From the IMG/VR virus record IMGVR_UViG_3300007522_000367, positions 23,059-87,058 of that record: 64,000 nucleotides of DNA; one strand, given 5' to 3'. The position numbers and the translations under genes are program-made. This DNA is from a virus. The notes under the pieces are model-generated. The model was given only the letters and a program-made list of their open reading frames with translations, was not told where the DNA came from and searched no databases. Below are positions 1 through 64,000 of this stretch, piece after piece. Positions within the stretch are counted from its first letter, which is position 1, and every line of letters begins with the position of its first letter.

Positions 1-405
1 ATTACAGAACACAATAGAAATGCTACTTCAGTAGACGATTTTTATTATAGAGGAACTGAATTTGAGCACAGCGGTGGCACAGGTATCCGTTCATTAGCTA
101 TGCAGTATCTTCGAGACAGGAAAATTATAGATAGAAGACTTATCTTAAAGAACAATGGCAATACCCTAGAAATTACAACTATGTTCGTAAACAAACAGTA
201 TTACTTAGAATTTTTACAAGATGATTTACAAAAAGAAGCAATGCAATTTTTTACACAGCGTCAATGGGAAACAAAGACTGAAACTTACGAGGCACAAGAC
301 GAACTTAGTATACTAGCAAATGCACATAGAAACATTATTGATAGTTTTAAAAATATGTCTTTAGAACAAATAGTAGAACGAATTAAACAACTACAAGGCA
401 AATAA
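1..405 (+). CDS. hypothetical protein, 5' truncated by the window edge
   Basis: Frame 1 is open from base 1 (ITEHNRNATSVDDFYYRG...) through the track ORF 100..405 to TAA at 403-405. Confidence 0.7.
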   Translation: MTEHNRNATSVDDFYYRGTEFEHSGGTGIRSLAMQYLRDRKIIDRRLILKNNGNTLEITTMFVNKQYYLEFLQDDLQKEAMQFFTQRQWETKTETYEAQDELSILANAHRNIIDSFKNMSLEQIVERIKQLQGK

Positions 406-406
406 A

Positions 407-1153
407 ATGAATAAATTTCTTATAACTGGTATACCGCGAAGTGGAACAACTATAATTGTCAAGACATTAGCTAAATTAAATGATGTCGAAGTATACAATG
501 ACCAGGATGGTTTTGGAGAACCGTTTAAAATAGTTAACAAAAAATTAGATTTAAATCCATATTTACGTCTAACAGCAGTTGAAGATAAATGTAATTCAAA
601 ATATTTTGGATTTAAATGTTTCCCCGGCGACTTATTAGATATTAATCAATTAAATGAACAACGTAATTATAAAACATTTGCAATTATAAGAAAAGATATT
701 TGGAAGGCTTTATTCAGTTATTGTGTTGCTAAAACAAAATTTGTCAGAGATAGTACAGACATATTTAAACATAGTTCAACATTACACACACAGCGTCCTT
801 TACAAATTTATATCGATGACTGGCAAAGTCCACTAAATCAAATGATAAGACATTCTTATTTTTGGAGAGTAAAATCGTGTTATGAATTTGAAACACAGTG
901 GAAAAATACAGATATAATTTATTTTGAAGATTTAATCAAACCAAATGCAAGCTTCGAGTGTTTAAATGAGTACTTTGGACAAGAAATAATTTTCAATTTA
1001 GATTACGACGATAGTCATGACACCGAGTCGTATTACGCTAACTTTAGTCCAGAAGTTTTATCTAAATTGTCTAAACATATGTTAAGTACGATAGTTCTTC
1101 CATATGACTGTCCTGACTATATTAAACAGTCTATATATAAATTTATAAAATAA
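407..1153 (+). CDS. PAPS-dependent sulfotransferase (Stf0-like)
   Basis: N-terminal 5'-PSB loop ITGIPRSGTT; 3'-PB-like IIRKDIWKALFSY; IYFEDL motif. Confidence 0.8.
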   Translation: MNKFLITGIPRSGTTIIVKTLAKLNDVEVYNDQDGFGEPFKIVNKKLDLNPYLRLTAVEDKCNSKYFGFKCFPGDLLDINQLNEQRNYKTFAIIRKDIWKALFSYCVAKTKFVRDSTDIFKHSSTLHTQRPLQIYIDDWQSPLNQMIRHSYFWRVKSCYEFETQWKNTDIIYFEDLIKPNASFECLNEYFGQEIIFNLDYDDSHDTESYYANFSPEVLSKLSKHMLSTIVLPYDCPDYIKQSIYKFIK

Positions 1154-1156
1154 TAC

Positions 1157-1185
1157 TTGACAATATATTGCAGATCAAGTATAAT
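1157..1185 (+). promoter_or_regulatory. consensus sigma70 promoter, predicted leaderless panD mRNA
   Basis: TTGACA (1157-1162), 17-nt spacer, TATAAT (1180-1185), then 6 nt to ATG at 1192; no Shine-Dalgarno. Confidence 0.8.
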
Positions 1186-1191
1186 AAATGT

Positions 1192-1542
1192 ATGAAAGAA
1201 TACATACACGGTAAAATACATAATATAAGCGTAACTGCTAAATCAATTAACTATCATGGTAGCGTAACTGTTTGCTCGTATCTGTTAGAACAAGCAGGTA
1301 TAGACCACTATCAAAAAGTAGATATTGTAAATCTACATAATGGACTTAGATGGACTACATATACTGTCCCAGGTCCTTTAGGATCATTTGAACTAAATGG
1401 TGGTGGCGCTAGGTTAGGTGAAATTGGCGATAAATGTGTAGTTATCGCATACGAGATGAAAGAGCAATTCGTTGGTTCAAAGGTAATTTTTTGTACTACC
1501 TACAACGGAGTAGAAGAAGTTATTGACTACCCTTTGCTTTAA
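1192..1542 (+). CDS. panD: aspartate 1-decarboxylase (pyruvoyl-dependent)
   Basis: KIHNISVT..INYHG/SVTV with Gly-Ser autocleavage site, WTTY catalytic Tyr region, LNGGGARL..GDKCVVIAY; start moved to ATG 1192. Confidence 0.88.
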   Translation: MKEYIHGKIHNISVTAKSINYHGSVTVCSYLLEQAGIDHYQKVDIVNLHNGLRWTTYTVPGPLGSFELNGGGARLGEIGDKCVVIAYEMKEQFVGSKVIFCTTYNGVEEVIDYPLL

Positions 1543-2278
1543 TAAACGGTAAAAAGATTACACTAGGGTCAAATTCGTTTTTTGAAGCAAAACTATAATT
1601 GCTAGGAGTGTTGTGATGATTATTATGTAATGCTTGTCCCCATGTAAGCAATCCTAATAGTTTAAGATTATAAGAATTATCTGTAGTTTCATGACTTCTA
1701 TAACCAAACCACCCACTGTGGCAACTAATATTAACAATTGCTTCTTGATGGAAACTCCATGCTGCTGGTACTATCCAAAACCATAAAGTAAAGGTAGGAA
1801 CAGTTAACAGTCCTACTACTAATACGCTCCAAATAATAAAAATATAATATTTGTTTAAGAATAGATGAAATGAATTTTTATATATGTCTTTGACATGTCT
1901 AGGATTTATGTTATCTATACTTTTAGAATGAAGCCATCCAATGTACGCATGAAACAATCCGTCTTTGGGACTATGCGGATCGCCCTTAGCGTCTGCATGT
2001 TTGTGATGCATGCCTCTATGAACACCCGCCCACCATATTGGTGTTCCTTGAGCACATAATGTTGCTAATACTAATAAAGGTTTTTCTAACCAAGGTTTTA
2101 GTTCTATTGATTTGTGAGATACGTACCTATGTAATATAGTTGCGGATCCTAATCCGCAAAATGTAATCCATCCTAGTAGTAAGTAAATCCAGTTAATTTC
2201 TGTAAAAAATATTGCAAATAGTGCAACTAACTGCACGACATAAAATACAAAAAATAAACTACTATTTTTCTTTGACAT
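1520..2278 (-). CDS. membrane fatty-acid desaturase (delta-9/DesC-like)
   Basis: His boxes HRYVSH, HRGMHHKH, HNNHH; GDPHSP; hydrophobic transmembrane segments. Confidence 0.88.
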   Translation of the reverse strand: MSKKNSSLFFVFYVVQLVALFAIFFTEINWIYLLLGWITFCGLGSATILHRYVSHKSIELKPWLEKPLLVLATLCAQGTPIWWAGVHRGMHHKHADAKGDPHSPKDGLFHAYIGWLHSKSIDNINPRHVKDIYKNSFHLFLNKYYIFIIWSVLVVGLLTVPTFTLWFWIVPAAWSFHQEAIVNISCHSGWFGYRSHETTDNSYNLKLLGLLTWGQALHNNHHNTPSNYSFASKNEFDPSVIFLPFIKAKGSQ

Positions 2279-3105
2279 TAGTATCCACCTTCGTTGTCTT
2301 TGATGTGTTGTAAAAACGGAACAACGTCAAATTGTTCAGTCATTCTTCCTCTTATAGAATTAGTGTCTTCGTCGAACCCGTCAGACACTCCGTTCCAATT
2401 AGTTAAATTTATTCTAAATCCTTTATGCTTTATAGCATAACTATATTGGTTATCTTCTAAAGTTCTAATATTTTCAATTTTTAATTTTTCACAAACTAAG
2501 TTCTTAAGTTCTGTAAATTTATAAGTATCGTTGGTCATGTACCGACCAACCTGTCCAATGTTCCTATATTCTATACTTGTACCAGACTTTACATTTCTCT
2601 CTTTTAAATAATTAAATATTTTTTCTATTAGATGTTCGTTAAGACCTTTAACAATAATACAACCAATTGACAATCTTAAATTTAGATCAATTACATTATT
2701 AAGTGCTTTCATTTTTCCTTTAGCACATTTAGCAAGATCAGTTATTTCATATACACTGTCTTCGTCAAACCCAGTCATACTTAAATAAACAGTTTTTAAT
2801 CCTGCATCTTTTAATAGATTTAGATATGCTTTGCTTGCTATTTTTAATCCGTTTGTCGCAATACTAGTACGATGTCCTTTTTCAACAGCATAAGCAATAA
2901 TTTTATCCAAGTCGGGATGAAGTGTAGGTTCACCGCCTATAAATCTAAATTCAGTTGGATAATCAAATTTATCAATAAAGGAAAACATTTTTTCTTTATC
3001 TATATCTGGATAAAGTCTATTGGGAAGATAACAGTTAGCACATTCCATATTACATCTATGAACAATATCGCAGTATACTGATCTATATTTTAAATTAGTT
3101 ATCAA
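2278..3105 (-). CDS. radical SAM protein (MoaA-like core, no auxiliary cluster)
   Basis: CNMECANC (CxxxCxxC), GGEPTLHP, TNG; TTG start with AAGGTG RBS. Confidence 0.88.
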   Translation of the reverse strand: MITNLKYRSVYCDIVHRCNMECANCYLPNRLYPDIDKEKMFSFIDKFDYPTEFRFIGGEPTLHPDLDKIIAYAVEKGHRTSIATNGLKIASKAYLNLLKDAGLKTVYLSMTGFDEDSVYEITDLAKCAKGKMKALNNVIDLNLRLSIGCIIVKGLNEHLIEKIFNYLKERNVKSGTSIEYRNIGQVGRYMTNDTYKFTELKNLVCEKLKIENIRTLEDNQYSYAIKHKGFRINLTNWNGVSDGFDEDTNSIRGRMTEQFDVVPFLQHIKDNEGGY

Positions 3106-3177
3106 TTTGCACCTTTAATAATTTAACTGATCTTTATCATCATATCTTAGTTCTGGAATTTCAAAAAAAGTTTCCAT
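3095..3177 (-). pseudogene. small ORF METFFEIPELRYDDKDQLNY (3115-3177): probable deleted-gene remnant, or a short peptide gene
   Basis: 20-codon ORF not in the track; its start resembles the N-termini of the cluster oxygenases; an out-of-frame tail SVKLLKVQIDN* overlaps the radical SAM start. Confidence 0.4.
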
Positions 3178-3217
3178 AGGATCATTATACGCCTTTTTGA
3201 TTATATGTTATGATAAG

Positions 3218-3224
3218 TATTTAG
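3218..3224 (-). promoter_or_regulatory. putative gp55 late promoter CTAAATA (overlaps ATAAGTA on +, 3213-3219)
   Basis: T4-type late -10 motif in the divergent intergenic gap. Confidence 0.45.
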
Positions 3225-3251
3225 TAATCATGAAAAGAGGTGTTAGCAGTT

Positions 3252-4496
3252 ATGAAACAAAAAATACTAGTTCCGAATCAAGGCATGCCTAATCAATTTT
3301 TTTTAAAAAGTTGTAGAGATCGCGGCATAGAATTAGATATTATTGTTGATTTAAGTTACGTGCTCCTTACTGACGATGTGTTAAAACACGAACAAGTACT
3401 AGGTAATAAAATTGTTTTAAATGAAAAATTAAACAAACTTGTTATAACAGATAAAATTAAAGAACACTATCAAGACACACAGTTAGATTATATCTACCCT
3501 AGTTGGTTTGATTTTCGAATTATGGCTATGGCGCACATAAACGAAAAACTAAACATACCGGGACTAGGCCTTGATGCTGCGTTAAAGATTTTTGACAAAT
3601 TAACGTATCAAACTATTCTAGAAAAAGAAGGAATAACGCTACCTAAAATTATTTCATGCTTAGATCCATATAGTGAGCAATATTTTTACAACAATGCCGT
3701 GTTTCCTCTAATTGCCAAACCAGTAAAAGGTACAGGTAGTTTAGGTGTAAAAGTATTACAAAGTACTAAAGAAGCAACTGACTTTTTTAAAGATTACGAT
3801 ACTCCGTTTAACTCTTTTTGCGAGAAAGGACAAACCGGATACAAGCACTACGACTATCATTGTTTAGGTAGTTGCTATATACTACAGGAATATATAGACG
3901 GTGATCTAGTGAGCGTGTCAGGGCATGTAATAAACAACAAAGTAAATGTAGACCTAGTTTATGATATAAAAAGTTCAGAGCTTCCGTATCGAGCGGAAAT
4001 AGGATTTACGTATCCAAGCAAACACAATAAAGAAAAATTAACTACTATTATTAAAAAAATAATAAAAACGTTGGAGATAGATAACAGTCCCTTTATGATG
4101 GATTTTATTTACAAAGATACTACATTTTATTTGATAGACTTTTCTGCGAGGTTTAGTACTAGTACACAATATATTATGAACTATTTAGGCGAAAAAGATT
4201 ATGCGTTTAACGTTGTAAATAAAATTTTAAACAATGTAGATTTTGATATTGATTTGCAAAACTGTATCAGTATAAGACACTTGCCTATTGAAAAAGGTAA
4301 AATCAAGTATATTAACATAGATACTACCGAATGTGTAACAGCACAGTTGCCAAAAACGGGATCCCAGCACTATAGTTCAAGGATAGATGCTTACGCAGGA
4401 AACAAAGGATTTATAGTTGCAGAATCTAACGACTTATTGTCTTTAGAAGAAAAAGTTAATAGGATACTAAAAACATTGGAGGTAGAGTATGTTTAA
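3252..4496 (+). CDS. ATP-grasp ligase (L-amino-acid-ligase-like)
   Basis: DKLTYQ, PLIAKPVKGTGSLGV, ILQEYIDG, YLIDFSARF; C-terminal LAL-like extension; RBS GAGGTG before ATG 3252. Confidence 0.85.
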   Translation: MKQKILVPNQGMPNQFFLKSCRDRGIELDIIVDLSYVLLTDDVLKHEQVLGNKIVLNEKLNKLVITDKIKEHYQDTQLDYIYPSWFDFRIMAMAHINEKLNIPGLGLDAALKIFDKLTYQTILEKEGITLPKIISCLDPYSEQYFYNNAVFPLIAKPVKGTGSLGVKVLQSTKEATDFFKDYDTPFNSFCEKGQTGYKHYDYHCLGSCYILQEYIDGDLVSVSGHVINNKVNVDLVYDIKSSELPYRAEIGFTYPSKHNKEKLTTIIKKIIKTLEIDNSPFMMDFIYKDTTFYLIDFSARFSTSTQYIMNYLGEKDYAFNVVNKILNNVDFDIDLQNCISIRHLPIEKGKIKYINIDTTECVTAQLPKTGSQHYSSRIDAYAGNKGFIVAESNDLLSLEEKVNRILKTLEVEYV

Positions 4497-5058
4497 GTTA
4501 AAAGTGTTAGACAAGTCGCATTTACTCGACATATTAAAATTAAACAACGATAGTAAAAAAGTGTATGGTAGTACTAAAACTTCCTTGTACAATCGCGAAT
4601 ACGAAAACTGGATAATCGAAATTCTAAATTTTAATAATAAAGAGTCTGAGATACTAGGAATATTTAATGAAGGAAACGAATTAATACAGTATGCGTTATA
4701 TTATCACATAAGTACATGGCCTGCTGTTGTAGTAGACCATTGGCGTAGCTCAACTGCTCACAAACATAAAGGTGTATTAGCAGCAACAGAATGGACTAAA
4801 ATGTTTGCTGAATACATAGCAAAAAAAGACATATTTGTTTGGTACATTGTTGTTGAAAAAGATATGTGGGATAGATACACTACGCTACAAAAAGATCGAT
4901 TCAACAAAGAACCTCCAAATTATAGATTTTTATTAGAAGAAGTTCCGGCAGGTGAAAGAAGCAAGTTTTTATCGTTTAATACATACTTATTAAAAAATCA
5001 AACATATGATAAAGCCATGTATGTATTTCAAATGGTAAATAAAGATAAATATTACTAG
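4489..5058 (+). CDS. hypothetical protein, possible GNAT fold
   Basis: GNAT-like secondary pattern (LKVLDKSHLLDILKL...ILGIFNEGNELIQYA) but no canonical acetyl-CoA motif A. Confidence 0.4.
   Translation: MFKLKVLDKSHLLDILKLNNDSKKVYGSTKTSLYNREYENWIIEILNFNNKESEILGIFNEGNELIQYALYYHISTWPAVVVDHWRSSTAHKHKGVLAATEWTKMFAEYIAKKDIFVWYIVVEKDMWDRYTTLQKDRFNKEPPNYRFLLEEVPAGERSKFLSFNTYLLKNQTYDKAMYVFQMVNKDKYY
5045..5051 (+). promoter_or_regulatory. putative late promoter ATAAATA
   Basis: ATAAATA followed by AGGAG RBS and ATG 5068. Confidence 0.5.
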
Positions 5059-5067
5059 GAGATAATT

Positions 5068-5478
5068 ATGCAAAAACATACTATAAAAGTTGAAATACCG
5101 ACAACAGTAACTACCCACTTACAATGTCAGATCGCAGTATTAGACATGCTAGGCGAACAAGGCGGTAAAGACTTCACTAATCTTATTATTAAATATAAAC
5201 ACAATGGAGATATTTGGTTCTATAACTTAGATATCCAAGCCGAAGGTGATCAAAAATTTATGTATGCAACACGAGTCTTTGATTCAGCAAAAGCTAAAGA
5301 ATCCTTTGTCACCGAAGCTGCTGAGTATTTTAGCGGTATTGGTGCAACAGTAGTAAGTGACGAAGCAATAACGTTCGAAGCGTTTGCCGCATATGCTGCT
5401 GACAAAAATGAATCTATAGGTATTCCGGCTAAGTTTGCGCCGCCTGGTACGGAGCCACATCCAGAGGAATTGGAGTAA
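5068..5478 (+). CDS. hypothetical protein
   Basis: 136 aa ORF with strong AGGAG RBS. Confidence 0.7.
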   Translation: MQKHTIKVEIPTTVTTHLQCQIAVLDMLGEQGGKDFTNLIIKYKHNGDIWFYNLDIQAEGDQKFMYATRVFDSAKAKESFVTEAAEYFSGIGATVVSDEAITFEAFAAYAADKNESIGIPAKFAPPGTEPHPEELE

Positions 5479-6178
5479 GAACAATATAGTTGGGCCTAGT
5501 AGGCTGTGTGATTGCGTTATTTGTTTTATTATAACAAACGAATAATACATTCCTATCTACTTCACTAGTATTACGCCCGCTGTAGTGCAATGTATTTGCA
5601 TGCATACATATTACGTCTCCTGCCTTGCCAGTCAACTGTATCGCACTACAATTAGTCTTAGACACCATATCGTCGTCAAGTATTCCTTGCGATTCATCAG
5701 CACTATGCTTTATGGTCCACTTAGAGTCGTTAATTTTTGGTACCGGTAAGTTTTGACTTTTTTCTAAAACAGTTAACGGACCATTGTTTTTTGTCATATC
5801 ATCAAGTAAAAACAATACGCTGATAGCATCAGGATTGTTCATTCCATCAAAATTTTTCCAATATGTGTAGTCACTATGCCAAGCATATTCGCCGCCAGTT
5901 TGTGCTTTTTTATAATTAATATGACATTGGTGAATGTATATGTCTTGTCCTAATATTTCTTTAACAAAATCAATTACATTGTTATTATAGATAAACTCAT
6001 TTATTGTCTTGCTCTTCCAATGCGGCGCAAATAAACTTCTAATTGTATTGTTGTCTTCTATAATGTAAGTTTCATCTAATGGTTCGTTTTCTAAACGGAT
6101 AGCTTCTTTTTTTAATTCCGTTGCATCAAATACCTCTTTCAAAATTAAATATCCGGTTTGTAAATATCCGTTGATCAT
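5429..6178 (-). CDS. PhyH-family 2OG-Fe(II) dioxygenase, ectoine/proline hydroxylase-like
   Basis: YIHQCHINYK...YAWHSDYTYW..FDGM resembles the EctD signature; NGPL, distal His in HANTLHYS, RNVLFVCYN. Confidence 0.82.
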   Translation of the reverse strand: MINGYLQTGYLILKEVFDATELKKEAIRLENEPLDETYIIEDNNTIRSLFAPHWKSKTINEFIYNNNVIDFVKEILGQDIYIHQCHINYKKAQTGGEYAWHSDYTYWKNFDGMNNPDAISVLFLLDDMTKNNGPLTVLEKSQNLPVPKINDSKWTIKHSADESQGILDDDMVSKTNCSAIQLTGKAGDVICMHANTLHYSGRNTSEVDRNVLFVCYNKTNNAITQPTRPNYIVLTPIPLDVAPYQAAQT

Positions 6179-7041
6179 TTTTCTACCTCTAATAGTTTTG
6201 TTAATTTGTGTGCTTCTAATGTAAAGACACCATTATGATATTTTTTCAAGTCATCAAATTTTTTAAGAACTTCATTCATTAACGGTGTTTTCTCAATTTC
6301 TTCCCATCCTGTATATTTTGGACGATCATTAAATGTATAATGTTTTGAATATATTATAGGCTTACTAGTTCGTGTACTTAGCTTGCCCGGGTGCTTATTG
6401 GCTATAAGTTCCCGCACTCTAGGCTCTTGTAAAAAGCTCAATGTCATTTCAGGAGTGTATCTTAAAAAATCTGGAGTACCGTCTATGCTTTCATTAGCAT
6501 ACCATTTCATGTAGCTATTTACTCGTTCAGTTTCTTCATACGTCCATATTGAATCAAAGTTTTTAAGGTAAGGCTCGCCATTTGCCATAACAATAGTCCC
6601 ATCTAATTGTAAAATTCCATACATGATGCTAGGTATTTGGTATGCGCAACACTTTACACTATTAGCAATGTCGAATATTTTTTTAGAACTTATAAATTTT
6701 TCAATATCAACATTAACTACTATAGGTGTAATATTGTGTAATTTACAATAATCAAACGCAAATGCAGTATCGTGTGCGTTATAATGTCCGTAACTTATTA
6801 TGGCAGTCTTAAAAGGAACTTTTGCTGTCTTAAAAACATTTAACATAAATTCACTGTCAAGTCCTCCACTAAACATTAATGTTATAGGAGAAGACGAATT
6901 TTCATAGAGTATTTGAGCTGCAAAAACAGCTTCGTCATGAAAGTTTTTTATATCACTACGGGTACATTTTTTAATGTTTACTGACCAACTATCACCTGTT
7001 CCGCTAGTTGTAAAATAATCATTATACGTTGTTGCTGTCAT
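6175..7041 (-). CDS. PP-loop (adenine nucleotide alpha-hydrolase) enzyme, asparagine-synthetase-like synthase domain
   Basis: LMFSGGLDSE PP-loop motif; no glutaminase domain. Confidence 0.7.
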   Translation of the reverse strand: MTATTYNDYFTTSGTGDSWSVNIKKCTRSDIKNFHDEAVFAAQILYENSSSPITLMFSGGLDSEFMLNVFKTAKVPFKTAIISYGHYNAHDTAFAFDYCKLHNITPIVVNVDIEKFISSKKIFDIANSVKCCAYQIPSIMYGILQLDGTIVMANGEPYLKNFDSIWTYEETERVNSYMKWYANESIDGTPDFLRYTPEMTLSFLQEPRVRELIANKHPGKLSTRTSKPIIYSKHYTFNDRPKYTGWEEIEKTPLMNEVLKKFDDLKKYHNGVFTLEAHKLTKLLEVEK

Positions 7042-7050
7042 ACTTACCTC

Positions 7051-7057
7051 ATAAATA
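7051..7057 (+). promoter_or_regulatory. putative late promoter ATAAATA, 4 nt before ATG
   Basis: ATAAATA-cgtt-ATG(7062); no SD. Confidence 0.55.
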
Positions 7058-7061
7058 CGTT

Positions 7062-7733
7062 ATGAATCATTTTAAACCTATCAATTTTGATTTTGACCAA
7101 GAACAAATCTATAACGATCTTGTAAACATGGATATCTTTGATAAAAGTTTTCTTGCTACAGTTATTTACAACAATGGTCGTAGCAAGTACGACCAAGATG
7201 GCTTTTTTAACGAGTACAACGACGTTGTACACTATAACGAAAATAAAGAAATAGTTAACGGAAAATTTAATACATTTGTGACTTATAACTTTACACACTT
7301 ACCCGGAATTGAAGAAACTAACAACAATAGTTTTATAGATACTCCTGAAGGAAGACGGCCTATATGGCAAGTGTATGATACAGCATGGGAGTGGAAAAAG
7401 GATACTCCAAAATCACTTAAGGCTGTAGTAGAACAATTAAATTTAAAATATATAAGCTGTGTGAGATTAGTAGGACAAACTCCTCCTAGTAAAGGAATTG
7501 TACATGTAGATTCAGGAATAAAAGATAATTTAAAATATTATCGAAACGGAGGTGTAAGTATTACACTAAACGTATCTGACGGAGGAGGTAATTTACAATT
7601 TAAGTCTCCTGGAGGATTAGAAACTGTAGACGAAAGTAAACATAAAGCATGGCACTTTAATGATGCGTTGCCGCACTGTACAACTGAAATTACTAGTCCT
7701 AGAATACAAGTAAGAGTGTTTGGAAAACAATGA
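7062..7733 (+). CDS. 2OG-Fe(II) oxygenase-like (Asp/Asn beta-hydroxylase-like DSBH)
   Basis: HVD...HCT...RIQVRVF (HxD..H..R); start moved to ATG 7062. Confidence 0.7.
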   Translation: MNHFKPINFDFDQEQIYNDLVNMDIFDKSFLATVIYNNGRSKYDQDGFFNEYNDVVHYNENKEIVNGKFNTFVTYNFTHLPGIEETNNNSFIDTPEGRRPIWQVYDTAWEWKKDTPKSLKAVVEQLNLKYISCVRLVGQTPPSKGIVHVDSGIKDNLKYYRNGGVSITLNVSDGGGNLQFKSPGGLETVDESKHKAWHFNDALPHCTTEITSPRIQVRVFGKQ

Positions 7734-8344
7734 CAGTATTATACACACCTTTAGACTTACCTACACTAGACTTTAATAGAGAAGAATTTATAAAGTGGCA
7801 CGAAGAAAAGCGTCATAAGAATAGAGATAATATCAATTACGATAAAAAAAACTTCATTGCTCCGTGGCTAGTTAGCCTTGCATATCACGTCGACTACGGC
7901 TGGTGTAATAGATTTTTAAAAGTTATTCCTAATTTTCAAGACATACTGTATAATCATTTACCATATACTGATATTACATATGTTAACTTCTTAGAACAAA
8001 AGATTCCTTGTCAGTTACACCAAGATGTAGGATCAAGACCAGATAGAGAAAACGAGCCAGGTGCGTATAAAGCATTTATAGTATATGATGCTCCGTTAAT
8101 GTATTTTCAAGAAGGTAAAACTAAAGATACAATTAAAGAAGAAAAGTTATATATTAATCATCCAACTCACTTAACAAAGTGGTTTGCAATTAACAATTAC
8201 GATGCATATCATGCAGCTGATTTACCGCAAGAAGGACAGCGTAAGATTATCATGACAATACTTGGTAAATTAGATAAAGAAAAACATGCAACTATACTGG
8301 AGCGCAGTTTATCCAAATACAAAGATTACATAATAGAAATTTAA
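7730..8344 (+). CDS. 2OG-Fe(II) oxygenase-like
   Basis: LHQD...YHAA...RKIIMTI. Confidence 0.65.
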   Translation: MTVLYTPLDLPTLDFNREEFIKWHEEKRHKNRDNINYDKKNFIAPWLVSLAYHVDYGWCNRFLKVIPNFQDILYNHLPYTDITYVNFLEQKIPCQLHQDVGSRPDRENEPGAYKAFIVYDAPLMYFQEGKTKDTIKEEKLYINHPTHLTKWFAINNYDAYHAADLPQEGQRKIIMTILGKLDKEKHATILERSLSKYKDYIIEI

Positions 8345-8910
8345 ACTAACAACTCGCCCGCAGTGTACATATCATAAATTTTTTCAAATGTCCATGCTTC
8401 TTTAAAACTTATTGTTAAAATGTATCTATCTTCTAATGACGTATTAGTAACACCGTGAATTTCTTGTGTATTAAAACAAATAGGAACATTATAACTAACT
8501 TGATAATCTAATTCAGCGTCAGGATAAACCATGCCGCCACCGCGATGTTCTTCATTGTCATTTAGGGCAACTGCCGGAACACCAATAGAAGGTTTGTAAA
8601 AATCTAGATAACTATGTTTAAAGTCTCCTTTTAAAGGAACATTAATTGTTACATACCTATGATGATCAGTATGCGGCATAACAACACCCATTTTCCCTAC
8701 CTTGTTAAGTTCCATCTTAAAGAACAAGTCTTTAGGATTTTTAAATTTCTTTGCTAACGGTAATATAAGTTCTCTATTAGGAAGAAGACCAATGTATAAT
8801 TTGAATCTGCCCCTTCCGTAAGAAGACCAACTATCTGTATTTACAGCATAGTCTATTAGCTCTTTAGTCTCTTCTTTTATTATAAAGTCCGTTAATAGAA
8901 AATGTTTCAT
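8341..8910 (-). CDS. 2OG-Fe(II) oxygenase-like
   Basis: PHTD..R.VTINVPL...IHGVTN...RYILTISF. Confidence 0.72.
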   Translation of the reverse strand: MKHFLLTDFIIKEETKELIDYAVNTDSWSSYGRGRFKLYIGLLPNRELILPLAKKFKNPKDLFFKMELNKVGKMGVVMPHTDHHRYVTINVPLKGDFKHSYLDFYKPSIGVPAVALNDNEEHRGGGMVYPDAELDYQVSYNVPICFNTQEIHGVTNTSLEDRYILTISFKEAWTFEKIYDMYTAGELLV

Positions 8911-8915
8911 GAAAA

Positions 8916-8922
8916 TATTTAG
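8916..8922 (-). promoter_or_regulatory. putative late promoter CTAAATA, 5 nt before ATG
   Basis: CTAAATA-ttttc-ATG(8910); overlaps the upstream stop codon. Confidence 0.45.
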
Positions 8923-10388
8923 TACAAATTATTTTTAATATATGTTGTTATAAGTTCTTGTTTTTTTTCTCTTAACATTTTAGCAGGCAGTTTATTTCGC
9001 AATCCTTGATGCTTAGAATAATGATCATCTAAGTCTAATCCTAAGCTAGTAACGCCGCCACAACTCCATCCAGCAACTTTCTGATATTCGTCGTCCATGT
9101 TACGTAAATCTTCAGCAAGTCTTCCTGCACCAATTGCATTCATTTGATCGTTTTTCCAAACAGTCATCCAAGCATTTGTTTTACGAGCAATCGTTGTTTT
9201 TAATAAACGCTTTTCATGATGGACTTTATAACCAAATTTTTCAGGATTTCTATCAATAGGTGAATGATACTCGTGGTGTTCTTTTGAATGTATTAGCAAC
9301 GGATACCAATACCACAAATCAATGTTAGGATCTGCTACTACTCGCTCTCTACTCGCTCTAATATTTTCTTCACTTTGATGTGGAAGTCCAACAATAAGAT
9401 TAATTTGTATTTTTACTCGATCTTTGCTTTTTTGTTTCATAGAAGCAATAGCATCAAGTACTTTGTCTATATCTGCACCTTTTTGAATTGCTTGTCTAGT
9501 TTCTTTATTATAACTTTCTACACCAAAACTTGCGCCACGGAGTCCGCTTTCAATAAGTAAATCTATTTGATCGGGCCATCGCACTAATAGCTCAGGTTTA
9601 ATATAAGTGTCAAAGTTAATTTTAAAAGGTAGGCTTGTAATTACTTCATGCATTAATTCTAGTTTAACCATACTATCATTATATGTGTCATCCATGAACC
9701 AATAATTAGTTGTACCAAATTGTTCATAGTTACGCATAAACTCCGCATACATATCTTCTTTAGCACGAATATAATCAAATTTGTTTTTATTGTTTAATGG
9801 GAAATTGCAAAAGGCACAATTAAAAATACAGCCCCTTGCAATTTCCATAGGTAAACTTTGCTGTGCGGTGATGCCGTCTTCAGGCTTCCATATTACTGGA
9901 ATGTTGCTAATGTCTTTTTTATCGTAATTATGATTGCTGTCAACAATCTTTTTGCCGTTAAAATCTTTAAAGATCAAATTAGTATCTTTTCCTGCAAGGT
10001 AATTTGTAATAGCAACAGTTGCATCATCTGCGTATCCAGTAACAAATATATCAGCAAAATCTAAAAATTCAACCATTCCTTTGGCACCGCCTATAACAAA
10101 TGGAACATTAAAGCGGTTTCTCAAATTAGTGTAAAACTTATTGTTATCTTGCAATAGCTCACTAGTGTTAAAAAATGTAGTACTAAATCCTACCCAAAGC
10201 GTTTCTTTGCTTACATACTTTTCAAATGCAAGTTCGATATCTTCTTCTGTTAAACTTTGAAAATAATCAATAACTTTTACTGAATATCCTTGCTGTTCTA
10301 GTTCTGTTCTAATGCGATAAGCACCAATGGATCTAAAATAAGTAGTTGAGCCTAAGTCAATGCCTGTAAATATTATTGCATGATACAT
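8919..10388 (-). CDS. B12-binding-type radical SAM protein
   Basis: N-terminal Rossmann-like domain (GYSVKVIDY..WVGFSTTF..VIGG), EIARGCIFNCAFC, FMDDT, FGVES, LIVGLPHQ. Confidence 0.85.
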   Translation of the reverse strand: MYHAIIFTGIDLGSTTYFRSIGAYRIRTELEQQGYSVKVIDYFQSLTEEDIELAFEKYVSKETLWVGFSTTFFNTSELLQDNNKFYTNLRNRFNVPFVIGGAKGMVEFLDFADIFVTGYADDATVAITNYLAGKDTNLIFKDFNGKKIVDSNHNYDKKDISNIPVIWKPEDGITAQQSLPMEIARGCIFNCAFCNFPLNNKNKFDYIRAKEDMYAEFMRNYEQFGTTNYWFMDDTYNDSMVKLELMHEVITSLPFKINFDTYIKPELLVRWPDQIDLLIESGLRGASFGVESYNKETRQAIQKGADIDKVLDAIASMKQKSKDRVKIQINLIVGLPHQSEENIRASRERVVADPNIDLWYWYPLLIHSKEHHEYHSPIDRNPEKFGYKVHHEKRLLKTTIARKTNAWMTVWKNDQMNAIGAGRLAEDLRNMDDEYQKVAGWSCGGVTSLGLDLDDHYSKHQGLRNKLPAKMLREKKQELITTYIKNNLY

Positions 10389-11141
10389 TTATAGTTTTAC
10401 CAGCTTGATTACCCATGCACTAGGATCAAGCTCCCACCAACGATGTTGAAAATTCCAGCGACCGGGTTTTGCGTGATGATTGTTATGCCATCCTTCTCCC
10501 CAAGTAATTACTGCTAGCCACCATGTGTTTCGACTATCTTCTTTTGTTACAAAGTTTTTGTATCCCCACATATGATTACCATAGTTACTTAGTACACTTG
10601 CCCATATTTGTATTCCCATAGGAATAATTCCGCCAAATATTAACACATTAACTCCGCCTAACACAAACAATACTGCACACCATATTAATAATATCAAGTA
10701 ATAATAGTTATGCAACACCAAATGGAACCTGTCTGTAATTAATCTACGCACTGCCCATTTGTTCATTTCAAAATTGTACTTGGGTATTAGTACATTCCAT
10801 AGTCCTAGGTGAGGACCGTGCGGATCACCTTCTTTGTCGCTGTGCGTATGATGCTGATTATGCACTGCGACCCATCCGATACTACTTCCAGTGCCGCCGA
10901 TTGCTCCAAAGAATGTAAACAAATACTCCATCCATTTATAACAAAACTTAAAACTGTTATGTGTAAGGTAGCGATGAAATGTTATTGTGATCCCTAAACA
11001 CCCTGTTAAGAAATATACGGCCAAACTAAGTAACCACCAGTGTGTAGATGGGGCAAAAAATACCATATACTCAATCATTGCTGTTGCAACTGCTTGAATG
11101 TATGGAAAATACGACGTGTTTGCTCTAAATAAGTTCTTCAT
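10389..11141 (-). CDS. membrane fatty-acid desaturase (delta-9/DesC-like), second copy
   Basis: HRYLTH, HNQHHTHSD..GDPH, WGEGWHNNHH, WWELDP. Confidence 0.9.
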   Translation of the reverse strand: MKNLFRANTSYFPYIQAVATAMIEYMVFFAPSTHWWLLSLAVYFLTGCLGITITFHRYLTHNSFKFCYKWMEYLFTFFGAIGGTGSSIGWVAVHNQHHTHSDKEGDPHGPHLGLWNVLIPKYNFEMNKWAVRRLITDRFHLVLHNYYYLILLIWCAVLFVLGGVNVLIFGGIIPMGIQIWASVLSNYGNHMWGYKNFVTKEDSRNTWWLAVITWGEGWHNNHHAKPGRWNFQHRWWELDPSAWVIKLVKL

Positions 11142-11144
11142 ACT

Positions 11145-11996
11145 CTATTTATCAACCTCTATATTGCCTATAAATTCTTTTGATAATATATCACCGTCTA
11201 ACAACATGTCGAACGGATGTTTTTTTCCAAAAAACTCATTTTTCACCCAAGCATTTTCTTCAGGAATATAATCTAACCAAGGACTACATCCTATTATTAA
11301 ATTTGTTCTTGTATTTTCTGTGCGATCATTTGCAAATACTCTATGTGCAATATTAGTGTCCCAACTGTATATATTTCCTAACTCAAGATTATAAGGTTGT
11401 ACATTATCCATTTCAAAGTAAAATTCTTTACTTGTAGTAATAGGAATATTAAGTCTTAAGTTTACAAATATTTCTTCATCTCTGTGCCAACCAGCCTTAG
11501 GATCGTTAGGTTGCTCACTTGCTATAATAGTGCTTATCCTGCTTCTTACTACTGTACGCTTAATATTTGATAAGAATTTACCAAGTTCGCCTTCTAAACT
11601 ACATGCAGTTGGTTTTATAAATCCGTAGGTGTCGTAATAACTGTCTTTTAAGTAAGAATAATTGTGAGTTTGATTATAAAAGAACTCACCTGGAATATTC
11701 TTCGGAGTGCCAACACTACTATAATTTTCATCCAAGTTATCTTGATGGTTAGGATTGTATCGCAAGCTAAGACTTTTATAATAACTTGTATTTTGAGTTT
11801 TAGTTTGCCAACCTATTGGCTTGTATTTTTCTAATACATCTGCAACAGATAGTTGTAATGATTCTAAATTATAGTTTAATTTTACACTAACATTTTTTAC
11901 GTCAGTATTTATTAAATTGCTGTTCATTCTTGTAACTCTGTACAACCATTCATGTACTGTAGAACTGTCGGGACACAATGACACTGGATATATCAT
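11145..11996 (-). CDS. 2OG-Fe(II) oxygenase (Asp/Asn beta-hydroxylase-like)
   Basis: VRSRI...WHRDE..RLNIPITT...WDTNIAHRV...RTNLII. Confidence 0.75.
   Translation of the reverse strand: MIYPVSLCPDSSTVHEWLYRVTRMNSNLINTDVKNVSVKLNYNLESLQLSVADVLEKYKPIGWQTKTQNTSYYKSLSLRYNPNHQDNLDENYSSVGTPKNIPGEFFYNQTHNYSYLKDSYYDTYGFIKPTACSLEGELGKFLSNIKRTVVRSRISTIIASEQPNDPKAGWHRDEEIFVNLRLNIPITTSKEFYFEMDNVQPYNLELGNIYSWDTNIAHRVFANDRTENTRTNLIIGCSPWLDYIPEENAWVKNEFFGKKHPFDMLLDGDILSKEFIGNIEVDK
11146..11152 (-). promoter_or_regulatory. putative late promoter ATAAATA, 4 nt before ATG
   Basis: ATAAATA-gagt-ATG(11141). Confidence 0.5.
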
Positions 11997-12568
11997 TGTT
12001 TGCTCCGCTTATATAATGCTATATCGAGTTCTGCAACTAGTTGTCTAGTGTATTGTATTTCTTTAGGCTCGTCGTACCATTTTAAATTTTGGTAAATTTC
12101 TCTCGGGCCGCCAAATGTGCTTGCACGACCTTGGCTCATGCGTTTTAGAAAATTTACAAGTTTATGATTGTATGTATTAAACGTTAGCCATACTTTACTA
12201 TACCCTTGATTTTCTGCCCAGTCTATTTGCTTAGGGAATATAGTCCTTGCCTGGCACCAATGGCCACCACCGCGATAGTCAGGGTGTGTAAAGGCACGTA
12301 CTCCTATAATAGGAATATCATTGTATACATATGCTCCGCTCATTGCAATCGGTCTATCTTTGTCACTGACAATATTAAATATTTCAAATCGTTTTTTAAT
12401 ATAAAATAAACGTAACAACGTGTGCGGTTTATTTTGCCAATCACTTATGTCATAATTGGCGTAAGCAGGTTCCTGCAGGTAATAAGCATCCTCACAAAGT
12501 TTTATTAGTTTGATATGCTGTTCTTCTGTAATAGTATCAGGTGTAAAAGTATCAACGTAATAGTTCAT
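11993..12568 (-). CDS. GNAT-family N-acyltransferase
   Basis: RAFTHPDYRGGG motif A; start moved to ATG 12568 with AGGAG RBS. Confidence 0.75.
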   Translation of the reverse strand: MNYYVDTFTPDTITEEQHIKLIKLCEDAYYLQEPAYANYDISDWQNKPHTLLRLFYIKKRFEIFNIVSDKDRPIAMSGAYVYNDIPIIGVRAFTHPDYRGGGHWCQARTIFPKQIDWAENQGYSKVWLTFNTYNHKLVNFLKRMSQGRASTFGGPREIYQNLKWYDEPKEIQYTRQLVAELDIALYKRSKQ

Positions 12569-12645
12569 TTTTTGCACTCCTATAGTCATTAATGGTCTGC
12601 ATTTGTTAATCGCGGCCAAGGTAGTTCTACAAAATATTCAGGCAT
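12552..12645 (-). pseudogene. probable internally deleted gene remnant
   Basis: MPEYFVELPWPRLTNADH* starts in an ATGCCTGA overlap with the upstream stop; out-of-frame tail TINDYRSAKNELLR* overlaps the GNAT start. Confidence 0.45.
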
Positions 12646-13219
12646 ATTTTTTCATACCTTCGTATGTAACTGGTTCTTTTCCTCTAATATGTACCGTATA
12701 CCTAAAATCGCATACAGTTTCTTTCCATTTATAATGCCAAGAAGGGTCTGTAGGCACCATAAAGGCTTGACCTTTTGGAACTAATTTATGATACTCATCA
12801 TTTAGCGTATCATATGCTTCTAGGGGAGATTCAACAAATCCTCCTTGGATAGGAACTATAATGTCATATGTTCTAACGATACCGTTTGGACCATCTATTT
12901 CTGGATGTTGCATCAATGGACGCCATTCTGACTGGTATCCATTTCTACTACGTTTTATGTTTAATGTATACCATAACTTTTTAGGTCCTAACGAAAGCCC
13001 TTCGACAAGGTCCTTTATAGCATCACACTGTAATAGATCATAATCATTTTGTAACAGTGTCCAAAAACACCAGGCATCTTTTCTATTAGGATTTATCTCT
13101 TTAGTAGTATATTCTTGAAACCCTTGCCCTCGCCAATATTCTTCAGGCACAGACTCAATAAACTCTTTGATAGATTCTGCTTGTATTTTAATTTTAGGAA
13201 AATAATAAAACGGATACAT
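12638..13219 (-). CDS. divergent 2OG-Fe(II)/cupin-like oxygenase (HxE)
   Basis: QHPE...YDIIVPI...WHYKW...FRYTVHIR; start moved to ATG 13219 (TAATG overlap, AGGAG RBS). Confidence 0.55.
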   Translation of the reverse strand: MYPFYYFPKIKIQAESIKEFIESVPEEYWRGQGFQEYTTKEINPNRKDAWCFWTLLQNDYDLLQCDAIKDLVEGLSLGPKKLWYTLNIKRSRNGYQSEWRPLMQHPEIDGPNGIVRTYDIIVPIQGGFVESPLEAYDTLNDEYHKLVPKGQAFMVPTDPSWHYKWKETVCDFRYTVHIRGKEPVTYEGMKKYA

Positions 13220-13713
13220 TAAAATGCTCCTACAGAAATTAATTTTTGAAACGTGTAAGGATACTTGCATTGTAGCATAAAAGCACTTCTCCATCCATCT
13301 GTATTATTTTCATAACCATGCATAACACTACAATCAAACGCTGTAGGACAGTCTGTAAGAACACTGTCTGCTTTTTCTCTATCTATGTAAAAGTCCAAAG
13401 GAGTATTATAGTTATCTAAAGGAAATAGAATATTTACAGTCCTTCTAATAGTTCCTGCTGCACTATCTTCGTGTGCTCCTACTACGCTGTGTGCTTCGGT
13501 CCTTATAAAACTACACGAATAAAAAATCTTAGGCATAACAAATTGGTCTAATATATTTTTTATTAAAAGATTGTCCATGTTGAAAGCTGAATGTACTTGC
13601 TGTGGTACTTTTCTGCCTAATTCTGCATAACCATCCGAGTAATTTAGACTGTTTGCAACATCTAATAAATCTTGTCTTGCATAATTTATATTTTCTAATT
13701 TTTTATAAATCAT
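13219..13713 (-). CDS. 2OG-Fe(II) oxygenase-like
   Basis: AHED...RTVNILFPL...MHGYEN...WRSAFML. Confidence 0.7.
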   Translation of the reverse strand: MIYKKLENINYARQDLLDVANSLNYSDGYAELGRKVPQQVHSAFNMDNLLIKNILDQFVMPKIFYSCSFIRTEAHSVVGAHEDSAAGTIRRTVNILFPLDNYNTPLDFYIDREKADSVLTDCPTAFDCSVMHGYENNTDGWRSAFMLQCKYPYTFQKLISVGAF

Positions 13714-14447
13714 TAGCTTTCCCCAGCGTCTAACACATCTAATATGCGTAATACATTATCGTAAGTCTTTGGAATATTCATTACCAAATGTATACTATCT
13801 TGTGTATAACTATGTGTACGATGTGTTTTACGTGTATCAATGTAATATGCCCGGCCTTCGTCTATTTGTCTAATACGATGATCATGCTCCCATTCATACG
13901 CTGTATGATTTGTATTTGTTAAAAATATAACTATTCTAAATGTTCTTCTTTGCAGTAATATACCGTCTCGATGTTTCGGAAACCATGCTCCTGTGTTTAG
14001 TTTAACTAAACTGCAACGACCTAACTTAGGGAAATAGTCTACAATATGCTGTAAACTAGGAAGGTCTTTGTATAATTGTGTAGGAGTATCAAAGTCAAGT
14101 TCAGACAATTTGCGACCTGTTCGTCTCATTGCTTCAGGCATACTTAAACTATCTGTAGGAGTATCACCAGGCAGGCCTACTAAATTTAAACCTTGTCTAT
14201 CATTTAGCAATCCTTCTCTATGCAAATAAGGTATCCACATATTATCATACTGTTTAATCTCTTTTCTAAACTCGTTTAGATCAACTTTAAACTTCAATGG
14301 AACAAAATCACCAATAGCATCTAGCTGCAATTCGCATGCAATGTCCATAATTTTAGGGTTTGTAATAACTCCATCATTGTATAATTGAGTATAGTTTACT
14401 TTTAGTTTTGCTTGCTCTTCAGCAGTAACAATATGACTATTATCCAT
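13713..14447 (-). CDS. 2OG-Fe(II) oxygenase (Asp/Asn beta-hydroxylase-like)
   Basis: GRCSLVKL..G.WFPKHRD...GRAYYIDTRKTHRT. Confidence 0.72.
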   Translation of the reverse strand: MDNSHIVTAEEQAKLKVNYTQLYNDGVITNPKIMDIACELQLDAIGDFVPLKFKVDLNEFRKEIKQYDNMWIPYLHREGLLNDRQGLNLVGLPGDTPTDSLSMPEAMRRTGRKLSELDFDTPTQLYKDLPSLQHIVDYFPKLGRCSLVKLNTGAWFPKHRDGILLQRRTFRIVIFLTNTNHTAYEWEHDHRIRQIDEGRAYYIDTRKTHRTHSYTQDSIHLVMNIPKTYDNVLRILDVLDAGES

Positions 14448-15141
14448 TATAAATCTCCGTAAAAATACTTAGTCCAATTTTTTGTTTTATTCCAGCGGCC
14501 TTGAAATTACTAGAACAGTGAATTCTTAAACTATCAAATGCTATTATCGATCCAATAGTCCAAGGAAAATAAGAATGTACGCTAAGACATTCAAGCCATG
14601 TAGATTTTAAATGGCCAAGCATTTTAGTTTTTATATTTTTAGGAATACCGGTGTCAACTAAATTTTCAACATCAGTATATTCATAAAGGTGCTTATTGTA
14701 AAAAATAACTTCTTTATCAAATACTTCATCTTTAAAAAACTTTACAGGGCCGCCGTAATAGAATTGATCAAACATAACTAGTTTAATCTTATTGCAGTCA
14801 CCGCTTTCTACCCATAACGGAATAGTAAATGCTTTGTAGGTGTTTGGATAATCGTAACTATCATCTATGTGCAGTATGTGAGGAGTATCTACATCAAAAA
14901 AATGGCAAGCCCGAACTTTAAAGTTGCCAAATTGTTTACGCAAAGGAATTAGTATGTCGTCAATTATACCCGTTCCTTCTTTTACATAAACTACTTTTGG
15001 ACCTGTGTTTTTTTCTATTTTGTCTTGACTGTGATAGTAGTCTAATAGAAATTTAATCTTAGTTTTATCCAATGCGTTAACTATTTGCACAGGATCAGAA
15101 TGTGTTTTTTTAATTTCTTCTATTTGTGTACTACTACGCAT
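14440..15141 (-). CDS. 2OG-Fe(II)-like oxygenase, paralog of 18727..19605
   Basis: LHIDD..FTIPLW..MFDQ...FDSLRIHCS..KIGLSIF; start moved to ATG 15141. Confidence 0.62.
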   Translation of the reverse strand: MRSSTQIEEIKKTHSDPVQIVNALDKTKIKFLLDYYHSQDKIEKNTGPKVVYVKEGTGIIDDILIPLRKQFGNFKVRACHFFDVDTPHILHIDDSYDYPNTYKAFTIPLWVESGDCNKIKLVMFDQFYYGGPVKFFKDEVFDKEVIFYNKHLYEYTDVENLVDTGIPKNIKTKMLGHLKSTWLECLSVHSYFPWTIGSIIAFDSLRIHCSSNFKAAGIKQKIGLSIFTEIYNG

Positions 15142-16249
15142 GTTTTCTCTTAGGTATCTTACTATCAGCACTTGATACACAACTCTTAGTAATACACGTC
15201 TTAGGTGTCTTAAACAGTGTAAAACCTGTTTCGATGTTACCAAGGGGTGCGTCGTGACAACTATAGCTTCTTTTTACACTACCGTCTGGCTCCCGTATTA
15301 TAATGCCACTGTAACCGGCATTGCAAGCCCATCCTTCAAAATTGTTGAAATTAAAGGCATTAAAGCGTTCTGCTTGGTCCATGTACCACGTTTCGCCTTT
15401 TGAGTCTTTTAATTCTACTTGCATATGCCACGGAACGCTGGCATCATTCTTGCCCATAATATCTCTAGGCACTTGAAAGTTTGGTTTAGGTCGACATTCC
15501 CACTTACGCTTGCTTTCTGTGTACGCACGTTGCGGCATACCGTTGTGTAAACGCTTTAGATTGTCTGCTGTATACCCATCTACTACTCGGCTTGCTGTAG
15601 GGTCGCTTTGAGGCTTTAGCGTTACGTTTATACCTTGTTCGTGAAAAAACAATGCGTTCTCCCAATCACGTTCAAACCAATCCGGCACCATAACCATGTT
15701 GATTGTAACTTGTACATCATGCTCTTGACAGAAGATTAGCTTGTCGGCAAAGTCCTGCATCTTCTCAATACTGTTTACGTGCTCTGTATGCAAACTTGCA
15801 GTTATACTAGCACGATGAAACGGCTTAACTGCTTCTACATATTCTTCATGCCACTTCATATTACGTGACATGTTTGTTGTCATGTGTACACTAGTATAAT
15901 TAGTGTTATTAACGTCATTAGCAAGATGAGAAAGAATATCAAGATACCCAGGGTGGAATGTTGGCTCACCACCACTAAGACTAAAGTGAAAACTGTTAAA
16001 ACCGTTATCACGTGCCTGTCTTTTTATTTCGTCAATTGTTTTGAGACATAGCTCGGTAGGCCTGTGGTCTTTTTTATCGCTTCTTGCATAAGGCCAGCAG
16101 TAGCTACACTTGTAGTTACAAAATCGTCCAAGTAACCAGCTGACCGTGAAGAGGTCTCGATATAAGAGAGTTCGTTGACCCACACTGACGATATCGTCGA
16201 ATGGTATCTTAGTGAAGTCATAATTACTCCATTTTAAATCTTCAGTCAT
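15134..16249 (-). CDS. radical SAM protein with C-terminal Twitch/SPASM-like Cys domain
   Basis: CNYKCSYC, SGGEPT; C-terminal CNAG..PDGSVKRSYSC..LGNI..CITKSC. Confidence 0.88.
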   Translation of the reverse strand: MTEDLKWSNYDFTKIPFDDIVSVGQRTLLYRDLFTVSWLLGRFCNYKCSYCWPYARSDKKDHRPTELCLKTIDEIKRQARDNGFNSFHFSLSGGEPTFHPGYLDILSHLANDVNNTNYTSVHMTTNMSRNMKWHEEYVEAVKPFHRASITASLHTEHVNSIEKMQDFADKLIFCQEHDVQVTINMVMVPDWFERDWENALFFHEQGINVTLKPQSDPTASRVVDGYTADNLKRLHNGMPQRAYTESKRKWECRPKPNFQVPRDIMGKNDASVPWHMQVELKDSKGETWYMDQAERFNAFNFNNFEGWACNAGYSGIIIREPDGSVKRSYSCHDAPLGNIETGFTLFKTPKTCITKSCVSSADSKIPKRKHA

Positions 16250-16255
16250 ATTTTT

Positions 16256-16284
16256 ATTATACTACATTTTTTAAGTTTAGTCAA
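16256..16284 (-). promoter_or_regulatory. sigma70 promoter, predicted leaderless mRNA
   Basis: TTGACT (16284-16279), 17-nt spacer, TATAAT (16261-16256), 6 nt, ATG 16249. Confidence 0.75.
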
Positions 16285-16406
16285 GATATTTTGCTAAGTT
16301 AGGAATATAATTATTAATTCTAATATTTTGAGCAGTATCTGTTTTTTTAATATATTCTTTCAACTGTTATACATGCATGATTTTCTAAAAAATAACACTT
16401 AGGCAT
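16277..16406 (-). pseudogene. internally deleted Twitch radical SAM gene remnant
   Basis: AGGAG RBS plus MPKCYFLENHACITV (cf. FCALPWMHLAT, VCPAVWDHLCV), joined out of frame to LKEYIKKTDTAQNIRINNYIPNLAKYLD* (cf. paralog C-termini D..R....F..PE.K). Confidence 0.65.
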
Positions 16407-17556
16407 CTTTAAACTCCTGTACAAGATCAAATAAGTTTTCACCTCTGCTTGCATCTAGCGCAGCAGTGTACGACAAGAACTTATCGTACTTAGCGGTCCA
16501 ATCCTCAGCATACATATAATCAATAATACCTTGCACTTTATCTAAATGCAAGTAAGGTTGCAACTGTGCAGCGGCTTGATCTTTTAAATGTTTAGGTAAT
16601 ACTCTAATGTTTAATTCTTCTGGATGATTGAGAATGTTGAAGTATATTCTATGTCCATACGGATTAGCCCAGTCTATTAGTTCAGGCAGTCTTAGTATAT
16701 TGTACATTTGTACTGTGCAGTGTATTTCAATGCCTGCGTTAGGCAGTTGCCTAACCTTTTCAAAGTTCTTTACAATCGTATCCCATTTACTAGGATGTCT
16801 AATATAATGATCTAATGCACCTGTTGCATCTATTGAACAATTAAGTTGTACTCGCTTAAAGTGAATCCATCGTTCAAGTAACCAAGGCGGTAGTTTAACT
16901 AGATTAGTATTGTACTTTAGACGTATATCCTTTGCAGTACCGTTGTCAATAAAGTAATCTAATAATTTCTGCTGTTCTTTAATAACTGTAGGTTCGCCGC
17001 CAGTTAAGTATATTTCGTCAACAGTGTGTGCAATACTAAACAAGTTTTCCCAAGTCTTTTCGTGCTCCGGCCAGTCCATACTACTAAGTCGCTTGTATTC
17101 GCTTTCACTTAGTGCAGTTTCAACTAGGTTCCATTCTTTAACCCACATGTTACTTGCATACGGATTACACATGCGACATTTTAAATTACACAAGTTTCCT
17201 AACCGTAGGTCAACATACTTTATGTTAAAGGGAGCATCAACAGTGTACTCTTTCTCTTCTTTCCACTTGTTGTTCCAACTTTGTCTAGCACTTTTAATGC
17301 CAACATCTTCTTCTCTAAAACAACGTGTACACATTTCAGGACGTTCGCCAGCAAGTAACTGCTTACGAATAGTAGTATATACTTCACTATTCCATGCTTC
17401 TTGTAAGTCGTCTCGTTGTAGTTTATAAGGGGTGCCGTCTTTTTTAGTGATAAAGTTTTTACCCGGAGTGCTGTTGCAGCACACACGAAGATTGCCGCTT
17501 GCATTAGTAGCAAGATGCATCCACGGTAATGCGCAGAATGTTTTAGATTGAGTCAT
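16399..17556 (-). CDS. N-terminal Twitch/SPASM-domain radical SAM protein
   Basis: FCALPWMH..RVCC...EMCTRC; CNLKCRMC; TGGEP; start moved to ATG 17556. Confidence 0.9.
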   Translation of the reverse strand: MTQSKTFCALPWMHLATNASGNLRVCCNSTPGKNFITKKDGTPYKLQRDDLQEAWNSEVYTTIRKQLLAGERPEMCTRCFREEDVGIKSARQSWNNKWKEEKEYTVDAPFNIKYVDLRLGNLCNLKCRMCNPYASNMWVKEWNLVETALSESEYKRLSSMDWPEHEKTWENLFSIAHTVDEIYLTGGEPTVIKEQQKLLDYFIDNGTAKDIRLKYNTNLVKLPPWLLERWIHFKRVQLNCSIDATGALDHYIRHPSKWDTIVKNFEKVRQLPNAGIEIHCTVQMYNILRLPELIDWANPYGHRIYFNILNHPEELNIRVLPKHLKDQAAAQLQPYLHLDKVQGIIDYMYAEDWTAKYDKFLSYTAALDASRGENLFDLVQEFKDA

Positions 17557-18730
17557 AATACTTCGATATCTCCATTGTGGCAAAACTTTGTTTTTTATAT
17601 GTGTCTTTTAATTTAGTTACTTCTATAAATTGTTTACTGTTATCTTCGTTAGTCGGTTGATTAATTTTATTTTTTACGTCTTTAAGAAACTTACTAAACT
17701 TTTTATTGTCTAACTCACTTAAAGTATTAATTTGTCTTAATGCTTCATCTTTAAGATCCTGCGGAACATTTCGCACATCTAAGTACGCAGGTGCATCCAA
17801 TGGAATAACATTAATATGGAAATTATATTGTTTAGCTAACTCTACTATATTTTTAATTTCAAGAATGTTATATGCTTGTAGTGTAAATGTAGTTGAAGTT
17901 ACCAACTGTTCAGTCTGCACTTTAGACAACTTTTGCAACTTACTGTTGACATCATTCCAATTTGCAGGATGTCTTATATATTCGAAAGTATCGCCTATAC
18001 CGTCTATACTACAAATAATGTTCACAAATTTAAATGCTTTAAATAGGCCAATCCATTCGTCATTTATTAGTGTTACATTTGTTATTATCATTAGATTAAT
18101 GTTTTTAGCAAAATCGTTATCAACACAATAGTCAATTAGTTTCTTTACGCTGGGAACCATTAGAGGTTCCCCGCCTGTAAATTTTAAATGACGCAACCCA
18201 TTTGCAATCATGTCTTTTATCGAATCTACAAACTCTTCTTGGAGATACCATTTGTTTTGAACAAAGGTTTTTTCGTGCTCGTCTAGTCCTAGATCAACAC
18301 CAGTTTCTTTAAGTATTTTTTGAAATTCATTTGCAACACCGCTACTACTATAACTATTGCACATTCTACAACTTAGGTTACAATAATTTCCTAATTTTAG
18401 ATCAAGTTCTACTGGATATTTTTTTGTTGTAGGAATGTCATCTACAAATTTATCCCAGATACCTTGATTCTTATAATTTTTAACAAACTGATCTCGTAAA
18501 CTAGATATTCCAGATTCTTCTTTTTTCCAACAACTTTTACAAATCTCTGGACGGTTGCCGGCCAACATTTCTTTCTTAACACCATCTCTTAGATCATTCC
18601 AGTGCTTGTCGAGATTGCCGATAAATTTATCTTTGTCCTGTGTAACAGCATTACAACATAAACGATTTTTCCCCATTGTGTTTACGCATAGGTGATCCCA
18701 TACAGCAGGACAAACGGTATCTAAATTCAT
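17543..18730 (-). CDS. N-terminal Twitch/SPASM-domain radical SAM protein
   Basis: VCPAVWDH..RLCC...ICKSC; CNLSCRMC; TGGEP. Confidence 0.9.
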   Translation of the reverse strand: MNLDTVCPAVWDHLCVNTMGKNRLCCNAVTQDKDKFIGNLDKHWNDLRDGVKKEMLAGNRPEICKSCWKKEESGISSLRDQFVKNYKNQGIWDKFVDDIPTTKKYPVELDLKLGNYCNLSCRMCNSYSSSGVANEFQKILKETGVDLGLDEHEKTFVQNKWYLQEEFVDSIKDMIANGLRHLKFTGGEPLMVPSVKKLIDYCVDNDFAKNINLMIITNVTLINDEWIGLFKAFKFVNIICSIDGIGDTFEYIRHPANWNDVNSKLQKLSKVQTEQLVTSTTFTLQAYNILEIKNIVELAKQYNFHINVIPLDAPAYLDVRNVPQDLKDEALRQINTLSELDNKKFSKFLKDVKNKINQPTNEDNSKQFIEVTKLKDTYKKQSFATMEISKYYDSI

Positions 18731-19605
18731 TTTATCTCTCTGAGAAACGTTAGTAACAGTCCCATTTTAGTTGTCCAATGATTATTCGGACGACCTTTAT
18801 TTGTTGCATGCAATTGCACAGCATCAAACACAATAGGAGCACGAGGTTTCCACTCGCAAGTTAGTTCAGGTGTTAATCCTGTTAAGCGTTTGTAAGGAGT
18901 GTAGTACAAATATTCATCGTAATGTTCTTTGTTATAGTTTATAAGATTTGATGTTTTATCTTGTACTGTGCCATCTAACAAATAAAAATTAATGTCAACA
19001 TGATTATCTACAATGGGATATGTTGTTGCAACAGTTTGTTCTGGTTTTTTACCGTGATGGTATACATGGGCAAAATCAACATGGCGCTGATCAAAAAACA
19101 CAGCATGGCTTTCTATGTTAGCAGGTGCAGTAAACAATGGAATAATAATATTACGCCAGGGTACATATTTGCGGCCCTTGTGATCTATAGGAGTTTTAGT
19201 TAAACTATTTTTCCAATCTGATTCTCTAGTACTATCGTTGTGTAACCCATACTGACTAGGCGTAATAAAGAAATTGCCTCCGACAACAGGTGATGTTTCT
19301 GCACCCGGTACCATTTGATTAATACGATCTGCAAACTTTTCGTATACTCCCTGTAGGTTACCGCTTATAAACATTGTACCGTTATCGTTGTGTCTTACTG
19401 TATTGCAACGACTAAATGCATATCCGTACATCCAACTAATTTCTTCTTCAGTAAATGCTTCATCAAATACTTCTGCTTTTTGAAAATGTTCTGCTATGTT
19501 TTGTTGTACGCTTGATTCCTTTAGATTAGCAAGCCAATGTTCATACTCAAGTTTATAACTTTTATGATTTGCAATGTCTTCTGCTCTATTAATATTCGCT
19601 AACAT
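18727..19605 (-). CDS. 2OG-Fe(II)-like oxygenase, paralog of 14440..15141
   Basis: GLHNDS..IIIPLF..FFDQ...FDAVQLHAT..KMGLLLTF. Confidence 0.62.
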   Translation of the reverse strand: MLANINRAEDIANHKSYKLEYEHWLANLKESSVQQNIAEHFQKAEVFDEAFTEEEISWMYGYAFSRCNTVRHNDNGTMFISGNLQGVYEKFADRINQMVPGAETSPVVGGNFFITPSQYGLHNDSTRESDWKNSLTKTPIDHKGRKYVPWRNIIIPLFTAPANIESHAVFFDQRHVDFAHVYHHGKKPEQTVATTYPIVDNHVDINFYLLDGTVQDKTSNLINYNKEHYDEYLYYTPYKRLTGLTPELTCEWKPRAPIVFDAVQLHATNKGRPNNHWTTKMGLLLTFLREIK

Positions 19606-21004
19606 TAAAAATATCTTTCATTTCAGGAAATGTTTCTGCAAAAGTATTTCCACGCTGATTATCACATAGTCCTAAAAACTCCTGCATCTCAGGCAAGCGT
19701 TGGCTCCAGTCTTCGCTCTCCATAAAGCTAAGTATGCCGTCAAGGCGTTTAATGCCATATTCTGCACTGCGGAATTTTTCATAATCTACTTTACCTTTGT
19801 GCCATTCTGGAATGCCTAACTCCCAGTTTGCTTCCCACCAAGGATACCATGCTTCGTATTTTACTCTACACTTAGCTTTAAAATCTGCAGGCAAACTTTT
19901 AACATTTAAATGTGCAGGCCAATATACAAAGTGCTGACTAATTCCGCCTGCACCAAATGGCCACATGTTAACTTTCTTAAACTTCTGCTCTAGCTTCCAT
20001 TGAATAAAGTCTGGCAAGTAATATACATTTAGTGCTTGTACTGCACATGCAATAGTAACTTCGACATTGTCACTAGTTTGTGTATCTAACAAATGGAATA
20101 CTTCTTCTTGACGACTCCACTTACTAGGATAACGAATGTAGTCATTCATTTCTTTGATACTGTCTATGCTGTAATGGAAACGTACTAACTTAAATTCTTT
20201 CCACAAGTCAAACAAATCATCCCGCCACTCAACACCGTTTGAATTGTAACGAAGTTCTAGATCTTTTGCATAACCCATTTTAATAGCGTATTCGAGTATC
20301 TCGTAGTGTTCTTCAATAATGAGACTTTCGCCGCCAGCAAAGTAAATCTGTTGCATACTAGGCATTTGCTCGTAAAACTGTTTCCAAAATGTAGGATTCT
20401 GTTTGTGCCAGTTATAACTACTGCCGTTAGTACTACCTTTATCCTGCCACTGCATAATTTCTTTAAGTGATTCATTTTTTACACTAGGAAAGATTGCTTT
20501 ATAATCTTTAATCCATCCACTACTGTCATGTGGGCTACACATAATACATGCAAGTTGACACTTTGTCCCAAACCGCAAATCAATGTATGCTAAGTTGGGC
20601 GGTACTTCGCCGTCGGGCTGTGTATCAGAAAGTATTTTATCAAGATCAACACGTTGACTCCAATAGTGTGTTTCCCACTGTCGCTTACTACGGTGCCCGG
20701 CTGCTTCTTCTTTATAACATTTTAAACAGCTAGGTGGCTTTTCGCCTGCAAGCATTTGTTTGCGTACATTTTTCATGTATTTGCTGTTCCATGCTGTTTC
20801 AAAGTCACTAACGTTTAAGTTGTTGGGTTTGCCGTCGTCTGTTTTAAGGATGCCCACTTGGCCACCATGTTCTTTGTCATTAGTAGCACCGACACTACTA
20901 GCGTTAGCAGTGCAGCATACTCGCATACTACCATCAGGTCTCGTACTAAGGTGTACCCACGGTAGAAGGCAAAACGTCTTTGAAGGATACTTTTTATCTG
21001 TCAT
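19589..21004 (-). CDS. N-terminal Twitch/SPASM-domain radical SAM protein
   Basis: FCLLPWVH..RVCC...SCLKC; CQLACIMC; AGGES. Confidence 0.9.
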   Translation of the reverse strand: MTDKKYPSKTFCLLPWVHLSTRPDGSMRVCCTANASSVGATNDKEHGGQVGILKTDDGKPNNLNVSDFETAWNSKYMKNVRKQMLAGEKPPSCLKCYKEEAAGHRSKRQWETHYWSQRVDLDKILSDTQPDGEVPPNLAYIDLRFGTKCQLACIMCSPHDSSGWIKDYKAIFPSVKNESLKEIMQWQDKGSTNGSSYNWHKQNPTFWKQFYEQMPSMQQIYFAGGESLIIEEHYEILEYAIKMGYAKDLELRYNSNGVEWRDDLFDLWKEFKLVRFHYSIDSIKEMNDYIRYPSKWSRQEEVFHLLDTQTSDNVEVTIACAVQALNVYYLPDFIQWKLEQKFKKVNMWPFGAGGISQHFVYWPAHLNVKSLPADFKAKCRVKYEAWYPWWEANWELGIPEWHKGKVDYEKFRSAEYGIKRLDGILSFMESEDWSQRLPEMQEFLGLCDNQRGNTFAETFPEMKDIFNVSEY

Positions 21005-21009
21005 GTAAG

Positions 21010-21016
21010 TACTTAT
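21010..21016 (-). promoter_or_regulatory. possible variant late promoter ATAAGTA, 5 nt before ATG
   Basis: ATAAGTA-cttac-ATG(21004); lies within the palindrome TAAGTACTTA. Confidence 0.35.
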
Positions 21017-22080
21017 TTGAACTGTTCTGCAAAAGGATCAAACTCGGATCCGCATTTCATAGCACATACTTTTAGTTTGCCGTCTGCACAACTAGACTTG
21101 CTCCAACTGCTTTGTATACTATCAAATATACCTGTGTCAAATACTGCTGCTAATCCGTTACGTGCATCTAACGCACCCTTATTAGGAATAAAGTCCCATA
21201 TCTGTTCTACCTTAGGATCTTTGTGCCACCATTTGTACATTCGCCCGGCTGTCCAACAACAAGGCAATGCTAGACCTTCTGCTGTAATGAACAAGCTATT
21301 GTCTTTCTTTACTTTACAAATAATAGGAGCTCTATCATAGTATGCATCCATACTATTATATTTCTTTTCTACTTTTTCTTGAGTCTTTAATGCATTATTT
21401 TGGTATTTAATATCAGGTTTTTTTAATTCTGCCGCCACTTTTCCTTTTTTGTCAACTGCTTGGTGCGATTCTTTTTTCTTTGAATCTTGTGTAATAAAAC
21501 GGCCTGTCTTTTTCTTCATAAACTTTTCGCAGCCCCACGCATTAGCAAGTGTTTCTGCTTCTTCAACTTGATGTTGGTTGTGTTCAAATATTAAAAAGTC
21601 CCAACGAGCTCTGCCGCCTGCACTAATAAACGCCTTCATGTTACGCTCTACATTGTCCCATACAACGCCTTGACGATAGATATGGTTAGTATCGCGTAAG
21701 CCGTCAACACTAAAAATAACGGCTCCTGTCCTTCCAAAAACTCCTGCAAGTTCTTTCCACCATTGTTCATTCTTTGCTCCTGCATTTGTATTCATGCTCA
21801 GCCACATGTTAGTATTGTGTTCACGGAAGTACTTGAATATTTCTAAGGTATCACGAGCAACAATAGGATCACCTAAGTTTCCACACATATACATTGTGTT
21901 AAGCTGTGCAATAAACTCTGGCAAGAATATTTTTTTGCAATCTTCTAATGAAAGTTCATCTAAGTTGATATGAGGGTTTATACCTTTGCCATTCATATTG
22001 CGGTCGCACATAGGACAACTAGCTTGACAATTTTGAGTTACTTCAAGATGAATTGCTTTTATATCTTCATACTTATACAT
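21013..22080 (-). CDS. radical SAM protein with C-terminal SPASM/Twitch domain
   Basis: CQASCPMC, CGNLGDP; C-terminal ICKV..FITAEGLALPCCW...VCAMKC. Confidence 0.88.
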   Translation of the reverse strand: MYKYEDIKAIHLEVTQNCQASCPMCDRNMNGKGINPHINLDELSLEDCKKIFLPEFIAQLNTMYMCGNLGDPIVARDTLEIFKYFREHNTNMWLSMNTNAGAKNEQWWKELAGVFGRTGAVIFSVDGLRDTNHIYRQGVVWDNVERNMKAFISAGGRARWDFLIFEHNQHQVEEAETLANAWGCEKFMKKKTGRFITQDSKKKESHQAVDKKGKVAAELKKPDIKYQNNALKTQEKVEKKYNSMDAYYDRAPIICKVKKDNSLFITAEGLALPCCWTAGRMYKWWHKDPKVEQIWDFIPNKGALDARNGLAAVFDTGIFDSIQSSWSKSSCADGKLKVCAMKCGSEFDPFAEQFK

Positions 22081-23023
22081 ATTTTATGTATTCTTCTATA
22101 GGAGGTTTTTTATGATTATTGCTATCTGGTATGCCAGCTTCGGCGTTATATACCGGGCAATGATATGTAAGAGCCTCAGATTTATAACCAATTCCTAAAT
22201 ATAATTGAGGATGTATTCCAATATCCTCGACCATGTCGTTATCATTTTGTATACAAGCACAAAATCCAACAGCCAATCCAACAGCAGGAGCAGCAAGACT
22301 AACATACATTGCTGCAAGCCCTATTTCAACTCCTGCTTCATAGAGATAGTAATTTTTATCAACTCCGTCTTGCGGAGTTCCTCTAATGCCAAAGGCAAGA
22401 ACATAAGGTGCAAGTACCTGAGGATTATATCTTGATTTTGGATTACCCGGATCTGCTTCAGTGCCTTTATACATCTTTTGTTGTAACTCAGGCAGCGTAT
22501 GTGTAGGAATAATACGCAAGTCATATCTAACTCGGCGTTGTTTACTTGGCACGTAGTTGTGTATACCTCTTACAATATCATCTATTAAATGCTGTTCAGG
22601 TATTTGATCTGTCCAATTATATGTATTGATTCTATTATTTGCGAGATATTCAAAAGACCCTAATTCATAAATTGGTTTATTTAAAATATTGTTTATTGTA
22701 ATAGATACTAAGCTATCAACTTCAACAGACGGACAAATTTCGTTTATCAAAGTATTAATTATTTTATAAGTTTTTACTTCAACATCAGTTGTTCTTAACT
22801 GAGACTTTCCTCTGTTCCAAAATCTACTGGTAATATTCTGTGTTCTAGTAGTATTAGTATTTTCTAAATCATATATCCATGCATCATACACATAACCAAT
22901 ATCTCTATAGCACTTTTCAAATTCAGTAGTACGATTAGGATAAGATTTTTTAATCCATTCTACTGATTGCTCAATTATAGATTTTTTATTTTCTTTTAAA
23001 ATTTTAATTATGTTCATTGTCAT
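22073..23023 (-). CDS. nitroreductase-family flavoprotein with an N-terminal helical domain
   Basis: C-terminal RINTYNW..PSKQ..APYVL..EIGLAAMYVSLAA..GLAVGFCAC..LGIGY; N-terminal KCYRDIGYVYDAWIYDL. Confidence 0.7.
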   Translation of the reverse strand: MTMNIIKILKENKKSIIEQSVEWIKKSYPNRTTEFEKCYRDIGYVYDAWIYDLENTNTTRTQNITSRFWNRGKSQLRTTDVEVKTYKIINTLINEICPSVEVDSLVSITINNILNKPIYELGSFEYLANNRINTYNWTDQIPEQHLIDDIVRGIHNYVPSKQRRVRYDLRIIPTHTLPELQQKMYKGTEADPGNPKSRYNPQVLAPYVLAFGIRGTPQDGVDKNYYLYEAGVEIGLAAMYVSLAAPAVGLAVGFCACIQNDNDMVEDIGIHPQLYLGIGYKSEALTYHCPVYNAEAGIPDSNNHKKPPIEEYIKYV

Positions 23024-23241
23024 TCCAGTACTAACACTACATCTTTGCCTGGACCTACTTTGCTAGGTAAGTCTCCATATTGCTCTACATACCATTTAAT
23101 AACCGCGGTGTACCAATTTTGACTATTATGATGTGCTTGTTTATTAAACTGATATATGTTATTGTTTGTAGCTTCCATAGTACTTATCGCACGGGCACTT
23201 TCGGTCTGGAGCTGTCTGAGTGTAAGATTACTTATATCCAA
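23020..23241 (-). CDS. small hypothetical protein
   Basis: 73 aa ORF overlapping both neighbours in the operon. Confidence 0.7.
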   Translation of the reverse strand: MDISNLTLRQLQTESARAISTMEATNNNIYQFNKQAHHNSQNWYTAVIKWYVEQYGDLPSKVGPGKDVVLVLE

Positions 23242-23989
23242 TTTTCATAAACCTAGTATAGTTGGAAAGAAATAATTCACCTTCAAATTTAACATCTGAC
23301 ATAGGAGCTGACTTACTAAATGTATCTAAGTCAGCACTACAATTTATATGATCTTCTATTTCAAAGTAATTGTTGCTTTGTAATACTACTAATTTGCCAT
23401 CCGGAATCTTTGAATACCATTCTTCGAAATTTTCTATGTGTTCGCAACTTGTGTTAATAATAGTATCAGGCGTATCAGCTAAAGGACACGTTGTTCCGTC
23501 AGCTCTAATTACTTCGTAGTTTTCGAACTCATAATTAATATCCATGATATCTTTTGTAGATGATTTAAATTGCCAGTTATCCTTAACCCACGGGTTATTA
23601 AATGTTTCAGCAATACTTCGGCAACTAGGATCAATGTCAAAACTTCTAACTTTATTTACTTTAATGTTACTTTCAAATAACATTGTAGCAAGTGTAGCAT
23701 ACCATCCTGCACACAAGAATACTGTGCCTAAATCAACTTTAAGTTCACTAAGTTCTTTTACTAACCATAGTTTGCTTTCTAGTTGTCCTCGGCTAAAACA
23801 GTCTGCATTAAAACTGTCATCGTCCTTATACTTACGCATACCTTCAATTAATTGACTGCCTGTTAATCCTTGTATAATTCTAAACAATGCAAACTTATCT
23901 TGACTTAATAAGGTTTTTCTAAGATCACTAAAGATAGAGTTATCCGGGTATAGTAATTCTAATCTATCTAGTATTTCAGCAATCTGCAT
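23228..23989 (-). CDS. class I SAM-dependent methyltransferase-like
   Basis: VFLCAGWYATL (motif I), RSFDIDP (motif II), IINTSCEH. Confidence 0.7.
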   Translation of the reverse strand: MQIAEILDRLELLYPDNSIFSDLRKTLLSQDKFALFRIIQGLTGSQLIEGMRKYKDDDSFNADCFSRGQLESKLWLVKELSELKVDLGTVFLCAGWYATLATMLFESNIKVNKVRSFDIDPSCRSIAETFNNPWVKDNWQFKSSTKDIMDINYEFENYEVIRADGTTCPLADTPDTIINTSCEHIENFEEWYSKIPDGKLVVLQSNNYFEIEDHINCSADLDTFSKSAPMSDVKFEGELFLSNYTRFMKIGYK

Positions 23990-24647
23990 TGTATTTCTCC
24001 TTAAGCCAGTTAAAGTCGTTTATCAACCCAAGATCAGCCCCGCTAGAAAGCCCGTACTTCCTGCCAGCACAAGCACCTTTAATAGCATATTCGCCGAAGG
24101 GAGCATCTCCTCCCACTGTTGTCCATATTTTGAGTCTTTCATTTGTTTCTTCCTCGTTTTGTCTATCTATTATTTTACTTGCAAGTTTAGTACATTCTCT
24201 AAATGCACTACGCCATGTACTAAATTCATCTACATTAAATGCAGTGATATTACTAACTTGCTCCATAGGAATAAATTTAGTACTGATGCTTGTGGTCATA
24301 TCTGGTTTACTAGTGTCCATGTGTAATGTTGCTATTCTAGGAAGCAATTTTACACCACCGTATCCGTATTCTAGATCATTAATAGGATTGCGGCTACGCC
24401 ATACATGTACAGCATCTTTATTAGTTCGGTTTGGAACATAAGAAAAATCAAAGTCATCTACAATAAGTGCATCGGCGTCAACAATCCATACCATATAAGT
24501 AAATGCTTTTTTTGCTGCTTCAATATGTGCTTGATGTATTCCTTTAACTCCGTGAACACGCATAGCCCACGGCACTTGTGCTTTTAGGTTGTTCCAGTTT
24601 ACATCAGCTTGGATTTCGTTATAACTTATAAAAATTACATCATACAT
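23976..24647 (-). CDS. glycosyltransferase-like (GT-A fold)
   Basis: YDVIFISYNE...RVHGVKGIHQAH...WIVDADA (DxD)...YGYGGVKL; start moved to ATG 24647. Confidence 0.65.
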   Translation of the reverse strand: MYDVIFISYNEIQADVNWNNLKAQVPWAMRVHGVKGIHQAHIEAAKKAFTYMVWIVDADALIVDDFDFSYVPNRTNKDAVHVWRSRNPINDLEYGYGGVKLLPRIATLHMDTSKPDMTTSISTKFIPMEQVSNITAFNVDEFSTWRSAFRECTKLASKIIDRQNEEETNERLKIWTTVGGDAPFGEYAIKGACAGRKYGLSSGADLGLINDFNWLKEKYNADC

Positions 24648-25992
24648 TGCTGTTCTCACATAGCTTGTAAAATTCTTTGTACTCTGGAAATACTTCTAAA
24701 AAGTTTTTATTTCTACGACGATCGTACTCATTTACAAATTGCACAAATCCAAATCTGTCTGCACTTACATTAATTTTCTTTTTGAAACGAGCAAGGCAAT
24801 CGTTGTATATTCTTTCTAATTTAAAAATCTCATCCATTTTAAATCGCTTGTTCTTTTTTCTTCGTTCGATCATAAAATCTATAGTAGTCTTTAGATATGT
24901 TTCAATCATTTCCTCAGTTGCAATTTTAATGTCAAGGAACTCTGGGTGCCTAACATATGCAAAATCCATAACTACTCGTTCGCCAAAGTCTCGTTTTAAT
25001 TTTTCTATATGACAAACAAACTTGTGGATTGTGGGCAAACTTAAAATATTAAATGCACTCATAAAACAAACCTTAATATCAGTAGTTTGTTCCAAAAAGT
25101 ATTTAATATTTGAATCAAATAATTTCCAATCCATTCCGTCTCTGCTGTATTCGGCTTGTCCTTTAACACTTTCTGCACTTGTATATAAACTAAATGATTT
25201 AATAGATTTTGAAACTTCTAATTCTTTTATAGAATTAACAAATTCTTTCCATAATAATTTTGGAGGACATGCATTACTGTTTATAGCAAAATCTAAATTA
25301 GGCTGAGGATTGTTAATTAAATATTGAATAACCCGTTTAGTGTGTTTACTTAATAACGGTTCGCCGCCTGTAATTCTGAATACGTGCATATGCTGTACTG
25401 CTTCAGGAAACCATTTCCAGAATGCTTCAATATACGGATTTTCTTCTCTTTCAAGAATAGGAATTTCTGTTTCCTTAATACTATTATAATGGTTGTTTTT
25501 TAATATGTAAGCACCATTTGCTTTTATTTCATCAGTCCATTTGCTACTAAATGCCGGGCCGCAGTATGTACATTTAAAATTACAAACGTTTGAGAAACTA
25601 ACTTCTACATATCTTGGATATATATTTTCGTCTCCTGTTGACGTGATTATTTTCTTTTTATCAGTCTGGCTCCATGTTTCAGAACTTTTAGTAATTCTAT
25701 CACTAAAGTTATTAGTATTATCTTCAATTCGCCAACAATAATCACATTCGGCAGGACGCTTGCCTGCAAGCATTTCTTTTCTAATTTCTTTTTTAAAATT
25801 AGTGTTATGTAATGCACTCGGATTAACTGCAAGTTCATCTAATGGAATTTTATGGGCACCTACATGATGACAACTATGTGTTATGCCAGATCCAAGATGC
25901 ATAGTTACTTGTGTCCATTTAGCCAGGCAAAATCCACAGCCAACAGCATCTAATTCTTTTTTAACTTGTGGTAAGGAATCTAAATTAATCAT
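24640..25992 (-). CDS. N-terminal Twitch/SPASM-domain radical SAM protein
   Basis: FCLAKWTQ..HSCHH...ECDYC; CNFKCTYC; TGGEPLL; YDRRRNKNFLEVFPE. Confidence 0.9.
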   Translation of the reverse strand: MINLDSLPQVKKELDAVGCGFCLAKWTQVTMHLGSGITHSCHHVGAHKIPLDELAVNPSALHNTNFKKEIRKEMLAGKRPAECDYCWRIEDNTNNFSDRITKSSETWSQTDKKKIITSTGDENIYPRYVEVSFSNVCNFKCTYCGPAFSSKWTDEIKANGAYILKNNHYNSIKETEIPILEREENPYIEAFWKWFPEAVQHMHVFRITGGEPLLSKHTKRVIQYLINNPQPNLDFAINSNACPPKLLWKEFVNSIKELEVSKSIKSFSLYTSAESVKGQAEYSRDGMDWKLFDSNIKYFLEQTTDIKVCFMSAFNILSLPTIHKFVCHIEKLKRDFGERVVMDFAYVRHPEFLDIKIATEEMIETYLKTTIDFMIERRKKNKRFKMDEIFKLERIYNDCLARFKKKINVSADRFGFVQFVNEYDRRRNKNFLEVFPEYKEFYKLCENSNV

Positions 25993-26900
25993 TCTGGATC
26001 AATTACAAATTGTTGTGCAGGATTTCTACTAGGATTTTGATATACTATTTTAAAGAATTTACTTTGTTGAGCACTTAATGGAGTTTCAGCAATTGGTATT
26101 TTTAACTCATTAATAAGTTTAATACCATACGTGTCTGTTTTGTGTTTAATATCTTCGATGCCTGCAAAGGAAGTAGTCCATAAGTCATTTAAATATTTAA
26201 AGTCTCTAACTTGAACAAAGTCCCAATCTGTACACATTGTCATATACAGACCCGCTCTTGCTCCTAATATAGCCCAGTCACCGTTTTGTACATCTGCACC
26301 TATCATTAACCAAATCCAAAGTCGGTGTAAGTTTTTCCAATGACCTTTTAATAACTGTTCTTTTGTAGGCTTTGCTCCTTGATCGAGTGCCATTTTAACA
26401 CCTTCGCGGAATCCAGCACGCCATGCTTGTTGTGCTGTAGTGTTGTTATGTACATCAGAGTAACAACTATTTTGTTGAATGTACTGTAAGTCCCAACAGA
26501 AGTCTACTTGAGCTGCTATATTATCAGCATCTGCATTTTCGTGTGTACGCATGTTAAGAACATATTCTTTGGGCCAGCATTTGAGACCGCCGTTGCCGTA
26601 CATCAATCCGTTAATTTCGTTTTTGCCACACCAACTAATAACACTAGATTCTAAATCACTGCCCTGCGGAATATCTAATATTTGTTCTAAAAAGCCAGGG
26701 CGTACAATATTGTCACCATCAACAGTAATAAAACGATCTGTTTCGCTTAATTCTGCACATGCTTTGTGTGCAGCATCTGAACCTTCTACACCGTGTACAC
26801 GTTTTGCCCACGGTGCTTTAGTAAGCAAGTCAGCATAGTTTTTTTCTGCATTGGGTTCGTCATATGACAGATAGATAATATCGTAATCAATAATTCTCAT
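25989..26900 (-). CDS. glycosyltransferase-like (GT-A fold), paralog of 23976..24647
   Basis: YDIIYLSYDE...RVHGVEGSDAAHK...TVDGDN (DxD)...YGNGGLKCW...AWRAGFREGVKM. Confidence 0.65.
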   Translation of the reverse strand: MRIIDYDIIYLSYDEPNAEKNYADLLTKAPWAKRVHGVEGSDAAHKACAELSETDRFITVDGDNIVRPGFLEQILDIPQGSDLESSVISWCGKNEINGLMYGNGGLKCWPKEYVLNMRTHENADADNIAAQVDFCWDLQYIQQNSCYSDVHNNTTAQQAWRAGFREGVKMALDQGAKPTKEQLLKGHWKNLHRLWIWLMIGADVQNGDWAILGARAGLYMTMCTDWDFVQVRDFKYLNDLWTTSFAGIEDIKHKTDTYGIKLINELKIPIAETPLSAQQSKFFKIVYQNPSRNPAQQFVIDPE

Positions 26901-27458
26901 TTATTGCTCCTGTACATTATGTATGTGTTTTACATGATGCTCGCTACACAAAAGGCTTACACGCTGTTTACACACTTCTACATTATAATTTTTTAATGTA
27001 ACCGTATCGCATAATGCAAGTGTTTTTAAATTAACTTGCAATGTATCTAATAGTATAAATCGATTGCTAGGATCAACTACATAGTACTCCTTAATATAAT
27101 TTTCTCCTTGTGCAAACATTGCACATACTATATCATCCATTGTACTTGTAGCTGTCCAAGTACAGTTAAACAAGTCTTGATTTAAAATAATTGCATTATG
27201 ATCTATTACTTGCTTAACAATAATACCCCTAGACTGTGCTCGGTCTTCTGCCTTGTCAATGTGTTTGAGTACAATGTGTATCTTACCTTTTATTTTTGCA
27301 TTTTCAATTACAATGTAATCTAATATTTGCTTGATGCCGTTTGAAAAGTCAGTATATGTTTGTAAATCAACTTCAATATAATATTCGCCAAAAGAATCGT
27401 CTGTTATATTAGCAACTGCTGTGATGTTACCGTCGTCGTTATAATAAATGTAATACAT
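26901..27458 (-). CDS. hypothetical protein
   Basis: 185 aa ORF, translationally coupled in the operon. Confidence 0.7.
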   Translation of the reverse strand: MYYIYYNDDGNITAVANITDDSFGEYYIEVDLQTYTDFSNGIKQILDYIVIENAKIKGKIHIVLKHIDKAEDRAQSRGIIVKQVIDHNAIILNQDLFNCTWTATSTMDDIVCAMFAQGENYIKEYYVVDPSNRFILLDTLQVNLKTLALCDTVTLKNYNVEVCKQRVSLLCSEHHVKHIHNVQEQ

Positions 27459-28264
27459 TACACACGCTCCTCAAGCCATCCTAACATGTCTACTGTTAAA
27501 AATTCATCTTCAACATAATGCAATACGCCTGATTGTTTATATCCACCTATATAAAGTGTATCATTGCCAAAATCTATAGGTAACACATCAGTCCATTTAC
27601 TCGGTACATGACTCCAATTTTGTACTTGAGCTTTCATATGAGTAAATGTTAGATTATTATTAATTTTAGAGTCTAAAATCGTTAGTGCAACTGCGGCACT
27701 GAGATCTACACTATTCCAATTTTGCATGTCTTTAGGAGCATATTGTTGATAAAATACTTTCCAGTTTGTCATTATTACATCTAATAATTTAAAAAAATTA
27801 TGAGCTTCGTCGCATTTTGAAAATTTATACATGCCGGTGTATATATTAGGTAAATTGTTTGAATCAAATGTTTTTCTATAGTATCTATTAGTTACTAATT
27901 CGTTTCTATATGTAGTTACTTTATTTGTAAAAATAATAGGATCAATATTTTCCCATATTGGAGTAATATTATCTAATATTAACATATCAGCATCAAATAC
28001 TAGGGTATTTCTATAAGGAGTTAAATGGTAGATTTTCCAACGATTATCTATTTTCCAATCAGAGTTTTTTGCTAAATCGCCCCAAGGTATAGAAATAACT
28101 TGATCAAATACATCTTTATATGCTGTTGGAATTACTTCATCAGTTATAATACTAATATTTGTGCCAGGTGCGGTTGCAAGAATACTTAATGCCAATGCAT
28201 ATGCTTGTTGTACATAATCTGTTTTACTATTATTTTGTGCAAGTACACATACACCATTACTCAT
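27458..28264 (-). CDS. glycosyltransferase-like (GT8-like)
   Basis: DYVQQAYALALSI...TPYRNTLVFDADML (DxD)...FTHMK...LHY; start moved to ATG 28264. Confidence 0.68.
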   Translation of the reverse strand: MSNGVCVLAQNNSKTDYVQQAYALALSILATAPGTNISIITDEVIPTAYKDVFDQVISIPWGDLAKNSDWKIDNRWKIYHLTPYRNTLVFDADMLILDNITPIWENIDPIIFTNKVTTYRNELVTNRYYRKTFDSNNLPNIYTGMYKFSKCDEAHNFFKLLDVIMTNWKVFYQQYAPKDMQNWNSVDLSAAVALTILDSKINNNLTFTHMKAQVQNWSHVPSKWTDVLPIDFGNDTLYIGGYKQSGVLHYVEDEFLTVDMLGWLEERV

Positions 28265-29105
28265 TTGCAAACTCCTTGTCAATAAACGAGTTTAAGCTAA
28301 ACTTATTCATAATGTGAACAGTTGCATCTGTAAATTTTACTGGAAGATAATCATATGACTTATGTGCAAGTAATTTAATAACGTTATTATTAACATCTAT
28401 TAAAATATCGTTATCCGTTGATACCCACATATCACTAGGTAATTGTTTAGGCCACTCGGTGCTATTTTCAAATCCACGCATCATATGCATTGTAATACTG
28501 AATGCAAAATCGTTTCTAAATTTAGATTCAGTAATATCATATACTGTTCTATAATAATTGTAATTTTCTTTAATATGTTCTACTAAGTCAAATACTGTTT
28601 TTGCAGTATTGCTTTTTGTAAAATATAATATAGTAGCCCAATACATTGGAATAGTTTTATCACTTACTCTATCAAAACTTAGCTCTGTGCCTTGATTAAC
28701 TAAATTGTAATGATTTGCAATCATAAAATCTTCATTAGTATCAAAACATGCTAGTAACTTATCATTTGATACAAATAAATCAGTATCAATTACAATTGTT
28801 TTATCAAATACGCTTAACTCGTATACACTATTGCGAGAAGAGTTTTTCCATTCTAATTTTTTACTTGCATATAATCCGTCATTAAATGTTTTAACAGAAT
28901 TATTAATAGGTGCAGCAATGTGTGATACAACATCAATATAATTTTTATAAAACGGGTATTCTGATTCAAGGTAATCAACTGTATCTGTAATCAGTTGTAC
29001 AGGTAAGTTTAAATACTGTTTTACTCGCTTTGCACAATATACTGCTTGCTTTACATAATCAATACTGCTGTTGTTAAATGCAAAAAGTACAACACCTTGC
29101 TTCAT
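28257..29105 (-). CDS. glycosyltransferase-like (GT8-like), paralog of the neighbour
   Basis: DYVKQAVYCA...SVFDKTIVIDTDL (DxD)...FRNDFAFS...VHIMNK. Confidence 0.65.
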   Translation of the reverse strand: MKQGVVLFAFNNSSIDYVKQAVYCAKRVKQYLNLPVQLITDTVDYLESEYPFYKNYIDVVSHIAAPINNSVKTFNDGLYASKKLEWKNSSRNSVYELSVFDKTIVIDTDLFVSNDKLLACFDTNEDFMIANHYNLVNQGTELSFDRVSDKTIPMYWATILYFTKSNTAKTVFDLVEHIKENYNYYRTVYDITESKFRNDFAFSITMHMMRGFENSTEWPKQLPSDMWVSTDNDILIDVNNNVIKLLAHKSYDYLPVKFTDATVHIMNKFSLNSFIDKEFANE

Positions 29106-29449
29106 AAATCAACCAATCCTTGTACTGATCTATTTTTTTTAATTGTTTCGTAGTCAACGGCATATTTACGTGATGCAACTGCATAGACTCCTATTAGTTC
29201 TTTTGCAAATTCGTTAACATCAGGAATCATAAAAGGAATACTGTTATCATCTAGTACAACTGCACCATCTGGAATTGTTTTTGACAACGTATAGACAAAA
29301 TTAATTAGTTCTTGTGTAACAGTAAACTTATGGCCGTGAATATAATGCACAAGGTTTTCTTTATACTGTGCAAGAAAAATACGTTTTTGGTTGTTTTGCG
29401 TTGCTAAAAAATTAGAAAACTCTAATGCTTTACTTAATCTTTCGTCCAT
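29102..29449 (-). CDS. hypothetical phage protein
   Basis: 115 aa ORF with GGAG RBS; first gene after the sigma70 promoter. Confidence 0.7.
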   Translation of the reverse strand: MDERLSKALEFSNFLATQNNQKRIFLAQYKENLVHYIHGHKFTVTQELINFVYTLSKTIPDGAVVLDDNSIPFMIPDVNEFAKELIGVYAVASRKYAVDYETIKKNRSVQGLVDL

Positions 29450-29471
29450 TGATGACTCCTCATATAGTATT

Positions 29472-29500
29472 AGTATATACTATAATTTGAAACCTGTCAA
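29472..29500 (-). promoter_or_regulatory. sigma70 promoter heading the GT/radical SAM operon
   Basis: TTGACA (29500-29495), 17-nt spacer, TATACT (29477-29472). Confidence 0.75.
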
Positions 29501-29506
29501 GTAAAA

Positions 29507-30412
29507 TTAGAAAGTATTTGTTACGCCTAATGCAATTGTAGGAGCATCAACTTGAACATTTGAACCAGTTGGACGAATGTAGCTCATTGCACTAGTTAAT
29601 GTACCTTGCACGTTTTCGTCAACTGCTGGACCTGTACCAGTTTGGTCGCCAACGTCATTATCTTGATATTGCATACGGATTCTTACTCCGTTAGTAATTG
29701 CACTTGCAAAGATTTTATAACGATTTTCTGAGTACGGATTTGCACCGTTACGATTCATGATTTCTACTTCCCCAGCTAAATCATAATATCCGCTGCTATT
29801 AGTAATCGTGCCGCCGGCTCCTGATTTGGTCACATCAACATAATTCACTGTAATAGTACCCGGGTCCATCATTGTTTGCCAGTCTAATGTTTTCGCTTCG
29901 CCACCTCCATACGATAAAGTTGACGTAAGTGTAAGTTTGCCGCCAGCATTAAAAAAGGCCTTGGCAGCGTTTGCTGATGACCACGTAAATGTTACATCGT
30001 GTGTTTGTGTGCCGTTCCAATTTGTTTTAGTTCTACTGCTAGCAGATACTGTAGTAGACTGTCCAGCACCTAATGTAAATCTATTTCCTGCATCTTTTAC
30101 AAAATTAACTACATTTTCAAGTGCGTCATGAATGGCTTTAGTGATGCCGCTATCAGTGTTTACAGTAGTAAGTGCCGGACTAGGAGTTGAACCAACTTGG
30201 TGTGTATATGCTTTATCAACATCTGTTTTGAGTGCATTCCAGGCAGCAGCAGTAACTTTATCGCCAGGAACAACTGCTGGAGCAGTTGTTGCTTGATTAT
30301 ATCCAGCTGCACCTGTACCTGTACCAGTAGGAGTTCCCATAACAAGATTAATACCCGATCTTAATGTCGTATATTCTGCTTCGCCAATTGTTTGACCGAC
30401 TGTTACTGCCAT
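29507..30412 (-). CDS. virion structural protein (tail/fibre-associated)
   Basis: Thr/Gly/Ala-rich; VTAAAWNALKTD, AKAFFNAGG motifs; late promoter and GAGG RBS; follows the fibre genes. Confidence 0.65.
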   Translation of the reverse strand: MAVTVGQTIGEAEYTTLRSGINLVMGTPTGTGTGAAGYNQATTAPAVVPGDKVTAAAWNALKTDVDKAYTHQVGSTPSPALTTVNTDSGITKAIHDALENVVNFVKDAGNRFTLGAGQSTTVSASSRTKTNWNGTQTHDVTFTWSSANAAKAFFNAGGKLTLTSTLSYGGGEAKTLDWQTMMDPGTITVNYVDVTKSGAGGTITNSSGYYDLAGEVEIMNRNGANPYSENRYKIFASAITNGVRIRMQYQDNDVGDQTGTGPAVDENVQGTLTSAMSYIRPTGSNVQVDAPTIALGVTNTF

Positions 30413-30438
30413 GTTTATTCCTCTTTAACTATGTACTT

Positions 30439-30446
30439 TATTTATA
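30439..30446 (-). promoter_or_regulatory. T4-type late promoter TATAAATA
   Basis: Exact T4 gp55 consensus upstream of RBS GAGG and ATG 30412. Confidence 0.7.
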
Positions 30447-31953
30447 CTTTTAACACGCACTCAACTAGTTTCTCTGATTCGTCTGTGTTTGATTCTAGAG
30501 AAATACCTACTAACGCAGTTGTCGCAATAGTTGTACATACTCCATCGGCCATTGCATAAACTGCTTGACCTTTTTTAACAGCACCTTTAACACGCACAGG
30601 AAGACGACCTTTAAGACCAATATATTGTCCTTCACTATCACTGTTCATCATGTACGCCGGAGCTGTTGATACTACACCAATACAATGATCACTTGCTTTT
30701 GCAGGTTCTACATCGTGGTCCTCGCAAGCACATACTGCTACTGCGGTACCTGGTGCTAGTTCTTCTGCTGTTGAATATTTTTCTGCTAAGTCAGCATATC
30801 GAGCACTTGTTGCTGTACCTTGGAACAGTACTGCATTTAAGTTACCTGAGCCATCACGCACTGCAACACTGCTACTAGTACCTGTACCAATTGTGTCAAC
30901 TGCGCCAACTCGTGCAGTGCCCCCAACTATAAGCGCACTTGCTTTTTCTGAAGTTCCGTATATATTAGTTGCGTATACTGCTGCAAACTGATTACTAATA
31001 TCGCCTAGCGTAACTGATTCAGCTGCGGTTCCGGCAGCATTAAGGCCAGGTTTAACTACACCTGGTGTAAATACAATAATATTTTTAGATAGGCCGCCGC
31101 TTTGTTTAGTTCTAAAACGAATTTCGTCACCTTGCGCATTTTGTATAACACCCTGGTTGTCGTTTTCAATAAAGATTTTTAAATCTAGTCCTGCGCCGAT
31201 AGCAATACCTGCATCGGTTTGGAAGTTAGTGATCTCAGTAAATACACTCGGTTGTCCAGGTGATGCAGTAACATAATTAGCAGCTGATATGCCGTTTAGT
31301 TTGTCAGCGTTAGTAGCTGTACCGTGGAATCGTTGTGTTCCGCTAGTAATACCAGCTGTTGCGTTGAGTGTATTTTTAAGGGTTACTCCTGCACGTACTA
31401 CATCAAATCCAGAAATAGCATTTTCAGCATCGGCACTATCAATTGTAAATTCTACAGGACTAATAATAAACATTACTTCGTCGTTAATTGTTGCTGCAAT
31501 AATACTCTTACTAACTGCAAGATCATCACGAACTGATCTACTCTGCATTTGCGTAATACCAGAGCCAGCATCCTGCGGTCCAATCAGTACAAAATCTGTG
31601 CCGTTATATGAATATAGCTGTTCGTTAACAGTGTCCCACCAAAAATCGCCAGTTGCTAACCCTGCAGGGGCCGTAGCACTGATTTCGGCACCTCCTGTCG
31701 TGCGCCATTTAGCACTATCATAGAACTTTAGTTTGCTGTTTGCAGTATCAAACCAAAGTTGCCCTGTAACTGCTCTCGGTGGTTGATTGGCCCCAGCAAA
31801 GTTTTCTAGCAAAAATACAAAGTTTTCGTTTTGTATTTCACCGTAACCTGCATAGTTTTTACCAACTAGCTTGATATCAGTTGTTTGATCCAACGTACCA
31901 TCTTGTACGATGGTTAACTGATTTGTGTTGTATTTGTTAATTGTATACGCCAT
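30442..31953 (-). CDS. tail fibre protein with C-terminal autoproteolytic/chaperone-like (peptidase G2-type) domain
   Basis: Shared fibre N-terminus (LVGKNYAGYGE..ENF..LLENFA..GQLWFD); C-terminal ARYADLAEKY...GVVST.PAY.MN...LKGRLPVRVKG. Confidence 0.75.
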   Translation of the reverse strand: MAYTINKYNTNQLTIVQDGTLDQTTDIKLVGKNYAGYGEIQNENFVFLLENFAGANQPPRAVTGQLWFDTANSKLKFYDSAKWRTTGGAEISATAPAGLATGDFWWDTVNEQLYSYNGTDFVLIGPQDAGSGITQMQSRSVRDDLAVSKSIIAATINDEVMFIISPVEFTIDSADAENAISGFDVVRAGVTLKNTLNATAGITSGTQRFHGTATNADKLNGISAANYVTASPGQPSVFTEITNFQTDAGIAIGAGLDLKIFIENDNQGVIQNAQGDEIRFRTKQSGGLSKNIIVFTPGVVKPGLNAAGTAAESVTLGDISNQFAAVYATNIYGTSEKASALIVGGTARVGAVDTIGTGTSSSVAVRDGSGNLNAVLFQGTATSARYADLAEKYSTAEELAPGTAVAVCACEDHDVEPAKASDHCIGVVSTAPAYMMNSDSEGQYIGLKGRLPVRVKGAVKKGQAVYAMADGVCTTIATTALVGISLESNTDESEKLVECVLKV

Positions 31954-31977
31954 ATTTAAATAACCCCTTGCTGTTAG

Positions 31978-31984
31978 TATTTAT
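31978..31984 (-). promoter_or_regulatory. late promoter ATAAATA
   Basis: Intergenic GATAAATA upstream of the fibre gene. Confidence 0.6.
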
Positions 31985-31990
31985 CGCAAG

Positions 31991-33883
31991 TTAAGGATAA
32001 ACGCCTGTGCTGGTAAATGTCCAGGTAGCGCCCGTAACTGTAAATATCATTGTGTGGCGTGACGGAGTTAAAACTACCGTACCCGATGCCGGATTTGCTG
32101 CTGTAATATCTTGTATTACTGATTCGTTTTGAGTGCCGGCACTGTCAACTGCAATTGTAGATTTTTGTAATACCCCAGTGCCATTAGTGGTCACAGTTAT
32201 GTTAATACCAGTAACTGTGGCACCAGCGTAGCTAGTACAATGAATAGTAGCAACTGTGCCTTCTCTCGCACTATTTGCAGGGCTAATACTTTCTAATATA
32301 CTTCTAACATCTACAATCGGGCCGTTGCCTGTTCCTGCGGGATTAGGACTAGTTAGTCCTGTAATGTCTAAAGCAAATGCAATTGGAATTGTAGCGACTG
32401 ATGTATCAACATATGCTTTATTTGTTACATCTGTTGCAGTAGTAGGCGTAGCTACTCCTGTAATTTTTTGACTGTTAAGTGTAATTGTGCCGCCAGTTGT
32501 GATGCTTAATGCGCCTGGCGTCGATATACTACCTAATGTAACATTGCCAGTGACACTTAAACTTCCTAATGTACCTACTGTAGTTAGTCCGGCGGCAATT
32601 GTAACCGTGTCACCAAGTCGTGTTTTAGAAAGTACTTGTGTATTTTCAATTCTATATTCTTTGCCAGCAATTAAATCTATGTTTTGATTAAATGTCCAGT
32701 TTCCTGTTGACTGAACCCAATTAATAGTTTTATCGGTTGCGCCTTTTAGTGTGATGCCACCTTGATTTGCGGTTGTGTCTGTAGGAGTGTCTACTTTTCC
32801 TAATTCAATGTTAGGATCTTCCACTGTCATTGTTGCAGTGTTAACAGTAACAGTGTCGCCTTCGATTATTAGGTCACCTCCAACTGTAAGATTTCCAGTA
32901 AAGTTGCCGGCTCCAGTAACATCAAGTGCAACTGTCGGAGTATCTTGGTAGATACCTATACGACCTGTACTTGTGTCAAGAGTGAATGCTTCAATAAAGT
33001 CATTGCCTAGAGGCACTCTAATTGAAAAATCATAATTTAATTGTTTAAGTTCTATAGATGTTGTAGTTCCACTATCAACTGTTTTAAACGATGCATATTG
33101 TGTATCGCCATATCCTACAGTAACACCAGTATCGCCCTTAACAAACAATGCGCCTTCCATTTGTTGATCGACTACTGCATTTGAATTATCACGTTCGTTA
33201 GTTCGTATAAAATCAGTAGCAGAAAACGTATTTCCTTGAGCATCAATTAACAATTCTGCAGATAATGCAGTACCTTGATGTTTAAAATCTGAAACTACAG
33301 TTGGATTAAATCCAACTTTGATTGATCTGCCTGGTGTATAAGGAAGTATATTATAATCTACTCCTGGCGTAAATTCAAATCTACTATATATTCCAGCAAG
33401 TACGCCGCCTATATACATCGCTAACACAGTTTTAATCTTATTACTAGTATCTACCATAGTAACTGCTTCAAGACCTGTTTTGCCCTGAGTTGCGTTATAT
33501 TGTGGTCCAACTAATACTAAATCACTTCCGTCCCAAAAATATAATTTATTTTCAGCGTTATCGATCCACAAATCTCCTGATACAAGGTTAGTAGGTTGGC
33601 TACTACTTACCGTCGGCGAACCTGCTGTTCTAAAACTAATACCATCATAAATTTTTAATCTATTTTCGCTGTTATCATACCAAAGTTGGCCCTTTAGTGG
33701 ATTACTAGGAGCACTAGTTGATGCAAAATTTTCAACTATTTTAACAAAATTTTCATTAAATGCTTCGCCAAAACCTTTGTAATTACGTCCAACTAAAGTT
33801 ATGTCTGTAGATGCAGTATCAATTATGCCATCAGTAAGTTCTACTAACAGATCACCATTGGTCTTGTTTATTTTATAGCTCAT
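31991..33883 (-). CDS. tail fibre protein
   Basis: Shared fibre N-terminus (LVGRNYKGFGE..ENFA..GQLWYD); Thr/Gly-rich shaft; VTNKAYVD fibre motif. Confidence 0.75.
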   Translation of the reverse strand: MSYKINKTNGDLLVELTDGIIDTASTDITLVGRNYKGFGEAFNENFVKIVENFASTSAPSNPLKGQLWYDNSENRLKIYDGISFRTAGSPTVSSSQPTNLVSGDLWIDNAENKLYFWDGSDLVLVGPQYNATQGKTGLEAVTMVDTSNKIKTVLAMYIGGVLAGIYSRFEFTPGVDYNILPYTPGRSIKVGFNPTVVSDFKHQGTALSAELLIDAQGNTFSATDFIRTNERDNSNAVVDQQMEGALFVKGDTGVTVGYGDTQYASFKTVDSGTTTSIELKQLNYDFSIRVPLGNDFIEAFTLDTSTGRIGIYQDTPTVALDVTGAGNFTGNLTVGGDLIIEGDTVTVNTATMTVEDPNIELGKVDTPTDTTANQGGITLKGATDKTINWVQSTGNWTFNQNIDLIAGKEYRIENTQVLSKTRLGDTVTIAAGLTTVGTLGSLSVTGNVTLGSISTPGALSITTGGTITLNSQKITGVATPTTATDVTNKAYVDTSVATIPIAFALDITGLTSPNPAGTGNGPIVDVRSILESISPANSAREGTVATIHCTSYAGATVTGINITVTTNGTGVLQKSTIAVDSAGTQNESVIQDITAANPASGTVVLTPSRHTMIFTVTGATWTFTSTGVYP

Positions 33884-35985
33884 GCAGTAACTCCTGTGTA
33901 GATAATATAATTAATAGTTTGGAATGGATTCATAATATCAATTGCTGCACCCACATTACTAAACCCACTGCCAGCAGGTACAAGTACATCACCACTATTT
34001 GGCAGTCGTTGAGATAAATCTTCTGCGCCGGTTTGTAAACTAGATCCTTCTGAACCTGTCGGCAAGTTGCTTCGGCCGTCAACTTCTCTATGTACATAAA
34101 ATTGTTGTCCGCCGGACGACTTTAAATTATGTTGGTGTTCTGGTAGATTTTCTAATCCTATAGTAGTTGTATCTGTTCCGTCTACTGCTCCTACTACACT
34201 TGCATTTGATCCTCTATTTCTAATGTCTGGATCGTCAACAGATGGACTTGTACCTCCCATTGATAAGTTACCTAGTGGGAACCTACCTCTTAGATCAGGT
34301 ATATTAAAATATCCCGAACTTGGAGTTGGTCCATAATTATTTCCAACTAGCTGAAATAATTGATTATATACACCAGTTGCTAGTTCTTGGCCGTTGCAAA
34401 ATTTCCATCCTGATGGTTCAGCAAGTCCTGCATACGGCATAATACTTCCGATAGGAGTTAACCCTGTAATACTATTAAATAATGTTGCCCTAGTTATACG
34501 TTTCAATCCTGTGGCTACGCCGCTTATTCTATCAATTAAAAATTCATCGCTTGATAAACTGTTAGATACTTGTTCTTTAGCACTAATAACAGTATTTTTT
34601 AATGTTAGTGCAAATGTTTTTACGCCGCCGCCGGTTTGTCCGTCAAATACATTTTCAACAGTTTCAACATCGCCGGTCATTCTAAAAGTTGTTGAACTTG
34701 TTAGTTTATCAGCACTACCTGATTTACCACTTACGTTGCCACTTACCTGTCCTTCTAAATTTCCCAAGAAGGTAGTTGCATATATTTTTTTCCAGCGCAA
34801 AGTTGCACTACCGATGTTTCTAGCGTTGTTAAGATCCGGTAGTACTAGATCACTTGCTGCGGTATCAACTACTAGATCGTTATTGCCTAATGTTATACCC
34901 TTTTGTACCATTATTGAATCACCAACATTTAATGCTTTAGCAACGCCAGCGCCACCTTTAACAATTAATGCACCATTACTAATAGTAGTACTTTGGACAG
35001 TGTTAGTTGTTGTAATAATTCCATTAGTTTTAATATTGCCAGTAACATCTAATGCTTCATCCGGAGCTTCGTTGTTAATACCAACTCGTAAACTTGAATC
35101 TATTCTTAAAACAGTATTACTATCTCCGGAATTTCTAACTCTAAAGTCAATATTTGAGCCTTCAATATTATGTTGAATAATTCCTGCACTGCCTTCAATA
35201 CCGATATTAAGCTCTGCATTGATACCGTATGCAATGCCGCTATTGTTTTGAACATTTAACGGAAATGATGTTGTCGATTCTATATCGCCTCTTAGAAAGT
35301 TAGCCGCAGGAATTGCTAAATTACTAACAATTAGACTTTCTGCTTTTTCAGCAGTACCATAAAACTTAACATCGTTAATGCCATCGGCATTTGTGTCTCG
35401 GTTTGCTAGGTTAATACCTGGACGAATTTGTACACCACTAAATCCGTTAATTGTTGCTTTAGGAGTAAATGTATTAAATGCAATAATGGCAACAATATTG
35501 GCATTAACTTGAATTTCAATAACTGTATATTCTGCGTTATCTTGACCAATAATAGTATTAGGTGTTGCTCCAGTTGTTAGGCCCTGACTAAAATTTGGAC
35601 CAACTAAAATCCAATTAGATCCTGTAAACAAATATAATTGTTGGTTATCAGTATCGGCCCATAAATCGCCAGTAAGTGCTTGGGTAGTGTCTGGCTCTGT
35701 GGAACTCTTTTTAAGTCCACTTGCAGATAGCCAAACAGTACCGTCATAAATTAATAATTGTCCGCTGTTATTATTATACCACAACTGGCCTTCGATAGCA
35801 TTATTAGGTTCAGTAGGACTTGCAAAGTTTTCTAATAAATGTAGCAAGTCTTCAGCAATAGCAGCGCCATAACCGGTACTATTCCTACCTGGTAATTTTA
35901 TACTTGTAGTTGTGTTGATTGTTTGATCTTCAATTACTATTGGATCTTTATCAGCACTATCAGTAAATTGTATTGTATATGCCAT
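33880..35985 (-). CDS. tail fibre with phage tail-collar domain (gp12-like short fibre)
   Basis: Shared N-terminus; PIGSIMPYAG..GWKFCNGQ..LFQLVG..FNIPDLRGRFP; LPEHQH; MNPFQTINYII. Confidence 0.8.
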   Translation of the reverse strand: MAYTIQFTDSADKDPIVIEDQTINTTTSIKLPGRNSTGYGAAIAEDLLHLLENFASPTEPNNAIEGQLWYNNNSGQLLIYDGTVWLSASGLKKSSTEPDTTQALTGDLWADTDNQQLYLFTGSNWILVGPNFSQGLTTGATPNTIIGQDNAEYTVIEIQVNANIVAIIAFNTFTPKATINGFSGVQIRPGINLANRDTNADGINDVKFYGTAEKAESLIVSNLAIPAANFLRGDIESTTSFPLNVQNNSGIAYGINAELNIGIEGSAGIIQHNIEGSNIDFRVRNSGDSNTVLRIDSSLRVGINNEAPDEALDVTGNIKTNGIITTTNTVQSTTISNGALIVKGGAGVAKALNVGDSIMVQKGITLGNNDLVVDTAASDLVLPDLNNARNIGSATLRWKKIYATTFLGNLEGQVSGNVSGKSGSADKLTSSTTFRMTGDVETVENVFDGQTGGGVKTFALTLKNTVISAKEQVSNSLSSDEFLIDRISGVATGLKRITRATLFNSITGLTPIGSIMPYAGLAEPSGWKFCNGQELATGVYNQLFQLVGNNYGPTPSSGYFNIPDLRGRFPLGNLSMGGTSPSVDDPDIRNRGSNASVVGAVDGTDTTTIGLENLPEHQHNLKSSGGQQFYVHREVDGRSNLPTGSEGSSLQTGAEDLSQRLPNSGDVLVPAGSGFSNVGAAIDIMNPFQTINYIIYTGVTA

Positions 35986-35990
35986 TTAAA

Positions 35991-36605
35991 TTATCCCTCG
36001 TTAAAGCCAGATAAACTTTGTACTCTAACTGTATAATCAATTTGAATTAGTCTATTAAGTGATTTTTGTACAGGATGAAAAATAACATGTGTTAAAAGTC
36101 TACCATTGCCGCCTGCACTGTATGCTCTTAGTCCTAGTTCGTCAAATACATAAAGACTATCCGGACTTGTTGCAGTGTCAAATGCATCTTGGCCGTTTGG
36201 CTCGCCATAATCTAACAAACAAGTTACTAAAATATCAGTATAATTTGTACCACTCACATGGCGTGTTTCAATCTTGTTACGAGCAGGATCAAGATTGTTT
36301 ACACTTCTATCATCTACTACTTTAGTAAATGTTTCGTTGTATAAACTAGCATTTGTGCCTGTGCTGTTTGGCGTCAAGTATGTAATAATACCTGTAGGGT
36401 CAACACTAGTGCCACCGTTGCCAAATCCCATTTGATAAATCCAGCCTGTGCCTGCATTGCCTAAACTTTCTGCAAGACTAATACTCATATTTTCATAATG
36501 AATAGCGTTGCGTTTGTCTACAATAACCTCTCCAGTCTCTGGATTGTGTATTTTAATGTGTCCTTGAAGTAACACACCACTTTGTTCATTTAATTTATCT
36601 GTCAT
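35991..36605 (-). CDS. baseplate-associated structural protein
   Basis: GHIKI..NAIHYENMS..FGNGGT..FDELGL..LLTHVIFHPVQKSLNR; start moved to ATG 36605 (AGGA RBS). Confidence 0.6.
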   Translation of the reverse strand: MTDKLNEQSGVLLQGHIKIHNPETGEVIVDKRNAIHYENMSISLAESLGNAGTGWIYQMGFGNGGTSVDPTGIITYLTPNSTGTNASLYNETFTKVVDDRSVNNLDPARNKIETRHVSGTNYTDILVTCLLDYGEPNGQDAFDTATSPDSLYVFDELGLRAYSAGGNGRLLTHVIFHPVQKSLNRLIQIDYTVRVQSLSGFNEG

Positions 36606-36627
36606 TTGTTTTATATCCTGCTTATTG

Positions 36628-36634
36628 TATTTAT
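36628..36634 (-). promoter_or_regulatory. late promoter ATAAATA
   Basis: GATAAATA overlapping the giant-gene stop, upstream of RBS and ATG 36605. Confidence 0.55.
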
Positions 36635-39600
36635 CGCGGCAAGTCAACTGTTGCTGCACGTAAGAATCTACTAATGTCTGTATCTGATTCACCTAGAGGT
36701 GTCCCAAGTGCATTCCATACTATTCCGGTGTGTCTGACAATTGTTACTTTAACGTTTTCAATTGGTGTTTCCAATAATGTTAGTGCAGAACCGCTTATAC
36801 TAAATTCTGCCGGCAAAGTTACATCGCCCTCTGGACTATCTTGTGCTGTCGGATTTGGCATTACATAAGAACTAATTGTATTTTTACGTAAACGTCTGCC
36901 TCCTACAAATACTTCAAATTCATTAACACTATTTGGAACAAAGTCTAACGGATATGTTGCCGTAGTGCCATCCGCTAAAAATTGCGAAGTTAGAGTTTCG
37001 TCTTTGTATGGCATAGTTGCAGTTGGTCCTTGGTTATAAACATTTTCTCCTTCGAGATAAACTGTCTTAACACCAGTACCTAATGTACCTCTGCGTAGTT
37101 GACTTAGTACGTTACCATTTCTTACAAAGTATTCAATGCGTTCACCGTCTATAAACAATATTCCAGGAACACTGCTTGTTGGTGATGGTTCAGGTAAGGA
37201 AGATCCGTCTGTTACTGTAATACTCTGATCGTACCATTTTAGATCAGCGGCTAACATTACACCGTTTCTATCGTCAAGACGTTTGTAATGCGTTCTGTTG
37301 AGCATATCTTTAAATTGGCTCCATCCATATTTGTTAACTAATACAGGATCTGCAAAATGTAGTAATTCAACTACATCATTTGCAGTGATTTCTACATTAA
37401 TTTTAACATAACGCTTATTATTAGTTACATAATAATGTACACTAGGAATTAGCAAATCACCGTTAAGAGTTACCCAAACATATTGTGCATCTAATGCACG
37501 TCTTGATAATTCAATTAATCCAGCAGTTAAGTGATTGTACTGATACCAATCAGCTGTTCCTACAGTTAACGAAATTCTATCTACAATATCATATTGCTGT
37601 CTATCAAACCCTTGCGAATCATGGTTACTAAATTGATATACTGTAATAACATCGCCTTCGTTATATGCACTGTCAATATACAATGTACTCGGAGTTGAGA
37701 CAAATTCATTGCTCGAATCAAAATATCCATATCTATATTGACCATCACTAGTAATATAAACATTTAGTATATCACCGTCTTGTTGTTTAACTCGTGTTTT
37801 TAATCTAACAATACTTCCGTTACCAGTGTAAGTCCAATCGAGATTATATGCTAATTCTACATTATTTAAGAACACTTTCATCTCTTTGTTGCTAATAGCC
37901 CCCACCGGAACTTGGAATTCTTCTAGTCGGTATTCACGGCTTGCGGCTGTTGTAATAAAGCGGCGTGTATATCCTGCATTTAGAATTTTATTATTAACCT
38001 TTACAATACTAAACCAAGCACTTGGCTCATTATTAAACGGAGTCTGATTTAACTCAAATGCTACTGTACTTCCGTCTGCTGTAAATGTATCAATAGACAC
38101 TTCACTAAAGTTTTGTGTTGCACCACTAAAGAAAGCATAACTTATAACGCTTCCTGCTGCTGGTGGCGTAGCAAACGATATAACAACGTTGTTTGGATAC
38201 TCGTAGGTGTTATCACTTTCTTGGATTACGTTAGATAATGTTTCGCCATTTAGTGTAACAAAGTACTGAAGATTTTCTACAAATCTTACATTAGTTAAGA
38301 ATTTACTTGTAATTCCATCTGCAACAAAATTATCAATGTCTAATATATCTGTACCACTTACTCCTAGTACTGCTAAATGTATTTTAGCATTTAGTGCAGG
38401 TGCAGTATTAAACGTCACTAACTTGTTAGCATAGTTAATAGTGTAATCTTCTGCTAATACAATATTATATTCTACTTTTACAAATAAGCTGTTTGCTTGC
38501 AACGGTGCTATATCTAGACTGAACGTCGTAGTTACTCCATCGCCTGTATAATTTCTTGAAGTAATTTGACTACTGCCGTTTTTTGGTCTTTCATATACTT
38601 TAATATCAACTGTATCAAGCAATTGTCCTGGAACTAATTCTTCTGGACCGCTGCTTGTAGTAGCAGTTACAAATCCGTCACCGTCAATAGTAATATCTTC
38701 TGCTCTTAACCCAGTGGCAGTCGAATAATTAAGATTTCCACCAGTAAGTATAGTGTCATAACTATTAGGCTCTGGAAGGTATGTGCCGTCACTAGTTGTT
38801 TTTCTAATAATGATAATATCGCCTGCTTGGTTAGCAAGATCAAGTCCATCATTATCAAGGAATACAACAGTAGTAGTTCCGTCTCCTGTAATACTTTGAC
38901 ATATTGCATTTGGATTAGTTACTGGGGTTGCAGTGCCGTAGTTGACGTCATCAACTCTTACACCGTTTTTATAAATGTTATAAACAACACCGCTTGCTAA
39001 TGGTGCAGCAAGATCAAGACTTATAGTCGAACCATCAAGTTCAAAAATTTCATCTTCAAATGTAGTGTCATAACTATCCCACGTGTCTTCGTACCATCCA
39101 TCTGCATCCCATCCACGGCCGGGGCCGAAGCCAAAGCTCTTAACTTCAACACCGCCGTAATCTAACCCAGTCATAAGTTGATTTAGATCCTTGCCTGTCA
39201 TTCCAACTGTTGGAGTATAATAATTATTAATTCTGTCTTGTGCTTGCATTAAGCTAACAGTTTTTTTATACTCAACTCTTATTGATTTGCCGTTAGCCTG
39301 AGCTTCAGTAAACGAGATTTGTCCGTAATATCGATCATACCCTTTAGTAGTATCAAGTAAATTACTATAGGTATATTCACTGTTTAATGCTTCTTGAGTA
39401 TTAACGTATACATTTATAGTCGACCTTGATAAGTCCATTGGCCATACTAAGTTAAACTCATACTTGTTGCCACTTGCTGTAAATGTTTCTGTTTGACTTA
39501 TTATTGTATAAACATATGTTCCTGTAGTTCTATCAAACTTAACAGTAGAATGTATTCCTCTAACTAGTCCATTGCCTATTTGTACACTATATGTTGCTTC

Positions 39601-42600
39601 TTCTCCGCCATCGACGATATTGTTTAGTGCTGACACTGTAGGAGCACTGTAGTATCCGCTACCTGCATTAACTACATCAACTTTAGTTACTTTGCCGTTG
39701 GTTCCGATGTGTGCTTTTAACACGGCGCCTCCGCTGCCGCTTAATGTTAATTCAGGCGAACTTCTATATCCGCTACCCTGGTTTACTACTTTAACACTTG
39801 TAATTTTGTAACCGTTGTTATCTAACCAATTTTTATTTGGATAAGTTTCAACGTCAGCGTTGACACCAATTAATACACCATCTTGCACTTTAATGGACTG
39901 CGGAACAATGTTACCTTCAACTACATTGTATGACGGTGGCAAGTCAAAGTCAGTAACAACTGTACTTGTATTATCAAGACCTTCGTATGCACTTAGATAT
40001 TCTCTAATTTTAGTACCGAACGGTTTAACTTCTTTAATATAGGCTTCATAACTTGGAAGGTTATCGTTATTAAAAGTAATATCTTCTCTTAACATTCCAA
40101 CATTATGTTTTGCTTTAATAAAGCTAGTTTTGAATGCCCAATCGATATATGTTTGTTCACTAAATGCATATCTTAGACCTGCAAAGAATAATGCATTAAA
40201 ACTAACTAATAGTTCGTCAATAAACAAATCATCTTTAATTGATGTTAATATAGTTCTAAGTTCAATTACCGGTTCACTATCATAAATTTTAGTATCAAAA
40301 CTTATAGTATCAAAACCTGTAGAAGATTCAACAGTATCATATAGTGTAGATTTAAACTGTATTGTACCGTCTTGTCTACCAACAGTGTTGTAATTAACAG
40401 TGTAATCGCTAGTATTTTGATCATCTACTTTTTCTAATAATAACCAACCCCCTGTACCAACTGTTGATATCTTTACAACATCGCCAATGGTATCGTCTAA
40501 TGCAGTCAATTCATAGCTATTGTCAATTAGATAATCAATCTCAGTTAATGCACTGTAACTAGTTGCATACCAATCTGCATAATCCCAATACAGTCTTACA
40601 TTATAACTTTGACTTTGAATTCTATTCCAAGTTCTAGTTTCACTAATTCTTTCGTATAGTGCCCATTTACCTTGTATAGCACTATCGCTATTAACTAAAA
40701 CTGTAAATCTTCTTACAGTTAGTGTAGGATTAGTATTATAGTATTCACCTGGTTCTACAACCGTAACTTCAGTAATTCTACCTAGGGCATCAATTGTAGT
40801 CTGGAACTCTGCTCCTGTACCGGCGCCTGCAACTGTTACAGTTGGAGGCACTCTATAACCCCTACCCGGATTTACAATATCTACTCTTACAATCTTACCG
40901 TCTACAACTACAGGAGACACTATAGCTTGTGTTGCTTTTGCAACACCTATAAATGCTAAATCATCTATTGTATCTACAGTTGCATCCCATATGTTAGTTA
41001 CTTTTCCCGGTGCTGGATCCGCATTAAACAATGTAGTAAAGATCTTATCATCTACAATTAAGTTTTCTTTAAGGATAAGATTAGTGCGTTCAATGAATTG
41101 TTTTAAAGCTTCATAACGATTTGCAAACCAACTCTGTCTTGGTCTATTTAAAGAACCGTATTTTTGTTTTAGGCTTAACGTCGGATCAGGGACTACACGA
41201 TTTTGTTCATCGTATCCAACTAAGCTGTCGTACCATTTTCTAATAATATCTCTGTTAGGTTGACTTGTTTCAAGGCCTTCAGATATAATTTGATATTGTG
41301 TATGAACATTTTGATCTTGATTTTGAATTGTCCAGAATTGCGTACTTAATGCTACGTCAGTACCTTTGATATATCCTTCTACATTATAGAGTACAAAACT
41401 GCTTGGACTAATTAATCCAGCAAATGTATATCCTTTAGCAACAGGGTCAGCAATGTAATCTGCTACATCGCTAATGTTAATTTTTCTAAATTCTACATCG
41501 GGTGTAATCTTTTTGTTAGCTACCCAGAAATAATAAGTTGTTTTAAACGTACCTGCTATACTGTCGTATTTGCGCTTAGTGCTGTATGCACTGTCACTGT
41601 GTAGACTAGTTCCGCTATAGCCTTTTGCAAATCCGTTTTCAGTATCTGCTGCTGCATCCCACACACTAGGTAATACATCAGACTCTACCCATTCGTATAC
41701 ATCAATAGTGCTACCTTGAAATACTTTAGTCCAATTTTGTGTGCTATAAATCACATTACCTTGATACGGATTATAGAATTTAGCATTAGTTAAATTCCAC
41801 CATACTTCGCCAATATGGTCACTACCCCAGCTATTAGTTACATCAACAGTAGTTCCTCCAATTAGCGAAGTATCATATAATGCAGGATCATAATAAGTTT
41901 TAAATGTCAACTCTTGTTCAGCAACACCTGCTACTTTTCCTTGAATTGGATCAATATAATCGATATATGTTAATAATTCATTTTCCTTTGTATTGTAAAG
42001 GAACATCTTTTTAATCTTGTTAATATCAACTGTAGGTTTGGCAGCTCTATGAGTTGTCCACATAGTTGATAACTTGCTATTAGAAAAGTCTATTACTTGG
42101 CCAGTATAAATGCCAGAAACTTTGGTTGGTAACCCAACATACAAGTGATTGTTTTTAGCAAGAATATTTCTACCAAAGTAGTTTACATCACTATCTGGTA
42201 TTTGTATTGTTTGTGCAAATAATAATTCCGACTCTATCTTTTCGTAAACGTATACAACTCCCACATCTTTATTAACTGTTTTAAAATCTGTAAAGCCGCT
42301 ATCAAACACAGTAGTAAATGCGTCAAAGTACGTTTTAGTTTTTGAATCTGCACTTCTAGATGAAACGTGTAATTTTTCTCCGTCAAATTCTACTTTCCAA
42401 CCAAACATTTCAGCTCTCTCATTATTAGGACTGCTTAATGTTTGTGATTGAACAAATACTCCGTCAACTTGTTTATAGATATAGACAATGCCCTGATCTG
42501 CTTTGTAGTCGTCATTTAAAGGAGCGCTAATTGCAATTAACATTCCGTCAGTTGAGATTGACACTGAATACCCAAATGCCGATGTTTTATCAGGTGCATC

Positions 42601-45600
42601 TATTTCTTGCGATTTTTCAAAATGTCCTTTATTAGATCTATAAACTACTATTTGATTAGGCGACGTAACATCATATAATGCATTAACAACTAATACTTCT
42701 CCAGAAGTTGCAATATCAAATTGCGAACCAAATTCCTCAAGGCCAGTTTGATTTAATATAGTAAGTGTACTGTCGTCGCCTACACTAAGTCCAGTTGAGT
42801 TAGGAATAAATCCAACGTAATCAACTAAATCGCTTGTCAAATTCCAATCGTTAAAATTAAATGCTCCAGCGGCAATATTAGTTTTTGCAACATATAGATC
42901 ATTACTTAGATAAACAATGTCATTAGTAAAATAATTAAGACCAGGGCTAAATGTACCTTTAAAGTTTTTATTCTTTGCATAGTCCCAATTATAAGTTAGA
43001 CTATTTTCTTCACCCTTTTTAATGAAATACAATCTACCCGGTAAGCTAGATGTTTTAGATCCTTCAGCGTGAACAAATCCTCTGTAAAGATTTCCGTTTT
43101 TAGTAATTTTTATAGAACTACCAAGTTTAAAGTTTGCCTGTTTTTCAGGAACTGTGTAACTAGCTATACGATCGTATCTACCCGGTGCAGCTTTAGAATA
43201 TATAGTATAAAGACCTTCATTAGCTAGTCCGCTTGAAGTTCCCGTTGTTTCAGCTGGAATCTGATATACTTGTGTCCATTCGTTGTTAACTGCACTTGGA
43301 GAATTTGCAAGTCGAGGTATCCCTGACACAGTTGCAGTTGTATAAAACCAATATTCTATATCTAATAAACTAGATGATAGTGTTAGTGGTATAGTTGTTG
43401 GAGCTTCAAACACTAAAAGTTTGCCAATACCTTCGCTAGGTAAACCTAGGCTAACATATTGTATCTGTCCCATTGTTCTGTTGGCTTGATAAGTTGGACT
43501 AGGATCTCCAGGAATTAGGTTAAATCTAATTTCAGCATTTTGTCCATACACATCGCCTTCAGACCAAGTGCCTGTTAAACTCTTAATGAATACAGTTACA
43601 TTAAGGCCTTTTCGTTGGTAGAATGCAACTACGCCAGTAGCGCCGGTTGTTAAGTCTGCTACAGTCTGTCCTACTTTAGGTTCAAATGGATTGCCAGCAG
43701 CATCAAACTTTGTGTAGTTGAAGTTTATATAACCGTCCCATACATCATAAATTATCTGAGTAGCATTAGTAGTTGATGTTGATAATCCAATAGCTGTCAG
43801 GTCTCTAATAATACTAGTACCGTATTGAGGTAGTTGATTAACATATAACTCAATATTGTATCCTTGAACAAATGCATCACTGATTGCTTTAGGAGCTCTA
43901 ACTACATACAAGTTACTTAAGAACGGCGAGGTAGAACCATATGCACCTGGTAAACCTTGATAACTTAATTTTTGTATATAAGCATTATATGTATTTTGAC
44001 TGCTAGTTGTAGCAGTGTTATAATCTAATGAATTATAGAATACTGTAGAAGCGTGTGCTATATCTGTAATAACATCGTAAAATACTAAACCTCTACCTTG
44101 ATCTGTATTTTCAGTAATAGCCGTTGGTGTATAACTAGGAGTATCAATATACCAGAAGCCGCCCAGTTGTGTGCTAGTATCAATACTATCACTCGGACCT
44201 TGTAAAATATACTCACCAATAAAGTCACCGTCGTTACGGAATAAACTATCAGTACTGCTAAATGTACCATTAACGCCTGTTAAGTACATTACTACTTCCG
44301 CACCTACATTAAAAATATAATCAACTGTTCCAAGAGCAGTTTGAGTTTGCAGTATGTCGCCTAATTCTGGTTGAACAGTTGACGATCTAACATATAACAC
44401 TACATCAATTTTCTTTTGAATTGTGTGAGTTTGTTCTATAAATGCTGCATCAATCACTGCAAACGATCCGTTAAACGGTGAACGAGATGCAAGTGCTGCT
44501 AATCCTTGATTAGAGTATGTTGTTTGATTCCAGGCAAGTTTAATTTGATTGCCTACTCCGCTACCATCATACTGCGCTAAGGGTGCTCTAATTAATAGAT
44601 GTGTTACTGGCTGGTTTAAAAATGCTAAGGATGCTTCATTAGGATCTATTGCATAATTTCCAACAAGTAATGTTGGTATAGATTCTGTACTAGTATTTTC
44701 TATATTTAATACATCAACAATATATGTTATAGAATTAAAACTATTAAACTGAATACTTGCTTCTTCACCTTCTATATCAACTAATGATTTCCATAATTGT
44801 TGATCTTTAGCAACAATTGAACCTTTGCCGTAATCACTGCCAGGAACAAACGTACCGGCATATTTTGTTTTAACATTTGACGCATTTGGTGATCCAACAA
44901 TTACATATGCTCCGTCTGGACTAACTGCAACTGCCGCGCCAAATTGTTCTAAATCATTACCAAACTTAAAGGGTTCGATAACTTGTGTTTGTACAAAGTT
45001 TATTGAATCAGTGGCACGAGAATAAACATAAACTTTTCCGTCGCCCTGGTCTGGGGCTCCGACAATCAGTGTGGTATTTCTATCATCAACACTCATCGCA
45101 GTACCAAATGATACATCTGACGATGTTGATGGTTTTGTTAATCTTAATTGCTCTGTAAATAAGTTTTCATTCTTAAGTACTGACCATTTACCTAGACCAC
45201 TAACATTATCAATCCATAGATAATCATTGGTGTCAAGATTTTGTTGTAATATAGTATTTGCTGAGGAAATATTAGCAGCACGCACTTTTAAGAAACACGT
45301 AATAGAACCTACACATTTAGTAATTTCTGTTTGTACAGTGGGTGTGAGCAAAGTAATAACATTTTTATCTACAGCAGATACAACATAGAAGCCATCTAAA
45401 TCAAATTTTTCTGTAGTTGATGCTGCTGTAGAATCCTCAGCAATATATTCTACATAGTTACTAAAACTATGTAATCCAATTACATCATCAACTTCAATGT
45501 CAGTAACGTTAGTTGTAAGCGTTAGAGTAAACGAAGTAGTTCCAGCTGAAACTGCTTCAACTTCATAATCAGTGTCAACATGTTTATATACACCCCAATC

Positions 45601-48600
45601 AAGATTATCATTTCCAACCCAGATATAATCAGTTATTTTAACATCTACAAAATTAAAATCAACAATATTAGCATAACTTGTTGCAATACCACGAACATCT
45701 TCAGGATTTACATATCCTGCATTTTTTACATAACTTGTATCTACATACTTTTCAGGGAAAGGTTTATGGTTGTAGTTAGGAGTTTTTTGGTAAACTTCAT
45801 AAGGGAGTATTCTGTAGACTAGATCAGTTTCTGTTCCGGTTGTACTTGTTACTAAGTCAATTGGCTGAGGAGTTAATCTAAATTTACTTTCATCAAGTAA
45901 TAATTCATATTCTTCAAACCCATCACTTGCGCCGTATTGGCCGTCACGGATTGCCCATTCTTCGTAAAACTCTAAACTATCTTTATCAGCACTACTTAAT
46001 ACATCAAATAGTTTTGTTAATGCATTTTTAGTACCTTTGTCCTGTATCATACCTTGATAAAATTTATACTGACTCACATCATCATTAATAATATTTTCAA
46101 GGTATTGACGTTTCTGATAACCGATTAAGTGTTGCGCCATGCGCTGTTGCTCAGTATCAAAATTGTCTGAATCTAAGTCATAAAAATCTGCAAACTGATT
46201 AGTTTTGTATTCAAAGTTTGCATATAGTCCTGCTTCGGGTTTTTCGTTTAAGCGATTCCAGTCATTTGCATCAAAAGATTCTGCCCCAGATAATTTAGTA
46301 GATGCACTGTAGTAAAACTCTTTATATTTTACAATACTACCAATTGCATAATCCGTCCAAGACTCCCAAGTTGTTGCCTTAGCATCATCATATATAAATC
46401 CGGGAATATTTAAACTGCCGTCCCATTCTTGAGTAACATATCCAAGAACTTTAATTCTTTCCTGTCTGTAACCCGGTTGTGTATCATAAATGATATCACC
46501 AAATACAGTCTTATTATCAATCAATAACACATGCTCTTTTTGTACAAGAGGAAGTTTAACAGCAAACACACCGTCGGCGGTATTTCTTGGACGAATAATA
46601 AACTCGTTAGGCGAACGTCCTAATGTTGAAAATTCCTGTACTAATTTTGTACCGTCTGATTGAAGCAAACTGTATCCGTAGAAACTATCAAAGATATTAT
46701 CTACCATTGAATACTCTGATACAAATTTTAATTGTGTAGCTGCTGGGCTTAATGTAATAACACTGCCTTCGCCCCAGTTTTGTGTAGTCCAGAATAAGAA
46801 TTCATTTACACTGTGGCGCCAGTTTAATACAACCTTTGCATCGCCTTCGTAGTAATCAAATACAAATCCTTGGTCCATTAAGTACTCACCGTAGCCTAAT
46901 AGAAAGTCGACTACGTCTTGGATAGTAACAAATAATTGTCCGTAATCTGCTTCAAGAACAATAGTTTTATTAACCTTTCTTCTTACAAATGCAGTTCTGC
47001 CGCCAATTAACGGTAGCGCAGGTAGTTTAACAAGATTAGTTGTATCAAAATCTGTACTGCTTATAAAGTTAGATTTTACTCTATAATATGCACCCTGGTA
47101 TTCAATATTTTGTCCGGCAACATATTGTTTGCCGCTATCCCATATTAAGTAACTTTCACTAATTCCGCCAATGTTAATACTAGGATCTGATTGTGTAGAT
47201 ATTGCTGCATAATAATTAAAAGATGCAATTTCAGTATCATACCCTTTAATCACGTAGCCGTCACTTCTGCGCTCTACAATGACACCACTGTAAGAAACAG
47301 TTTTAATAGGAGTACTTGTGTTTAAGAATATTTTATAGTTTTCATCTGGAACAAATACATTGCCCTCATTTAACGGTGTGCGACTATCTAATATTAATCT
47401 AAACTTGTCCTTATCAGTAAATCCTGCTAGCTTGTATCCTAACTGATTTTTAATAGTTCTAATGTTTGATTTGTAGGCAGTGTACGATGTTGTTATATCA
47501 GCTGCCATATAATTTGCAATATAGTTTACAACACCACTAGTATAAACTTGAACTGTGTCTTCATATGTATTTGGAAATACAATATCAGATAATTTTATTC
47601 TAGTATTTGTTTTAGCATATATTAAATCGCCTGAAATGTTTCTTACTTGATTAATTCTATCAAACCCAGTAGCAAATAGCATATGTGGTTTGTTAATTGC
47701 AAATGCGGTAATAACACTAAACGGATATTGGCTACTTGCTCTCCAAGCACTTTCAATAGGGGCGCCATCGCCGAATACAAAACTTTCATCTAACAATTGG
47801 TTATCAAAATAATTGATATAGCCTGACTCAATAGGAGATAATAAATTACCTTCACTATTAACCGGCAAGTGGTTAGTTAACCCTGGACGTTTATAATTAT
47901 TAAGTATTTTATATTTTACGCCAGGTTGTCTTACAATACCTGCTTCGATATCTTGCCATAAAAGCAAGTTCTCTTTGGTGTAGGGAGCAGGGCCGTACTG
48001 TGTTTCCCACCACGTAGGCATAACTGTAAACCCAAGCATTTCCCAAGGGTGTGTATGCGGGCGATCAGTATCGTAGGCTTGCTGGTAAATCTGTCTCCAG
48101 AAGCCCGGTAATACCGCACCAGTAGGACCAGTACTACCTGCGTAGTTAAATGTAAACGAGTTAGCTCTATCAAAGAAATTATGTAATGTGTAATCTTGGT
48201 CAATTAGTTTTGTCCACTGCAAAAAGTCAGCTAGTATTACTCTATCAATTTGACGTTTACTAACTGCTGTATTTCTGTAGTCACCGCCGATAAGACTATG
48301 TATGTTTAAGAAATTAGTATCGTATCCTACTTTAATGTTATTAAAAATTCTTTTTTCAAGTTCTAGTAATAAGTCATCTCTATAATCATCAAACGCTGCA
48401 ATCTTACTACCGTCGTGTCCTTGAATAATATATCTCGGAGTTTGGTAGGTATCGTCTAAGTATTTTGCAGGCTCGTATGAAGGATACAGGCCTAGCTTGC
48501 TTGGCGTAGGTGGAACGTAACTGCCGTTAGTAGTTTCATATTCATATATATCAACTATATCATCAGGCTGTTTAGCCGCTGTAATTAAAACATAACCTTC

Positions 48601-51465
48601 AGTGTTAAACGTATAATCTCTACCTTGAACTAATTGTACTTCATTTAAGTATACTTGCACTGCTATTCTTGAAGGTGTACTTAATGAAAATGCTGTTGAC
48701 AACGGGTAATACAATTCGTCGGCATCAATTACGGCAGTAGTTAGTTTCTTAGTTGCACCGGTAGGAATCATGTCACTAAAGAAAAACGGTTGTGTAGAAG
48801 TTTTATCTTTATTAATTTCTGTTAGAATTGCATCTACATGTGATTTAATAGTACCGCTAAAACTTATATCTTCTGCTGTCTGTAAGAATAATCTTTTAAA
48901 AGTTGAGTATTGCAGCATTGCAAACTTTAAACTTTTTACAACATTTGCATCGTTATCTAACATATGATACATTGCAAGATTCATTGGTGAACTATGTTGT
49001 ACAAATCTACGACCTAGTTCTGTTACATTTCCAATATCTCTTAAATTACTTGTACCCGGATATGTTCCTACAAATTCATCATTTTGTTCTACAATAGTAG
49101 CAACGTGATCATTTACTTCGCCAAGCGTAAATTCTGTAATATTTTCATTTCCAGGATTTCTTTCTAAGGAAGCTGGAATTTCATAATACCCGTTTGCATT
49201 TTTTGTAGCTGCACTACGTGCCTTAATAAGAACTACGTCATTTAAAGTTAATGAATTTATAAATGTTACTATTGCATTATTATTAACATTAGTAGTAATA
49301 GTATAATCTGTACCTTCAAATTGTAATTTATTGTTTAAATATACTCTTGTCCAAAGATCAGTTAATAGGCCACTATTGTCATACATGTCAATAATAAACC
49401 CAACACTAGTATTGTCAAATATATATTGTCTAATTACTAGTTGTTCGCTAAGTACATTAATTTTTTTCCAACCTGATAAGGTAATATATGTATCTAATGC
49501 AGAATATTTTCTTAAAAATCCAATATCAGTATTTTTAGTAAAAGCGTTATTTACAGATGTGTAGGTAAACGAATCAAATAATAAATTAAAATCAAAAACA
49601 ATGTCACCGACATTATTAATACTTCTATAAGAAAGTGGAAACTTTAACTCGTCATCAGGTGTGCCATTTCCTACTCGATAACTAAACAGTTTGTTCCCTG
49701 CAAATGTTGAAGACGGGTATACAGTTGTGTCTGCATAAGATTTACCGTTAATATCAAAAATATCAAATAACGGAGGCTGATTAGCTTGTGTTTTATCTTG
49801 TGTAAGTTTCCACTCTATACCAGTATAATACAACATCTTACCTTTGTAAGTTGTGCCATTTAATACTAACACAACTTCATTAGTTTGTGGAACTGAATCA
49901 GTTTCTGGAATTAATGTGATTTGCCTGTTAGTTGCGGCACCACTTGCAAAGTTAATAAATTGAACTTTAAAAATTCGACCAGATACTAATATATCAGTGT
50001 CTGCTGTAAACATAATACGCATGCCGTCGGCAAGATCAATGCCATCAACGTTGTATCCTGGCGATCCTTCAATAGTTGAAAATGCATCTATCGTAAAATC
50101 ATCAACTAAATTAACATCTGTTTTAGCAACAGTACCAAATTGATTTAATTTTAGATCTGCTTCAAATTCAATAATAGGACGTTTAGCACGTTGTAACTGA
50201 TCTACATCAACAATTTGTCCATTTGCTGTTGCTGCTGTTTCAATAACACTTTTATGAAACCAACGGTTATAACGACTCCACAAGTTGCCGTCGATACTTG
50301 CACGATTGATTACGATGTAATCTTTATCTTCTGGATAGCCAATTGCTACGCTGTAAGGAAGTCTATCAAATCCTTGTGCATCAAATTCTACATCAATATT
50401 AGCAGTAAATGCTGTTGGAACATTTAAACTTGTTTCTGCAATAAGATTAATACGACTACCAACACCTTCAACATAAAATGTAACGTTTGCATAAGCAGCG
50501 GGTTCTACTTCGCCGGTAAACTCAATTTTCATTCCGTTTGATAGTTCTATACCATTACTACTTTTATAGAAACGCTTACCGACTACTTCTTTTTCAACAT
50601 CAATAAAAGTTGCTTCGCTAATGTCTTTAACAATAATAGTACCACTTGCTTCTAGGTCGTTTGCTGCTACATAGTATAATACTTCAGGGGTATCTGTACC
50701 TAATTGTAATGTACTAATACCTTTTTCTAGTCCCTGTACACTAACACCTTCAAGCACTAGAATACTTGAACTATCTAACTCAAATCCGTCTTCAAGTGTT
50801 CTCTTTGTCTTAATTGTAAATGGTAAGTTTGGAGTATCAATATCAAACTTGTAGGTAATTCCTCTATAAAGAGTAATTGTAGGGTTTTGTGTTAATCCGT
50901 CTGGACTGAATACATAAGTGTTATTATCAACATTATCACCGATGCGAACAGTGTAAGTACTTTCAACATCAACTGTATTCCCTGCAATTCCAATTGTCTG
51001 CGGACCTAAAGGTAACCAGTAGTATTCACGAAAGTTACTAAACTTATCCCAATCAATACTAGGATTCCATGCATATTGTTCTTGCTGGTTGAACACACTA
51101 TGATTGTCGTTAGATTTATTAAAATTGTTTAACTGATTAACAAAGTCGTTATAGTCTTTGTAAAAAGTAACATTATCTAAATTGTCTTTGATAACTGCCG
51201 CTGGTTCTAATTGATAGTTAAACCTATCAGCTGATACATCACCGATATAATTGTCACTCGCAGTAAATGCTCTAGCAGTTTCTCTACCAATATATCCGTT
51301 GAGTTTTTGAACTACGCCTGGCTGTATTAATTGGTCTAATGTACTATTTAAAAACTTCTTGTTTGGAATTGTTCTAAAAAATCTTGGAAGGAAAGATTCA
51401 CTGCTGCGTTTGTTAGTGCCGTCTGCTGGCAACGCTGATTCATTTTGGTCGTTATCGTAAGACAT
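36631..51465 (-). CDS. giant (4944 aa) baseplate wedge/structural protein
   Basis: Follows gp6; FG-GAP-like repeats, CBM5/12-like repeats, GSGY..P repeats, F.ADG.T..F.L repeats. Confidence 0.75.
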   Translation of the reverse strand: MSYDNDQNESALPADGTNKRSSESFLPRFFRTIPNKKFLNSTLDQLIQPGVVQKLNGYIGRETARAFTASDNYIGDVSADRFNYQLEPAAVIKDNLDNVTFYKDYNDFVNQLNNFNKSNDNHSVFNQQEQYAWNPSIDWDKFSNFREYYWLPLGPQTIGIAGNTVDVESTYTVRIGDNVDNNTYVFSPDGLTQNPTITLYRGITYKFDIDTPNLPFTIKTKRTLEDGFELDSSSILVLEGVSVQGLEKGISTLQLGTDTPEVLYYVAANDLEASGTIIVKDISEATFIDVEKEVVGKRFYKSSNGIELSNGMKIEFTGEVEPAAYANVTFYVEGVGSRINLIAETSLNVPTAFTANIDVEFDAQGFDRLPYSVAIGYPEDKDYIVINRASIDGNLWSRYNRWFHKSVIETAATANGQIVDVDQLQRAKRPIIEFEADLKLNQFGTVAKTDVNLVDDFTIDAFSTIEGSPGYNVDGIDLADGMRIMFTADTDILVSGRIFKVQFINFASGAATNRQITLIPETDSVPQTNEVVLVLNGTTYKGKMLYYTGIEWKLTQDKTQANQPPLFDIFDINGKSYADTTVYPSSTFAGNKLFSYRVGNGTPDDELKFPLSYRSINNVGDIVFDFNLLFDSFTYTSVNNAFTKNTDIGFLRKYSALDTYITLSGWKKINVLSEQLVIRQYIFDNTSVGFIIDMYDNSGLLTDLWTRVYLNNKLQFEGTDYTITTNVNNNAIVTFINSLTLNDVVLIKARSAATKNANGYYEIPASLERNPGNENITEFTLGEVNDHVATIVEQNDEFVGTYPGTSNLRDIGNVTELGRRFVQHSSPMNLAMYHMLDNDANVVKSLKFAMLQYSTFKRLFLQTAEDISFSGTIKSHVDAILTEINKDKTSTQPFFFSDMIPTGATKKLTTAVIDADELYYPLSTAFSLSTPSRIAVQVYLNEVQLVQGRDYTFNTEGYVLITAAKQPDDIVDIYEYETTNGSYVPPTPSKLGLYPSYEPAKYLDDTYQTPRYIIQGHDGSKIAAFDDYRDDLLLELEKRIFNNIKVGYDTNFLNIHSLIGGDYRNTAVSKRQIDRVILADFLQWTKLIDQDYTLHNFFDRANSFTFNYAGSTGPTGAVLPGFWRQIYQQAYDTDRPHTHPWEMLGFTVMPTWWETQYGPAPYTKENLLLWQDIEAGIVRQPGVKYKILNNYKRPGLTNHLPVNSEGNLLSPIESGYINYFDNQLLDESFVFGDGAPIESAWRASSQYPFSVITAFAINKPHMLFATGFDRINQVRNISGDLIYAKTNTRIKLSDIVFPNTYEDTVQVYTSGVVNYIANYMAADITTSYTAYKSNIRTIKNQLGYKLAGFTDKDKFRLILDSRTPLNEGNVFVPDENYKIFLNTSTPIKTVSYSGVIVERRSDGYVIKGYDTEIASFNYYAAISTQSDPSINIGGISESYLIWDSGKQYVAGQNIEYQGAYYRVKSNFISSTDFDTTNLVKLPALPLIGGRTAFVRRKVNKTIVLEADYGQLFVTIQDVVDFLLGYGEYLMDQGFVFDYYEGDAKVVLNWRHSVNEFLFWTTQNWGEGSVITLSPAATQLKFVSEYSMVDNIFDSFYGYSLLQSDGTKLVQEFSTLGRSPNEFIIRPRNTADGVFAVKLPLVQKEHVLLIDNKTVFGDIIYDTQPGYRQERIKVLGYVTQEWDGSLNIPGFIYDDAKATTWESWTDYAIGSIVKYKEFYYSASTKLSGAESFDANDWNRLNEKPEAGLYANFEYKTNQFADFYDLDSDNFDTEQQRMAQHLIGYQKRQYLENIINDDVSQYKFYQGMIQDKGTKNALTKLFDVLSSADKDSLEFYEEWAIRDGQYGASDGFEEYELLLDESKFRLTPQPIDLVTSTTGTETDLVYRILPYEVYQKTPNYNHKPFPEKYVDTSYVKNAGYVNPEDVRGIATSYANIVDFNFVDVKITDYIWVGNDNLDWGVYKHVDTDYEVEAVSAGTTSFTLTLTTNVTDIEVDDVIGLHSFSNYVEYIAEDSTAASTTEKFDLDGFYVVSAVDKNVITLLTPTVQTEITKCVGSITCFLKVRAANISSANTILQQNLDTNDYLWIDNVSGLGKWSVLKNENLFTEQLRLTKPSTSSDVSFGTAMSVDDRNTTLIVGAPDQGDGKVYVYSRATDSINFVQTQVIEPFKFGNDLEQFGAAVAVSPDGAYVIVGSPNASNVKTKYAGTFVPGSDYGKGSIVAKDQQLWKSLVDIEGEEASIQFNSFNSITYIVDVLNIENTSTESIPTLLVGNYAIDPNEASLAFLNQPVTHLLIRAPLAQYDGSGVGNQIKLAWNQTTYSNQGLAALASRSPFNGSFAVIDAAFIEQTHTIQKKIDVVLYVRSSTVQPELGDILQTQTALGTVDYIFNVGAEVVMYLTGVNGTFSSTDSLFRNDGDFIGEYILQGPSDSIDTSTQLGGFWYIDTPSYTPTAITENTDQGRGLVFYDVITDIAHASTVFYNSLDYNTATTSSQNTYNAYIQKLSYQGLPGAYGSTSPFLSNLYVVRAPKAISDAFVQGYNIELYVNQLPQYGTSIIRDLTAIGLSTSTTNATQIIYDVWDGYINFNYTKFDAAGNPFEPKVGQTVADLTTGATGVVAFYQRKGLNVTVFIKSLTGTWSEGDVYGQNAEIRFNLIPGDPSPTYQANRTMGQIQYVSLGLPSEGIGKLLVFEAPTTIPLTLSSSLLDIEYWFYTTATVSGIPRLANSPSAVNNEWTQVYQIPAETTGTSSGLANEGLYTIYSKAAPGRYDRIASYTVPEKQANFKLGSSIKITKNGNLYRGFVHAEGSKTSSLPGRLYFIKKGEENSLTYNWDYAKNKNFKGTFSPGLNYFTNDIVYLSNDLYVAKTNIAAGAFNFNDWNLTSDLVDYVGFIPNSTGLSVGDDSTLTILNQTGLEEFGSQFDIATSGEVLVVNALYDVTSPNQIVVYRSNKGHFEKSQEIDAPDKTSAFGYSVSISTDGMLIAISAPLNDDYKADQGIVYIYKQVDGVFVQSQTLSSPNNERAEMFGWKVEFDGEKLHVSSRSADSKTKTYFDAFTTVFDSGFTDFKTVNKDVGVVYVYEKIESELLFAQTIQIPDSDVNYFGRNILAKNNHLYVGLPTKVSGIYTGQVIDFSNSKLSTMWTTHRAAKPTVDINKIKKMFLYNTKENELLTYIDYIDPIQGKVAGVAEQELTFKTYYDPALYDTSLIGGTTVDVTNSWGSDHIGEVWWNLTNAKFYNPYQGNVIYSTQNWTKVFQGSTIDVYEWVESDVLPSVWDAAADTENGFAKGYSGTSLHSDSAYSTKRKYDSIAGTFKTTYYFWVANKKITPDVEFRKINISDVADYIADPVAKGYTFAGLISPSSFVLYNVEGYIKGTDVALSTQFWTIQNQDQNVHTQYQIISEGLETSQPNRDIIRKWYDSLVGYDEQNRVVPDPTLSLKQKYGSLNRPRQSWFANRYEALKQFIERTNLILKENLIVDDKIFTTLFNADPAPGKVTNIWDATVDTIDDLAFIGVAKATQAIVSPVVVDGKIVRVDIVNPGRGYRVPPTVTVAGAGTGAEFQTTIDALGRITEVTVVEPGEYYNTNPTLTVRRFTVLVNSDSAIQGKWALYERISETRTWNRIQSQSYNVRLYWDYADWYATSYSALTEIDYLIDNSYELTALDDTIGDVVKISTVGTGGWLLLEKVDDQNTSDYTVNYNTVGRQDGTIQFKSTLYDTVESSTGFDTISFDTKIYDSEPVIELRTILTSIKDDLFIDELLVSFNALFFAGLRYAFSEQTYIDWAFKTSFIKAKHNVGMLREDITFNNDNLPSYEAYIKEVKPFGTKIREYLSAYEGLDNTSTVVTDFDLPPSYNVVEGNIVPQSIKVQDGVLIGVNADVETYPNKNWLDNNGYKITSVKVVNQGSGYRSSPELTLSGSGGAVLKAHIGTNGKVTKVDVVNAGSGYYSAPTVSALNNIVDGGEEATYSVQIGNGLVRGIHSTVKFDRTTGTYVYTIISQTETFTASGNKYEFNLVWPMDLSRSTINVYVNTQEALNSEYTYSNLLDTTKGYDRYYGQISFTEAQANGKSIRVEYKKTVSLMQAQDRINNYYTPTVGMTGKDLNQLMTGLDYGGVEVKSFGFGPGRGWDADGWYEDTWDSYDTTFEDEIFELDGSTISLDLAAPLASGVVYNIYKNGVRVDDVNYGTATPVTNPNAICQSITGDGTTTVVFLDNDGLDLANQAGDIIIIRKTTSDGTYLPEPNSYDTILTGGNLNYSTATGLRAEDITIDGDGFVTATTSSGPEELVPGQLLDTVDIKVYERPKNGSSQITSRNYTGDGVTTTFSLDIAPLQANSLFVKVEYNIVLAEDYTINYANKLVTFNTAPALNAKIHLAVLGVSGTDILDIDNFVADGITSKFLTNVRFVENLQYFVTLNGETLSNVIQESDNTYEYPNNVVISFATPPAAGSVISYAFFSGATQNFSEVSIDTFTADGSTVAFELNQTPFNNEPSAWFSIVKVNNKILNAGYTRRFITTAASREYRLEEFQVPVGAISNKEMKVFLNNVELAYNLDWTYTGNGSIVRLKTRVKQQDGDILNVYITSDGQYRYGYFDSSNEFVSTPSTLYIDSAYNEGDVITVYQFSNHDSQGFDRQQYDIVDRISLTVGTADWYQYNHLTAGLIELSRRALDAQYVWVTLNGDLLIPSVHYYVTNNKRYVKINVEITANDVVELLHFADPVLVNKYGWSQFKDMLNRTHYKRLDDRNGVMLAADLKWYDQSITVTDGSSLPEPSPTSSVPGILFIDGERIEYFVRNGNVLSQLRRGTLGTGVKTVYLEGENVYNQGPTATMPYKDETLTSQFLADGTTATYPLDFVPNSVNEFEVFVGGRRLRKNTISSYVMPNPTAQDSPEGDVTLPAEFSISGSALTLLETPIENVKVTIVRHTGIVWNALGTPLGESDTDISRFLRAATVDLPR

Positions 51466-51467
51466 TA

Positions 51468-54400
51468 TTAATAAGGCCCTCCAGTTATAGATAATCCACT
51501 GCTTGTTAAACCTGTGTTAACTGTTGTTGCATTTGTAGTAATAGCACCACTTGAACGAAGCCTTGTAGCAGTTACAGCGTCAATTAGTTCAATGTCAGCA
51601 ACAGTTGCTGCGCTTATAAAAATTTCATCAGACTCTGATTTTATTTCAAATAAACTACCAAACGTTTGTGCTGCTTGGTTTGGAACTATTACAAATGTTA
51701 CTAAGTTAGGTGTTAATTGTTGCATAACGTATGTGCTCAACTCTGTAAAATAGAACGGTTCTCCAAACTCCCAATTTTCTAGAGCAAAAAATTCATTGAT
51801 TGCTGCAATTACTCTAGTTTTAATGTCATTATCGTTAATCACAATATCAGGATTCTTTACAATTTTAAATTTTGCTTGTAGTGTTGCATCGGCTATTTCT
51901 CCAAACAGTATCTTATACTTAACTGGATGATAAATAATTTCGTCACTAATTGACTTAATTTTGTTAAGTGATTGTCCGTAATTTAAATACAATTGATCAC
52001 TACTCGGTGAAAGAGGTTTTGTACTTACTGTGCCGTCAATATAAAGCCTAAAGTTATTATCATATGACTTTGTTAATAGATACACATCTACAATATTACT
52101 TACACTTGGGTCAATTCTGCTACTTGCATCTGCTGCATGTACATAATGAAATTTAAGTTTATCGCGACCAATTTTAGCAAGATAGCTTTGTGTCGTAGTA
52201 AGAACGCCTGTTGTTTTATTTAAAATCTGAAATAAATCTTCTGCTATAAAATAAAATATTTGATTATTATCAGCCATTGTTGTATTAGATAAAGAAATCT
52301 TAGTATCAATTACTTGTATACTGCCTGTACCATCTGAGAATACATATTTTCCAAGGTCCGTTGAAACGGCTGTTGAAATATAATTATATTCTTCTACACC
52401 ATCAATAGTAGTTGTCTTTAATTGAAATACATACTTGGTTAACGGATTAACAGTTTCATTTACTATTTCATCAAATATTTGAGGATCATCAACTACACCG
52501 TCGTCGTCACCGTCAAAAAAGCTAACTTGAATTTTGCTACTGTCTACATAACCTTCGGCGTCTCTATATTCTTCAACGATTTCCCAATCAAAATCAACAG
52601 CAAACGGCGAAGTTAAATCAGGAGACTTATTAATGTTTAAAACTGAAATTTTATCTTTAATAATTTTACCAGTTCTATTGTTGTAAATTTTATCCGAGCT
52701 ATCAAAATAGAATCTAATTTCTTCAGCACTTTCAAATACATATCTACTAGCACGATATGTAATTGTATATGTTTCACCGTTTGTTTCAAACAGTAATAAC
52801 CAACTTGCATCTAATTGTTGATTAGTTGTATCACCAGTTTTACCAATACTAAAGAGACTGTCAATGTTTAAGTTGTTAGTTGTAACTATTCGCCATTCGC
52901 CTATATTAACGTCAAATCTTAAACCAAAGCTATTGTATGCAAATACTTGATCAATCAATTGTAGAGAAACAGCTGGTTGTAATTCTGTTGCTAGTCTAGG
53001 TATTATTTGTGTAAGCCTTGCACGATTTGCTACGTCCAGTAAATCACCTGGAATATTATCATTAAGCATTACTGGTCCGGTGCCGTCTGCATTTGTTGCT
53101 GTTCCGTCGCCTACTACACTGATAATTTTAGTCCATTTGTATAACGTGCCGCCTGACGGTATACCCGAACTAAGTATATTACCTAATTTATTATCATTTT
53201 CACTTTGAAAATACTTTCCTACCGGTGGTTCAAATTTAACAAGTGTTCCTGGTTTTAATAATTTCAATGTACTTGCAGTAAATGCACTTAGCTGAGAACG
53301 TGTGCCAACGGTGTTAGTAAAATATCCTGTATTTTGATTTGTATCGACTGTTTGACTATTCCAAGTTATTCCTAAGTCGCCTACTAGAGTTTTAGGAAAA
53401 CTATTATAGTAATAGTTTTTAATTTTTTTATCAGTGAGTATAGGTTCTATAATATTTGCAATTGCACCTTCAATATCAGTTTTAGAAATAAAACTAAATT
53501 TTAATTTAGGTATTAAAAACTCTTTTGTTATAATACCATCGATGCCAAACAAGTTAGTTTTAGAGTATTTTCCAGTTGCATCTACTAGATCTAGATAACG
53601 ACTAATTCCGCTTGCAGTTCTGTTAACACTTTTTACTTTAATAATTTCTTGACTAATACTTAACGGAGCAATTTGATAATCTTCAGCAGTTATCATTCTG
53701 TTCTGTGTGTAGTAAGTTGCAGGTGCATTGCGTTTAATACTTGCACTTGATTCGCTTGAACTTGCATTATCAACAGTATACTTTAATTGAAATACCATTG
53801 TAACCTGTTCTGTTTTACCAGTTTTACTGATGTACGGAACTTTAATACTAACACCGCGCATATCTGCCGGCTCAATTACGATACGCTGATTTTTACTTGT
53901 TCTGTAATATACTCTAAAATTACCTTGTGGCAAGTTACCAAATGTACCATCAGAGAATATTAAACTGATTCTATCATTTGCTCTTGTAAGTACACTGTAG
54001 ATGTTTCTAATACTTTTGCTTAAACTATTGTAGATTACGTTGTTGCCTTCAACAGCATCAACCTTTGACCATAGTTCTTCTTCAAGACCAAAGTTGTCAA
54101 CTTTATACAACCATACATCAGAGTTATTAATATTAGTTGCATCAATTGCAACAACTTGATTAGTACTCGGACTGTCAACTGTAAATGTACCTTGGTCCAT
54201 TGCACCTTGTCTAAAGTGACAGAAGTAACCAGTATTAGAACTTGCAGGACCTTTGCCGTCGTTTCTGTAAAGGAATGCAAAGTTGTTTCCTGGAAACGGT
54301 GCTTCTTCTTTAATTTCGCCGTTGTCTACATCAGTTGAGACAATTTCAAATCTACTAGTTGATCCGCTAATTGTTTTATTAAATCCGTATACTGGCAATT

Positions 54401-54983
54401 CAGTATTAGCACTACTTAATCTATACTGCTCTGTAGGTACACCTGCAACTGTATCTTTTTTTGCAGGGCGTCCAATACTAGAATTAACAGGCAGCGCTGC
54501 ATTTAAAATTTTAGTAAATTGTTCTTGCCAATTAGGGTTGCTTGGATCGTTCCAGATAACTGTTTGGTTTGCTAAGTTTATGTTATTTGAATCTCTAACA
54601 ACTTCTGTTGTGTTAACACTTTCAATTTTAAGCAACCCGTTTGCTGCTTGATTACGTTTAGGATTGTAGGAAAGCAAACGTGCAAGACGGAGAACTGATT
54701 CTCTACGTTCTGCAAGCTCTAAAAAGTTTTCACGTGCATTTAAGTCAGTACGGAAAGCAATGTTTTGACCTAGGAAAGCAATTAGATCAATAAGTGCAAG
54801 GTACTCTGAACTTTCAATGTAATCGTTAAAATCTTCTGGATAATTTTGACGAATGTAATTGATCATTGTTCGACGTAAATTGTCAAAGTCGTATGATTTG
54901 AAGTCGGCGTTTCTATAACTCTGATAGATACGCTTCCAATCTTCTGCTACTAATAAACGGTTTTGTCTGTCTGTACTTGACAT
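51468..54983 (-). CDS. gp6: baseplate wedge subunit, T4 gp6-like
   Basis: YDFDNLR...DLIAFLG..ARENFLELAERRESVLRLARLLSYNP; FSDGTFGNLP; ESSASIKRNAP..QNRMITAEDY. Confidence 0.82.
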   Translation of the reverse strand: MSSTDRQNRLLVAEDWKRIYQSYRNADFKSYDFDNLRRTMINYIRQNYPEDFNDYIESSEYLALIDLIAFLGQNIAFRTDLNARENFLELAERRESVLRLARLLSYNPKRNQAANGLLKIESVNTTEVVRDSNNINLANQTVIWNDPSNPNWQEQFTKILNAALPVNSSIGRPAKKDTVAGVPTEQYRLSSANTELPVYGFNKTISGSTSRFEIVSTDVDNGEIKEEAPFPGNNFAFLYRNDGKGPASSNTGYFCHFRQGAMDQGTFTVDSPSTNQVVAIDATNINNSDVWLYKVDNFGLEEELWSKVDAVEGNNVIYNSLSKSIRNIYSVLTRANDRISLIFSDGTFGNLPQGNFRVYYRTSKNQRIVIEPADMRGVSIKVPYISKTGKTEQVTMVFQLKYTVDNASSSESSASIKRNAPATYYTQNRMITAEDYQIAPLSISQEIIKVKSVNRTASGISRYLDLVDATGKYSKTNLFGIDGIITKEFLIPKLKFSFISKTDIEGAIANIIEPILTDKKIKNYYYNSFPKTLVGDLGITWNSQTVDTNQNTGYFTNTVGTRSQLSAFTASTLKLLKPGTLVKFEPPVGKYFQSENDNKLGNILSSGIPSGGTLYKWTKIISVVGDGTATNADGTGPVMLNDNIPGDLLDVANRARLTQIIPRLATELQPAVSLQLIDQVFAYNSFGLRFDVNIGEWRIVTTNNLNIDSLFSIGKTGDTTNQQLDASWLLLFETNGETYTITYRASRYVFESAEEIRFYFDSSDKIYNNRTGKIIKDKISVLNINKSPDLTSPFAVDFDWEIVEEYRDAEGYVDSSKIQVSFFDGDDDGVVDDPQIFDEIVNETVNPLTKYVFQLKTTTIDGVEEYNYISTAVSTDLGKYVFSDGTGSIQVIDTKISLSNTTMADNNQIFYFIAEDLFQILNKTTGVLTTTQSYLAKIGRDKLKFHYVHAADASSRIDPSVSNIVDVYLLTKSYDNNFRLYIDGTVSTKPLSPSSDQLYLNYGQSLNKIKSISDEIIYHPVKYKILFGEIADATLQAKFKIVKNPDIVINDNDIKTRVIAAINEFFALENWEFGEPFYFTELSTYVMQQLTPNLVTFVIVPNQAAQTFGSLFEIKSESDEIFISAATVADIELIDAVTATRLRSSGAITTNATTVNTGLTSSGLSITGGPY

Positions 54984-55011
54984 GGATTTGCTTTCCTCTT
55001 AACTTATAGTG

Positions 55012-55018
55012 TATTTAT
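55012..55018 (-). promoter_or_regulatory. late promoter ATAAATA
   Basis: Intergenic, upstream of GAGG RBS of gp6. Confidence 0.6.
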
Positions 55019-55043
55019 TAATTTGAATAAACCACGTATATAA

Positions 55044-55493
55044 TTAATTGGCTAAAAATCCGTTATTTTGGTCAAATATTAATTGCATATTTTCTACAAT
55101 ATTGTAGGGTAAAAATATCAATGTTGCTTCTATTTGTAAGCCACTTTCGTACTGATCAACTACTATGTTAGTAACACTTACTCTAGGATCGTAGTTAATA
55201 ATAGTAGTTACATTTTCAGCAATAATCTGTTTGATATTTTCAGTTAATGGTTCATATAGAATGTCCCAAATAATTGTACCAAAATTAGGATTGCTTAAAA
55301 GTTCGCCTTGACGAATATGAAAGTGATTAATAATATCTTGTTTTACAATTTGTAAATCATACAGTTGAAATCCAACATTGTTTGGATTAACTGTAGAAAA
55401 TCCCCTATAGGTTTTTTCACCTATACCATAGTCAGGACGAGTAGTACCTTTTACAGTAATTTGTTTATAAAGATTTTTCTCTAGTGTGCTCAT
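55044..55493 (-). CDS. gp25: baseplate wedge subunit gp25-like
   Basis: VKQDIINHFHIRQGELLSNPNFGTIIWDILYEP...YDPRV. Confidence 0.85.
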   Translation of the reverse strand: MSTLEKNLYKQITVKGTTRPDYGIGEKTYRGFSTVNPNNVGFQLYDLQIVKQDIINHFHIRQGELLSNPNFGTIIWDILYEPLTENIKQIIAENVTTIINYDPRVSVTNIVVDQYESGLQIEATLIFLPYNIVENMQLIFDQNNGFLAN

Positions 55494-55497
55494 ACTG

Positions 55498-55504
55498 TAT
55501 TTAC
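55498..55504 (-). promoter_or_regulatory. putative late promoter GTAAATA, 4 nt before ATG
   Basis: GTAAATA-cagt-ATG(55493). Confidence 0.5.
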
Positions 55505-55505
55505 C

Positions 55506-57080
55506 TTAATCTTGTCGGCCTGTTCTAGACAGAGTACTAGTAACTGTTGCTGCTCCGGCTCTTGCTTGCCTTAAAATAGCATCATCATAAGGCGGTGTAG
55601 TAACTGCTCCTGCTCTTGCTTCTGCTTCTCCTGCTGCTCCTTCGGAACTTGCACCTGATGCATTTCTCGAAGGTGTGCTTGTAACAGTTGTATTACTTAT
55701 TGCTGCTCGTTCTGCTGACGTTGATCCCGATGCTGCAACTGTACCCGGAGCACATTTTTCATACGTATCTCCTAAAGGCACTGTAGCACCGTCTTTTACA
55801 GCAACCGGAGTTCCAGATGCACTTCCTGATCCGCTAGGTATTACCGATGGCGGAGACGGGGCCGCAGCAACTGCTGCCGCCGGCCCGTTCATATGTATAA
55901 CCGATGCAGTTTCGTAATGGCCTGCACTAGCAATATTACTAGTTCCTGCGCAAGTTAATCTACCGTCAGCGCCCACTAATAAATCCCAGTTTGCACCAGT
56001 TTGTGTTGCCATCTGATTTGCTGCAACTATATTAACATCTGCTCCAGCTTTTAAATTAATATTTTTTGCAGCAGTAAAATTTATATCATTATCTGATTTA
56101 AAACTAATATTGTTTTTTGAATAAACTTCTATTGCTCCGCCGGCTGTCATTTCAATCCAACTTTGACCACTTCCGTGTGCAATATACACTAAGTCTTCTG
56201 TATTGTGGAAAAGTATCTGATGTCCTGTACGTGTTCTAATTCTTACTAATTCGTTCATAGGCAGTGTTGGATCACCGCCTTGATCTAATGTTGCATATTC
56301 ACTAGGAGTTGTTGCAGCTGGGCCTTTTCTATACAAACTAGGATCGCCATCATCCATTACAAAAGTTGAACCAGTTAGTCTCGATGATGGAATTTCTGTT
56401 TGTGCATTTTCAGCACCTACTTTTACTTTAGGCTTTCCTGGTCTACGGTCTAGCGGGCCGGGTGTACTCATTCCAAATACCATACTAGGTACTTCTCGTC
56501 TAGCACTGGAACTAGTAGTGCCTCTAATTGGATCACTAAGTAAGCCGGCTTTAGTAAGTTGTGCTATTGCATCCGTGTTAACAGGTTTTAAAAACTGCGT
56601 AGGGTCGTTACCAACGCCTGGTTCATTTCTTTTGTTGTATTCTCCAACAGGAGAAATTGCAGTTTGATTTTCTTTGTTGTATTTTGTACTTGCATTTCCA
56701 GGTACCATAAAGTTCATAAACTTTTCTTGTACACAGCCGATCCAAAATCCTCGACTTTTATTTCCTTCTGCAAATATAACTAGTACTTGTGTCCCGACGT
56801 CCGGTGGCACTGCCCACATTCCGTAACTTTTTTGAGTATAATCAAATCCGTTGTTGTCGCTTGTTCCGTCGTAAGGTGTAATTCCGTAAAACGGACTTAG
56901 ATAACTTACTATTGCCATTTCGCCAGTAACGTCTGTGGTGTTTCCTTCAGTTGATGATTTTAACAATTCAACTTCTAGTGAACCCATGTACTCAGTGTCT
57001 AAGTGATTGCGCACCACAGCCAAAAAGGGACCAGGGCCTTCAAATATATTATCACCTGGGGTTCTTGCTTCTGTTGCCAT
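55506..57080 (-). CDS. baseplate central spike, gp5/VgrG-like (no lysozyme domain)
   Basis: OB-fold (PPDVGTQVLVIF..G..GFWIGC), RIRTRTGHQI..SWIEM, beta-helix-like repeats; low-complexity tail. Confidence 0.75.
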   Translation of the reverse strand: MATEARTPGDNIFEGPGPFLAVVRNHLDTEYMGSLEVELLKSSTEGNTTDVTGEMAIVSYLSPFYGITPYDGTSDNNGFDYTQKSYGMWAVPPDVGTQVLVIFAEGNKSRGFWIGCVQEKFMNFMVPGNASTKYNKENQTAISPVGEYNKRNEPGVGNDPTQFLKPVNTDAIAQLTKAGLLSDPIRGTTSSSARREVPSMVFGMSTPGPLDRRPGKPKVKVGAENAQTEIPSSRLTGSTFVMDDGDPSLYRKGPAATTPSEYATLDQGGDPTLPMNELVRIRTRTGHQILFHNTEDLVYIAHGSGQSWIEMTAGGAIEVYSKNNISFKSDNDINFTAAKNINLKAGADVNIVAANQMATQTGANWDLLVGADGRLTCAGTSNIASAGHYETASVIHMNGPAAAVAAAPSPPSVIPSGSGSASGTPVAVKDGATVPLGDTYEKCAPGTVAASGSTSAERAAISNTTVTSTPSRNASGASSEGAAGEAEARAGAVTTPPYDDAILRQARAGAATVTSTLSRTGRQD

Positions 57081-57090
57081 TGTTTATTCC

Positions 57091-59838
57091 TTAGAACGAT
57101 CCTGATTGTTGTTGTGCAGAAATATTAGCTGCTTGTTTTGCTCTCAACGCTCTTAACGGTGCATCATCATACGTACTTCCAGCAGCCGGATTTGGCTTAC
57201 TAGCTAGTCGTTGTGCAGCAGCTTCGCCGGCGGTGCCTTCTGATTGTGTACCAGCTCCTGAGTTAGATGCTCCGTTTACATTTCTTCTTGCAGCAGCTTC
57301 GCCTGCTGTGCCTTCTGAACTTGCACCAACAGCTGGGTTAGCCGGAGTAGTAGTTATTTGTCCTCCTGCATTATCTGTATTAACTAGCGTGCTAGTAGCT
57401 GGTGCAAGATTATCGTCATCCTGCCTTGGTCTACGTATAGTTTGTAAAGTTTGTGTAAATTGTCCGTTACTAAATTTATTAGCACAAAATATTACTTTAT
57501 ATAATCCACTAAATTCTCCTACAGGAGTAGTGCCGCCGCCTGGAAATTCCATATAACCATTTGGACCGTAGTCTAATGGAGTTCTAAAGTTAAGTGCAAT
57601 ATCAACTTCCCCATTTTCATAATTCATTGTGCCGTCGGCTGTAATGTTTAGTACTCCTGGAACTTGCAATGCATTATAGTTGCCCATACCGCTATCACAA
57701 ATATAATATGGATCGCCTAGTATTTCTAAATCAACCATAACTAAATCAACACTACCATTAACTAATGCATCATTAAACATTCTAGCAACTTGCGATTCAG
57801 GATGGGCACCATCTAACGTAGTCTTATTTTTTTGAGTAACTACTCTATCTAGAGTTTTGCCAAGATTTCCTGCTGACGCATTTCCTTTAGAAGTACTAGG
57901 TGTTGCTCTTTGACCACTCGAAGTAGTTTCATTTTTAATAGCAGTTTTACTATCTGCACCTGCTTGACCAAGGTCGCCGGCAATACTTGAAAAGAATGCA
58001 GTATTAAATCTAATATCAAAATTAATAATATCTTTATTTTTTCCTGTATAGATATAATTGTATTCTTTAGCTACTTGGGTTTTTAATTGAGGAATGCCAG
58101 GGCTTTTTGCACTAGCAGATTGAAATATACTTATATGTACAAGATACGGCACAACTCTATAAACAAATATTCTTGACGGGGTTCCAGTTTGTGAAACTAC
58201 TTCGGGACTAGAGTCACTATTATAAACTTGCGTTTGAATTCTAAACCAAGGAACCATTCCATATTTGTCTGGCGTCTTAGATGCAATTGCTCTGCCGTAA
58301 TCACTAGCAATAATAACTTCTTCAATTATAGTTTGTATTTTTTGCCCTGCTGCAAATGTACCAGTGCGTACATCGCCCGATATTTGTATTTTGCATCTAT
58401 CTACTTTGCCTTTGATTGTTTCACTTTCTGAATTAGTAGGTGTTGCAAGTGGTCGTTTGCTACTGTCAAAATTAGATTTAGTAATCTTAGCTTTGCCAAT
58501 GTCGTTCATGTTTTGTGTTTTTTCGGCATACTCGCGAATATTTTCTCCAATACTAGATCGTTTAATTGTTATTCCGGCAGCATTTTTTATTTCATTTCTA
58601 TAATCAACTGGAACTTTTCCATTTATGTCTCCTGTTTGCGATATATAAAATTTTCTTATTTCTTCGTCAGTAAATTCTCGAGTAGTTGCAGTATCGTCTG
58701 CTGTCTCTTCCGGTTGTCCCATCATAAACTGTTGCGATTCTTCATTTGAAGATGAAGTGTTTGGAAACATTATAATATATTGATCAGCTTTTTTTGTTTT
58801 GCCGGCTTTTTCGCCTGCAAGTTGTCTATCGTTTATAATACGGGTTAAACTATTAGCTCCTGTTTGTAACATTTCAGCAACAGATGCTCCTGTAAAGGTT
58901 GTGTCAGTATGTGTTGTTTGTGTTTCGTCAGTTAATGCAGTTTCTTGATAAGGAATTGCAGTTACGGAATATACACTGCCTGATTCTGTTACATCAAATT
59001 CAATGTTTACCAGTTTTAAAGGAAACATTCTGCGTAAGTTACTTGCATGAATAAATTGTCCAGCATCATTGTATCCTTTAAATTCTACAGTAAGAAGATA
59101 CGGAGCATCAATGTAAGTAGGATAACCTGCTCGTATTGCTGATACTTGTAATGCTTGTAAAAATAACCCCATACTGTAAGGTTCGGTTACTTTAAAACTA
59201 ATACTTGTTGCATTTGTAGACCGAGTACCGTCATTGCCGGCGACAATAGTTGCAATTTCAACATCATCAATAAAGTATTCAATTTTTCCTTTTGCTTCAT
59301 ACAACGTTGCACTGCCGGGTGTTGGGCCGCCGCCGCTTCTAAGTATTACAATACTGGGATCCCTACGACGGTATGTGACATCTGGAAATGATAGTTCTTG
59401 TGCTGTTAGGCATCCCAACGTAAAGACATAATTGAAGCTGGTAAATTGTTCTAGCGGATTAGGAAGTACACTGCCGCTCATTCCGTTTGGTGATCCAAAG
59501 CCGCCACCGAACGATGCTCCTAAAAATCCGCCTAGGCCGCCTTTAATTCTATCCATTATGCCGCCGCCTAACCCACTAGCAATGTTACCAACTAAACTTT
59601 GTCCTATTCCTGGGCCAGTTAACCCATTTAAACTATTTGCAAGATTAACTGTTGCACCTTTTAAGTCTTGTACAGATCCCGATACAGAATCTAAAACTCC
59701 GTCAACTGAAATATTACCGCTTTGCGCAAACTTTTTAGCCGATGAAATTAGTTGCGGGGTAGCTGCATCAATAGTATCAGAAAAACTTTTTCCTGCTGCT
59801 TTTAATCTCGACGCTACATTTTGCGGAACTACTGCCAT
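57091..59838 (-). CDS. baseplate hub protein (gp27/VgrG-N-like)
   Basis: Lies between gp53-like and gp5; ISFKVTEPYS, LEILGDPYYI, FSGLYKVI..F..GQFTQTL. Confidence 0.65.
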   Translation of the reverse strand: MAVVPQNVASRLKAAGKSFSDTIDAATPQLISSAKKFAQSGNISVDGVLDSVSGSVQDLKGATVNLANSLNGLTGPGIGQSLVGNIASGLGGGIMDRIKGGLGGFLGASFGGGFGSPNGMSGSVLPNPLEQFTSFNYVFTLGCLTAQELSFPDVTYRRRDPSIVILRSGGGPTPGSATLYEAKGKIEYFIDDVEIATIVAGNDGTRSTNATSISFKVTEPYSMGLFLQALQVSAIRAGYPTYIDAPYLLTVEFKGYNDAGQFIHASNLRRMFPLKLVNIEFDVTESGSVYSVTAIPYQETALTDETQTTHTDTTFTGASVAEMLQTGANSLTRIINDRQLAGEKAGKTKKADQYIIMFPNTSSSNEESQQFMMGQPEETADDTATTREFTDEEIRKFYISQTGDINGKVPVDYRNEIKNAAGITIKRSSIGENIREYAEKTQNMNDIGKAKITKSNFDSSKRPLATPTNSESETIKGKVDRCKIQISGDVRTGTFAAGQKIQTIIEEVIIASDYGRAIASKTPDKYGMVPWFRIQTQVYNSDSSPEVVSQTGTPSRIFVYRVVPYLVHISIFQSASAKSPGIPQLKTQVAKEYNYIYTGKNKDIINFDIRFNTAFFSSIAGDLGQAGADSKTAIKNETTSSGQRATPSTSKGNASAGNLGKTLDRVVTQKNKTTLDGAHPESQVARMFNDALVNGSVDLVMVDLEILGDPYYICDSGMGNYNALQVPGVLNITADGTMNYENGEVDIALNFRTPLDYGPNGYMEFPGGGTTPVGEFSGLYKVIFCANKFSNGQFTQTLQTIRRPRQDDDNLAPATSTLVNTDNAGGQITTTPANPAVGASSEGTAGEAAARRNVNGASNSGAGTQSEGTAGEAAAQRLASKPNPAAGSTYDDAPLRALRAKQAANISAQQQSGSF

Positions 59839-59839
59839 A

Positions 59840-60142
59840 TTATATTCCTAATACTTTTGATAATGCGGCGCCTTTGGGTACATAAATTTGTATTCCTGCT
59901 ATTAAATCAAATACAGGATCTTTAAGTATTTCCATATTGCGTTGGGCAAAAACCCACCATAAGTCTTTATCGCCATATAAGTCAAATGCTAACAGATCAG
60001 GGCGATGTGTATACTGAGGCTGTATTGTAACTAATACATCGTCTGATTCTGCAGGGATAGGTCGTATTTTTAAAATGTCAAGATACTGACCTTCTTGTGT
60101 AGGTGTGTTAAACCAAGGACTAGTTCCAATATAATTTGCCAT
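59840..60142 (-). CDS. baseplate wedge gp53-like (LysM-like)
   Basis: YTHRPDLLAFDLYGDKDLWWVFAQRN..DP...G..IYVP. Confidence 0.78.
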   Translation of the reverse strand: MANYIGTSPWFNTPTQEGQYLDILKIRPIPAESDDVLVTIQPQYTHRPDLLAFDLYGDKDLWWVFAQRNMEILKDPVFDLIAGIQIYVPKGAALSKVLGI

Positions 60143-61026
60143 TAGATAAATCCTTGTCCGTTGCCTTTGGCATATCCGCCACTGACAAACTTGTCTAGGC
60201 TAAATTGTTGTACAGCTCGTCTGCTGTATGTCGGCATCAATACTACTGCTACGTTGCATCTAGTTGGTGCCCAGGTATCTAGTGAGGGTATGTAGATATA
60301 ATCTACATCTGGCGGCAGTTCGCAAGTAAATTGTTGAACTACAACTGGAACATTTTTAAAAACATAATCGCCGTAGCCGTTAAGTTGTACTACTGGTGGC
60401 GGACTACCTTGATTGCTTGAATTACCGTAGGACATTTTCGTAACACTTCTCAAGTAGTGTACCATTGCTACCCAATATACTCCTTCTGATTCATTTTCAA
60501 TAATAAAATCTCCACTGATCTGAATGTTATCAGGTTGACTACTTTGATAAACAGGAAAAGGATAGTTACTGTGTGTAGGTTTAACTTGGCTGTAAGTAGC
60601 ACTATGCGACATAATAATACTAGGCGTATACGGAAAAATCATTCCGTTTGTTTCTGCTAATGCTGCCGAAAGTGTTGGTTCTAAACCCATACCTGGTGGT
60701 AAAGAAAGTCGGACACGCCAGTCATCGTTATCAGCTCCTTGCCAGCTAACTTCTGAAAATCCAACAGCTCCTGGCATACCAAACTTAGGAAGGCCGCCGC
60801 CACGCAATAAACTCATAAAGTTTTTAGCACTAAATATATCCTCAGCAATGCCTTTTACTGCGTTACCAGCTTGTCCAATTAATCCTTGACCAAAACTAGC
60901 AGCACTACCTAATAGGTTGTTTACTGCTGCTGATGCTTGTGGAGACACTGAATTGCGAGCCTGCGATGCTGCTGACGAAAGTGCTGCTGATGCCTGTTGT
61001 TTTAGGCCGCCGAAATTAATTGCCAT
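60142..61026 (-). CDS. baseplate/tail tube initiator protein (gp48/gp54-like)
   Basis: GMIFPYTPSI...HSNY...LRSVTKM.YG..GSPPPVVQLNGYG.YVFKNVPVVV. Confidence 0.62.
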   Translation of the reverse strand: MAINFGGLKQQASAALSSAASQARNSVSPQASAAVNNLLGSAASFGQGLIGQAGNAVKGIAEDIFSAKNFMSLLRGGGLPKFGMPGAVGFSEVSWQGADNDDWRVRLSLPPGMGLEPTLSAALAETNGMIFPYTPSIIMSHSATYSQVKPTHSNYPFPVYQSSQPDNIQISGDFIIENESEGVYWVAMVHYLRSVTKMSYGNSSNQGSPPPVVQLNGYGDYVFKNVPVVVQQFTCELPPDVDYIYIPSLDTWAPTRCNVAVVLMPTYSRRAVQQFSLDKFVSGGYAKGNGQGFI

Positions 61027-61047
61027 TATTTGTTGTCTCCTATATGT

Positions 61048-61054
61048 TATTTAG
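61048..61054 (-). promoter_or_regulatory. late promoter CTAAATA heading the tail operon
   Basis: Directly upstream of AGGAG RBS and ATG 61026; back-to-back with the gp55 sigma70 promoter. Confidence 0.6.
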
Positions 61055-61083
61055 TTGACAAAATTAAGTATGTATATTATAAT
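61055..61083 (+). promoter_or_regulatory. consensus sigma70 promoter for gp55
   Basis: TTGACA (61055-61060), 17-nt spacer, TATAAT (61078-61083). Confidence 0.8.
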
Positions 61084-61106
61084 GTATTATAACTATTGGA
61101 GAGTTC

Positions 61107-61934
61107 ATGAGAAAAGTTAACTATTTAAATAACAAAGATATACTTAAAGAAATACACAAATCAAAGAGTACATTTTGTAGCTTTGTATCAAATACTGATC
61201 ATCAGTTTGATCTTATTTTGCCTAATATTGACAAAATCAATATTAGAACTATTGCAGAAGCTAAAAGAGTACAAGCTAAACGCTTACAACACGAAGCATT
61301 TGAAGCTCGTAAACTAGCAGGAGAAAAAATTAAACTTGCTGAGTGCGAAATTGATTACAGAAAAATTAAAAAAACTTCATTAGTATTTCGCATTATGACA
61401 TTTGAGCATGTTCCAGACGAGCCGGGGCGCAAGAAGACACCAAAGACAGTTGCCGATCACAAAGTAAAACTTAACTTTCCACCTTTCCAACATTTTAAGT
61501 TTGATGAAGAAGATAATCTAAAGTGTGTGGGCAAAAGTCATTGGTCAAGCGGAATGGAAAACGGACATTTTAATCTAGGCGGCGGTATGGCTACAAATAA
61601 ACTTGCTCTTATGTGGATGAAACTATGTGATCGATATGCTACTCGTGGTAATGTACGTGGATACACTTATAACGATGAAATGCGCGGGCAAGCTATCCTA
61701 CAGTTAGCACAAATCGGGTTGCAGTTTGACGAATCAAAGTCAGATAATCCGTTTGCATACTATACAGCCGCAGTTACTAACAGTTTTGTGCGTGTTATTA
61801 ACATTGAAAAGCGTAATCAAAACATTCGTGATGATATTTTAGAAATGAACAACATGAATCCTAGCTTTACACGACAAAATCAAGGCGAGTGGGAAGCACA
61901 ACAACGTAGAGAAAAAGAACTAGGTAACAAATAA
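61107..61934 (+). CDS. gp55: late-transcription sigma factor, T4 gp55-like
   Basis: NYLNNKD...RGYTYNDEM..AI.Q....FDESKSDNPFAYYT....NSF.R.I..EK; upstream of gp47/gp46. Confidence 0.85.
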   Translation: MRKVNYLNNKDILKEIHKSKSTFCSFVSNTDHQFDLILPNIDKINIRTIAEAKRVQAKRLQHEAFEARKLAGEKIKLAECEIDYRKIKKTSLVFRIMTFEHVPDEPGRKKTPKTVADHKVKLNFPPFQHFKFDEEDNLKCVGKSHWSSGMENGHFNLGGGMATNKLALMWMKLCDRYATRGNVRGYTYNDEMRGQAILQLAQIGLQFDESKSDNPFAYYTAAVTNSFVRVINIEKRNQNIRDDILEMNNMNPSFTRQNQGEWEAQQRREKELGNK

Positions 61935-61938
61935 TCTC

Positions 61939-61967
61939 TTGACACTATTAACATTAACCTGTATACT
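61939..61967 (+). promoter_or_regulatory. sigma70 promoter for gp47/gp46
   Basis: TTGACA (61939-61944), 17-nt spacer, TATACT (61962-61967). Confidence 0.75.
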
Positions 61968-62000
61968 ATAAAGATATACAAATTTATGGAGCAATAACTT

Positions 62001-63011
62001 TTGTTTAAAAAAGCAGCAGTCTTTACAGACATACACTTTGGATTAAAGGGTAATTCAAAGATTCACAATCAAGATTGTGAAGATTTTGTTGATTGGTTCA
62101 TCAAAACTGCAAAAGCCAACGGTTGTGAAACTGGTATCTTTTGCGGCGACTGGCATCACAATCGAAATTCATTAAATCTTACTACTATGGATGCAACTAT
62201 CCGTAGTATGGAGAAGCTAGGTGCTGCTTTTGAGCAGTTTTTCTTCTTTGATGGTAATCATGACCTGTATTACAAAGACAAGCGCACTGTTAATTCAACT
62301 GCGTTTGCTAAACACATTCCAGGTATTACATTTGTTGACGAAATTACCACCATAGACGATGTAACTATTGTTCCTTGGCTAGTAGGCGACGAGTGGAAAA
62401 AGCTAAAACATCTAAAAAGCAAGTATATATTTGGTCACTTTGAACTTCCTACGTTTTTTATGAACGCAATGGTACAAATGCCCGATCATGGTGAGCTACG
62501 TGCAGAAGATTTTGTTAATCAAAAGTATGTTTTTAGCGGACACTTCCACAAACGTCAACAACAAGGTGCAGTGCATTACATTGGTAATGCATTTCCGCAC
62601 AACTATGCTGATACATGGGACGATGACCGTGGTATGATGGTACTCGATCGTGAAAACGATAAGGAACCACAGTACATTAACTGGCCAGAGTGTCCAAAGT
62701 ATCGTACAGTTAAACTTAGCAAACTTATTGACGAGCAAACTACGTTTATTAAGCCCAATATGTACTTGCGTGTCAACTTGGACTTGCCTATCAGCTATGA
62801 AGAAGCAAGTTTCATTAAGGAAACATTCATTACTCAATACAACTGTCGTGAAATTAGTTTGATTCCACAAAAGTCACTAGAAGATATTAGTACTCAATTA
62901 GACATTGCACAGTTTGAAAGTGTAGATCAAATTGTTGCTGGCGAAATCGCTGCAATTGACTCAGATAACTTCAACAAAAAAACACTTATGGACATTTATA
63001 GCGAATTATGA
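62001..63011 (+). CDS. gp47: recombination endonuclease subunit (Mre11/SbcD-like)
   Basis: DIHFG, GDWHH, GNHD, GHFE, SGHFH metallophosphoesterase motifs. Confidence 0.9.
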   Translation: MFKKAAVFTDIHFGLKGNSKIHNQDCEDFVDWFIKTAKANGCETGIFCGDWHHNRNSLNLTTMDATIRSMEKLGAAFEQFFFFDGNHDLYYKDKRTVNSTAFAKHIPGITFVDEITTIDDVTIVPWLVGDEWKKLKHLKSKYIFGHFELPTFFMNAMVQMPDHGELRAEDFVNQKYVFSGHFHKRQQQGAVHYIGNAFPHNYADTWDDDRGMMVLDRENDKEPQYINWPECPKYRTVKLSKLIDEQTTFIKPNMYLRVNLDLPISYEEASFIKETFITQYNCREISLIPQKSLEDISTQLDIAQFESVDQIVAGEIAAIDSDNFNKKTLMDIYSEL

Positions 63012-64000
63012 TAAAAATTAAGGATTTGACTGTGAAGAATTTTATGAGCGTGGGCAATCAGACCCAAGCTGTAAACTTTAATCGCGAGCAATTAACACTT
63101 GTGCTAGGTGAAAACTTAGATCAAGGCGGAGATGATAGTGGAAATCGTAATGGTACAGGTAAAACCACCATTATCAATGCATTATCATATGCATTATACG
63201 GACAAGCACTCACTAATATTAAACGTAACAATCTAATCAACAAGACAAACTCAAAGGGCATGTTAGTTACACTGCATTTTGAAAAGAACGGTGTTGATTA
63301 TCGTGTCGAGCGTGGTAGATCACCTAATGTACTCAAGTTCTTTGTCGACGAGCAAGAACAAGAGATGACAGATGAGTCACAAGGCGACAGTCGAAAGACT
63401 CAAGAGTATATTAACGACTTGTTAGATATGTCGCATGACATGTTTAAGCACATTGTTGCACTTAACACCTACACTGAGCCTTTCTTAAGCATGCGTGTTA
63501 ATGATCAACGTGCTATCATTGAGCAGTTGCTGGGTATTACTATCCTTAGTGAAAAGGCCGAAGCTCTTAAAGAACAAACTCGTCAAACTAAAGATGCTAT
63601 TACAAACGAAACACTAAAAATTAATGCTATTCAAGGTGCAAACGAAAAAATACAAACTACTATTGATAGCTTAGGTCGTACTCAACGTGCTTGGCTTGCT
63701 AAAAAGGAGCAAGACTGTGCTAAATTACAGCATGGTATTACAGAACTAGAGCACGTAGACATCGATGCTGAACTAGAAGCACATGAAAAATTGTCTAACT
63801 GGACGCAACATAACACTGCTATTTTGGCTCTTAATAAGGAGAAAAGCACATTAGAGACAGCACAGCTACGTGCTAAAGCTAGTGTTGAAAAGGTTGAAAA
63901 AGACATCTTAAATCTTGAAGATGCTACCTGTTACACTTGTAATCAGCTGCTGCATGCAGACAAGAAACAAGAAATTCTTGACAAAAAGATGAAAGAGTTA
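63008..64000 (+). CDS. gp46: recombination ATPase subunit (Rad50/SbcC-like), 3' truncated
   Basis: Not in the track. ATG 63008 MIKIKDLTVKNFMSVGN; Walker A NGTGKTT; coiled coil; zinc-hook CYTC near 63930; open to the window end. Confidence 0.9.
   Translation, partial: MIKIKDLTVKNFMSVGNQTQAVNFNREQLTLVLGENLDQGGDDSGNRNGTGKTTIINALSYALYGQALTNIKRNNLINKTNSKGMLVTLHFEKNGVDYRVERGRSPNVLKFFVDEQEQEMTDESQGDSRKTQEYINDLLDMSHDMFKHIVALNTYTEPFLSMRVNDQRAIIEQLLGITILSEKAEALKEQTRQTKDAITNETLKINAIQGANEKIQTTIDSLGRTQRAWLAKKEQDCAKLQHGITELEHVDIDAELEAHEKLSNWTQHNTAILALNKEKSTLETAQLRAKASVEKVEKDILNLEDATCYTCNQLLHADKKQEILDKKMKEL

Follow-up and report, generated by a model that had tools for sequence, protein, structure and literature searches.

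Do the roughly 30 enzyme genes that lie next to the tail-fibre genes of an uncultured marine giant phage form one system for decorating the virion? A preliminary description of this DNA had proposed that they do. We analyzed the whole stretch of 64,000 nucleotides, referred to as the window (Table 1), and found a composite region where the structural operon reaches its convergent end; only roughly half of the claimed 29 kb belongs to a probable sugar-tailoring island. The region is as rich in enzymes as proposed, but a single 30-enzyme system was not upheld: the 0.4-15.1 kb part has no more than weak, paralogue-level matches in relatives, lies partly on the opposite strand and includes auxiliaries of the desaturase type. 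All genes from 8341 to 61026 are on the minus strand, confirming the proposed co-directionality with the fibres. The window matched no NRPS/PKS or transporter family, again as described, and holds no nucleotide-sugar enzyme. Transmembrane-like segments were confined to the two desaturases; the other proteins are soluble.

Table 1. Positions of the features discussed in the text.
Feature	Position	Strand	Remarks
Mixed-strand cargo	407..8344	mixed	single weak match in relatives; sulfotransferase-like (weak) 407-1153, PanD 1168-1542, desaturase 1520-2278, radical SAM 2278-3105, ATP-grasp 3240-4496, 4489-5058, 5068-5478, PhyH 5429-6178, PP-loop 6175-7041, 7029-7733, 7730-8344
PanD's own sigma-70 promoter	1157-1185		score 12/12
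Co-directional cargo block	8341..15243	-	genes in 0-11 of best 80 loci; 8341-8910, B12-type radical SAM 8919-10388, desaturase 10389-11141, 11145-11996, GNAT 11993-12619, 12638-13294, 13219-13713, 13713-14447, 14440-15243
Radical SAM genes above Pfam cut-off	2278-3105, 8919-10388, 15134-16249, 16399-17583, 17543-18730, 19589-21004, 24640-25992		
Radical SAM, core trio member, last backbone gene	15134..16249	-	Pfam 57.7 bits
P2, sigma-70-type promoter	16256..16284	-	TTGACT-17-TATAAT, 5' of 15134-16249
Two N_Twi_rSAM paralogues (17543-18730, 16399-17583)	16399..18730	-	NF033640 300.3 and 402.6 bits
2OG-Fe(II) oxygenase, variable cassette	18727..19605	-	AlphaFold2 pLDDT 84.6, double-stranded beta-helix fold
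N_Twi_rSAM, core trio member	19589..21004	-	NF033640 423.7 bits
Radical SAM with C-terminal Cys cluster, core trio member	21013..22080	-	CxxxCxxC
316-aa protein, variable	22073..23023	-	12 of best 80 loci at >=60% coverage, median 28% identity
73-aa Cys-free protein, phage-specific	23020..23241	-	full-length conservation
Methyltransferase-like protein	23228..23989	-	language-model lead only
GT-A-fold glycosyltransferase-like, backbone	23976..24659	-	AlphaFold2 pLDDT 90.5
N_Twi_rSAM, N-terminal auxiliary Fe-S domain	24640..25992	-	NF033640 311.8 bits
GT-A-fold glycosyltransferase-like, paralogue of 23976-24659	25989..26900	-	orthologues 68-70% identical in G001, G002, G004
185-aa protein, poorly conserved	26901..27458	-	3 of best 80 loci
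Two paralogous GT8-like (DxD) genes (28257-29105, 27458-28282)	27458..29105	-	family profile, soluble
115-aa protein, first gene of block	29102..29449	-	orthologues at same position in G001, G002, G004
P1, sigma-70-type promoter	29472..29500	-	TTGACA-17-TATACT, head of enzyme block
301-aa Ser/Thr/Gly-rich protein	29507..30412	-	last gene with late-type promoter; exact TATAAATA upstream
Three paralogous tail-fibre genes	30442..35985	-	common N-terminal domains; one with Collar domain
Baseplate and giant-protein module	35991..61026	-	gp53-like, gp5-like, gp25-like, 1171-aa wedge, 4944-aa virion and 233-aa proteins
Late-sigma gene promoter, sigma-70	61055-61083		score 12/12
Late-transcription sigma factor gene	61107..61934	+	46% identical to PA5oct annotated late sigma factor, E=3e-85

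The conserved backbone occupies 15.1-29.4 kb of the window and consists of two GT8-like, two GT-A-fold, one methyltransferase-like, one 73-aa and six radical SAM genes. Its gene order is kept, as is its location after the module of baseplate, giant-protein and three fibre genes, in three other jumbo-phage records (251-382 kb) and in 80 IMG/VR loci, the best of 281 matches, across which the backbone genes are 51-87% identical. Variable cassettes that differ among the phage relatives lie between the backbone genes. The eight radical SAM genes of the preliminary description were all recovered, seven of them above the Pfam cut-off of 29.5 bits; the eighth, at 21013, scores 28.8 bits, just below, and has the CxxxCxxC motif and orthologues with 70-80% identity. 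Four of the six in the backbone fall in the NCBIfam family N_Twi_rSAM, matching NF033640 over their full length at 300-424 bits against a cut-off of 170 bits. The gene at 19589 is the best conserved of the island (83-95% identity in the best 80 of 281 IMG/VR matches) and is 55-62% identical to chromosomal copies in Bdellovibrionales. The other members of the core trio are the genes at 21013 (75% identity in 77 of the best 80 phage loci, 44-46% in Bdellovibrionales) and 15134 (85% in phage loci, 59-69% in Bdellovibrionales, with more than 100 invariant columns). We know of no reaction assigned to the trio enzymes or to any N_Twi_rSAM member. In the PDB, the closest relative of the 21013-type enzyme is BlsE, a cytosylglucuronate decarboxylase (E=2.4e-5), and the best match of the N_Twi profile is the peptide thioether synthase SkfB.

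The four glycosyltransferase-like proteins proposed earlier held up through a GT8-like profile match, a GT-A fold model and paralogy. The family profile of the 27458/28257 pair matches glycogenin-1 (GT8; E=0.002) over its nucleotide-binding, DxD-containing half. The model of the protein at 23976 retrieved GT-A-fold nucleotide-sugar enzymes as its top Foldseek matches, nearly all of them glycosyltransferases (TM 0.36-0.49), headed by the capsid-glycosylating transferase 2p6w of PBCV-1 (E=1e-4). Its D61xD63 motif is invariant, and the gene was found at about 61% identity in 66 of the best 80 phage loci. The methyltransferase call at 23228 fared less evenly: it is suggested by a language-model lead (atlas neighbour score 0.95, with Methyltransf_31 on 21% of that neighbour's members), but searches of Pfam, NCBIfam and the PDB returned no sequence match. 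This gene occurs in 70 of the best 80 phage loci. The 73-aa protein has a median identity of 78% in 67 of the best 80 loci and is evenly conserved, with no variable core; it was not found in the Bdellovibrionales cassettes, which retain the trio. Pfam and PHROG searches with the 115-aa protein, and family searches with the 185-aa protein, gave no match, and family searches lent no support to the nitroreductase that had been placed at 22073-23023.

About ten 2OG-Fe(II) oxygenases had been counted, of which three are firm, two are weak and five show the HxD...H motif alone. The top Foldseek matches of the oxygenase at 18727 are all 2OG oxygenases (EvdO2, ColD, EctD, PhyH and KanJ), led by EvdO2, an oligosaccharide-acting enzyme, and H122, D124, H266 and K280 are invariant. 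The other firm members are its paralogue at 14440 (hhalign 99.9%) and the PhyH protein at 5429 (90.5 bits, above cut-off); the weak ones are 13219-13713 (Asp_Arg_Hydrox, 17.1 bits) and the 11145-11996 family, which matches the beta-hydroxylase 7v4f at E=0.034.

Judged from sequence comparison, the 0.4-15.1 kb part of the window is lineage-specific cargo, comprising PanD, ATP-grasp, GNAT, PP-loop, two desaturases, a B12-type radical SAM and cupins. Apart from weak, paralogue-level matches, it has no counterpart in the relatives G001, G002 and G004. Within the co-directional block these matches are one desaturase (28%, in G001) and one to 13713-14447 (31%, in G002); the mixed-strand part matched the composites of these relatives once, through a 31%-identical desaturase in G001. 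Several of the enzymes named earlier were genuine: the two desaturases (FA_desaturase, 57.8 and 58.5 bits), PanD (93.7 bits), and the ATP-grasp ligase and GNAT, both above cut-off. The PP-loop enzyme carries an SGGLDS motif, but its QueC match reaches only 16.2 bits, and the sulfotransferase remains a weak match (E=0.037).

Linkage to the fibres, whose absence from relatives the preliminary description had named as a refutation of its proposal, holds in every long relative covered by our synteny survey. The fibre N-terminus is 37% identical to gp358 of PA5oct, a virion protein detected by mass spectrometry, and homologues of the 301-aa protein follow the fibres in G001, G002 and G004. PA5oct has a homologous fibre module and an identical baseplate and giant-protein order, but lacks the enzyme island. 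The three fibres are Ser/Thr-rich as claimed (Ser plus Thr 17-23%, a range that includes the 301-aa protein), and other structural proteins of the window are equally so.

Simple co-transcription of the block with the fibres was not borne out, as the block has conserved sigma-70-type promoters of its own and the structural genes carry ATAAATA. Downstream of P1 comes a leader of 22 nt that contains a GAGGAG ribosome-binding site, and an equivalent of P1 scoring at least 10/12 precedes the orthologous 115-aa gene in all 10 of 10 relatives. The -10 element of P2 stops 6 nt before the ATG of the 15134 gene, so the mRNA is predicted to be leaderless or nearly so; P2 is kept in 27-29 of 37 relatives (a site of at least 11/12 in 27), many with TGn before the -10. 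Other scorable backbone genes, taken as controls, had sites in 0-2 of 9-71 loci. Promoters of the same class, which on sequence appears to be host-type (sigma-70), also precede the late-sigma and SbcD genes, and the cassette is therefore probably transcribed from early or middle infection. Three structural genes have the late motif ATAAATA at a distance of 31-35 nt upstream, among them the third fibre gene (31978-31984, 31 nt upstream), and the exact TATAAATA occurs once in the window, at 30439-30446, against 13.7 expected. The 29450-29506 gap has no terminator-like site on the minus strand, and late read-through into the cassette from the late promoters is possible.

Bacterial copies of the core have different surroundings. 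Of 26 full bacterial loci, mostly from Bdellovibrionales and on contigs as long as 3 Mb, 19 contain all three trio genes; a GT-A-like gene is present in 10 of the 26 and a methyltransferase-like gene in 12. The core thus resides in chromosomes of predatory, Bdellovibrio-type bacteria. The neighbours are GT2 and housekeeping genes, GT2 being the most frequent family (13 of 124 neighbours), and fibre-like neighbours are at about chance level (3-4 of 77 loci). The top 25 neighbour families included no Wzx, Wzy or ABC family, which places the Bdellovibrionales cassettes outside classical O-antigen or capsule loci. The islands of phage relatives hold a UDP-glucose/GDP-mannose dehydrogenase family gene (a cluster of 10 members), and those of G002 and G003 also contain an NAD-dependent epimerase and a DegT-like gene. 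The ORFs scanned in relatives also included a carbamoyltransferase and two members of the cytidylyltransferase family; the cytidylyltransferase copies located in G002 and G003 fall outside the island. We infer a sugar substrate because the relatives' islands hold nucleotide-sugar enzymes and the bacterial copies adjoin GT2, although the window itself has no such enzyme. The assignment rests on these neighbours and on weak fold and profile similarities (TM 0.34-0.49; E 1e-4 to 2e-3).

Where the product goes admits several readings. Modification of the virion, in which the transferases glycosylate the fibres, the 301-aa protein or baseplate proteins and the radical SAM enzymes, oxygenases and methyltransferase edit the glycan, is a tentative one. 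The block always adjoins the fibre module, co-directionally, in this lineage; its soluble enzymes and the absence of export machinery fit a cytoplasmic protein acceptor; and the fold and profile matches lead to a capsid transferase and to glycogenin, which glycosylates protein. Mycobacteriophages offer a precedent for phage virion glycosylation (Freeman et al. 2023, as cited in PMC12619734). The Ser/Thr content of the fibres and the 301-aa protein would suit such acceptors, but is matched by other structural proteins, and the sigma-70-type promoters in place of the late motif, the island-free PA5oct, the chromosomal core with its chance-level fibre neighbours and the weakness of the fold similarities all argue against it. 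Remodelling of the host envelope, through LPS core or O-antigen, capsule or membrane lipid, with the effect of blocking superinfection or keeping progeny off debris, seems somewhat doubtful. Action early in infection would suit the host-type promoters, the counterpart in bacteria has to serve some product of the cell, the cargo desaturases and AspH/LpxO-type hydroxylases could act on lipids, and the turnover of cassettes among close relatives resembles surface-antigen diversification. Similar proposals exist for pelagimyophage host-recognition clusters and cyanophage LPS clusters, and similar fibre-linked GT/rSAM regions have been read this way (PMC7029224; PMC12801897; PMC7824862). However, the window has no flippase, polymerase, initiating phosphoglycosyl transferase, Gtr-type membrane protein or transporter, and such families are not common beside the bacterial copies.

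A soluble small molecule, such as a modified nucleoside or sugar nucleotide made by a short natural-product pathway of transferases and radical SAM enzymes and used as a metabolite or against host defence, is unlikely. The strong conservation of the 15134- and 19589-type enzymes between phages and bacteria suggests that their substrate is small and fixed, the cargo of PanD, ATP-grasp and GNAT resembles small-molecule chemistry, and there is weak similarity to BlsE and viperin-type enzymes. The viperin-family scores of the radical SAM genes are, however, far under the cut-off (43-49 against 180 bits), exporter and self-resistance genes are absent, and four transferase-like genes with swappable cassettes fit a displayed glycan better. 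Peptides are frequent substrates of SPASM/twitch radical SAM enzymes, SkfB is the closest solved relative of the N_Twi profile, proteins are often substrates of AspH-type hydroxylases, and the conserved 73-aa ORF lies directly upstream of a radical SAM gene. A RiPP-like or direct side-chain modification of that protein or a fibre, with no sugars involved, is still improbable: the 73-aa protein is Cys-free, evenly conserved and missing from trio-bearing bacterial cassettes, family searches of the window found no protease, transporter or RiPP-recognition match, and the cassette travels with glycosyltransferases and nucleotide-sugar enzymes. Decoration of a modified base in the phage DNA by early transferases and radical SAM enzymes is highly improbable. 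The early-type promoters recall the timing of the T4 DNA glucosyltransferases, but the bacterial counterpart lies among GT2 and housekeeping genes, the sole ThyA-family gene of the complete relative scores 338 bits, like a true thymidylate synthase, and neither a DNA-binding nor a base-flipping domain turned up.

The reading we favor, with a probability of roughly 0.55, is that a cassette with promoters of its own encodes soluble, cytoplasmic enzymes that build an unusual sugar or short glycan and tailor it by radical chemistry, with the 0.4-15.1 kb part as cargo that need not feed the same product. In the order of steps proposed here, the trio would probably rebuild a nucleotide-activated sugar, which the GT-A-fold and GT8-like transferases would attach to an acceptor. 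That acceptor may, tentatively, be a virion protein (the fibres or the 301-aa protein); a host envelope glycan or lipid is a rather doubtful candidate, a soluble small molecule an unlikely one and DNA a very unlikely one, with the remainder left to other acceptors. The methyltransferase-like protein, the extra N_Twi_rSAM paralogues and the swappable 2OG oxygenases would then diversify the product.

The 64-kb window (bases 23059-87058 of an 87-kb virus record) belongs to an uncultured marine jumbo myovirus. On its minus strand lies a T4-type structural operon for gp53-, gp5- and gp25-like proteins, three fibre paralogues, a wedge protein of 1171 aa and a virion protein of 4944 aa. A late-transcription sigma factor and genes of SbcD/SbcC type are encoded on the plus strand, at 61-64 kb. 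No cultured phage was matched when 49 kb of the window was searched with megablast. The nearest cultured relative is Pseudomonas phage PA5oct (Arenbergviridae), with 46% identity in the late sigma factor, 49% in the SbcD-like protein and 30% in the giant protein over ~1,870 residues (78% of a 2,200-residue query). We rejected a cyanophage identity because psbA was absent from all five related records checked and the best cultured relative was PA5oct. Related IMG/VR records are 251-382 kb long, and one is rated complete. The 4944-aa protein is homologous to gp355 of PA5oct, which was detected by mass spectrometry (MS), and to a structural protein from Agrobacterium phage Atu_ph07. Marine relatives align with its first ~2,200 residues and with its last ~2,000 (from ~2,700 or 2,900), and the middle is without a match. 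PA5oct has a homologous module of baseplate, giant protein and three fibres, MS-detected in virions, which is followed directly by small genes on the opposite strand, with no island behind it.

The preliminary description had treated 407-29449 as one candidate system of about 30 enzymes for modifying the virion; our analysis bears out part of that observation and part of its interpretation. To compare this region among relatives, we used the 19589-21004 protein to fetch 80 loci from IMG/VR (the best 80 of 281 matches, 83-95% identical) and extended three long records, G001, G002 and G004, to ~81 kb each. All three share one order: baseplate, giant protein, 233-aa protein and three fibres, followed by a 301-aa, a 115-aa, two GT8-like and one GT-A-like gene. 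At the next position G002 and G004 have an N_Twi radical SAM (rSAM) gene, for which no orthologue was found there in G001, and a variable stretch follows. The order then resumes with GT-A-like, methyltransferase-like, 73-aa and 21013-type rSAM genes, a variable stretch, the 19589-type rSAM, a variable stretch and the 15134-type rSAM. These backbone genes are 51-87% identical among the loci and the intervening stretches differ. The region at 0.4-15.1 kb has no close counterpart in the three records, its sole matches being a desaturase (28-31% identical in G001) and 13713-14447 (31% in G002); past that region comes a conserved convergent plus-strand block of non-structural genes. The preserved backbone order, the differing intervening stretches and the lack of close counterparts for 0.4-15.1 kb mark 15.1-29.4 kb as a conserved cassette with swappable inserts and 0.4-15.1 kb as lineage-specific cargo, in part on the opposite strand. 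An asparagine-synthase-type amidotransferase and an ATP-grasp ligase were observed in a relative's island (L010:7853-9124 and L010:17538-18743), so that amide-forming enzymes recur in variable cassettes beyond the cargo of this window.

Every ORF was scanned against Pfam, NCBIfam and PHROG. The eight rSAM genes were confirmed, one of them 0.7 bits below the Pfam cut-off but with a CxxxCxxC motif and close orthologues, as were two fatty-acid desaturases, PanD, an ATP-grasp enzyme and one GNAT; the PP-loop protein has its SGGLDS motif. The ‘about ten’ 2OG oxygenases shrank to three firm members, with two weak AspH-type candidates and five called by motif only (see table). The model of 18727-19605 from AlphaFold2 is a double-stranded beta-helix, and its H, D, H and K residues (the iron triad and the basic 2OG residue) are invariant. 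For most cupin candidates Pfam gave nothing at E<=10, and hhalign of 15 unannotated island ORFs, all ten cupin candidates included, paired only 14440 with 18727. None of 106 homologues of 11145-11996 carried a Pfam domain or a name. The sulfotransferase and methyltransferase calls are weak leads, and we found no support for 22073-23023 as a nitroreductase.

Four genes had been described as DxD glycosyltransferase-like. They have no Pfam match and were therefore taken on to profile and structure comparison, which supported the assignment through a GT8 profile match and a GT-A fold. The profile of the 27458/28257 family matches glycogenin (GT8) with E=0.002. The AlphaFold2 model of 23976-24659 (pLDDT 90.5) has as its top Foldseek matches GT-A-fold nucleotide-sugar enzymes, nearly all glycosyltransferases, at TM scores of only 0.36-0.49. 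Profiles of the GT-A-like and methyltransferase-like families gave nothing useful against PDB sequences.

Four of the rSAM genes encode full-length members of the N_Twi_rSAM family, NF033640. The remaining four scored 33-46 bits or were not listed against the cut-off of 170, and so lie outside the family. The four paralogues share invariant C12, C31, C93 and C96, N-terminal residues for an auxiliary Fe-S cluster, and then C149, C153 and C156 of the CxxxCxxC motif; Pfam places a SPASM domain at residues 12-97 or 17-88, ahead of the rSAM domain. NF033640 exists as a sequence model only, and a literature search returned no characterised member and no paper on the family's reaction; here it is represented by four paralogues tied to two other rSAM types and to glycosyltransferase-like genes.

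Coordinates of transcription signals and selected genes in the window
Feature	Position	Assignment	Detail
Late-motif sites	30439-30446, 31978-31984, 55012-55018	ATAAATA core	before three structural genes
P1	29472-29500 (-)	sigma-70-type promoter, TTGACA-17-TATACT	start of enzyme block
P2	16256-16284 (-)	sigma-70-type promoter, TTGACT-17-TATAAT	ends 6 nt before ATG of 15134-type rSAM
rSAM gene	16399-17583	full-length NF033640 member	402.6 bits (cut-off 170)
rSAM gene	17543-18730	full-length NF033640 member	300.3 bits (cut-off 170)
rSAM gene	19589-21004	full-length NF033640 member	423.7 bits (cut-off 170)
rSAM gene	24640-25992	full-length NF033640 member	311.8 bits (cut-off 170)
2OG oxygenase	5429-6178	firm, PhyH	
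2OG oxygenase	18727-19605	firm	
2OG oxygenase	14440-15243	firm	paralogue of 18727-19605
2OG candidate	13219-13713	weak, AspH-type	
2OG candidate	11145-11996	weak, AspH-type	family
2OG candidates	7029-7733, 7730-8344, 8341-8910, 12638-13294, 13713-14447	by motif only	
Giant virion protein	36631-51465	structural	4944 aa
Wedge gene	51468-54983	structural	1171 aa
Late sigma factor	61107-61934 (+)	gp55-like	

The structural genes and the enzyme block are preceded by different transcription signals. Within the 64 kb there is a single exact copy of the T4 late promoter, TATAAATA (at 30439-30446), against 13.7 expected, and we dropped it as a working late motif. The shorter ATAAATA was usable: it stands 31-35 nt ahead of three gene starts, those of the wedge, the third fibre and the 301-aa protein, placements for which we estimate a chance expectation of ~0.06. 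ATAAATA is therefore a candidate for the late promoter used by the gp55-like sigma factor, and it fits a T4-type late sigma. The enzyme block has sigma-70-type promoters at its head (P1) and before the 15134-type rSAM gene (P2). Sites scoring at least 10/12 were found upstream of the orthologues in 10/10 relatives for P1 and 29/37 for P2; the remaining backbone genes that had loci to score gave such sites in only 0-2 of 9-71 loci. In these equivalent sites the -35 element is conserved, and TGn often stands before the -10. The 149-nt gap at 16250-16398 contains P2, a promoter that relatives have kept, and in some of them (L025 and L028) only 12 nt separate the 16399-type and 15134-type genes.

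Promoters of the same class also stand before the late-sigma gene, the SbcD-like gene and PanD. At PanD a 12/12 sigma-70 promoter overlaps the annotated TTG start (1157-1192), its -10 ends 6 nt before an in-frame ATG at 1192, and the Pfam match begins just after that ATG; together these make 1192 the probable start of PanD, on an mRNA with no leader or almost none, in the layout of P2 before 15134-16249. We infer that the block would be read by unmodified host polymerase in early or middle infection, with late read-through possible. Having promoters of its own, the block appears not to be simply part of the fibre operon, and the result predicts its expression before the fibres. A virion target stays compatible with early transcription, since enzymes made early persist. 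A marine metatranscriptome library of 2016 contained contigs with 90-95% identity to parts of the enzyme block and of the third fibre gene (within 22.2-28.6 kb and 30.3-30.9 kb). These contigs show that relatives were present in that sample but do not prove transcription, as they give no strand, start or level and may stem from DNA carry-over.

What the cassette acts on was approached through structural relatives and gene neighbourhoods. Among solved proteins the 21013-type rSAM is closest to BlsE, a sugar-nucleoside decarboxylase, and the top match of the 18727-19605 oxygenase model is EvdO2, which acts on an oligosaccharide. We also tallied Pfam families in 140 representative ORFs without a homologue in the window, drawn from related phage loci and fetched flanks. 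The tally comprised more rSAM genes, methyltransferases, AspH-type hydroxylases, nitroreductases and cytidylyltransferase-family ORFs (the copies located in G002/G003 lie outside the island), together with an NAD-dependent sugar epimerase/dehydratase, a DegT-type aminotransferase, a carbamoyltransferase and a UDP-glucose/GDP-mannose dehydrogenase family gene. The epimerase and DegT-like gene lie inside the G002/G003 islands, and the dehydrogenase, with 10 members in its cluster, lies in the upstream part of the island; the window itself has no NDP-sugar enzyme. Individually these fold and profile likenesses are weak, but they agree with the gene neighbourhoods in pointing to a sugar or short glycan, which would be made, transferred and then edited. 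A ribosomal peptide (RiPP) reading is disfavoured, as the sole conserved small ORF, the 73-aa protein, which we rejected as a precursor, is Cys-free, evenly conserved and dispensable in bacteria, whose cassettes lack it. No leader peptidase, exporter or RiPP recognition element was matched in Pfam or NCBIfam, and sequence searches often miss the last of these.

Searching one genome for each prokaryotic species yielded 225 relatives of the N_Twi proteins. The great majority of the best ones are on contigs from Bdellovibrionales/Bdellovibrionota, some as long as 3 Mb, and the isolate Bdellovibrio sp. HCB2-146 is among the carriers. In Bdellovibrionales the orthologue of the 19589 type is 55-62% identical, and 21013-type (~45%) and 15134-type (59-69%) rSAM genes stand beside it in 19 of the 26 loci with full flanks; a GT-A-like gene is present in 10 of these 26 and a methyltransferase-like gene in 12. 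Gene orientations are unlike those in the phage, and the neighbours include housekeeping genes such as DnaG and SppA. In twelve bacterial loci GT2 glycosyltransferases were by far the commonest neighbour family (13/124 ORFs), and none of the top families there was Wzx/Wzy, ABC export or an initiating phosphoglycosyl transferase. Neither the three-rSAM core nor its counterpart in Bdellovibrionales was the subject of any paper found in a literature search. Four loci, L090, L091, L116 and L161, were binned as Arcticimaribacter, Neisseriaceae, Rickettsiales MED657 and Gammaproteobacteria MED685, respectively. The first is a 2.9-kb contig 93% identical to a phage rSAM gene and the other three have their genes in phage order, with the phage-only 73-aa gene among them; with short contigs or phage order, all four are probably mis-binned jumbo-phage DNA. 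In two Bdellovibrionales loci the methyltransferase-like homologue lies in longer ORFs (L093:5878-7224, 448 aa; L103:6021-7262, 413 aa), pointing to an additional fused domain. A fibre-like protein of 641-687 aa (L114:15278-17341 and L111:15332-17257), Thr/Gly/Ala-rich and with a C-terminal Peptidase_S74 intramolecular-chaperone domain, is encoded ~6 kb from the cassette in Bdellovibrio sp. HCB2-146 and in one MAG. By our own estimate the 3-4 such cases in 77 loci are about what chance would give, and we rejected a fibre linkage in Bdellovibrio and made no use of it.

Among known systems the closest likeness is to the host recognition cluster (HRC) of pelagimyophages and cyanomyophages, in which fibres, glycosyltransferases (GT8 prominent among them) and rSAM cassettes follow a giant structural protein (Zaragoza-Solas et al. 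2020, PMC7029224). Likened by gene order, both have a variable island in the structural region (here the giant 4944-aa protein, the 233-aa protein, three fibres and then the island), with glycosyltransferases and rSAM cassettes differing between relatives. The present phage differs in its PA5oct-related lineage of ~350-380 kb without psbA, and in a backbone of three rSAM types that is conserved and has sigma-70 promoters of its own. Its far boundary is the convergent plus-strand block, whereas the HRC is bounded by the neck gene gp14; given the other lineage and this boundary, we regard the island as HRC-like and not as an HRC member. The polymorphic LPS/capsular-polysaccharide clusters of P-SSM2, S-SCSM1 and S-SCSM2R combine several glycosyltransferase families with nucleotide-sugar enzymes and sometimes an rSAM ‘maturase’ (Iyer et al. 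2021); such cyanophage and jumbo-phage clusters are dominated by NDP-sugar enzymes and glycosyltransferases, whereas rSAM enzymes dominate here. The T4-related Campylobacter phages CP220 and CPt10 have 11-12 rSAM genes, five in an interchangeable module (PMC2853527); likened by description only, these modules were described with amidinotransferases and read as metabolic boosters. We set aside the ‘moraphage’ paper (PMC12619734), which concerns phages of a different lineage that infect Bacteroidota and have genomes of at most 307 kb.

Phage virion proteins come out marginally ahead as the acceptor in our estimate, at a probability of roughly 0.35. This reading draws on the conserved adjacency to the fibres and on cytoplasmic simplicity, the island proteins all being soluble except for the desaturases, with no export or membrane glycosylation machinery. 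The virion glycosylation systems of PBCV-1 (A64R) and of mycobacteriophages (capsid and tail tube) likewise employ virus-encoded soluble GT-A-type transferases, and the window encodes predicted glycosyltransferases by GT-A fold and GT8-like profile. A64R, a capsid-glycosylating enzyme, is the first Foldseek match of the 23976 model, at TM 0.36-0.39 and 9-12% identity; those systems are without rSAM enzymes. Modification of the host envelope is nearly as likely: the promoter class of the block, the bacterial counterpart on chromosomes, the missing island in PA5oct and the published readings of similar clusters all speak for it. The island does not resemble an O-antigen or capsule locus, as no Wzx/Wzy, ABC export or initiating phosphoglycosyl transferase family was matched and TM-like segments occur in the desaturases only. 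Virion and host-envelope acceptors are inseparable by sequence alone.

A small-molecule product seems improbable to us and a sugar-free protein modification more improbable still; a DNA target is the least credible, and a search for the ThyA family gave no support for a 5-hydroxymethyl-pyrimidine route. Returning to the virion, it is conceivable, although we consider it rather unlikely, that the 19589-, 21013- and 15134-type rSAM trio makes a new radical-derived sugar, that the GT-A/GT8-like enzymes put this sugar on the fibres and that predators of the Bdellovibrio type apply this chemistry to one of their own surface structures. If true, this would amount to a shared ‘predator surface-decoration’ toolkit and, for phages of Gram-negative marine bacteria, to the first case of virion glycosylation.

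The window carries a phage island that is a variation on a known type, with unexplored enzymology. At least 281 IMG/VR contigs hold relatives of the island, making it a common feature of large marine phages. For phage biologists it poses a testable question, whether the sugar goes onto the virion or the infected cell. A portable core, made up of three rSAM types with GT-A and methyltransferase-like genes, is present in at least one Bdellovibrio isolate genome, not merely in metagenome bins, and thereby offers enzymologists a tractable entry to new radical chemistry.
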